A stretch of DNA of 32,000 bases from Candidatus Saccharimonadota bacterium (lineage in GTDB: Bacteria; Patescibacteriota; Gracilibacteria; BD1-5; UBA6164). Of this stretch, positions 1-32,000 are shown one piece after another. The stretch covers positions 150,001 to 182,000 of the forward strand of contig OY782392.1 of NCBI GenBank assembly GCA_963677765.1, given 5' to 3'. Numbering within the stretch: position 1 is the first letter of the stretch; every line of letters starts with the position of its first letter. The translations under genes were made by a program, and so were the position numbers. Under the pieces are notes generated by a model, which did not search any database, had not been told where the DNA came from, and saw only the letters and a list, made by a program, of their open reading frames with translations.

Positions 1-1165
1 AATAATAAGTAAAATGAGGATTTCATTTTTTATCAAAATATTGTAGTTCTATAAAATTTTTCTCTATTAATTTATTTATAGACTCCCTAATATAAGGTGA
101 AATACTTTTATCTTTTGAAATTTTTTCTATAAAAGATTTATGAATATTTTGTTCTTCTCATTCTATATCTAATTCTCATAAAATAGATTCTTGCATAGAA
201 TTATTTTGTTCTATTTCACTATTATATATATCAATCAATCTAGATTTTATTTTTTCATCATTAAATAAATCTTCTATATTATTAGAGTTTTCTAAATCTT
301 CTAAGTCTATAAAATAACTTTTTTTATCAAGTGAATCAAATATTTCTTTTATTTTTTCATCTTCTAATCATTCTATAAGATTTTTAGAGTCAGATTTAAA
401 TTTTTCAAATATTTTTTCTTTTAAACTATCTGATAAAATATTATTTTTTTTCAAATCATAATAAGATATAGTTTCCAAAAAATATTTAATCAAAGCTTTT
501 TTTGATCAATTATTTAAAGATTGAAGCAATATATCCAATCATTGTAAATCTATTTTTGAATTACTATTAAATATACTAAATAAATAAGTTATTTCTTCTT
601 GATTTAAAGTAGATAAATTTATATTTATTTCTCTTTCAAGCATAGTTTTTATTTCTTTTTTTGCAGAAAGAGCAGTGTTTTTATCTGAAAAGATATCATT
701 TTTAATCAAAAAATCTAATCTTTTATTTGGGTATTTCAATAAAGATATCAAAGTATTATTATCTAGTTTTGATAATGATGTATTTAAAATATTTTTTGAA
801 TTATCATCAAGAGTATATTCAAAATTATATTTTTCATTTAATTTTTTAAAGTTTGATTTTCTAGGTAGAGTTAGTTTTAATACCTCTGATTTTAATTGTG
901 AAGTTATAGTTTCAATTTTTGATTTTTTTAATCCACTCAGATTTAAAGATAAGTCTTTATACTCATCTCTAATGCTAACAAAAGAAAAATAATCAGTGTA
1001 AATTTTTGATATATCATATTCAGAAGAATCAAAAAAATCCATATTATCTTGAAGTTTTGATAATATAAAATCATTTTGAGATTTTGATAACAATGATGTA
1101 TCAATTGTTTTTTCTTTTTGAGAATTTTCTATAGAATTAGAACTATTTTTTCAAGAAAGAGACAT
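1..1165 (-). CDS. Hypothetical protein, C-terminus runs off the window (at least 388 codons); K/E/N/S/D/I-rich, glycine-poor, no recognisable family
   Basis: ATG at 1165-1163 (MSLSgKNSSNSIENSQKEKTIDTSLLSKSQNDF...). Same frame as the listed 539..1093 ORF. The apparent stop at 539-541 is TGA, and I found no in-frame TAA/TAG from 1165 down to base 2. Confidence 0.55.
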
Positions 1166-1307
1166 AGTATTTACTTAAAAAATATTTGTTTTATTATAAC
1201 ATTTTTTGAAAAAAAAAGCAAAAAATAAATAAATTAAAAATAGACTTTTAAATATTTTATATAAAATCAATACATAAAGATTAATTAAAAAATAACAATT
1301 TTTAAAA

Positions 1308-2729
1308 ATGTATATAATAATATGAATAATTGTTGCTATAGTTATGTTTTCTATAATTGTTTTGATACATGAATGGTGACATTTTGCAGCAGCAAGAAAA
1401 TTTTGAGTAAAAGTAGAAGAATTTTGATTATGAATACCCCCAAGAGCAAAAAAACTTTTTTATGATAAAAAAGGAACTCTTTTTAGTTTAAATTGGCTAC
1501 CTATATGAGGTTTTGTTAAACTAACATGAGAAACTCCTAATACTTTTAATGTATATAATAAAGAAAAAAAGCTATATAATAATTTTGATTTAGAAAAAGA
1601 CATAAAAGATTGAAAAGATATTTTTGATATAAAATGAGCTAAATTATCAAAAGTAGAAAAAGAAGAAATACTAAAATCTTTAGATGAAAACAATGCAGAA
1701 TATAATCTTGCTAATAAACCAAGTTGGCAACAAGCGATAATTATATTAGCCTGAGTATTTATGAATTTTGTATTAGCTTGGTTTATATTTTTTGTATTAT
1801 TTTTGATTTGAGTATCACCAATATGAATAAACTCAAAAATAGAAACTGATTTAGATTTAAAATTAATTCCGACTTATGAACAAGCAATAGAGAGATGATT
1901 AATCATAAAAAATCCATGATTAGTTCTATATCCTATAGAATGAAGTATAGCTGAAAAATCTTGATTAAAAGAATGAGATATTTTGTATGAAGTAGCTACT
2001 TGTAAATCAAAAATGCTAGATCATGTTATATGTGAATGATGAGAAGATGCTATATATACAAAAATACAAAAACCAGAACAAGTTATAGATATAGTAAATA
2101 AAAATGCTTGAAAAGATATAGCATTTTATATAAATGTAAATGTTTTAAATGAAGAAGATGCAAAAAAATATAATAGTCCATATTTATGATGAGCTTTTGT
2201 AAAAGTAAGTGTAGCAGAATCATGAAAAATATGAACATATTTATGAGAAAATGTAGAAATAAATGAAGAATACAAAATAAAATATTCTATCATATGAGCT
2301 TTTAGTAATTCTTTTATAGAAACAAAAAATCAAATAATTCTAACATTTAAATGATTATGAATTATTTTACAAAAAATATTTAATCCTGAAACTCCAGAAG
2401 AAAGACAAGAAGCAATTCAAAGTGTAAGTTGACCAATATGAATAGTTGATTTTATAAGTAAATCAATAACTGCTTGAGTTACATTTATAATGGTATTTGC
2501 TGCAATAATATCTATAAGTTTATGAGTTTTTAATCTATTACCTATACCTGCTCTTGATGGATGAAGATTTATTTTTATAACTATAAATTGATTAATAAAA
2601 AAAATATTTGGTAAAAAAGCTATAAGCGAAAAAGTAGAAGCAATAGTGCATTTTTGATTTTTTGTTCTATTAATTGCATTAAGTATAATAATAGCGTATA
2701 ATGATATAAATAAAATAATTGCTAATTAA
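1308..2729 (+). CDS. rseP: RseP-type M50 site-2 zinc metalloprotease (intramembrane)
   Basis: MYIIIgIIVAIVMFSIIVLIHEWgHFAAARKFgVKVEEFgLgIPPRAKKLFYDKKGTLFSLNWLPIgGFVKL. The HExxH motif sits in the first TM helix (cat gaa tgg TGA cat, 1368-1382). Later NKPSWQQAIIILAgVFMNF. TAA at 2727-2729. Confidence 0.85.
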
Positions 2730-2739
2730 TTTTAAATAT

Positions 2740-3342
2740 ATGGCTGAAAATATTTTAACAAATGCAAAAAAATATGTAAACAAGTTAATGATGCCTTTGG
2801 AGAATCATTATTACCATAGTTATGACCATGCTTTGGAAGTGATGAATAGAGCTATCTATTTATCAAAACAAGAATGATTAAGTAAAGAAGATGTCGAAAT
2901 GATGTGACTTGCTGGTATATTTCATGATTCATGATTTATAATACAATATGATAAAAATGAACCTATTTGAGCAAAAATAGCAAGGAATTATCTAAAAAGT
3001 GTATTATATCCAGAAGAAAGAATACAAAAAATTGAACAAATTATTCTAGCTACAGATCCAGATTATACAACTCCAAAAGATATTTATGAAGAAATAATAA
3101 AAGATTCTGATATGGATAATCTATGAAGAGATGATTTTATAGAAAAAAATAACAATATAAAAAAAGAGTTAGAAATAATAAAAAAAATAAAAATAAAAGA
3201 CCCAGATTGGAGACATGCATCAGTACAATTACTAAAAGAGTACAAATATAAAACAAATAGCCAAAGATATGAAAGAGATCATAAAAAAGTAGAAAATCTA
3301 AAAAAGATGCTACACGAATTAGATAGTGATGACAATATATAA
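2740..3342 (+). CDS. HD-domain metal-dependent phosphohydrolase
   Basis: MAENILTNAKKYVNKLMMPLENHYYHSYDHALEVMNRAIYLSKQEgLSKEDVEMMgLAGIFHDSgFI gives the H...HD signature, with a later DSDMDNLgRDDF. TAA at 3340-3342, followed by a terminator. Confidence 0.75.
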
Positions 3343-3345
3343 AAA

Positions 3346-3378
3346 AGAAACTGATTAGTTAGTTTCTTTTTTATTTTT
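3346..3378 (+). terminator. Rho-independent terminator after the HD-domain gene
   Basis: Stem agaaact (3346-3352) pairs with agtttct (3361-3367), followed by a T-tract. Confidence 0.7.
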
Positions 3379-3436
3379 GATTTTTTGATAATTGTCTATA
3401 TATTTTATAAGATTTTTTATTATTATATATAAAATA

Positions 3437-4624
3437 ATGTTTGAATTTAAATTTAATCTAGAAGCTCAAGATTGATATGCTAGAGCATGAGAATTTTTTA
3501 CTGAACATGGGAGTTTTGAAACTCCTATTTTTATGCCAGTATGAACAAAAGCAAGTGTAAAATGAATAAGTGTAGAAGACTTAGATGAAATGTGAGCACA
3601 AATAATACTAAACAATACATATCACTTATATTTGAGACCTGGTGATGAAGTAGTAAAACATTTCTGATGAGCTCATAAATTCCAAAACTACAATAAACCT
3701 ATACTTACTGACTCTTGATGATTTCAAGTTTTTTCTCTATGACAAACTTGATGAGAATGAAGCTTCAAAAATAATGAAAGTTTAGTAAAAATTACTGAAG
3801 AATGAGTTCATTTTAGAAGTTTTATTGATTGATCAAAACATTATTTTGATGCAGAAAATGTAATGGATATACAATCAAATATTTGAGCAGATATAATAAT
3901 GGCTTTTGATGAATGTGCACCTTGAAAATCTAGCAAACAATATGCAAGAGCTGCAATGGAAAGAACTCATAGGTGGGCTGAAAGATGTGTAAAAAGATGG
4001 AAAGAAAACAATCAAAAAAGATATGAAAACTGAGAATATATACAGGCATTATTCCCTATTGTTCAATGAGTAACATATGATGACTTAAGATTAGAAAGTA
4101 CAAAATTCATATGAGCACTTGATACACCAGGTATAGCTATCTGATGATTATCTGTTTGAGAACCAAAACTAGATATGTATAGAACTCTAGATACAATAAA
4201 AGAAGCTTTACCAAAAAATAAACCTAGATATCTTATGTGAGTATGAACTCCTGAAGATTTAATAGAAGCAATATATAGATGAGTTGATATGTTTGATTGT
4301 GTTTTACCTACTAGGTTATGAAGGCATTGAGTAGTTTTTACTTATAAATGAAATATAAAAGTAAAAAATGAAAAATACAAACTAGATAAATCACCTATAG
4401 ATGAAAAATGTAATTGTAAAGTTTGTAAAAACTATAGTAAATGATACTTAAGACATTTGATAGCAGAAAATGAAATGCTTTGAATGCAATTACTTAGTTA
4501 CCACAACCTATATTTTTTAATAAACTTAGCAAAAGAAGCAAGAGTTGCTATAAAAGAAAATAGATATAGTGAATTCAGAGATGAATTCTGGAAAAACTAT
4601 CCAAAAGAAGTGCTAAAAAAATAA
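3437..4624 (+). CDS. tgt: Queuine tRNA-ribosyltransferase (tRNA-guanine transglycosylase)
   Basis: MFEFKFNLEAQDgYARAgEFFTEHGSFETPIFMPVgTKASVK...LTDSggFQVFSL (gac tct TGA TGA ttt caa, 3710-3727). Zn site CNCKVCKNYSKgYLRHLIAENEMLgMQLLSYHNLYFL. TAA at 4622-4624. Confidence 0.92.
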
Positions 4625-4660
4625 ACTAAGATTTAAATCTTAGTTTATTTTTTATTTTAT
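4623..4660. terminator. Bidirectional hairpin terminator shared by tgt (+) and the convergent large membrane-protein gene (-)
   Basis: aaactaagat (4623-4632) / atcttagttt (4637-4646), a perfect 10-bp stem with an A-run upstream and a T-run downstream. The minus-strand stop at 4652-4654 lies in the T-tract. Confidence 0.75.
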
Positions 4661-7600
4661 TTCAAATAATGCTTTGTAAGTAGTTCATATAACATTACTT
4701 ATAGCAGCAGGAGTTCTTTCCTTGTCTTGGAAATATATTTTATAAGGTAATAAAAATGAATAACTTTCTTGATTTACTAAATCATTATCTAGTAAAAAAT
4801 CTATATATCTAGCACATTCATTTCTTTTGTTTCATCTAGGTATAACATCTCAGGCATCAGTATAGCTTTCATAATTTATTCCAGATAATAACATATATTC
4901 TTCCATATTTTGAGTTTCTTTATATCTCTCTAATCAAACTTCTAAACAAATACTATCTGTAGATATAAGATTTAAATCTTCTGATACAAAACTTGATAGA
5001 AGCTTTTCATATCTATTTGTTAAGTCCTTTGTTTCAGATTTATCAATAGTAGCAGCATTCAAATCAACCAATAAATATTTAATTCAAATAGATTTCATCC
5101 TAGAAATAGTTTCATTCAAATCATCAGAATAAATATAATCATTGAATTTGAACAATAAGTTATCCTCCCATAGTCTAGAATTGTTTTCAGAAATATAGTA
5201 TTTTAAAAATGTTCCTATTCTATAGATTTTTTCTTTATTTCTATATTCATCACTTGGGTTGGCTATATTTTTATATAGTCTTTCTTTTGATTTTTTAGCT
5301 TCAATCTTTATTTTTTTTGCTCTAGATTCACTTGAGTCAAGCTTTGAATCATCAGTTTTAATTATAGAATTCAAAATAGATAAAATATCTCATATTTCAA
5401 AGTTTAAAATATTTGGAGTAAGAGAAACAATATCTTCTGATATATATTCTTTTAAGAATTCTTGTTTTTTTGTATCATCTATATTTAGAGTATACAATAT
5501 ATCTAAATAATCACTATGATAAGCAAAAATAGCTTCATTGCTAGAAAATTGTCACACTTTGTATTGTTCATATCATCATGATTTTAAATTGTTTGATACG
5601 TTTGGAATTATAGAATTGAAAACATATATCAAAAATATTGATAAAAATATAAACGATATAAACATTTTTATAAAATAATCTTTTTGTCAGTATTCTTCTT
5701 GATTGTAAATAACTAAACTATAAGCAGAAAGTCATATCATCAATAAAAATGAAAAATACATAGTTATACCATACCAAACAATACCAAAACTAGATATCAT
5801 CCATAAAAAAGTATAAAGTGAAGCGAAAACAAGATTTAGTATAAAAATTTGATTTAATCTAGTATTTTTTAATGTAAATAACAAATAAATAGTAGGTACA
5901 AAAAATCATAAAAATATATAAAGATAACCTAGAGGTATATTTATAGAAGAAAAGAAATCTATAATTTTTCAACTTATATTTCTTGAACTAGACCAATTAT
6001 CAATAATTAATTGCCTTTGAGAGTTATCAAGCTCATTAGAATCTAGACTTTTTTCTAAATCTGCTATATCATTAATCTCAAAAACATAATAATTATTATA
6101 ATGATTTCATAATGATTTTATATATTCTATATCATTATCAGATAATGGGTTTACCATAAATGATATTTTTCAATCATAGTTTCAGTCTAGTATTTTTTGT
6201 TTTATCTCTTCATAAAATATTTTTAAACTAGATTGTTTTAATATATCAATCTCTTGTTTTAAAATTATATCTTTATAATAATCAAAATTCTCTAAATACT
6301 CACTACTGTACTTAGTAACTAAAGAATTTATTTCATCAGCAGTTCAGTTTTTACTATTTTGTTTTGCCTTGGTAGTAGCTTCATTCAAAATAAGCTCTCT
6401 AGTTTTTTTAACTAACTCATTTTCTCAAATAGTTTTTGCTAAATCATCATCACTTATATATTTTCAAAAATTTATTTGATATATATTTTTTGAAGAATCA
6501 ATAGAAAAAATACTATCATCTTTTGATAAAACTCATGAAAGACTTTGTACATTTATAGTTGATAAGTTTTCTATATTTATTTTTGTTGTTTTTGCAGGTA
6601 TATAAGATATAAACTGTATAAATGCTAGAACAACAAAAAATAATGGGAATAATGGATGTCTATATCTAAGAAAAATAAATACAAGAGGAAGTAATGCAAG
6701 AAATAAAAATCATATATCAGTATATTCTCATGACTGATTTTTTTGCATAGTAAGATTCCATGGCATATAAACATAATCCAATATACCATTACTATAACCA
6801 AAATATCTTAGTAAATCTTCATTTGTAGTTATAGAGTTTTCTTTTTTTCTTTCGTTAGAATAAAATTCTCTTATTTCAGTTAATTCTTCGTCTGTATATA
6901 TAGATGAAAAATCTGGAACAAAATTATCTCAAGTTCATTTTAAAATTTTATTAACACTTATGTTTGGATAAGATTCAATTATATTTTTGCTAAACCAAGG
7001 AGTAAGTATAAGTATAACTCAAGCTAAAAATATAAGTATTTCTTTTATATATCTAATAGAGTTTTGTCTTTTTAATACAAATCATATTCACAAAAACAAA
7101 ACACCTACAACTATAGAAACTCATCAAAATATATTTTCAAATCAAACTATATTATAAGGATTTATAACTACGTTCATCATTGACCATAGCCCAAATAATG
7201 TAAAAACTCAGAAAAACACAGATATATATCATACAAAACCTATAATAGATAATCTATTATAAGTAATTATAGCAAGAATAGATACTATAAAAAGTAATGC
7301 TGTAAACTTTACACTAAATGCAAATCAAGCTATCAATCATATAATAAATAAATATATTATAGATAATTTTTCTCAAGAATTATCTTTTTCATACAAGAAG
7401 TATTTTATAACAGAATACAAAGCTATAACTGTTATAAAAAACAATCCTGCATCTACTTTCATATCTTTGCTAGATAAAAAAGTAATCATAGGTAATGATA
7501 TAAAAATAGTTGATAATATTATTCCTAGATTTAGAAATGATTTTTTGTTTTGTTCTTTTGGTTTTAATAAGTCAGAAAATACTATATTTAAAACTAGAAA

Positions 7601-8488
7601 ACTTATAAACAAACCACTAACATTTATAAAAAATGCTTGAGTTGGATTAGAAAAAAGATAACCAATAGAAGTAAAAGCTTGCCAAGAATACATAGAAGTA
7701 AGAGATAATAACTCTCATGCTTCAGCTATAAGATGTGGATAGTTCATATATACACCCAAATCATCCCAACCTATAGGAAAAGGTCTAAATATAGTAACCA
7801 ATGCTACAGTTAAAACAAAAAATGATAACAAAGTAAAAAACTCTGTAGAAATAAGTTTTAAATAACTTCATTCTTTTATACTTAACTTGTATTCTTTTTC
7901 TAAAAAAGAATTACTCAAATCTATTATTTGTTTTCTAGAAAACCAAGTAAAAATAGCCAATATAGCAAAAACTATAAACAAGTTATAAAAACCTATAGCT
8001 GCAAAAATAACTATAGATGTAACAAATAAGCTAATACCTAATCATATAGACAATAAAAGAGAAAAACTATTAGATAGTTTATCAAAATCTGGAAGTCTTT
8101 CTAAAATAGATCTAGCAAAAGAAGTAGTTATTACAAAAATTACTATAGGTAAGATACTAAAAAGTAATACCTTAAAAAATAAGACAATAGCAGATATTAT
8201 AATAGTATCATTTAATCAAGCAGGACTAACTTTGAAAAAAAACAAACAAGTAACAAATAGATTCAAAACAAAATACCCTAATAAATGAGTATTTTTAAAA
8301 TAAGCTATTTCTTTTGAGTTACTCAATTGAATATATTTATATATAGCATATATTATTCATATAAGAAGCAAATAAAAAATATATCAATCAAAACTAGTTA
8401 GATGACCTCAATATACGAAGTAATAATTAAAAATTATAAATACTGAAAAAAGTAGTAAAACAAATAATTTTAGTAAGTAACTTATCAT
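4652..8488 (-). CDS. Very large (1278-codon) polytopic membrane protein; possible GT-C-fold (ArnT/PMT-like) glycosyltransferase with a large soluble C-terminal domain
   Basis: ATG at 8488-8486 (MISYLLKLFVLLLFSVFIIFNYYFVYgGHL...). The listed ORFs 7373..7693 and 5084..5374 lie in the same frame. I checked 7373 down to about 7080 codon by codon (only TGA, no TAA/TAG) and read the remainder continuously. Many hydrophobic segments; first-loop motif FRPFPIGWDDLGVYMNYP (about 7745-7790). Hydrophilic insert at about 6600-6000 and soluble tail at about 5600-4652. TAA at 4654-4652. Confidence 0.6.
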
Positions 8489-8629
8489 TTTTTTATTTTT
8501 ATATTTTATAATAAATTAAATTTTCAATACTAATGATATTTTTGTAGTCAAAATCTGCAATATTTTTTTTGATTTTATGTTAAAAACTATTAAGATATAC
8601 TATATAAATTATAGTTTAAAAAATATAGT

Positions 8630-9763
8630 ATGGATTATTTTAAAAAAAGTTTAGAAATGCATGAACAAATGCAAGGTAAAATTGATTTTAATTCAAAAAT
8701 AGAAATAAACTCAAAAGATATATTATCAACAGCATATAGCCCATGAGTAGCAGAACCTTGTAAAGAAATACAAAAAGATAAAGAAAATGCCTACAAATAT
8801 ACTATAAAATCAAATACTATAGCAGTTATAAGTGATTGAAGTGCTGTTTTATGATTATGAAATATCTGAGCACTAGCTTCACTACCTGTTATGGAATGAA
8901 AATGTGTATTACTAAAAGAATTTGCTTGAGTTAATGCTTTTCCTATAGTACTAGATACTCAAGATACTGAGGAAATAATAAAAACAATAAAAAACATATC
9001 ACCAACTATATGATGAATAAATCTAGAAGATATAAGTGCTCCTAGATGTTTTGAAATAGAAGAAAGATTAAAAAAAGAATTAAATATACCAGTATTTCAT
9101 GATGATCAACACTGAACAGCTATAGTTACTTTGGCATGACTTATAAATTCGCTAAAAGTAGTTTGAAAAGAAAAAGAAAATGTAAAAATAGTTGTTAATT
9201 GACTATGAGCTGCTGGAACTGCGATAATAAAACTATTAAAAAACTATTGATTTGAAAACATAGTAGTATGTGATAGTAAATGAATAATATCAAAAGATAG
9301 AAAAGATTTAAATACTGAAAAAAATAAAATTCTAGAAATAACAAACATAGAAGATATAAAATGAAAATTAAGTGATGCTTTAGTTTGAGCTGATATATTT
9401 ATAGGAGTTAGTGTTGCATGAGCTCTTACAAAAGAAATGCTAAAAACTATGAAAAAAGACCCTATAATATTTGCAATGGCAAATCCTATTCCTGAAATAA
9501 TGCCAGAAGAAGCAATTGAAGCATGAGCAAAAATAATAGCGACTTGAAGAAGTGATTATCCAAATCAATTGAACAATGTACTAGTTTTTCCTTGATTATT
9601 TGCATGAGCTTTAAAAAATAGAGTAACTCAAATAACAGAAGAACACAAAATAAATGCAGCTATAAAATTGGCTGAATATGTAAAAAACCCAAGTGCTGAA
9701 GAAATAATACCAAGCCCTCTAGATAAAAATGTTGCCAATATAATAGCAAGTGTTATAAAATAA
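8630..9763 (+). CDS. NAD(P)-dependent malic enzyme (short, MaeB/YtsJ-like, no PTA domain)
   Basis: [23 protein letters not shown]...[11 protein letters not shown]...[47 protein letters not shown]...FHDDQHgTAIVTLAgLINSLK...VVNgLgAAGTAI. TAA at 9761-9763. Confidence 0.85.
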
Positions 9764-9792
9764 AAAGTCTTATAAGACTTTTTATTTTTTGT
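9762..9792 (+). terminator. Rho-independent terminator after the malic enzyme gene
   Basis: aagtct (9765-9770) / agactt (9775-9780) with a tata loop and a T-tract at 9781-9790. Confidence 0.65.
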
Positions 9793-9850
9793 TGTCTTTT
9801 TGCTTATAATACTTAAAATAATTAAAAATTAACACAAACTAAAAATAAAA

Positions 9851-11368
9851 ATGATAGAACAATATAATTCATTAGCCGAAAAATTCATACGTAAAGGTTT
9901 TTGGCTTTATATCTTTTGATTTATAATATGACCTATATGATATATTATAAAAATAATTATATCATGAGAATTATCAGTAAGTGATGTATGAGTGCTTTAT
10001 GGGATCATAAGTCTTGTTACTCTAATATCTGCATATAATGACTTATGAATGACTGAGAGTCTAAAACATTTTTTACCAAAATATGTTACAGAAAAAGACT
10101 ATACAAAAGCAAAATCTATAATATTTTATGCACTTTTTGCTCAAGTGATTTCTTCACTAATAATTGCTAGTATTTTTTGGTTTTGATCTGATTTTTTGGC
10201 AAATAATTATTTCAAATCAGAAGCTGCAAGTGATGTATTAAAAGTATTTGCTTTTTTCTTTATATGAATAAATATATTTCAAACACTAAACAATTTTTTT
10301 ATAGCAGTTCAAGATACATTTAGCCACAAAATAACAGAACTCATAAGAATGATGTTTATACTTATTTTTGTAGTATCAATATTTTTTCTAGATTTATCTA
10401 GTTTATTAAATTTTAGTTTTTCATGGCTAGTATGATTATATGTATGAATACTAGTAACTATATATGTTTTTTATAAAAAATACTATAAAAAATATTTCAA
10501 AAATACAAAAATAGTTATAGATAAAAAAGAAATAAAAACAGTATCAAAATATGCCTTTATGGTTTTTATATGAGCATGAGCAGCTACTATTTTGTGACAA
10601 ATAGATATGCAAATGATTATATATATGCTTGGTACTACTGATGCTTGATACTATACAAACTACCTAAGTATAATATGAATTCCTTTTATAATAATAGCTC
10701 CTATTTTTGCTTTTTTGTTCCCTGTTTTTTCAGAGTTTCATAGCAAATGAGATCATAGCAAGATAAAAATAGTAAAAGATATATTTACAAAAAACTTTAT
10801 TTTGATTGCTATAATGTTTAATATATTTTTCTTTGTTTATTCTAATACTCTTACCTATACTTTGTTTGGAGAAAAATTTATAACATCTTGAGAGATTTTA
10901 AAATACTCTATTTTGTTACTTGTTTTTAATTTTTTACTACAAATAAACTTCAATATAATGGCTGGTATTTGAAAAGTAAAACAAAGGGTTCAAATAGTTT
11001 TTATAGCTATAGTTTTTAATTTTATAATGAACTTGATACTTATAAATACTATATGAGTTTATTGAGCTGCTCTTGCAACATGACTATGATGGATTCTTAT
11101 ATGGTTATTATCAGAAATATATTTATGAAAACAATATTTTATAAATTTTGATTATATTTCTATAATAAAAAATACTGTTATATTATGAGTTTTATGAACA
11201 CTTATATACAAATATATAATTCCCTACTTTTGAGAATTAAGTAGATTAGAATCATTATTTTTTCTTGCTATATCATTTTTTATATGGACTTGAGTATTTG
11301 TAGTATCAAATCTAAAAGATTTTAAGTTTTTTATACTAGAAATAAAAAAACTAAAAAAGACTAGATAA
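9851..11368 (+). CDS. MOP-superfamily polysaccharide/oligosaccharide flippase (Wzx/SpoVB-like), 505 codons
   Basis: MIEQYNSLAEKFIRKGFWLYIFgFIIgPIgYIIKIIISgELSVSDVgVLYGIISLVTLISAYNDLgMTESLKHFLPKY..., hydrophobic throughout. C-terminal GVYgAALATgLgWILIWLL resembles flippase termini. TAA at 11366-11368. Confidence 0.7.
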
Positions 11369-11388
11369 TATCTAGTCTTTTTTTTTAT
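11353..11388. terminator. Bidirectional terminator between the flippase (+) and secreted protein A (-)
   Basis: agactaga (11358-11365) / tctagtct (11371-11378), flanked by an A-run and a T-run. Both stop codons (11366-11368 on + and 11385-11387 on -) lie within or next to it. Confidence 0.7.
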
Positions 11389-12197
11389 TTAGAGTCTAAT
11401 ACTTCTTGCATTAAATCTCTCAAATATGTATAAGCTGTAATTCTATCAACTTGAACCCATTGAGCTATTTTTAAGTTTTTTGTATTTTCTATAGATTTAT
11501 TTAAAACTGCTATAGCATTTTCTATAGTAGAAGTTTTTGCTTTTTTTATAACACCTTTAAATCTAGCATCGTATTTTTTGTATGAATTATATTTTGAAGT
11601 ATTTATATAATTACTACATTGACCTTCATAAGCATAGTTATAATCAGCCATACATGCATTACCATATGTTTTACCATCATTACCACAAACTGGTTGATAT
11701 TGCATAGTACAAAATCTTATTTCTTCTTGATCTTCTTCTTTATTTTCTTCTTTTAATTCTTCTATTTTTTCTTCATCATAAGCATTACAAGACCATGCTT
11801 CAGAACCATTTTCACCATAAGTATCTTCACAATACATCATAGTCATACCTCATAATTTACCATTATTTATCATAACAGTATTACAACCATCAGTTGCAGA
11901 TTTACATATATTTCATTCTGCTTCTAAGAATAAAGCACTTGTAGGATAAGTTTTTGCTTTTGTATAATCAACACTATCATCACAAGTATTATCACCTTCA
12001 CAATCATTCATTCAGTCAAAATCTAAATCCCAGCTTTGGTGCATTGATTTTGTAGTATCTGTATAATCTATAGAAGTAGTAGTTATAGATCTAGTACTAG
12101 GTTCATCATTGTTTACTTCTTTATCAGGGTTATATTCAGCTCATACTGAAGCTATAAACATAGCTGATAAAATAATAGTTGCGATTGTTTTTTTCAT
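11385..12197 (-). CDS. Secreted Cys-rich protein A: signal peptide, DxDxDG-like acidic Cys module, Kazal-like protease-inhibitor loop, helical C-terminal domain
   Basis: ATG at 12197 ([25 protein letters not shown]...[33 protein letters not shown]...[25 protein letters not shown]...). Kazal-like core [33 protein letters not shown] at 11616..11711. Extends the listed ORF 11385..11846 upstream through 4 TGA codons. Confidence 0.72.
11949..12044. repeat. Nucleotide-level repeat copy 1 (N-terminal module of paralogue A); partner at 13981..14075
   Basis: gtttttgcttttgtata...cacaatcatt.attcagtcaaaatc.aaatcccа-like run, visibly conserved between the two loci. It encodes [22 protein letters not shown]..DYTKAKTY. 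Confidence 0.7.
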
Positions 12198-12248
12198 AAC
12201 AAAAAAGTTAAAAATTAATAATAAAAAATCTATTTATCTAGATTGCAT

Positions 12249-12281
12249 ATATTAAAACGAAATAAAATAAAAAAGGTGACA
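12249..12281 (-). promoter_or_regulatory. Conserved upstream element of protein A: TGTCAC-N13-TTTCGTT followed by a -10-like TAATAT
   Basis: Plus strand shows aacga at 12256-12260 and gtgaca at 12276-12281. The same words occur with identical 18-nt c-to-g spacing upstream of paralogue C. Confidence 0.35.
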
Positions 12282-12310
12282 AAAAAATATTTTTTTATTT
12301 TAAAAAGTTA

Positions 12311-12339
12311 AAAAGACTAATTTTAATTAGTCTTTTTTA
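12311..12339 (-). terminator. Hairpin terminator downstream of secreted protein B
   Basis: agactaatt (12314-12322) / aattagtct (12325-12333), flanked by A/T runs. It sits immediately 3' of the stop at 12340-12342. Confidence 0.6.
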
Positions 12340-13062
12340 TTATTTATTATCATCATTTTCTTCGTCTTCTTCGTCTTCGTCATCTTCTTCATCATCATCT
12401 GAGTCATCTTCGTCTTCATCGTTATCATCTTCTGAATTAGAGTCTTCATCTTCCATTACATCATCTCACATAACATCTTCTAATACTTCTTCCAAAGTAG
12501 TATCATCAGAGTTTTCATAAACCTCTTGTAATCTATCATCTATTTTTGTTTGTAAGTCTAACAATACAGCTTCAATCAAAGCTCTAGTTTCTTCATTTGA
12601 TATATTTTCTAGATCAAGCATCACCCTATCTATTTTTTCACTAGTATTTTTTAACCAGTTAACATTATTTATAGCAGAAACTTTTTTATCTAAGATTTTT
12701 TGAGCTCATACAAATTGTGCTCTTTTTTTCTCACTGATATTTTCTACTCTTTGTTTGATTTTAGAAGCTCTTTCTTCTTTTTTTTGTTCTAATAATTCTT
12801 TTCTTGCTTCTATAGCTTGTTTAACTTTTGCTGCTCTATCTTTACCTTTTAGTTGGTTTTCAGGAGTACAAGAGTCATCACTATCATCACAATCATTATC
12901 AACTCAATTTCTACTAGGTTTGTTAGATCTACTAGAATTATAATCACTAGATGTAGATTCTATACTAGTAGTTGTAGTTTCTTGAGTTTCATCTTCTGCA
13001 TTTGCAACTCATGTAGCAACAAAAAACAATGAAACCAATAATAAAGAAATTGCTTTTTTCAT
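12340..13062 (-). CDS. Secreted acidic coiled-coil protein B with a poly-Asp/Glu C-terminal tail
   Basis: ATG at 13062 (MKKAISLLLVSLFFVATgVANAEDETQETTTTS...RNgVDNDCDDSDDSCTPENQLKGKDRAAKVKQAIEARKELLEQKKEERASKIKQ...EDEDSNSEDDNDEDEDDSDDDEEDDEDEEDEENDDNK). TAA at 12342-12340. Confidence 0.65.
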
Positions 13063-13133
13063 AATAAAAAATAGTTATTATATAATATAAGAACATTTTT
13101 TATTATAATTAAGATAGAACATATATCAAAATA

Positions 13134-13175
13134 AAAAGTTAATTAAAAATTGATTAATTAACTTTTTATTTTTTA
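13134..13175 (-). terminator. Hairpin terminator downstream of secreted protein C
   Basis: aaagttaattaa (13135-13146) / ttaattaacttt (13154-13165), flanked by A and T runs. Confidence 0.6.
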
Positions 13176-13181
13176 GATATA

Positions 13182-14168
13182 TTATCTAGATTTTAATTCT
13201 TTTTTTAATAACTCTTTTACAAAAATAAACTGAGTCATTTTTTTCTTTATAACACTTATTTCCCTTTTAGGTAAAAGGTATTCATCAATCATTTTATCAA
13301 CTCTATCTATTGCTCTAGTTAAAACATCAACTGAAACATTATCTAGTTTTTTTAGAAGAATATCTTCATAAGACATATATTTTTTGTAAGATATTATATC
13401 TACAAAATTATTACATTGTCATGTATACAAAACAGGATTATCTCAAGCCATACATGAGTTAGAAAAAGTTTGTTGTACAGGATAACATGGAGCTTTTATA
13501 CATTGAACTTGTACTTCTGCACATACAGGAGCATATTCCATAGTACAAACTTTGTTTTCGATAGGTTCTTTAGATGATTCCATATGTTTTTTTACTTCAT
13601 CCAAAGTAAGTGTTACAACTCAAGTAACATGACCATCTTCATATTCTACTACTATATTGTTATCACTATGCCATTTTACTGACAATACATACCAAGTTCA
13701 TCATAAAACTGGTTTTTCATATGTAAGAGATGATATATTTTTTCTAATATATTTTATATATTCCATTTTGTATTCACTATATTTGATTGATTCGATTTTT
13801 TCTTCATCATATCACATACATGAATAAGCTAGATTTCATCCTTCTCAATAAATATCTTCACAATACATTTCTGTTGAATTAGAAAATTCTCAATCAGAAA
13901 TCCAGATATTATTACATCAATCAGTTGCCAAACTACAAAAATCTCATTCAATAGATAAAAAATCCTCTTTAGATGAATAAGTTTTTGCTTTTGTATAGTC
14001 TATAGTATGGTCACATGTATTGTCTTTTTCACAATCATTTATTCAGTCAAAATCCAAATCCCAACTTTGATGCATTACTCCAGCATCACTATAATCAGAA
14101 GCATTAGAAAAAGATGGAAAAAATACAAACAAAGAAAAAATCAAAAAACTAAAAGCTATTTTTTTCAT
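13182..14168 (-). CDS. Secreted Cys-rich protein C (paralogue of A) with an extra insert and a 6-Cys Kazal-like variant
   Basis: ATG at 14168 ([64 protein letters not shown]...YCEDIYgEGgNLAYSCMgYDEEKIE...). Kazal-like VCTMEYAPVCAEVQVQCIKAPCYPVQQTFSNSCMAgDNPVLYTgQC at 13413..13547. Same frame as the listed ORF 13182..13376. TAA at 13184-13182. Confidence 0.72.
13981..14075. repeat. Nucleotide-level repeat copy 2 (N-terminal module of paralogue C)
   Basis: See 11949..12044. I aligned the two by eye; most differences fall at third codon positions. Confidence 0.7.
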
Positions 14169-14190
14169 ATAGATAAATACTTAAAAAATA

Positions 14191-14278
14191 ATATATTATT
14201 ATTGTATTTATTATAACGAAAAAATTAAATGAAAGTGACATTTTTTAACAAAAAAAATATATTATTATTGTTTATAAC
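14191..14278. repeat. Direct repeat atatattattattg-t(n)ttataac in the divergent C/ugd intergenic region (14191..14217 and 14257..14278)
   Basis: A 14-nt exact match plus a shared ttataac end, in the same orientation. It could be operator-like or a chance match in AT-rich DNA. Confidence 0.3.
14210..14241 (-). promoter_or_regulatory. Conserved upstream element of protein C: (A)TGTCAC-N13-TTTCGT followed directly by TATAAT
   Basis: Plus strand shows attata at 14210-14215 (TATAAT on the minus strand), aacga at 14215-14219 and gtgaca at 14235-14240. Geometry matches 12249..12281. Confidence 0.4.
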
Positions 14279-14326
14279 ATATTTTTTATTATATTTAATT
14301 TAATTATATATATAAAAATAAATAAT

Positions 14327-15643
14327 ATGAAAATTTGAGTAATATGAACAGGTTATGTATGACTTATTCAAGCTGTATGACTTAGTGATTTATGACATGA
14401 AGTAATTGCAATAGATGTTTTTCAAGATAAAATAGATCAATTAAACAAATGAATACCTACAATCTACGAAGATTGATTAGAAGAATTATTACAAAAAACA
14501 TATAAAAAAATTGATTTCTCTATAGATAAATCAAAACTTGTATGATGTGATATAATATTTCTTTGTGTTGGAACTCCTCAAGATGACACTTGAAAAACTG
14601 ATTTAACTTACATTAAACAAGCATCAAAAGAACTATCAAAAATACTTAAATGAGATGAAATAATAGTTGTAAAATCAACAGTGCCAGTATGAACAAATGA
14701 AATGGTATTTGATATATTGTGATGAAAAAATCCAGTAGCATCAAATCCAGAATTCTTAAGAGAATGACTTGCTATACATGACTTTTATAATCCTGATAGA
14801 GTTGTTTTAGGTTTTAAATCATGAGAAAAACAAGAAGTTATAGAAAAACTATCAAGTATTTATGATATTTTTAAAGATAAATGAGCAGAGATTTTCAGAA
14901 CAGATTGGCAAACAGCAGAGCTTATAAAATATGCTGCTAATAGTTTTCTAGCAACAAAAATAACTTTTATAAATGAAGTTGCTAGACTTGCTGATAAAGT
15001 ATGAGCAAATGTAGTAGATGTAGCAAAAGCAATATGAATGGATCCTCGTATTGGAGATAAATTTTTAAATGCTTGAATTTGATATGGTTGAAGCTGTTTT
15101 CCAAAAGATGTAAAATCTTTAATTCATCAATTTTGAGAAAATAATCTAGAATGAGAAATAATTAAAAAAGTAGATGAAACAAACTCTTCACAAGTTGAAT
15201 ACTTCTTACAAAAAATATTCAATAAATATTGAGAAGATTTAACATGAAAAACATTTGGTATAATGTGAGTAGCATTTAAACCTGATACAGATGATTTAAG
15301 AGAATCAAGAGCTTTAATAATAATAAATAAATTATTAGAAGCTTGAGCAAGTTTAAAAGTATTTGATTATAATTCTAAAGCTAGAGAAAATTTTAAAACA
15401 TATATAAATGCAAAAGAATTATCTACTAGTAGATGAACTGTAAAAGTAAAAACATATGAAGATTTTTCTAATATAATAAATGAAGTAGATTCATTAATAA
15501 TAACACTAGAAGATAAAAGAATACTAGAAGAAAATATAGAAAATAACTCTATAAAAGATAAAATAATTTTTGATGGTAAAAATATACTAAATAGAAATAT
15601 TATAAAAAATATGTGAATTAATTACATATGAATATGATATTAA
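14327..15643 (+). CDS. ugd: UDP-glucose 6-dehydrogenase
   Basis: [55 protein letters not shown]...[10 protein letters not shown]...[23 protein letters not shown]...[28 protein letters not shown]...YGgSCFPKDV...[14 protein letters not shown] at 14336, 14345 and 14360 supplies the Rossmann glycines. TAA at 15641-15643. Confidence 0.92.
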
Positions 15644-15644
15644 T

Positions 15645-15677
15645 AAAAAAGACTAATTTGTAATTAGTCTTTTTTTA
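15645..15677 (+). terminator. Rho-independent terminator after ugd
   Basis: agactaatt (15650-15658) / aattagtct (15662-15670) plus a T-tract at 15671-15676. Confidence 0.7.
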
Positions 15678-15712
15678 TATAAAATTCTTATAAAATATTT
15701 TAAAAACTATAT

Positions 15713-16960
15713 ATGCTGTTAAAAACATTAAATGAAATAAAGTACATAATATGATTAAAACCTGTAAAAGATGCTCTATGGAATTTTTGAGCATATTTTA
15801 TAGTAATATTTTCTTGAATAATAACTTCTAGTATATTAGCAAAAAATATAAATCCTGATGAGTATTGAATGATAGGGTTAATTATAGGTATAGTATGATT
15901 ACTTGCTAGCTTTATATGATTTGGGTATTTTGAATGATATTGATTAACTCTTCTAAAAGAAGAAAATAAAGAAAAACAAAAAGAGCTCATATGAACATGA
16001 CTAATTATTATGATGGCTTTAATATTAATATTTTTTTTATTAATAATTTTATCATTACCATTAATAAATTTAATATATAAAAATATAGAAATTACAAAAA
16101 CTATTTTATATACTAGTATAGTTTCTTCATTTAGTATATCTACTATATTTATAATGAATACTACAAAGTATTTATGAAAAATGAAGTGGCAAGCCTTCTA
16201 TAGTCTAATACAACCAACTATATACCTAATATGAGTTATATCACTTTTTATATTAGACTTATTGAAATTTGAATATGTAATTACTATTAGTTATCTAGCA
16301 ATAATTATATGACTTATAATAATTAGTATATTTCTAAAACCAAATTTCAAAAATATAAAAGAAAATTATTATAAAATAAAAGATAAACAAAAAAAAGAAG
16401 GTTGGCATATATATATATGACAAAGTTTTGAAAGAGCTACATTTAAATTAGATACAGTTATAATTTGAATATTTAATACAACTAGTGTTGCATTTTATAC
16501 TTTATGAAATATGTTAATTCAACCTATTTGAATATTTTCAAGCAAATTAACTGATAGCTTAGTAAGAGATTTAAATAAAAAAGAAAGAATACCTAATAAA
16601 ATATTTATTTATAATTTTTTATGGTGGCTAACAAATAGTATTATTCTATTATTAATATCGAAATATATTATATTATTTTTATGGACTAGTGAATATTTAA
16701 TAATTTTAGATTTTTTAGTCTTATTATTATTTATTCCATTAACTAGAAATTTCTACTATATAATTTACATATTTCTTAATATAAAAAATAAAAATAAAGA
16801 TTTAAAAAAGTATTTTTATATAAGGTCAATTATTAACTTATTTTGAAATATTATATTAATACCATTATTATGAATAAAATGAGCAATTATTGCAACTTTA
16901 TTATCAAATATAGTTTTTTGAATATGATGTTTTATTGAATATAAAAAATTAAAAAATTAA
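15713..16960 (+). CDS. Second MOP-type (Wzx-like) oligosaccharide flippase, 415 codons
   Basis: ATG at 15713 (MLLKTLNEIKYIIgLKPVKDALWNFgAYFIVIFSgIITSSILAKNINPDEYgMIGLIIGIVgLLASFIgFGYFEgYgL...LIPLLgIKgAIIATLLSNIVFgIgCFIEYKKLKN). Completely invisible in the standard-code track. TAA at 16958-16960. Confidence 0.65.
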
Positions 16961-17400
16961 ACTTTATTTTTTATAACTTTTGCTGGGACTCAAACTGCTA
17001 TAGAGTTTTTAGGTATATCACTTATAACAACTGAACCTGCTCAAATTACTGAATTATCTCATATAGTCACATTTCATAATACAATAACATTAGCTCATAA
17101 TTCTACATTATTTCATATTTTTGGAAAAACAAATTCTTCCCTATTTTTTCTACCTATAGTAGTATTTTGTCTTATAATTGTATTATCTCAAATTTCACAT
17201 GGTCATAATATAATTCATATAAAATGAGTGAAAGTTACATTTTCTCATATTTTAACATTATAATATATATCAACCTTAAAAATAAAATTTATTAATCATT
17301 TAATATTTTTTGCTAAAAAAATATTAAATTTATTATTAGAATTATACAATGGTTCAATTATTTTTTTTAATATGAATAAATAAATTCTTGCTTCTCTCAT
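16957..17400 (-). CDS. Left-handed beta-helix (hexapeptide-repeat) O-acetyltransferase, WcaB/CysE-like
   Basis: MREARIYLFILKKIIEPLYNSNNKFNIFLAKNIKgLINFIFKVDIYYNVKIgENVTFTHFIgIILgPCEIgDNTIIRQNTTIGRKN...PKIgNNVELgANVIVLgNVTIgDNSVIgAGSVVISDIPKNSIAVgVPAKVIKNKV. Its stop at 16957-16959 overlaps the convergent flippase stop by 2 nt (gene ends overlap 4 nt). Confidence 0.78.
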
Positions 17401-17410
17401 TATTATTAAT

Positions 17411-18142
17411 TTAAATATTATTATTCTTAAAATAAAGTTGATCTAATAAAAAAATAGTATTAAAAGTTTTTGCTTTTATATAGTATCATTTATCTAATAG
17501 AAACTTAATTGTTTTATCATTAAATATATTCTTAACATCTTCAGACCATATTTCAATTAAAATTACTTTTGGTCTAAATTTAAACCAATCATTTGAAATA
17601 ACAACATTATATTCTAATCACTCAACATCAATAGAAATAAAGTCTATTTCTTTTATATTATATTTTTCTAAAAGAAAATCTAATCTTAAGACTTCTATAT
17701 CTAATTCTCTAATTAATTTAGCATTATCAAATTTTTTTAAAGCTCTAACTTTTGAATGAACTGAAAAAGTATTTAAAGCTGGCTTATTAAACATATAGTA
17801 ATTTAAAATTCATGCTGAATTTGAAATTGCATACTCTAAATTTATATCTTTTTTTCTATACTTATCAAATAATTTTTTAGTTCATGGTAGTGGGTCAATA
17901 TTAATTCAATTCCATCATTTTTTATAAAAATGATAAGTATTTGAAATTTTTTTAGGATGATGAGCTCATATATCAATGTAAAATCATTTTCTTTTATTTC
18001 AAAAAATTTTTTTTAAAATCATATCTTCTCACTCTTGAGCATAAGAATTATTTTTATAAGATAAAAATAATTCTCTTTCTTTTAAAAATTCTAAAAAAGG
18101 TTTATAAAAACTTTTATAAATTTTTTCTTTTATTTTAATCAT
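17411..18142 (-). CDS. FkbM-family SAM-dependent methyltransferase
   Basis: MIKIKEKIYKSFYKPFLEFLKERELF...QEgEDMILKKIFgNKRKgFYIDIgAHHPKKISNTYHFYKKgWNgINIDPLPgTKKLFDKYRKKD...IDFISIDVEgLEYNVV. Start lies 1 nt after the upstream stop. Confidence 0.75.
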
Positions 18143-18143
18143 A

Positions 18144-20072
18144 TTATTTTTTTATTAAAAACCTAAATCTTCATATATTTATATAAATTTTACATAACCA
18201 TCAAACTAAAAAAACTTTAATATTATTAAATAATCAAAACTTTAATTTTTTAATAATCATAATTGGTGGTAAAAATCAAACTAATATTTTTATTATATAA
18301 AAAATTAATCATTTATTTTTACTCTTCCAAATAGGTATTTGTCAAAAACCAACACGAATATTCTTTTCAAATAATTCTATTTTATCTCTCGTAGGATGAT
18401 TAACTATAGTATTTTTTGAATAATATAAATTAAATTTTGCCTTAGTTGCTCTAGATGTCCAAGTAGTATCTCAACCAGATTTTACATTATCTGGAAAAAG
18501 TCAAACTTTATCAAAAACATATTTATAAGAAAAAAGATTTGCTGTTGCAGCTTCTCATCTCAAAAACTTTTCATACTGCTGAATATTATTTATTGAATCA
18601 AAAATCTCATAAGGATTATTTTCATCAGTAAATATAAAATCTACTTTTCATGAAAGTAAATCAGAATTATTTTCAATAATTCATTTAACTCAATTTTCTA
18701 TCCATTCTTTTATTGGTTGACAATCAGAATCTATAAAAGCTATTATTTCTCATTTTGCTTCTTTTAGTCATTTATTTCTAGCAGCATAAGAACTTTGTAT
18801 TTTATCTTCTAGTAAAAAAATAACATTTGGAAATAACTCATGTAAATCCTTTATGTTGTCTGTTGAATTATTATCAATAACTATAATTTCATATTTATCT
18901 TTTGGATATGATTGGCTAGAAAGTAAATCTAAACAGATTTTTAATCTTTCTGAGTCATTATAAACTGGTAAAATAACTGAAACAAAAGGTTTTTCTGAAT
19001 TTAAAAAATTATCTAAATCTAGATCTATATTTTTTAACCTTGTAGCTTCATATAACCTAGCACTTAATGTTTCAGAATCTTTAGTATTTTTTGATAATAA
19101 ATTTTTCTCAAAATCATAATTTCTAATAAATTGCTTTTCTAGCCAATATTTTTGTTTTTCTTCACTATTTGGAAAAAAAGTTTGCAAAATATAAGCTGCT
19201 TCAATTCATACTACATTATAATCAAATCAATATTTATTATTTTCTAATCATTTTTCAAATTTTTCAGTTTTTAAAAAATTTAAAGATTTTTTAAACTTTT
19301 CAGAAATCCAAAAATCAATTTCTGGATAATTTTCTTTTAATATTCAAAAAGCATATAAATTAAAAGTATGATAACCTATAGCTTTATGAGTATCTTTTTT
19401 ATTATTTTTTGTTTTACTTAAAATTCTATGTAATATTTTATTTATTCAATTTATGTCAAAAGTTATTTGTGCAATTGGATGCCAAATTAGTCAATTATTA
19501 TATATATCAAAATTCTTATTTAACATTTTTATGAATCTTTGTACTTGTTTATGAATTTCTATGTGTTTTTTATCAAACATACTTCATATAACAGCAAACC
19601 AAAGCTGATGATTAAAAGTCCAATCTATTCAAATACCCCTTCAATCAATTTCTCTACGCTCCCATAATCATAAATTATAATCAAATTTATGATTTAAAAA
19701 TATTTTAGAAGCAAGGTCTTCTAAATCTTTTTTTCACAATTCCTTTGATAAAAACAATAAAGATTCAATACTCCATGCTGGTCAAATTGTTCAATTGCAT
19801 TTATCTCTATTTTCAAAAGTTCTATGATGAAAATTAAATTCAGGTTTATTTTGAAAAACAAAATCAGCTATTTTTTTTGATGCTTCTAAAAATTCTTCAT
19901 CATTTGAAATTTTATATGCTTTCAAAAAAATGATAGACCAATGAAAAGTATTTCTTAAATTAGTTTCAGGATGATAATAAGGTCAATTATGTCATGATGG
20001 CATACTACCATCATTATTTTGTTTTTTTAATCATTCATATGCTGAATCTAAAATAATATCATATAATTTCAT
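18144..20072 (-). CDS. Fusion protein: about 330-aa N-terminal W/H-rich helical domain of unknown function + GT2 glycosyltransferase + C-terminal hydrophobic segment (642 codons)
   Basis: ATG at 20072 (MKLYDIILDSAYEgLKKQNNDGSMPSgHNgPYYHPETNLRNTFHWSIIFLKAY...). GT2 part KPFVSVILPVYNDSERLKICLDLLSSQSYPKDKYEIIVIDNNSTDN...AARNKgLKEAKgEIIAFIDSDC. Tail LVgFLPPIMIIKKLKFgLF. Same frame as the listed ORF 18768..19187. TAA at 18146-18144. Confidence 0.7.
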
Positions 20073-20079
20073 ATCTTAA

Positions 20080-20883
20080 TTAAGGAATTAATAAATAAAT
20101 TCTTTTTCAAAAAACTTTTCAAATAAAATATTTTAAAAATAAATAATTAAATCTAATAAAATTATAAAAATATAAATTATTTTTCTTATATTCTAATTTA
20201 TATTTTAGATATAGATATCTTGTTCAACTTAATTTTTTATTAAAATTAAAACTTATCTGATTTTCTGACTCATATTGTAAAGCAATAACCTTATTAATAT
20301 AATCAAAATTATAATATTTACTAATTTGAATCATTAAATCATATTCTTGATTTGATTCAAGTTTTTCATCAAAACTAACTTTTTCAAATACTTCTTTTTT
20401 TATAAGCATTTGTTGAGTACCACTTACACAATATCATTTCAATAAATCTTTATAAATATAACCTTGCTTTCTATTTTTTTTAACTTCATTTATATCGCTT
20501 CTTTTATACTCTACATCTCAAGTAACTACTCAAAGATTTTTTATATTAGAAGTTCTAAACTTTTCTAATTGTAATTCTATCTTTTCTGGTAATAGTTCAT
20601 CATCATCATCTAGAAAGTTGATATATTCACCTTTTGATAATTTTATTCAATTATTTCTACTAACACATGATCAAGAATTAATTTTATTTTTATAATACTT
20701 CAACCTAGAGTCATTTATATTTTCTACAACTTCTTGAGTATTATCAGTTGAGCAATCATCTATTATCAATATTTCTATATTTTTATAAGTTTGATTTAAG
20801 CATGATTCAATAGCTCTAGTTATATATTTCGCTCTATTATAGGTCGGTATTATTATAGTTACTAAGGGGGCTTTATTTTGCAT
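20080..20883 (-). CDS. GT2-family glycosyltransferase (267 codons if TGA 20224-20226 is read as Gly)
   Basis: MQNKAPLVTIIIPTYNRAKYITRAIESCLNQTYKNIEILIIDDCSTDNT...NSgSCVSRNNgIKLSKGEYINFLDDDDELLPEKIELQLEKF. Joins the listed ORFs 20671..20883 and 20224..20409; I checked every codon between them. The first TAA is at 20082-20080, 7 nt before the next start. Confidence 0.72.
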
Positions 20884-21694
20884 TTTTATACTCTAATATT
20901 TTAAATAACTTAAGTATTACACTATTTGGAAATATAGTAATTATTTTTAATAAGTTATGATAAATAAAACTATTTATATTAAAATACTTTTTTTTATAAA
21001 TATATTTACTTTGTATTTTTATAGTATTTTTTAGTGTTAGTTTGAGATGTTTACTTTTTCATTGTCATTCAAAAACTCTATATTTTATAAGATAATCATC
21101 TATATTTGTAAGCTTATATCACAAATCAAAAAATCTAAACCATAGTTCATAATCCTGACACCTTTCAAAATCTATATTATAATATCAAACTTTTAAAAGA
21201 TCTATTTTTCTAATCATAACTGAAGGTTGTGCAAAAGGAGATTTTTTTAATATAGAGCTTGAAACTTTTTTAAAATTATTTGGATATTTTCTATATCAAA
21301 TAACTTCTGAATTATAATCAATAATTTCAATAGATCATCATAATACTGAAATATCTTTATTTTTTTCTAAGAATTGATATTGTTTTAATAATCTATCTGG
21401 GTTACTAATATCATCTGCATCCATTATAGCTATATATTTTGAAGAATTATCTACTTTTTTAAATAACTCATTTCTTGTTTTTACAACTCAAATATTATAT
21501 TTATTTTTGTAAACTTTAACTCTACTATCTTTTTCAGAGTACTCTTTGCATATATTATATGTATTATCACTTGAACAATCATCTATTATTATAAATTCAT
21601 AATCAGAAAAAGTCTGAGATAATATACTAGATATAGCTTCTCAGACATATTTTTCAGTATTGTAAACAGGCATAACAACAGAAACCTTAAACAT
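20873..21694 (-). CDS. GT2-family glycosyltransferase (273 codons)
   Basis: MFKVSVVMPVYNTEKYVgEAISSILSQTFSDYEFIIIDDCSSDNTYNICKEYSEKDSRVKVYKNKYNIgVVKTRNELF...AIMDADDISNPDRLLKQYQFLEKN. Its TAA at 20875-20873 overlaps the next gene's start by 11 nt. Confidence 0.8.
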
Positions 21695-21732
21695 GATTTT
21701 TTTTAATAGATATATTTATATATATAATATAA

Positions 21733-21770
21733 TAAAAAAAAGATTAATTAATAATTTAAATAATCTTTTT
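21733..21770 (-). terminator. Terminator downstream of gpsA
   Basis: aaagatta / taatcttt stem, with a T-tract on the minus-strand transcript (A-run at 21733-21740). Confidence 0.55.
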
Positions 21771-21780
21771 TGTTAAAAAC

Positions 21781-22725
21781 TTAAGACATAATTTTATAAA
21801 ACTTTTTTATTATATCATAACCTTCTTTATCTTTTACTTTTTCATAAATAGCTTTTATTGTTTCATATCATTCAGCATGCTTATTTTCAGATTTTAAAAT
21901 AGCTAAAGAATCTGATATATTATTTCATTTTCATAACAAAATTCATAAATATCTATTTCTAGAATTACCAAAACAAGTAGCTATAATATCTCAACCTAGT
22001 GAGTAATAAGAAAAATCTAAATTTTTATCTCATCAATACAATAATATTAATTCTTTCATCTCTTCAAAAAAATCTACCATATACATTCATATACTTGATT
22101 TATCATATCATTTTCACTCATAATATCATGATATTATTGCTAATATATTTTTTAAACTTCAATATAATTCAACATTTTTTATATTTTTTGTTATTTTTAT
22201 TTTTAAATTTTCTGATTCAAACAAATTTTTTATATAATTTCAAGTTTCTATATTTGTTATTCATAAATCAGCTCATAAAGGTTTTTTTTCTACTACTTCT
22301 TGAGCAACCATTCATCAAGACAAAATTCAGTAATCTATTTTTTTTGAATTTATTTTTGATTTTACTAAATCAAAAATTGTTTGATTAGTAGTTATATCTA
22401 TACCTTTTGCCAAATTAAGAATACAAACTCATTCTTTTAATTTTGGAGAAAGTTTTTCTAAAGTAACTCATATAAATTGAGCTGGTATAGCAATTATAAG
22501 TATATCTATTTCAGAAATAATATCATCATAATTATCTATAACTTCTATATTTTCTGGTAATTTATATCATTTAAAAAAATAAGGATTCTCTCTGGTTTTT
22601 ATAATACTAGAATAAATTTCATTATTTATTTCATATCAATAAAACTTTTTTTCTGGATTATTTTCTCAAATCAATTTATTTATTGCAAATCAAAAAGCTC
22701 ACAATCATAGAGTAAGTACTTTCAT
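21781..22725 (-). CDS. gpsA: NAD(P)H-dependent glycerol-3-phosphate dehydrogenase
   Basis: MKVLTLgLgAFgFAINKLIgENN...ILIIAIPAQFIgVTLEKL...ILNLAKGID...LGgDIIATCFGNSRNRYLgILLgKg. The standard-code track shows only an antisense ORF here. TAA at 21783-21781. Confidence 0.85.
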
Positions 22726-22762
22726 TATTTAAATCATTAAAAATATTGTTTCATAGTATAAC

Positions 22763-22802
22763 AAAAAAAACATTATTTAAAAATTTTAAATAATGTTTTT
22801 TT
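22763..22802 (-). terminator. Terminator downstream of the toxin-antitoxin pair
   Basis: aacattattta / taaataatgtt stem, with a T-tract on the minus-strand transcript (A-run at 22763-22770). Confidence 0.6.
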
Positions 22803-22819
22803 ATTTGTATACATCTCAC

Positions 22820-23065
22820 CTACTTCAAGATTCAAAAAAAACTTATAACAAGTTCATCATCTATTATTTCATACAAAAATCTATAATCTCATATTCTAAG
22901 TCTGTAACAAAAAGGTAGTCATTTCAATACTTTTATATCAAGATTATTTTCATATGGATCTATACTAAATATGGTAATAGCTTTTTCAAATTTATAAATT
23001 ATATCTTGTCATTTTTGTTTTTCTAAGAATTTTTGAACTGACTTTTCTAGTAATATTTTATACAT
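22820..23065 (-). CDS. RelE/ParE-family type II toxin (81 codons)
   Basis: MYKILLEKSVQKFLEKQKgQDIIYKFEKAITIFSIDPYENNLDIKVLKgLPFCYRLRIgDYRFLYEIIDDELVISFFgILK, with TAG at 22822-22820. The YRLRIGDYR...Y.I motif is typical of the family. Confidence 0.7.
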
Positions 23066-23336
23066 ATTATTTTAAGCTATTTAAAAAGCTAAAAGCCTCG
23101 ACTGAATCTTTTCAATGACTACTATTTTTATATGATTTAATATCATTACTTGTAGCTATTTCAGTATCAAAAGATACTTTTTTTAAAGAATTATATTCAT
23201 CAATACTTAGAAAAACACCTACAGGTTTATTTTGAGATAATATTATTCTCTTACCTATAATTTTTGTGTCTTTTACAACTTTTGAAGTATTATCTCTTAA
23301 TTCAGATATAGAGACAAAATTTTTTTCTGTTAACAT
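23058..23336 (-). CDS. Phd/YefM-like antitoxin (92 codons)
   Basis: ATG at 23336 (MLTEKNFVSISELRDNTSKVVKDTKIIGKRIILSQNKPVGVFLSIDEYNSLKK...). TGA at 23114-23112 is read through to TAA at 23060-23058, giving an 8-nt overlap with the toxin start. Confidence 0.6.
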
Positions 23337-23367
23337 ATTTTTTATATAAAAAATAAATCTTGGTATA

Positions 23368-23395
23368 ATTATAAGTATTTTTACCAATATTTCAA
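23368..23395 (-). promoter_or_regulatory. Candidate sigma70-type promoter of the TA operon: TTGAAA-16 nt-TATAAT
   Basis: Minus strand shows ttgaaa (plus 23390-23395) and tataat (plus 23368-23373), about 30 nt upstream of ATG 23336. Confidence 0.4.
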
Positions 23396-23402
23396 ATATT
23401 TT

Positions 23403-24758
23403 TTAAAACCCTATAATAATTTTTGCTATACTAAAAAATATAAGTATTCAAAAAATATCGTTACTTGTTGTTATAAAAGGTCAAGTTGCCATTGCTGGAT
23501 TTATTCAGTATTTGTTTAGTATCAAAGGAACAAAAGTACCTATAAGACTAGCTAGTAATATAACACAAACAAGCGAAATACTAACAGCTGTTAAAACTAT
23601 ACTAGAAAAACCAAACACAAAATAACCAAATACAAGCAAAAGAACTGCCAAAAGCAATCAATTAACTACACTAATAGATAATTCTTTGAAAAATCTAGCA
23701 AATACCCCTCATTTCAAACTATTATTTGCTAATGCTTGTACAACCAAGGCACTAGATTGAACTCATACATTTCATGCCATCGCTGCAATAAGTGGTGTAA
23801 AGAAAAATAATTCTCAATTTTTTTCCATTGCTTCAGAAAATCATCACATTACAATAACTGCCATAAGACCTCAAAACAAAGCTAGTACAAGCCAAGGTAA
23901 ACGAGCTTTTACTAAATACCTAAGTTTATCTCATTCTTCTACATCATCCAAGATACCAGAAGCTAAGTTATAGTTTTCTTCTGCTGTATCTCTAACAAAG
24001 TCCATAACATCATCAACTGTAATACGACCTACTAGTTTTGTTTTATGATCGATTACAGGAATTGCTTCCATGTTATATTTTTCCATAAGATATGCTACTT
24101 CTGTTGCAGGAGTATCTACAGCTACATAATCTACTCTTTTTTTTCTAATTTCTTCTACTTTTTTATCTGCAGGAGCAGAAATCAAGTCTTTTAAACTAAC
24201 TCTTCAAATTAAAACCCCAGAATTATCAACTATATATACACTATGTATTCTATCTACTTGTTGAGCCTGTCTTCTTACTTCTTTCAAACACTCATCTATA
24301 GTCCAGTTTTTGTTTACTTCTACATATTCTTTTGCCATCAAAGCTCATGCAGTTCACTCTTCATATGATGCTAGTTCAGTAATCTCTCCTACATGTTGTT
24401 TATCTTTTATAAGCTTCAATACTTGATGTTTTTTCTCTTCATTATCTATCTCTCAAAGTATATCTGCAGCATCATCAGTATCCATTTCTTCTAGGATAAA
24501 TGCTAGATGATCAAGCATTATATTTTCTAAAATATCTTTTCTATCATCTGTTTCTAGTTCAGAAACAAATCTTGCAGCTTTTGCATAGCTAAGATTTTTA
24601 ACAACCAATAATAATTCATCTTTTGATAATTCATTGGCAATTTCTGCCAAATCTGCAGAGTGAATATTTTTCAAAAATTCTGCTATTTTTGATTCTATAG
24701 AATCATCTATTAGTTTTTTTAGATCATCTAACAATTGAGTATTTTTTTCAAAATCCAT
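23403..24758 (-). CDS. mgtE: Magnesium transporter MgtE
   Basis: N-domain MDFEKNTQLLDDLKKLIDDSIESKIAEFLKNIHSADLAEIANEL. CBS pair ...AIPVIDHKTKLVGRITVDDVMDFV. TM domain ...FFFTPLIAAMAgNVgVQSSALVVQALA...gINPAMATgPFITTSNDIFgILIFFSIAKIIIGF. Joins the listed ORFs 24453..24758 and 23931..24185; I checked codon by codon from 23931 down to TAA at 23405-23403. Confidence 0.9.
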
Positions 24759-24828
24759 ATTTTATATTGTTATCAATTATTATCTCATACTAGATAAATA
24801 ATAACAATTTTTATCAAAACAAGCAAAT

Positions 24829-26628
24829 TTAAAAAAAATTATATTTCTTATTTAGTATATAAAATACTAATATAGATATAACAACTATAAAAAACAAAAT
24901 AGAGTATAAAAAAAGTTTTTTCATATTGTTTATATTATTATCATTTTCTAAATCATAATTTTGAGTTTTTTCTATTTTTAAATCATTTGTTTCTTTTGAA
25001 TTATCAGATATTTTTTCAAATACTTCTTCATCTATATCTTCATCTTGTCATAGCTCATCAAAATTAATATTATCTTCGATAATTAATTCTTCTTCAATTA
25101 GTTCATCATTTTTTGATGATAAAAACTCTACTTCAAAATATGATTTAAATTCTCTAGAATAATTATCGTATACTTTTAAAGTAACATTGTATATTCATGG
25201 ATTGATATAATTAATATATCAAGGATTAACTCAATCATAAGTTTCTCAGTTTCAAAAATCCCAATAATAACTAGATATATTTCATATTGATTCACTAGCA
25301 TCAAAATTTACACTACAAGATTCATAACATATAAGTTTATTATTTAATAGTTCTTTATTTTGTCCTATTTTTCATTGAACTTGTATTTTTAGATTTACTT
25401 CACTATAGTTTTGTATATCTATTATTTCACTATTATCATCTTTATAGAAATCTTCTTTATAGTTATTATAATAACTAGAAGACAAACTAAATTTTTCTAT
25501 TATTTCTTTTAGTTCATTTATTTGGTTTTGATAGTCAGATATATTTTTTTCATTTGTATTATCCTCTTTATCTGTTTCACTGGAGTTTAATTCTTCATAT
25601 TTTCAAGTTACTTCTAATTTCAAAAAATCTCTATCCATATTTCAGTCTATATCTACAACTTCAAGCATGATATCATAATATCATTTTTCAAAAATAAGAG
25701 ATGATGGATCTTTTATACTAAAATAAGTTTCATTTGATAAATCCCAAAAATACTGCAAACCATCACCTGTTGATTCACTAGCTGTCAAATTTATACTACA
25801 ACTATCTACTCAATCACAAACTAATGTATCTCATTTGAACATTTTTCATGTAGTTAAATCTCATTGCAAAGTTATTTTTGCTTTTGTTTGTGTTTTTTTA
25901 TAAAGATTTCTAAAAATAAAATGAGTATTTTTACAATGATCACTATAGTTTTTATCACAAACTTCTAAAACTAACTCATGTTTTCATTCTCAAAAGTTCA
26001 GATGTTCAGGGTTACAACCATAAACAACAAAATCATCTCAGAAATCCCAATAACAAGTTAAGTTTTTATTATTAGTATCGTATTTAAAATTTACTAAACA
26101 TTCTTTTTTATAACAAAAATTATTTTCATCTAATCATGATTGGACTATTATATTTGGTTTATCAAATATTTCTTTTTCTGATTTTATATTACTATCATAT
26201 TTATAATAATTATTTTCATCATCTAAGTTATCATCATTATTTTGATTTGAAGAGTCATTATATTTTATAGCAAGATTATTTTCACTACTAGTATAAGAAA
26301 AAGTATCTAATAAACTATTATTAGAGTCATACAAATATAGTTCTTCATTTGTATTGTTTAGTATAATATTTGTTTGAGTTCTATAATATTTTTTTATTTG
26401 TCATCATGATAAATAATCCCCTGTTATATTATAAATTTTTCATCATTTATCAGATATAGAATATCAGTCCAAACTTTTTCAATTACTAGAATTGTTTTTT
26501 ATACTAATATATTCCATATTTAAATCATCATCAGTATTTGGTAAAACTTCATATATTATAAAGTTACTAAAACTAGTATTTATAAGGGAGAAAAACAATA
26601 AAAACACAAAAACAAATACTTTTTTCAT
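24829..26628 (-). CDS. Surface protein: signal peptide + lamin-tail (LTD) domain + three PKD-like domains + acidic linker + C-terminal TM anchor (599 codons)
   Basis: MKKVFVFVFLLFFSLINTSFSNFIIYEVLPNTDDDLNMEYISIKNNSSNgKSLDgYSISDKgg...EELYLYDSNNSLLDTFSY (LTD). PKD signatures CYWDFgDDFVVYGCNPEHLNFgEgKHELVLEVCD, YFWDLSNETYF...YYDIMLEVVDIDgN and YYWDFgNgETYDgVNPgYINYINPgIYNVTLKVYDN. Tail LFLYSILFFIVVISILVFYILNKKYNFF. TAA at 24831-24829. Confidence 0.75.
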
Positions 26629-26693
26629 AATTTTTTTATTAAATATAAATTAAAAGTATTTATCATTATAAAAATCAAATATTAAAAAAACAT

Positions 26694-26728
26694 TAAAAAA
26701 AGTAAGTTTTTTATCTAAAAAACTTACT
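26694..26728 (-). terminator. Terminator of the DUF2304-GT2 gene (stem overlaps its stop codon)
   Basis: agtaagtttttt (26701-26712) / aaaaaacttact (26717-26728), a 12-bp stem, with a T-tract on the minus-strand transcript. Confidence 0.7.
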
Positions 26729-27739
26729 CCATATAATTCTAAGTGCTATATTTATAGCATTTGAAGACTTTTGTCATTTTGAAATACTATATTTTGTATA
26801 TTTTATATTAACAGGAACTTCCCCTATTTTTATATTATTTTTGTTTAACTCATCTATCAATTCTGATGCATAAGCCATATTATCAATACTAAGTTTTATT
26901 TTTTTTATAGTATCTAATCTAAAAGCTCTCAATCAATTATGAGGATCTGTTAAATTTACCTGACTTATCATAACAGTAAAAAGTCTTCATAAAAACAAAG
27001 TTATTTTTCTTGTTTTACTTATATTAGTATTAGCTCATTTTAAAAACCTACTTCAAAATACTGCTCATAGATTTGATTGATTGTCTAACATGTCTACTAA
27101 CTTGTCTACATCATTTATATCATGTTGACCATCAGCATCAAATGTAATTATATATTCACAATCAATATATCTTCTAATGTATTCAAAACCAGTTTCCAAA
27201 GCTGAACCAGCTCATCTATTCATAAGATGATGAATAGAAATTATTTTATCACCATAAGATTCAAGTATCTTTTTTGTATCATCACTCGAACCATCATTTA
27301 CAACTAAAATATTTTTATAATTACTTAAAAGTACTTTATCTATAACTTCAGCTATAACTTCTGCTTCATTAAAAGCTCTTATTAATAATATTGATTTACA
27401 TTTTAATTCTTGTTTTGATATATTATTTAGAGATTGTTCTCTTACTAAGTTTGTTATAGAATCTTTATTTTCTACATGTTTTGTTAATAGTAATAAAACA
27501 AAATACAAAAGAAAAATAACAGCAGCATAAACCAAAACATCAGCTCATCTAGCTACTCAAAAAATACTTGCTATAGTATTTAATATTCAAGGAAAAAATG
27601 TAAAAGTAAGTAGACCTCATCATACTCATATAAAAACCAAAAAATGAAGAGCATTAAATCTTTGTTTTCTAGCTATGTCAAAAGCTATTATAAGTATAAT
27701 AACACCTGATATAATGAAGAAAAATTCTAATAGAGTCAT
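26711..27739 (-). CDS. Fusion of a DUF2304-like small membrane module with a GT2 (DPM1/polyprenol-phosphate glycosyltransferase-like) domain
   Basis: MTLLEFFFIISGVIILIIAFDIARKQRFNALHFLVFIgVggGLLTFTFFPgILNTIASIFgVARgADVLVYAAVIFLLYFVLLLLTKHVE (DUF2304 pattern), then ILLIRAFNEAEVIAEVIDKVLLSNYKNILVVNDGSSDDT...ITFDADGQHD...NLTDPHNgLRAF. TAA at 26713-26711. Confidence 0.75.
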
Positions 27740-27868
27740 TAAAATATATTATAAATAAAATTACTTAAAAATCATTATAATAATTAATCATTTTTTTAAA
27801 AATATTTTTTTTAATAACAAATTTTTATATAATAAAACTATAATTTTTGTCTTATAAAAAATAAATAT

Positions 27869-29383
27869 ATGAAAATTAAAAATATAATAAAATATATATC
27901 TTACGTATTGATAGCAATTATAGTAATATATATGTTATTTTCTGTATTATCTCAAAATATAAAAACATCAGAAGAAATAAATGATAATAATAAAATATCT
28001 ATAGATGATAATGATAAAAAAATAGATATAAACAATGATATAAATCCAGATAATTATGAATCTTTAGAAGAATTCATTTGATATTTTAATTCTGGATCTG
28101 GTATTGTATTGGATGTAGATATGACAAAAGAAGTTTTTTACACAAAAAATACTAACTCTGATTGAACATATATTATTTCAAAATTTGATGATAGTCTTAT
28201 AAGTCATATAGATAATTCTAGTGAAAGTATAAAAAATAAAGCTATAATGGATATATATAATTCTTATAAAGAAGAAGCTTTCTTATTTTGAGAACCAAAT
28301 GATTCTAGATCTTGAGTTAGAATACTTGAAGAAGACGAATTAGATTCTAGTTTTCAAATGCATAATGATTTACTTATTCCATATAATTGAGAAAACTATT
28401 TTGAAAAATTAGATAGATTAGAATCAAAAGCAAACAAATCAATTGATGATTATAAACAACTATGATATCTTTATGATTTTTCTTGAGATTATCAAAAAGC
28501 AAATATATTAAAAAAAGAAAATTGAATTCAAAGTATAAATTACAAAGTAAGTTGAAAAGTATTTAATCAATGAGAACCTTTATCAAATGTAGAAATAGAA
28601 GTTTTAAATACATGAGAAAAAGTAACAACTGATGATAATTGATATTATGAAATAGAATTTGAAACTTATCCATTAACTAGAGCTAGATTTAGAGCTAGAA
28701 TTGATTGATTTTCAGACTGATATAATTGAGTATATATAATTTTTGATAGCAATAATCAAAGCAAAGAAGAATTAAATTTCAATCTTCATAAATATGATAC
28801 AAAAGAACTTATAAAACAAGAAGACTTAAGCAATTGAAAAATAAAAACTGTAGAATCTAGTATTTGAAATTCTTTTGATTTTGTAGAATGAGTAGTTATA
28901 GATAGTAACTGAGAAATTTATACAAAAGATTTTTATGCTTATATTTATGAGTTTGATAGACAAACTCCTGGTATGGAAAATTTCTTATGATTAGATAATT
29001 TTGATCCTGTTTATTGATATTCATGAGATATGATGGTAACTGCCTGAATGACTTATATGATGATGACAACTCTAGATTGAGAAGAATTATTTATAAGTAA
29101 GCAAAATCCAATTGTTACAAGACAACAAATAAACATGGATATACAATTCAACAATGATGAAGAATGAACAAATGCACTTACAAAAGAACAATTTGAATTA
29201 TTGTTAAAAAAATCTCAAGAACCATGATATAACATAGATAGAACTTTCTTAGAAGAAAGATGAATTAGCGGTCTATCTCCATGGTGGGTATTAAATAAAA
29301 CTAGATGAGTTTGGGAAAATAGACCTATAAAAATAATAAATAAAGATTGACTAAAAGAGTCACTTTATTATAATGTTGACTAA
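27869..29383 (+). CDS. N-terminally membrane-anchored extracytoplasmic protein with a carboxypeptidase-regulatory-like (CarboxypepD_reg) beta-sandwich segment; otherwise unknown
   Basis: MKIKNIIKYISYVLIAIIVIYMLFSVLSQ... extended through TGA 28079-28081. VSgKVFNQgEPLSNVEIEVLNTgEKVTTDDNgYYEIEF matches the G-x-V-x-D/N...G-x-P-L...V...TDxxGxY motif. TAA at 29381-29383. Confidence 0.62.
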
Positions 29384-29406
29384 TTTATATATTTAAAATA
29401 AAAATT

Positions 29407-29751
29407 ATGAATAAAACTTATATGGCTTCTGGTATAGCAGCTGCAGTAGTAGTTGTAGCTTGAGTAATTGCTTGGACAATGTCTTCTTCTGTTGCAAATG
29501 ATGACTATACTTGTTATAACTATTCTATGGTTCAAGGTTCATGTCAAATAAATGAAGCTAACTGTGGAGCATGGGAAAATGGTAAAAGAGTTTGTAATGG
29601 TACTAGAATAGATACTTATTCTAGAGGAAGTTCATATAGATGTGGTACTTTTGGTGGTGAAGACAGAGAAAGATATACAGTTAATGCTGCATGTAGTGTA
29701 GAACAAACTGATACAGTTTCTCCAGAAGTTATCGAAGGTTGAGTTGAATAA
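29407..29751 (+). CDS. Small (114-codon) membrane-anchored/secreted 6-Cys protein, unknown family
   Basis: MNKTYMASGIAAAVVVVAgVIAWTMSSSVANDDYTCYNYSMVQGSCQINEANCGAWENGKRVCNGTRIDTYSRGSSYRCGTFGGEDRERYTVNAACSVEQTDTVSPEVIEGgVE. TAA at 29749-29751, followed by a strong terminator. Confidence 0.6.
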
Positions 29752-29756
29752 TTTTT

Positions 29757-29795
29757 AAAAAACACTGAAAAAATCAGTGTTTTTTTTATTTTTTA
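29757..29795 (+). terminator. Rho-independent terminator after the small Cys-rich gene
   Basis: aacactga (29761-29768) / tcagtgtt (29774-29781) plus a T-tract at 29782-29788. Confidence 0.75.
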
Positions 29796-29847
29796 GAAAA
29801 TATATGTTAATATTTATTATATATTTATAATTATAAATTTTTAAAAA

Positions 29848-32000
29848 ATGAAAAAAATTATATTTTCTATCTTTTTATTCATAATTTTAGGTATTTCAAA
29901 TGCTCATGCAGCAAATAATTGAAACTGAAATTGAAATTGAGATACTTGAACATGAACTGTTGAAGAAACTGAAATTGTAAAAGTAATGTTTTTTGAACAA
30001 AATGCTGATTTATCAACATGAGAAAAAATAAATACAGAAGTAGTTGAATGAATAATTCAAGAAGATATATTTAATAACTTCATAAAAAAAAGTGTAAGTG
30101 TTTTTTTGTACTATAAAAAATGAGAAGAAGAAAAGCTTTTTAAGAGGGTTTTTGATGAAAACACTTCATGAGTAGTAACTATTAATGCTGTTATAAATGA
30201 AACAAAAACTATAACAAAACAAATAAAAGTTATTAGAATAAACAAACAAGCTCCTACTTGAGTATTAAAATATTCTCCTTCAAACAATACTTGGGTTAAT
30301 TCTTCAAAAACTGTAACTCTAGAATGAGCTGCTGCATGAGAAGACTGGTTAGTATGAAACTCTAAACCAAGTTATAAGTGTGAAGAACAAGGTTGATGTA
30401 TATGAACTTTGAGCATTCAAGACTCAGCTGGTAATGTTTTAGAGCTAGAATATAATATACAAAAAATAGATAAAATAAATCCTACTATACATGTAACTGC
30501 ATATCCTGAAATAGCTTCATGAAAACAAAAAATATGATATAGATGTGAAGATAATGGATGAAGTTGATGTAAAAATTGAACTGATGAAAAAATAGATTAT
30601 TTACCAACAGGTAGTTCAAAAATTTATTGTATAGAAGATAATGCTTGAAATTCTTCATGTCAAAAAGTAACAGCTGCAAATTCAGATAGAGATTATTCAG
30701 ATGATCATCTAGCTCATACAAATGATAAAAGAAAACTATTTTTAAAATGTATAGATAACTTTAGTTGATGTACTAGTCCTGATGTTATAGAATACAAATA
30801 CAAAAATATAGCTAGTACAAACCTAACTATAAAAGATAATGCTTGAAATTCATATACAAAAGTTTTTCAAATATCAAAAATAGATAAAGTAGATCCAACT
30901 GTAACAATAACTTCTCCAAATAGTTTTAAAGCTACTGATGATTCTAGAATAAATGTTAGTTTCAATGATAATGTTCCAGCAAGCCAAATAAATGATTATT
31001 CTGAAAGTTGAATAAAAGAAGCAAAATACAAATGGAATTCTAGTTGTAAATCATGAACCAATATAACTTGAACAAGTGTTATAAACTGAGAAAATATAAA
31101 CCATACAGTAGCATGAAATCATAAACTATATCTTTGTGCTATAGATAATGCTGGTAATATATGAGAAACTTCAAAAGATATAATTATATACCCTTGAGAC
31201 CTTGATTTATCTCAATCATCTGTATATGCTGATACTACAAATAATAAGTATGCAAATTTTAAAGATTATTACTTATATAATTTACAATTAAAAGACAAAT
31301 ATTGAAACCCAATATTTAACAAAGAAGCAACTGAAGTAAAACAAAAATGTGATGATTCTTCTTGTAAAACATTATTCTTGGATATGGTAGATACAACTCT
31401 AAAAGATGATGCATTAATAGAATATGATTTTGCAAACAAAACAAATACAAGTTGAATTCTAAATTTCAAAATTAAATCCTATACTCCATGAGTTTTCTCT
31501 GATAATTTTTATTTCAAACTAAGAGATTGGAATGATAGTTATGGTGATGTATGATTTCCAAAAGAATACTATTTAGAATCAAATGAAAATAGTTTTCTAA
31601 AACCTATTGAATGAAAAATAGAAATTTTAGAATGATGAAATATCCCAGAAATTTGAAAAGAACAAAAATATAAAATAAATTTAATAAATACTTGAAGTCT
31701 TACTAATTATAACTCTTGAGATTTAAAAGTAGAAAAAGATTCTATAATAAATCAAGTAGAATGACATTTCTGGAATGAGTTTAAGGAAGAAAAATGATAT
31801 TTTTGAAATGATTTATCTACAGATAATATTTGATTTGTATGAAAAATTGATGCAAATAAAAACATATTAAAATGACCTCAAATAAAAGCATATAATTTAG
31901 AAATAAAATATAATCTTTTTGGTCAAAATGTAAGATATTTATTAGATAATTTAGATTCTGGACAAAGCTGTGATTTAGAAACTCTTTGAGCAAAAATATT
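29848..32000 (+). CDS. Large secreted surface protein with tandem Ig-like DxAGN modules; 3' end outside the window (more than 717 codons)
   Basis: MKKIIFSIFLFIILGISNAHAANNgNgNgNgDTgTgTVEETE.... Four modules end in IQDSAGN, IEDNAgN, IKDNAgN and AIDNAGN, each followed by KIDK(I/V)(N/D)PT-type linkers. I read the frame continuously to 32000 with no TAA/TAG. Confidence 0.7.

Follow-up and report, generated by a model that had tools for sequence, protein, structure and literature searches.

The window, by which we mean the whole 32,000-nt stretch of DNA analysed here (GC 22.6%), is with a probability of about 97% part of the chromosome of a very AT-rich Gracilibacteria (BD1-5) bacterium of the Candidate Phyla Radiation, in which UGA encodes glycine (translation table 25). 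This recoding is already known biology. The first-pass annotation, made from the letters alone, had arrived at the same interpretation, which is supported by the present analysis; the observation behind it is confirmed. UGA in this DNA interchanges evolutionarily with GGN, never with UGG, and is now the main glycine codon.

ORF calls under table 11 were compared with calls in which only TAA and TAG terminate. Under table 11 the whole window has no ORF of at least 300 aa, and the longest has 203 aa; with TAA and TAG as the only stops there are 14 such ORFs, the longest of 1287 codons, and the window resolves into 26 tightly packed genes (94.8% coding), all 26 with in-frame TGA. The features are as follows.

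g01, 2..1165, minus strand: partial gene, 3' end beyond the window start; 7 in-frame TGA; no Pfam match
g02, 1308..2729, plus strand: RseP-type site-2 protease (Peptidase_M50); 35 TGA, including HEWgH at 1368-1382
g03, 2740..3342, plus strand: HD-domain protein; 5 TGA; terminator hairpin 3' of the stop
g04, 3437..4624, plus strand: tRNA-guanine transglycosylase Tgt; 31 TGA, including DSggFQ at 3710-3727
g05, 4652..8488, minus strand: multi-pass membrane protein, 1278 aa; 42 TGA; no Pfam match
g06, 8630..9763, plus strand: malic enzyme (Pfam malic and Malic_M); 23 TGA
g07, 9851..11368, plus strand: Polysacc_synt/MurJ-like flippase; 27 TGA
Bidirectional terminator hairpin, 11353..11383, no strand assigned: 14-bp stem, between convergent g07 and g08
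g08, 11385..12197, minus strand: secreted Kazal-domain protein (paralogue A of the first-pass annotation); GGN-rich, 11 GGN and 4 TGA
g09, 12340..13062, minus strand: secreted acidic protein; 4 TGA
g10, 13182..14168, minus strand: paralogue C of g08; 12 TGA, 5 of them opposite GGT of g08
g11, 14327..15643, plus strand: UDP-glucose 6-dehydrogenase (Ugd); 31 TGA; Rossmann motif MKIgVIgTGYVg; three Pfam domains end to end
g12, 15713..16960, plus strand: Polysacc_synt flippase; 22 TGA
g13, 16957..17400, minus strand: hexapeptide-repeat acyltransferase; 11 TGA, on repeat glycine positions
g14, 17411..18142, minus strand: FkbM-type methyltransferase; 10 TGA
g15, 18144..20072, minus strand: 642-aa protein with GT2 glycosyltransferase domain; 30 TGA
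g16, 20080..20883, minus strand: GT2 glycosyltransferase; 8 TGA
g17, 20873..21694, minus strand: GT2 glycosyltransferase; 9 TGA; 11-nt overlap with g16
g18, 21781..22725, minus strand: glycerol-3-phosphate dehydrogenase GpsA; 26 TGA; motif LgLgAFg
g19, 22820..23065, minus strand: ParE/RelE-type toxin; 4 TGA
g20, 23067..23336, minus strand: Phd/YefM antitoxin; 1 TGA
g21, 23403..24758, minus strand: MgtE magnesium transporter; 16 TGA
g22, 24829..26628, minus strand: surface protein with LTD and PKD domains; 25 TGA; motifs WDFgDD and WDFgNgE
g23, 26711..27739, minus strand: DUF2304 and GT2 glycosyltransferase; 13 TGA
g24, 27869..29383, plus strand: CarboxypepD_reg-like domain protein; 29 TGA
g25, 29407..29751, plus strand: small Cys-rich protein, membrane-anchored or secreted; GGN-rich, 10 GGN and 2 TGA
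Terminator, 29757-29785: 3' of g25
g26, 29848..31998, plus strand: partial large surface protein; 48 TGA; four D[NS]A-Gly-N modules

By ORF length, Pfam matches and coding density alike, full-length genes are obtained solely if UGA is read as sense. Tgt, RseP (M50), Ugd, GpsA, MgtE and malic enzyme have Pfam matches from end to end; for Ugd, Tgt, MgtE and GpsA such alignments had been expected in the first-pass annotation. The short table 11 ORFs are also what the standard code would give in a pseudogene graveyard, or in an assembly or sequencing artefact, with TGA as true stops. This reading is barely credible, and is refuted by data of two kinds, on reading frames and on conservation: the 475 in-frame TGA lie in frames free of TAA and TAG for up to 1287 codons, the Pfam coverage is end to end, and the same TGA positions are kept in at least 20 independent assemblies (1586 aligned TGA:TGA cells).

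None of the 24 complete genes requires a TGA stop, as 23 end with UAA and one with UAG. The TAA stop is followed by a hairpin of the A-tract/stem/T-tract type in 12 genes (g03, g04/g05, g06, g07/g08, g09, g10, g11, g18, g19 and g25; z = -2.4 to -6.8), and the scan after stops found no hairpin at operon-internal genes, where neighbours are separated by gaps of -11, -4, 1, 1, 7, 10 and 10 nt. Full-length, abutting genes ending at hairpin terminators are thus seen with TAA/TAG-only stops, as had been claimed. The uniform use of TAA or TAG, with hairpins behind 12 of these stops, leaves next to no room for a dual reading, in which UGA would be glycine at most sites and a stop at some.

The placement of TGA on conserved glycine positions of unrelated families, proposed from the sequence, is borne out by an unbiased test, in which TGA was masked as X and four proteins were aligned to PDB chains from standard-code organisms. 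Glycine is found opposite 70 of the 102 aligned TGA sites (P about 1e-45, with background glycine of 8-10%), tryptophan opposite one, and cysteine opposite two. In particular, glycine occupies 22 of 28 sites of Tgt in each of two PDB homologues, 19 of 30 sites of Ugd (PDB 2y0e), 9 of 21 sites of GpsA (human GPD1L), and 20 of 23 sites of malic enzyme (PDB 5cee). The remaining approximately 30% of sites have other residues in these distant homologues, mostly Ala, Ser, Lys and Asn, as is expected at variable positions. All coordinates cited in the first-pass annotation hold, and the individual motifs were verified as well: TGA is found at 14336, 14345 and 14360 in the Rossmann motif of Ugd, and TGA TGA at 3716-3721 in Tgt; the protease motif of RseP reads CAT GAA TGG TGA CAT, with TGG immediately 5' of TGA; and the translations contain each of RIgDYR, WDFgDD, WDFgNgE and LgLgAFg.

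UGA is a selenocysteine codon in many bacteria, but such a reading of the window is as implausible as a pseudogene graveyard. Selenocysteine is incompatible with a UGA frequency of 47 per 1000 codons, the sites face glycine and only rarely cysteine, and neither SECIS nor any other Rfam match was found in the window.

In Mycoplasmatales and some insect endosymbionts, which likewise have small and very AT-rich genomes, UGA encodes tryptophan (table 4). The low GC content and the plentiful in-frame TGA would fit this assignment too, and the public protein collection has tryptophan at 31 of the 31 TGA sites of this very Tgt, a pipeline choice that is not evidence. The tryptophan assignment is nonetheless very improbable, and is refuted by the alignments to PDB chains and by the orthologue comparison described below. 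The glycine translation outscores the tryptophan one in every Pfam family tested: 514.1 versus 415.1 bits for Tgt (TGT, profile positions 2-356 of 357), 170.5 versus 120.2 for RseP (Peptidase_M50, positions 2-220 of 221), 96.4 and 85.0 versus 64.3 and 35.4 for the N and C domains of GpsA, 103.2 versus 75.7 for MgtE, and 69.8 versus 33.6 for Hexapep in g13. With UGA as tryptophan, the proteome would hold 5.4% Trp and 1.2% Gly (GGN alone), against 0.7% Trp and 5.9% Gly with UGA as glycine. In the HExGH motif of RseP, TGG and TGA stand side by side.

The same assignment emerges at the level of codons. Pairing with orthologues from Gracilibacteria relatives (102 pairs) gives 2415 aligned cells for window TGA; apart from the TGA:TGA cells given above, GGN is opposite TGA 348 times, and TGG 0 times. 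Window TGG is opposite TGG 252 times, and TGA is absent from the eight codons most commonly found opposite TGG. Tgt genes of two genomes labelled as non-CPR have no in-frame TGA, and GGN is opposite 40 of 53 aligned sites. Interchange of TGA with GGT and GGA, noticed in the first-pass annotation, is seen in orthologues, paralogues and repeats. Paralogues g08 and g10 align with five GGT:TGA, two TGA:TGA and no TGG; the GGT codons at 11814-11816 and 11805-11807 (minus strand) and their counterpart TGA GAA GGA TGA at 13836-13847 are at the coordinates originally given. Repeats of g26 read GAT AAT GCT TGA AAT at 30637 and 30835 and GAT AAT GCT GGT AAT at 31144, and a fourth copy at 30421, GAC TCA GCT GGT AAT, is also written with GGT. 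Overall, TGA makes up 475 of the 600 glycine codons (79%).

The nearest relatives (65-78% Tgt identity, GC 21-28%) are mostly titled Candidatus Gracilibacteria, while other best loci bear the title Patescibacteria group or Candidatus Peribacteria; Tgt in all of the best relative loci has 22-31 in-frame TGA. NCBI names of the top protein matches likewise point to Candidatus Gracilibacteria, and the lineage proposed earlier agrees, as a label-based placement, with the labels of the nearest-neighbour MAGs. The membrane protein g05 is conserved in 13 Gracilibacteria loci. No tRNA genes were found within the window, no tRNA with anticodon UCA in 55 related loci, and no prfB among the 26 genes of the window. 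Phages with recoded stop codons are known, and the window contains a toxin-antitoxin pair and surface-protein genes, so that a recoded phage or other mobile element could be considered in place of a cellular chromosome. This origin is highly unlikely: there are no phage hallmark genes among the window genes, whose content is that of cellular housekeeping and envelope biosynthesis (Tgt, RseP, GpsA, MgtE, malic enzyme, Ugd, glycosyltransferases and flippases), an identical Tgt is found on a contig of 1,048,296 bp, and Gracilibacteria MAGs have a block syntenic with g02-g07.

If the cellular chromosome read with table 25 works as is known for its lineage, UGA would be read by a tRNA-Gly with anticodon UCA, release factor 2 would have been lost, so that termination at UGA would not occur, and AT mutational pressure would then have replaced GGN by UGA. 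The literature describes glycine at UGA in Absconditabacteria and Gracilibacteria, along with tRNA-Gly(UCA) and the loss of RF2 (PMC8629427; gTranslate preprint), and the identity elements for glycine in tRNA(UCA) are G1:C72, C2:G71, G3:C70 and U73 (PMC8629427). Proteomics of another bacterium, of BD1-5/SN-2, confirmed glycine at UGA, with 40 Gly peptides versus 1 Trp peptide at the highest stringency (PMC4032931).

The code of the clade may extend beyond table 25, because CGG behaves as tryptophan in some relatives. Reassignment of CGA and CGG to tryptophan was predicted by Codetta for Absconditabacteria and some Gracilibacteria (PMC8629427). In four relatives (L014, L017, L018 and L019), 7 of 7 CGG in the orthologues of window genes are opposite window TGG; CGG, CGA and CGC are all absent from the 10,090 codons of the window itself. 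Since CGG does not occur, proteins translated with table 25 are correct here. We suggest tentatively, at somewhat less than even odds, that this organism, too, has a code that goes beyond table 25: with these codons purged here and CGG captured by tryptophan in sister lineages, the window may represent an 'unassigned codon' intermediate of a second reassignment under way in Gracilibacteria. To date, that reassignment is a computational prediction only, made for 'some Gracilibacteria' (PMC8629427).

Among the known codes, table 4 (Mycoplasmatales, Zinderia, Nasuia, Hodgkinia and others) shares with the window a UGA that has turned from a stop into a sense codon in a reduced, AT-rich genome, and its gene boundaries are identical to those of table 25, but UGA is tryptophan there and glycine here. 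Gene callers that compare coding density alone choose table 4 and mistranslate, as in the public Tgt entry; the error in public data goes beyond table 11, in that this Tgt is translated there with tryptophan at UGA. With table 25, the Candidate Division SR1/Gracilibacteria code (Campbell et al. 2013 and Rinke et al. 2013, as cited in PMC8629427), the window shares sense UGA at glycine positions, UAA and UAG as the only stops, a very AT-rich and apparently small genome, and nearest relatives labelled Gracilibacteria. There is no difference in kind from table 25; the usage in the window is extreme, with UGA accounting for 79% of glycine codons and GGC absent.

With a GC content of 22.6% over its 32,000 bases, the window contains no ORF of at least 300 aa under the standard bacterial code, the longest reaching 203 aa. 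When stops are limited to TAA and TAG, 14 such ORFs appear, in line with the first-pass annotation, according to which this setting restores full-length genes. Gene models drawn on this basis (26, numbered g01 to g26 from left to right) cover 94.8% of the window, and the complete genes end in TAA in 23 of 24 cases and in TAG in the remaining one. Frames that stay unbroken for up to 1287 codons, and TGA positions that are kept across independent assemblies, refute the explanation by pseudogenes or an assembly artefact. Selenocysteine as the meaning of UGA is incompatible with its density (47 per 1000 codons) and with the lack of any Rfam match in the window at gathering thresholds.

The close packing claimed for operon neighbours is borne out by gaps of -11, 1, 1, 7, 10 and 10 nt between genes of the same orientation; the convergent genes g12 and g13 overlap by 4 nt. 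Genes had also been said to end at hairpin terminators, and A-tract/stem/T-tract hairpins are indeed found 3' of the stops of g03, g04 and g05 (in common), g06, g07 and g08 (in common), g09, g10, g11, g18, g19 and g25, while operon-internal genes lack them. Two convergent pairs each have a single perfect hairpin of this type, at 4625-4651 (g04/g05) and at 11353-11383 (g07/g08); these appear to be bidirectional terminators, and the stop codon of g07 lies within the stem of the second. Promoter-like sites were no more frequent in a scan of the window than in shuffles.

The 26 gene products, with TGA translated as Gly, were scanned against Pfam.

Pfam matches in the window
RseP (g02): Peptidase_M50, profile positions 2-220 of 221
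Tgt (g04): TGT, profile positions 2-356 of 357, 514 bits
Malic enzyme (g06): both domains end to end
UDP-glucose dehydrogenase (Ugd, g11): three of three domains end to end
GpsA (g18): both domains end to end
MgtE (g21): MgtE_N, CBS and MgtE end to end
HD domain protein: one
Polysacc_synt flippases: two
Hexapeptide acyltransferase: one
FkbM methyltransferase: one
GT2 glycosyltransferases: four
ParE/Phd toxin-antitoxin pair: one
Kazal-domain protein: one
LTD+PKD surface protein: one

These are genes of cellular housekeeping and of the cell envelope, not of a phage. A recoded phage does not fit this cellular gene content, nor the 1.05-Mb contig, nor the synteny with MAGs.

Several products deserve a brief description. 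The tandem trio g08, g09 and g10 (11385-14168) encodes proteins with a signal peptide; g08 and g10 have a common Cys-rich N-terminal module, and the g08 product contains a protease-inhibitor motif of the Kazal type (Kazal_1, 37.7 bits), uncommon in bacteria. Next to Tgt lies g05 (4652-8488), a multi-pass membrane protein of 1278 aa that has no Pfam match and keeps this position in 13 Gracilibacteria loci. Two large surface proteins are encoded by g22 (24829-26628), with a lamin-tail domain and PKD domains, and by g26 (29848-31998), which has no Pfam match, contains repeated D[NS]AGN modules, and starts with a run of (Asn-Gly)4 and (Thr-Gly)2 in which every Gly is written TGA.

Gene boundaries are the same whether UGA is read as Gly (table 25) or as Trp (table 4), and five separate tests were therefore run to tell the two apart. 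Replacing Gly by Trp lowers the Pfam score in 10 of 10 re-scanned proteins (514.1 vs 415.1 bits for TGT, 170.5 vs 120.2 for M50, 69.8 vs 33.6 for Hexapep, and 85.0 vs 35.4 for the C domain of GpsA), but Trp is penalised above Gly at random positions too, so that this test is inconclusive when taken alone. The best 120 matches of Tgt would be circular as evidence for Gly, all of them coming from the recoded lineage and being translated with either G or W, and we used solved structures and codon-level alignments in their place. In the first of these comparisons, each TGA was replaced by X and the proteins were aligned to PDB chains from standard-code organisms.

Gly opposite aligned TGA sites in solved structures
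Tgt, PDB 10fa: 22 of 28
Tgt, PDB 1ozm (Z. mobilis): 22 of 28
Ugd, PDB 2y0e: 19 of 30
GpsA, human PDB 2pla: 9 of 21
Malic enzyme, PDB 5cee: 20 of 23

Counting one chain for each of the four proteins, Gly stands opposite TGA at 70 of 102 sites (binomial P ~1e-45 against a Gly background of 8-10% in the chains used) and Trp at one, which bears out the claim that TGA occupies conserved Gly positions in unrelated families. All coordinates quoted in the first-pass annotation were correct when rechecked in the sequence: the start of Ugd reads ATG AAA ATT TGA GTA ATA TGA ACA GGT TAT GTA TGA (TGA at 14336, 14345 and 14360), the TGA pair of Tgt at 3716-3721 lies within GAC TCT TGA TGA TTT CAA, and 1368-1382, in RseP, reads CAT GAA TGG TGA CAT.

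Comparison of orthologues at the codon level is free of annotation. In Tgt from 20 Gracilibacteria genomes, TGA of the window is matched by TGA 454 times, by GGN 98 times and by TGG never, whereas TGG of the window is matched by TGG 55 times. In orthologues of g02-g07 and g17 (102 pairs with 38-86% identity), TGA of the window is faced by TGA 1586 times, by GGN 348 times and not once by TGG. Two genomes, labelled Thermoanaerobacterales and Bacteroidales, lack in-frame TGA in Tgt and have GGN at 40 of 53 aligned TGA sites.

Interchange of TGA and GGT inside the window, likewise claimed before, is seen both in paralogues and in repeats. The products of g08 and g10 are identical at 99 of 226 aligned residues, and their codon pairs include five of GGT:TGA, two of TGA:TGA and none with TGG; for instance, minus-strand GGT at 11814 and 11805 faces TGA GAA GGA TGA at 13836-13847. 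In g26, Gly of the D[NS]A-Gly-N module is written GGT in two of the four copies and TGA in the other two (GAT AAT GCT TGA AAT at 30637 and 30835 vs GAT AAT GCT GGT AAT at 31144).

Amino acid composition of the gene products
TGA not counted as Gly (GGN only): Gly 1.2%
TGA as Trp: Gly 1.2%, Trp 5.4%
TGA as Gly: Gly 5.9%, Trp 0.7%

Only the last of these is a normal proteome composition. Table 4 is thus refuted by structures, orthologues, paralogues and repeats, and composition alike, and TGA is therefore glycine. UGA in this DNA is a sense codon for Gly, and the only stops are UAA and UAG; the observation behind the table 25 reading is confirmed, and there is high-confidence support for its interpretation.

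The best named protein matches of Tgt are entitled 'tRNA guanosine(34) transglycosylase Tgt [Candidatus Gracilibacteria bacterium]', with one match labelled Candidatus Altimarinota. Most of the best species-representative genomes, at 65-78% identity, bear the title Candidatus Gracilibacteria, oral GN02-872 among them, the remaining titles being 'Patescibacteria group' or 'Candidatus Peribacteria' (ENA third-party assemblies). The relatives' loci have a GC content of 21-28% and 22-31 in-frame TGA in Tgt. Six of them (L004, L011, L012, L014, L016 and L020) are ENA third-party MAGs titled 'uncultured Candidatus Peribacteria bacterium' with 24-31 in-frame TGA in Tgt, and this title looks like a taxonomy-mapping artefact.

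TGA is the main Gly codon of the window (475 of 600, 79%), and GGC is unused. Its share falls from 0.79 overall to 0.27 in g08 (11385-12197) and 0.17 in g25 (29407-29751; P ~1e-5), small secreted Cys-rich proteins in which Gly is mostly GGN; GC likewise peaks in g25, at 34.8%. Either a high expression level or a recent import could explain this usage. A homologue search for g25, directed at import from a standard-code organism as the source of its GGN-rich usage, returned only g25 itself and one 68% relative among 5.8 billion proteins.

CGG, CGA and CGC do not occur among the 10,090 in-frame codons, and because of this table 25 translates the window correctly. CpG is strongly depleted in the window, with 53 occurrences where base composition predicts 408 (O/E 0.13). 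In four related loci (L014, L017, L018 and L019; orthologues of g02, g04, g05 and g07), CGG stands opposite TGG (Trp) of the window in 7 of 7 cases, with a chance of ~1e-15, and the lone CGA among relatives is opposite AGA. CGG usage in these relatives matches the Codetta prediction that CGG means Trp in some Gracilibacteria (PMC8629427). The CGG/CGA observation is the only forward-looking element of this analysis.

The value of the finding is otherwise practical, in that it sets the correct annotation. Table 11 shatters every gene of the locus. Table 4, the choice of coding-density heuristics, makes Trp of ~5% of residues, catalytic and nucleotide-binding glycines included. The public copy of Tgt (g04, 3437-4624; P0001), which equals the window's except at TGA sites and lies on a 1,048,296-bp contig (NCBI, ENA), has Trp at 31 of 31 of these sites, and that of g25 (P0124) at two of two. 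In the TGA columns of the best 120 Tgt matches, W fills 2371 cells vs 975 for G (~2/3). On these grounds, most public predicted proteins of the lineage look mistranslated with table 4, an error that carries over wherever such entries feed homology searches, structure prediction or family profiles.

The recoding of UGA to Gly has been textbook knowledge since 2013 and is in itself nothing new, and the genome, probably near-complete, is already public. ARAGORN found no tRNA genes in the window, none of any kind in 25 genome loci around Tgt, and no tRNA(UCA) in 30 metagenome loci around RseP, which are mostly from distant standard-code bacteria. By analogy with the clade, for which both features have been described (PMC8629427; gTranslate preprint), UGA would be read by a tRNA-Gly(UCA) and RF2 would have been lost. 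Proteomics of a BD1-5 bacterium detected, at the highest stringency, 40 peptides with Gly at UGA vs one with Trp (PMC4032931).

Follow-up and report, generated by a model that had tools for sequence, protein, structure and literature searches.

The region of interest, positions 11385-14168 of the 32,000-nucleotide stretch of DNA that was analyzed (the window), extends from the stop codon of gene A through the ATG of gene C. Translation with table 25 gave three minus-strand ORFs whose coordinates were exactly those claimed in the preliminary description, and on the opposite strand of the region no competing ORF reached 70 aa. The genes and their terminators were as follows.

12197-11385, minus strand: gene A, ORF of 270 aa by table 25; signal peptide, Thr-rich linker, M1, M2, short Kazal domain and predicted three-helix tail
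13062-12340, minus strand: gene B, ORF of 240 aa by table 25; signal peptide, Ser/Thr-rich stretch, CDDSDDSC pair, helical region of ~125 aa and poly-Asp/Glu tail
14168-13182, minus strand: gene C, ORF of 328 aa by table 25; signal peptide, M1, M2, M3, long Kazal variant and predicted three-helix tail
11353-11383, bidirectional: terminator after A, hairpin of -14.8 kcal/mol, z -5.2, common to the convergent flippase gene
12310-12337, minus strand: terminator after B, hairpin of -10.8 kcal/mol, z -4.1
13128-13172, minus strand: terminator after C, hairpin of -16.1 kcal/mol, z -7.2

The genome, of the Gracilibacteria type (code 25), was confirmed to be small and recoded, as had been proposed. 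TGA was found at invariant Gly positions of conserved motifs in neighboring housekeeping genes, namely those for UDP-glucose dehydrogenase (MKIxVIxTGYVxL), Tgt (DSxxFQV) and RseP (HEWxHF), and must therefore be read as Gly. The separate terminators and the signal peptides described beforehand were both recovered. Each gene possessed its own hairpin and U-run 3' of it (z from -4.1 to -7.2); a consensus terminator scanner identified only the hairpin of A because the stems of the B and C terminators were too AT-rich for the scanner rule. The signal peptides of A, B and C were all tripartite, starting with an MKK n-region and continuing through a hydrophobic core of 12 residues (Kyte-Doolittle values of 2.5-2.8) to an AxA-like cleavage site (VGA/EY, ANA/ED and SNA/SD, with the slash at the predicted cut). 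No lipobox Cys and no further hydrophobic or transmembrane segment was present in A, B or C, and every module of the secreted proteins had an even number of Cys residues. Secretion of all three proteins is plausible from these features.

B had been regarded as a paralogue of A and C that was reduced to a gVDNDCDDSDDSC kernel, and this relationship was rejected. BLASTP of A against B revealed similarity in the signal peptide alone, and the Gly of gVDNDC was not kept among the homologues of B itself, of which three were found. The pI of B was 4.1, Asp and Glu accounted for 32 of its last 45 residues, and no family was matched in Pfam and NCBIfam. We consider B to be a probably unrelated, lineage-restricted, acidic helical secreted protein, which would have been inserted between A and C. 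A and C proved to be paralogues with shared modules, as claimed; M1 and M2 were 56% identical (E 1e-44), the Kazal domain and tail were 26% identical (E 6e-12), and the Gly of the DxDxDG-like acidic loop of M1 (Gly62 in A) was encoded by TGA in both. We found 25 homologues of gene A, and orthologues of C were present at the same site in the loci of three relatives (L001, L003 and L084). The modules of the two proteins were located as follows.

12138-12197, minus strand: signal peptide of A, residues 1-20, then EY; n-, h- and c-regions and an AxA-like site
11946-12044, minus strand: M1 of A, residues 52-84; MHxSWDxDxDGxNDCE...TCDD..DYT; two Cys
13977-14075, minus strand: M1 of C, residues 32-64, by alignment with A
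11787-11930, minus strand: M2 of A, residues 90-137; four Cys, decayed pacifastin-like domain by hhalign
13818-13961, minus strand: M2 of C, residues 70-117; decayed pacifastin-like domain
13602-13760, minus strand: M3 of C, residues 137-189; motif NIS.L...PVLGG.WYV...YEDGH; not in A
11616-11711, minus strand: Kazal core of A, C163 to C194, from Pfam, PDB sequence matches, AF2 and Foldseek
13413-13547, minus strand: Kazal variant of C, C208 to C252, six Cys; CTMEYAPVC, a 14-residue insert, then TFSNSC...GQC
11388-11615, minus strand: tail of A, residues 195-270, predicted three-helix bundle (AF2)
13185-13412, minus strand: tail of C, helical by alignment and AF2 of a proxy homologue
11727-12071, minus strand: in-frame segment of 345 nt comprising M1, M2 and the linker of A, with 12 nt instead in the 95%-identical strain L084 (blastn)

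A carries a genuine Kazal-type serine-protease-inhibitor domain, which lies where it had been placed. A scored 37.7 bits (E 2.1e-9) against Pfam Kazal_1 (PF00050), above the curated cut-off of 21 bits, and the PDB sequences matched by the core were mostly Kazal-type inhibitors or Kazal-like modules (AEI, ovomucoid, GmSPI-2 and LDTI, and also follistatin and agrin). The core contained four Cys, the equivalents of Kazal Cys2, 3, 4 and 6, and A aligned end to end with LDTI, with Tyr in place of Cys5. The reactive-site loop of A, C163-T-M165(P1)-Q-Y-Q-P-V-C171 (CTMQYQPVC), had canonical spacing, and sequence comparison and the family alignment bore out Met at P1 in both A and C. The AF2 model of the Kazal domain and tail of A, built for the window's own sequence, reached a pLDDT of 88-97 from a shallow alignment of 23 rows, some of which contained Trp instead of the true Gly owing to translation with code 4. 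Foldseek revealed GmSPI-2 (4hgu) as the best match of this model, with a TM of 0.77, an rmsd of 1.8 Å over 40 columns and 42% identity; the TM was 0.73 for the leech inhibitor LDTI and only 0.37-0.49 for OMTKY3-type chains. DSSP did not assign the central helix in the model. Judging from the LDTI alignment and the model, the domain appears to belong to the short, non-classical, two-disulfide Kazal type without the Cys1-Cys5 disulfide, as in GmSPI-2 and LDTI.

The preliminary description had likened A to the ovomucoid third domain (OMTKY3 and OMSVP3, from turkey and silver pheasant), and this likeness held for the loop and not for the topology. The two share the pattern C-T-x-E/Q-Y-x-P-x-C-G-x-D-x-K-T-Y-G-N-x-C, with 13 of 20 residues identical, and the P2 Thr, P2' Tyr and loop-supporting Asn are present in both. 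However, ovomucoid is classical, with three disulfides (1-5, 2-4 and 3-6), an N-terminal Cys1 segment and a full central helix with Cys5, whereas A lacks Cys1 and Cys5. The top single-domain sequence match of A was the Anemonia elastase inhibitor AEI (1y1b/1y1c), a non-classical Kazal protein with the same C-T-M-Q-Y loop (18 of 23 residues identical, E 8e-9). Hemmi et al. are said to have assigned Met as the P1 of AEI in 2005, and AEI reportedly inhibits elastases. AEI differs from A in being a cnidarian peptide of 48 residues and in retaining all six Cys, with the Cys1-Cys5 pair shifted; the similarity stops after Cys4. GmSPI-2, the Galleria silk inhibitor, is a potent inhibitor of both subtilisin and proteinase K (PMC4169406). 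Like A, it has four Cys, two disulfides (the Cys2-Cys4 and Cys3-Cys6 equivalents, predicted in A) and no Cys1-Cys5 pair, with 7 residues between the loop Cys, 10 between Cys3 and Cys4 and P1 at Cys2+2. However, GmSPI-2 is an insect peptide that occurs free, has 36 residues and carries Thr at P1, whereas A and C are bacterial, consist of several domains and carry Met there; additionally, A has three residues fewer than GmSPI-2 from Cys4 to Cys6, and C differs by its insert with an extra Cys pair.

A Kazal segment had been assigned to both paralogues; in the Kazal_1 search this held for A, but the variant of C scored 10.7 bits, under the cut-off. The family alignment superposed the C variant on the Kazal domain of A and revealed the longer two-Cys insert that had been noted in C, namely 14 residues (AEVQVQCIKAPCYP) with two extra Cys. 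Upon comparison with the PDB, the C-variant profile matched GmSPI-2 best (1.3e-5), then AEI (2.2e-5) and otherwise almost exclusively Kazal chains, as two pieces on either side of the insert. The family alignment and these profile matches indicate that the C domain is a Kazal derivative despite the Pfam miss.

M1 had been described as a calcium loop. The D-x-[DN]-x-D-G pattern was conserved, and M, H, W, D, D, N, D, C, E, C, D and Y were invariant in the M1 alignment, but neither HMM nor PDB comparison supported the calcium assignment, as M1 matched nothing in Pfam and the PDB; from its pattern, M1 possibly binds Ca. The YCED...SC Cys module, formerly left anonymous, corresponds to M2, which matched a six-Cys domain of CPR proteins (C.S.FDGCNTC...CT.M.C...C; hhalign 97.5%, E 6.7e-12). 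The profile of this CPR domain matched pacifastin inhibitors exclusively in the PDB, and a proteobacterial relative of it scored above the Pfam Pacifastin_I cut-off, although M2 alone had no Pfam match. M2 is newly recognized here, by remote homology through the CPR domain to the pacifastin inhibitors (MEROPS I19, PF05375; SGPI-1, LCMI/PMP), as a decayed pacifastin-like domain. Bacterial pacifastin-like domains were reported in 2026 in Myxobacteria and CPR genomes, with Kazal domains co-occurring (PMC13388995). The counterparts of pacifastin Cys3 and Cys5 have been lost from M2, and the CPR form itself has no Cys4; these losses leave the C5-T-P1 reactive-site frame open, and an inhibitory function of M2 appears doubtful. 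M3, which also occurred in proteins of Falkowbacteria and other CPR, had no PDB or Pfam match and was predicted by AF2 of a proxy homologue (P0009) to form a helix and three strands. The tail of A comprised helices H84-102, H106-124 and H130-153 in the AF2 model (modeled-segment numbering, pLDDT >90). The tail matched 10 representatives among 1.84 billion, in every case behind a Kazal domain; oligomerization and cell-surface attachment are our guesses for its role.

We consider it probable, though far from settled, that A and C leave the cell by the Sec route as modular extracellular proteins with disulfide bonds, act as canonical serine-protease inhibitors and shield the cell from foreign proteases. 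The non-classical Kazal (MEROPS I1) domain would inhibit serine proteases by the substrate-like 'standard mechanism'. The loop C-T-M-(Q/E)-Y-x-P-V-C would be held by two predicted disulfides, the Cys2-Cys4 and Cys3-Cys6 equivalents (C163-C182 and C171-C194 in A), and the invariant Asn of T-Y-x-N-x-C would support it. Because P1 is Met, targets with a hydrophobic S1 pocket are predicted, either subtilisin-like S8 or chymotrypsin/elastase-like S1 proteases. A would represent the minimal two-disulfide domain and C the same domain plus an insert, which a local third disulfide would close, with M1 and M2 upstream and a predicted lineage-specific three-helix bundle downstream in both. The probable role would be to keep extracellular serine proteases of a host, prey or neighbor from attacking the surface or the secreted proteins of a small host-dependent organism.

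The Kazal core was the sole invariant part of the family alignment (C, P2 T, P2' Y, P, C, T, N, C, A and C); AEYNPDK, just past the cleavage site of A, was conserved. Conservation of the P1 Met was at least 90% in the family alignment, and the P1 residue across 25 cores was Met in 21, Arg in three and Leu in one. The dN/dS values of 0.12-0.44 against the 95%-identical strain show that the genes of the region are under purifying selection without an arms-race signal. In classical Kazal inhibitors, the contact residues are hypervariable. The near-frozen loop and low dN/dS may reflect a conserved target or, equally, a structural role. A structural role would agree with an unlikely alternative, in which the Kazal and pacifastin-like folds are mere small, stable, disulfide-knotted building blocks of a surface or matrix protein without inhibitory activity, such as an adhesin by which the cell attaches to a host or a Ca-binding envelope component. 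The modular architecture with lineage-specific M1, M3 and tail is consistent with this alternative, as are the lack in M2 of the disulfide framing the pacifastin reactive site, the absence of a protease partner near the genes, and a Nitrosopumilus protein in which a membrane anchor and cupredoxin-like repeats flank the Kazal core. The genes also lie within a surface-polysaccharide cluster in several genomes (flippase, UDP-glucose dehydrogenase and glycosyltransferases), and the Kazal-like modules of follistatin and agrin, both among the PDB matches, and of SPARC are non-inhibitors. In contrast, the strongest conservation fell on the inhibitory-loop residues (P3 Cys, P2 Thr, P1 Met, P2' Tyr and the supporting Asn), and the nearest solved relatives (AEI, GmSPI-2 and LDTI) are active inhibitors rather than follistatin-type modules. 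Two unrelated inhibitor-family domains per chain also argue for inhibition, as pacifastin-like and Kazal domains recur together in secreted proteins of other prokaryotes.

The A-B-C site adjoins a polysaccharide flippase gene, and this position is conserved throughout Gracilibacteria, although the number of genes there ranges from one to three. In-frame module indels occurred between strains at the site, and L084 had a short A of 159 aa. In relatives, the gene content of the site was variable, beside toxin-antitoxin and Abi genes. We found no protease gene in the 32-kb window or adjacent to the genes in any of seven homologue loci; with this and the purifying selection, the protease-defence or host-interaction cassette proposed earlier stands as a supposition. 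The same result weighs against the improbable case that A and C restrain the organism's own secreted proteases, either holding a predatory or feeding protease latent before a host is contacted or guarding the organism's envelope from it. The Streptomyces subtilisin inhibitor and Bacillus protease-inhibitor pairs are precedents for such an arrangement, and the frozen P1 Met and purifying selection would fit a conserved, co-inherited target. Gracilibacteria are host-dependent, and peptidases have been reported in their genomes and proteomes (PMC11452946). However, no protease gene was linked in any of the seven loci, and the same loop sequence was shared by phyla that are far apart and differ in their protease repertoires. 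It is very improbable that A and C are offensive effectors or antimicrobial peptides that directly harm or arrest host or prey cells, an action reported of certain eukaryotic Kazal peptides. Antimicrobial activity of some Kazal proteins has been reported (PMC12868885, PMC10925678), and the variable site content beside toxin-antitoxin and Abi genes in relatives would suit such a role, but A and C are acidic (pI 4.5-4.8), unlike cationic antimicrobial peptides, the dN/dS values gave no signature of diversifying selection, and no secretion-system or immunity gene was linked in the loci examined.

For the preferred reading, inhibition of foreign proteases, Phytophthora EPI1 and EPI10 offer a comparison, as they too come from a host-dependent microbe and are secreted Kazal-like proteins with several domains. 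Their atypical two-disulfide Kazal domains are reported to be active against subtilisin-family proteases (PMC1236909); their role is treated in PMC9904509. The Phytophthora two-disulfide domains lack Cys3 and Cys6, whereas A lacks Cys1 and Cys5, and EPI1/EPI10 are eukaryotic and have a known target, tomato P69B, whereas A and C are bacterial.

Among the genomes of prokaryotic species, no fewer than 367 stretches contained the same Kazal core as A; it thereby extends to hundreds of species, and public protein collections already label it as PF00050. The earlier statement that the genes could not be assigned to a described system overstated their novelty; because the core is widespread in prokaryotes, the find in A and C is genuine, but it does not represent a system of a new kind. 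We found no biochemical data on any prokaryotic Kazal protein in the literature; the domain type is widespread in bacteria and archaea yet unstudied there, and A and C extend a known inhibitor family in prokaryotes. Protein A is also encoded on a public contig of 1,048,296 bp, where it was translated with code 4.

The G+C content of the window was approximately 22%, and in the standard code the reading frames of A, B and C were interrupted by TGA codons. TGA was found at an invariant glycine in three conserved housekeeping neighbours, namely UDP-glucose dehydrogenase (MKIxVIxTGYVxL), tRNA-guanine transglycosylase (DSxxFQV) and an M50 protease (HEWxHF). These positions ruled out translation with table 11 or table 4 and showed that code 25 (TGA = Gly) applies throughout the whole window, as in Gracilibacteria and Absconditabacteria. 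With this code, the three consecutive minus-strand genes proposed in the preliminary description were recovered as complete frames:

14168..13182, minus strand, gene C, code 25 ORF of 328 aa
13062..12340, minus strand, gene B, code 25 ORF of 240 aa
12197..11385, minus strand, gene A, code 25 ORF of 270 aa

The opposite strand of this region contained no ORF of at least 70 aa. Each of the three proteins started with MKK and had an AxA-like site behind a hydrophobic core of 12 residues, in agreement with the signal peptides described earlier, and a lipobox or a second hydrophobic segment was found in none of them. The separate terminators were also recovered, as a hairpin followed by U residues after A (-14.8 kcal/mol), B (-10.8 kcal/mol) and C (-16.1 kcal/mol), with z-scores against shuffled sequences of -5.2, -4.1 and -7.2, respectively. 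A pattern scanner called only the terminator of A, because the stems of B and C were too poor in G-C pairs. In a promoter scan, sites were no more common than in shuffled sequence.

Comparison of the three proteins revealed that A and C are paralogues, as had been suggested, with N-terminal modules that were 56% identical (E 1e-44) and Kazal and tail regions that were 26% identical (E 6e-12). B had been regarded as a reduced paralogue of the same pair, and this view was not supported, as the BLASTP similarity of B to A was confined to the signal peptide. The segment GVDNDCDDSDDSC of B was considered as a relative of M1, the acidic two-cysteine module of A and C, and was rejected; its cysteine spacing differs from that of M1, and its glycine varies among B's own relatives. 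B consists of a Ser/Thr-rich stretch, one cysteine pair, approximately 125 helical residues and a poly-Asp/Glu tail (pI 4.1). Its homologues numbered just three in a set of 5.8 billion clustered proteins, and it matched no Pfam or NCBIfam family. B is a separate, lineage-restricted gene between two paralogues.

The Kazal domain of A was detected well above threshold by Kazal_1, with 37.7 bits (E 2.1e-9) where 21 are required, and also passed Kazal_2 (24.7 bits against 22.8). A had no match in NCBIfam. Sequence matches of this segment in the PDB were mainly Kazal-type inhibitors, together with Kazal-like modules of agrin and follistatin. The best single-domain match was the Anemonia elastase inhibitor AEI (18 of 23 residues identical, E 8e-9), followed by ovomucoid domains, the Galleria silk inhibitor GmSPI-2, the leech inhibitor LDTI, infestin and SPINK1. 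The C-terminal half aligned end to end with LDTI, with Tyr at the Cys5 position. The four cysteines of the domain (C163, C171, C182 and C194) corresponded to Kazal Cys2, Cys3, Cys4 and Cys6, and there was no Cys1. The resemblance to the ovomucoid third domain that had been pointed out therefore did not extend to the classical six-cysteine 1-5, 2-4, 3-6 topology, because Cys1 and Cys5 are missing. The four-cysteine arrangement of A is instead the same as that of GmSPI-2, a 36-residue inhibitor with two disulfides and a seven-residue reactive-site loop; GmSPI-2 strongly inhibits subtilisin and proteinase K (PMC4169406).

An AlphaFold2 model was calculated for residues 117-270 of A, the TGA-free segment of the window sequence, from a 23-row alignment, and showed pLDDT values of 88-97 across the Kazal domain and the tail. 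In a Foldseek search of the PDB, GmSPI-2 (4hgu) was the top match, with a target-normalised TM score of 0.77, an rmsd of 1.8 Å over 40 columns, 42% identity and a probability of 1.00; LDTI was second (target-normalised TM 0.73, probability 1.00). The E-values of these top matches were only 0.03-0.07, which reflects the small size of the domain. The strands of the model were recognised by DSSP, the short central helix was not. A carries an ordinary member of the Kazal family, of an already known non-classical two-disulfide subtype, and the disulfide pairing predicted for A was taken from the alignment.

In ovomucoid third domains, as established by Laskowski and co-workers, P1 is the second residue after Cys2, a conserved Asn supports the reactive-site loop, and Met at P1 is favourable for binding to subtilisin, chymotrypsin and elastases. 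The loops of A (CTMQYQPVC) and C (CTMEYAPVC) showed the canonical Cys2-x7-Cys3 spacing with P1 at Cys2+2, and the supporting Asn expected in T-Y-x-N-x-Cys4 was invariant in the family. Met at P1, as first proposed from the sequence, was therefore confirmed in both proteins, in a spacing identical to that of GmSPI-2. On the basis of Met at P1 and the ovomucoid specificities, the predicted targets would be proteases of the S8 or S1 type whose S1 pocket is hydrophobic. Across 20 family members, the invariant columns beyond the start codon were restricted to the Kazal core and comprised Cys, Thr (P2), Tyr (P2'), Pro, Cys, Thr, Asn, Cys, Ala and Cys; conservation of Met (P1) was at least 90%. Among 25 Kazal cores from 22 homologues collected by whole-protein similarity, P1 was Met in 21, Arg in three and Leu in one.

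From these features, we propose that A and C would be exported and then oxidatively folded, that the Kazal head would act on serine proteases outside the cell as a substrate-like inhibitor of the standard mechanism, with Met as P1, and that this inhibition would shield envelope or secreted proteins of the small host-dependent cell. A protective role of A and C as exported Kazal inhibitors is, in our judgement, the probable explanation of the sequence data. Two points speak most strongly in its favour: selection has kept precisely the residues that form the loop, and the closest relatives of solved structure are active inhibitors. What speaks most strongly against it is the lack of a linked protease, together with a loop constancy that is unlike Kazal inhibitors: the loop is hypervariable in classical Kazal families, whereas it is conserved in the family of A and C. 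The same constancy would also fit an alternative in which the folds are non-inhibitory scaffolds within an adhesive or envelope protein; we consider this alternative unlikely. A linked protease gene was found neither in the window nor at six loci in other genomes (L001, L003, L084, L086, L088 and L089). A target in the organism's own exoprotease is, in our view, quite improbable. A role as offensive effectors is the one to which we give the least credence. If A and C are active, few natural Kazal heads would be as small as theirs, which would be stabilised by two disulfides and come from an uncultivated host-dependent lineage with an altered code, and extracellular proteolysis would be indicated as a pressure on episymbiotic CPR cells.

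C alone scored only 10.7 bits against Kazal_1, below the cut-off of 21. In the family alignment, however, its CTMEYAPVC...TFSNSCMA...YTGQC was in register with the Kazal domain of A, and the longer insert said to replace the GxDGKTY segment was evident as 14 residues (AEVQVQCIKAPCYP) in place of the G-x-D-G-K turn. The variant contains six cysteines, of which the extra pair lies within the insert and not at Kazal positions 1 and 5. All six were invariant in 15 C-type sequences from Gracilibacteria, Absconditabacterales, Peribacteria and unclassified genomes. A profile of this set matched GmSPI-2 (1.3e-5) and AEI (2.2e-5) in the PDB, and 46 of its 47 matches were Kazal-type chains, the sole exception being a weak match to ScNPI (E 0.39); the matches fell in two pieces, one on either side of the insert. 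C thus carries a Kazal derivative with an added local cysteine pair, a subtype overlooked by standard HMMs. A Foldseek search with the whole multidomain model of the homologue P0009, used as a proxy for C, returned only noise (PCNA-like matches, TM approximately 0.12). We also observed a third Kazal subtype in three homologues (P0036, P0037 and P0024), with a longer Pro-rich insert (C.EYY.PVCAQPPMPECPEGM.CIQ.MP..KTYSNEC) and in tandem with the short type.

The remaining modules of A and C were compared with known domains. M1 (MHxSWDxDxDGxNDCE..TCDD..DYT) combines one cysteine pair with an acidic loop that is strictly conserved. In 13 sequences of the loop W-D-x-[DN]-x-D-G-x-N-D-C-E, the residues D, D, N, D, C and E were invariant and G was at least 90% conserved; both A and C use a TGA codon for this Gly. 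The DxDxDG-type calcium loop noted earlier is therefore real as a conserved motif, while its assignment to a calcium-binding family found no matching Pfam model or PDB chain: Pfam scans including EF-hand, Excalibur and TSP_3 (E up to 10 in one scan and 0.01 in another) gave no match, and a profile search of the PDB was empty. The acidic residue past the loop is at position 11, compared with 12 in EF-hand and 10 in Excalibur. Calcium binding by M1 is no more than a reasonable guess from the DxDxDG pattern.

M2, the four-cysteine module that contains the YCED...SC segment of the preliminary description, has the pattern FL.AEG..C..ATDGCN...G....T.MYCED...C. It had no Pfam match at all, and Pacifastin_I matched neither the M2 of A nor the four M2 copies of the homologue P0004. 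A six-cysteine relative of M2 (C.S.FDGCNTC...CT.M.C...C) was found in other CPR proteins, and hhalign related the two alignments with a probability of 97.5% (E 6.7e-12). The profile of the six-cysteine domain gave 14 PDB matches, all of them pacifastin peptides, with SGPI-1 as the best (1.6e-4). The six-cysteine CPR relatives scored 21.6 and 17.7 bits against Pacifastin_I, under its cut-off of 27.9, and a proteobacterial protein (L033) with three units of pacifastin-like and Kazal domains reached 38.8 bits. Pacifastin domains follow the pattern C1-x(9-12)-C2-N-x-C3-x-C4-x(2-3)-G-x(3-6)-C5-T-x3-C6. M2 retains G-C-N (C2), T-x3-C (C6) and the outer cysteine pair; it has Val or Ile at C3 and Met, Ala or Ser at C5, departs from the six-cysteine pattern, and no longer has the cysteines on either side of the pacifastin reactive site. 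We regard M2 as a decayed pacifastin-like domain, related through the six-cysteine intermediate, and claim no inhibitory role for it. Pacifastin-like domains in Myxobacteria and CPR genomes were reported independently in 2026 (PMC13388995).

M3 (NIS.L...PVLGG.WYV...YEDGH) is present in C and in other CPR proteins and absent from A. It was predicted as a helix and three strands in the P0009 model and had no Pfam match and no PDB profile match. The 76-residue tail was confidently predicted by AlphaFold2 as a three-helix bundle and had no significant Foldseek match. A search of 1.84 billion representative proteins found the tail only 10 times, each time directly after a Kazal domain. In some relatives M2 is repeated, with four copies in P0004. 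M2 repeats, or M2 and Kazal, are followed by another helical tail (...YP.D..LP...N..Y..L.LLKFE...) in P0004, P0021 and P0023 and at L009, L010, L013 and L014, so the tail module is also exchangeable. The insert-bearing Kazal domain of C, the decayed M2 and the combination of M1, M3 and tail are lineage-specific elaborations. If A and C are active, the variant of C and the decayed M2 would illustrate how disulfide-rich inhibitor folds are trimmed and rebuilt; such forms escape standard HMMs.

The site of these genes is conserved in other Gracilibacteria, where one or more Kazal genes are flanked by surface-glycan genes on one side and by a convergent Polysacc_synt flippase on the other, with a membrane protein of 1,220-1,280 aa, TGT, an HD protein and the M50 protease beyond the flippase. 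The content of the site varied as follows:

L003, L086 and L089: one Kazal gene at the site, in some cases with ParE toxin-antitoxin or AbiEii genes as neighbours
L005: two Kazal genes
L001, L084 and the window: the trio C-B-A

In L084, a strain 95% identical in DNA, A is only 159 aa long and lacks M1 and M2. The window positions 12071..11727 (345 nt) are replaced in frame by 12 nt in L084 (2388-2399), with flanks that are 95% identical. The M1 and M2 segment of the window's A was closer to the modules of the homologue P0002 than to the window's own gene C, and long and short forms of A were both seen in several samples. For active inhibitors, this strain-level in-frame indel would be a natural experiment on module dispensability. 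Relative to L084, dN/dS was 0.12 for C, 0.24 for B and 0.44 for A (17 substitutions only), compared with 0.11-0.17 for flanking genes. A, B and C are therefore constrained, with no evidence of diversifying selection, and an arms-race signature was rejected on these values (0.12-0.44). At all Gracilibacteria loci examined, the flippase has a multi-pass membrane protein of 1223-1278 aa as its neighbour; that of the window (4652-8488, minus strand) has 1278 aa and no Pfam family. A malic-enzyme gene (window 8630-9763) is also present in L003 and missing from L084, which lacks approximately 1.2 kb in the interval from the flippase to the 1278-aa gene.

Kazal inhibitors are classic animal proteins, and to our knowledge prokaryotic Kazal proteins have been annotated by domain scanners only, with no characterised example. 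Our search of the openly accessible literature yielded nothing on Kazal domains from CPR bacteria, Gracilibacteria or archaea. These proteins are already tagged PF00050 in public collections, and when the public names of bacterial Kazal proteins were sought with a short query, four unnamed or hypothetical proteins were obtained. We surveyed one genome per prokaryotic species with two short Kazal-core peptide patterns and tblastn confirmation, which gave at least 599 pattern stretches, at least 367 of them confirmed; because both patterns require Met at P1, P1 frequencies cannot be estimated from this set. Among the matches, full-length relatives occurred only in Gracilibacteria and Absconditabacteria, one of them in the predatory Vampirococcus lugosii. 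The bare core was much more widespread and was also found in Parcubacteria, Peribacteria, Woesearchaeota, Micrarchaeia, Nitrosopumilus, Lysobacterales and Marinicaulis, and as 76-82-aa lipoproteins in Pontibacter, Hymenobacter and Rufibacter.

A broader joint reading of this distribution is speculative, and we consider it doubtful as a whole. In it, the window would sample a prokaryote-wide clade of minimal two-disulfide Kazal domains serving as a general "anti-protease armour", with the near-frozen loop C-T-M-(Q/E)-Y-(D/A)-P-V-C-G in CPR bacteria, DPANN archaea, ammonia-oxidising archaea, Bacteroidota and Proteobacteria, and often fused to pacifastin-like domains. The armour would protect exposed proteins of small surface-attached microbes against one conserved class of environmental serine protease, and in Gracilibacteria it would be remodelled by gain and loss of whole modules between strains. 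The animal non-classical inhibitors with the same loop, AEI and GmSPI-2, might share a history of horizontal transfer with it. No new mechanism or system is described here; known inhibitor families are extended into a poorly known branch of life.

Several architectures from the survey were also observed. In Nitrosopumilus and other Thaumarchaeota (L019, L032, L040, L048 and L063), an N-terminal membrane anchor is followed by a CTM(E/Q)Y(D/A)PVCG Kazal core and then by cupredoxin-like repeats (FCMVHPWM). In these putative copper proteins of ammonia-oxidising archaea, a domain of the protease-inhibitor type forms the base. The 76-82-aa lipoproteins of cultured Bacteroidota (Pontibacter, Hymenobacter, Rufibacter and Sabulibacter; L038, L044, L053, L056, L060, L062, L074-L076, L081 and L082) carry a single Kazal core with a different third cysteine pair (CID...GEC). 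They are easy candidates for first biochemistry on a prokaryotic Kazal domain. Secreted proteins with alternating pacifastin-like and Kazal domains were found at L033 (a proteobacterial MAG), L022, L020, L061 and L077, and L033, with three such pairs, passed both Pfam cut-offs. A DUF333-type segment was seen at L077, L012 and L042, with the Pfam check covering L077 only.

Further genes of the window were recorded as follows:

22820-23336, minus strand, ParE-like toxin (22.7 bits, cut-off 23) with a Phd/YefM antitoxin (38.2 bits)
24829-26628, minus strand, 599-aa secreted or surface protein with a lamin-tail domain, PKD domains and a C-terminal TM helix
29407-29751, plus strand, 114-aa protein with an N-terminal hydrophobic segment, eight cysteines and no family match
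29848-32000, plus strand, secreted or surface protein of more than 717 aa, Cys-rich, without a Pfam match, starting NGNGNGNG after the signal peptide

In the relatives L003 and L086, a ParE pair directly adjoins the Kazal gene. The 114-aa protein is predicted to be another small disulfide-rich exported protein.
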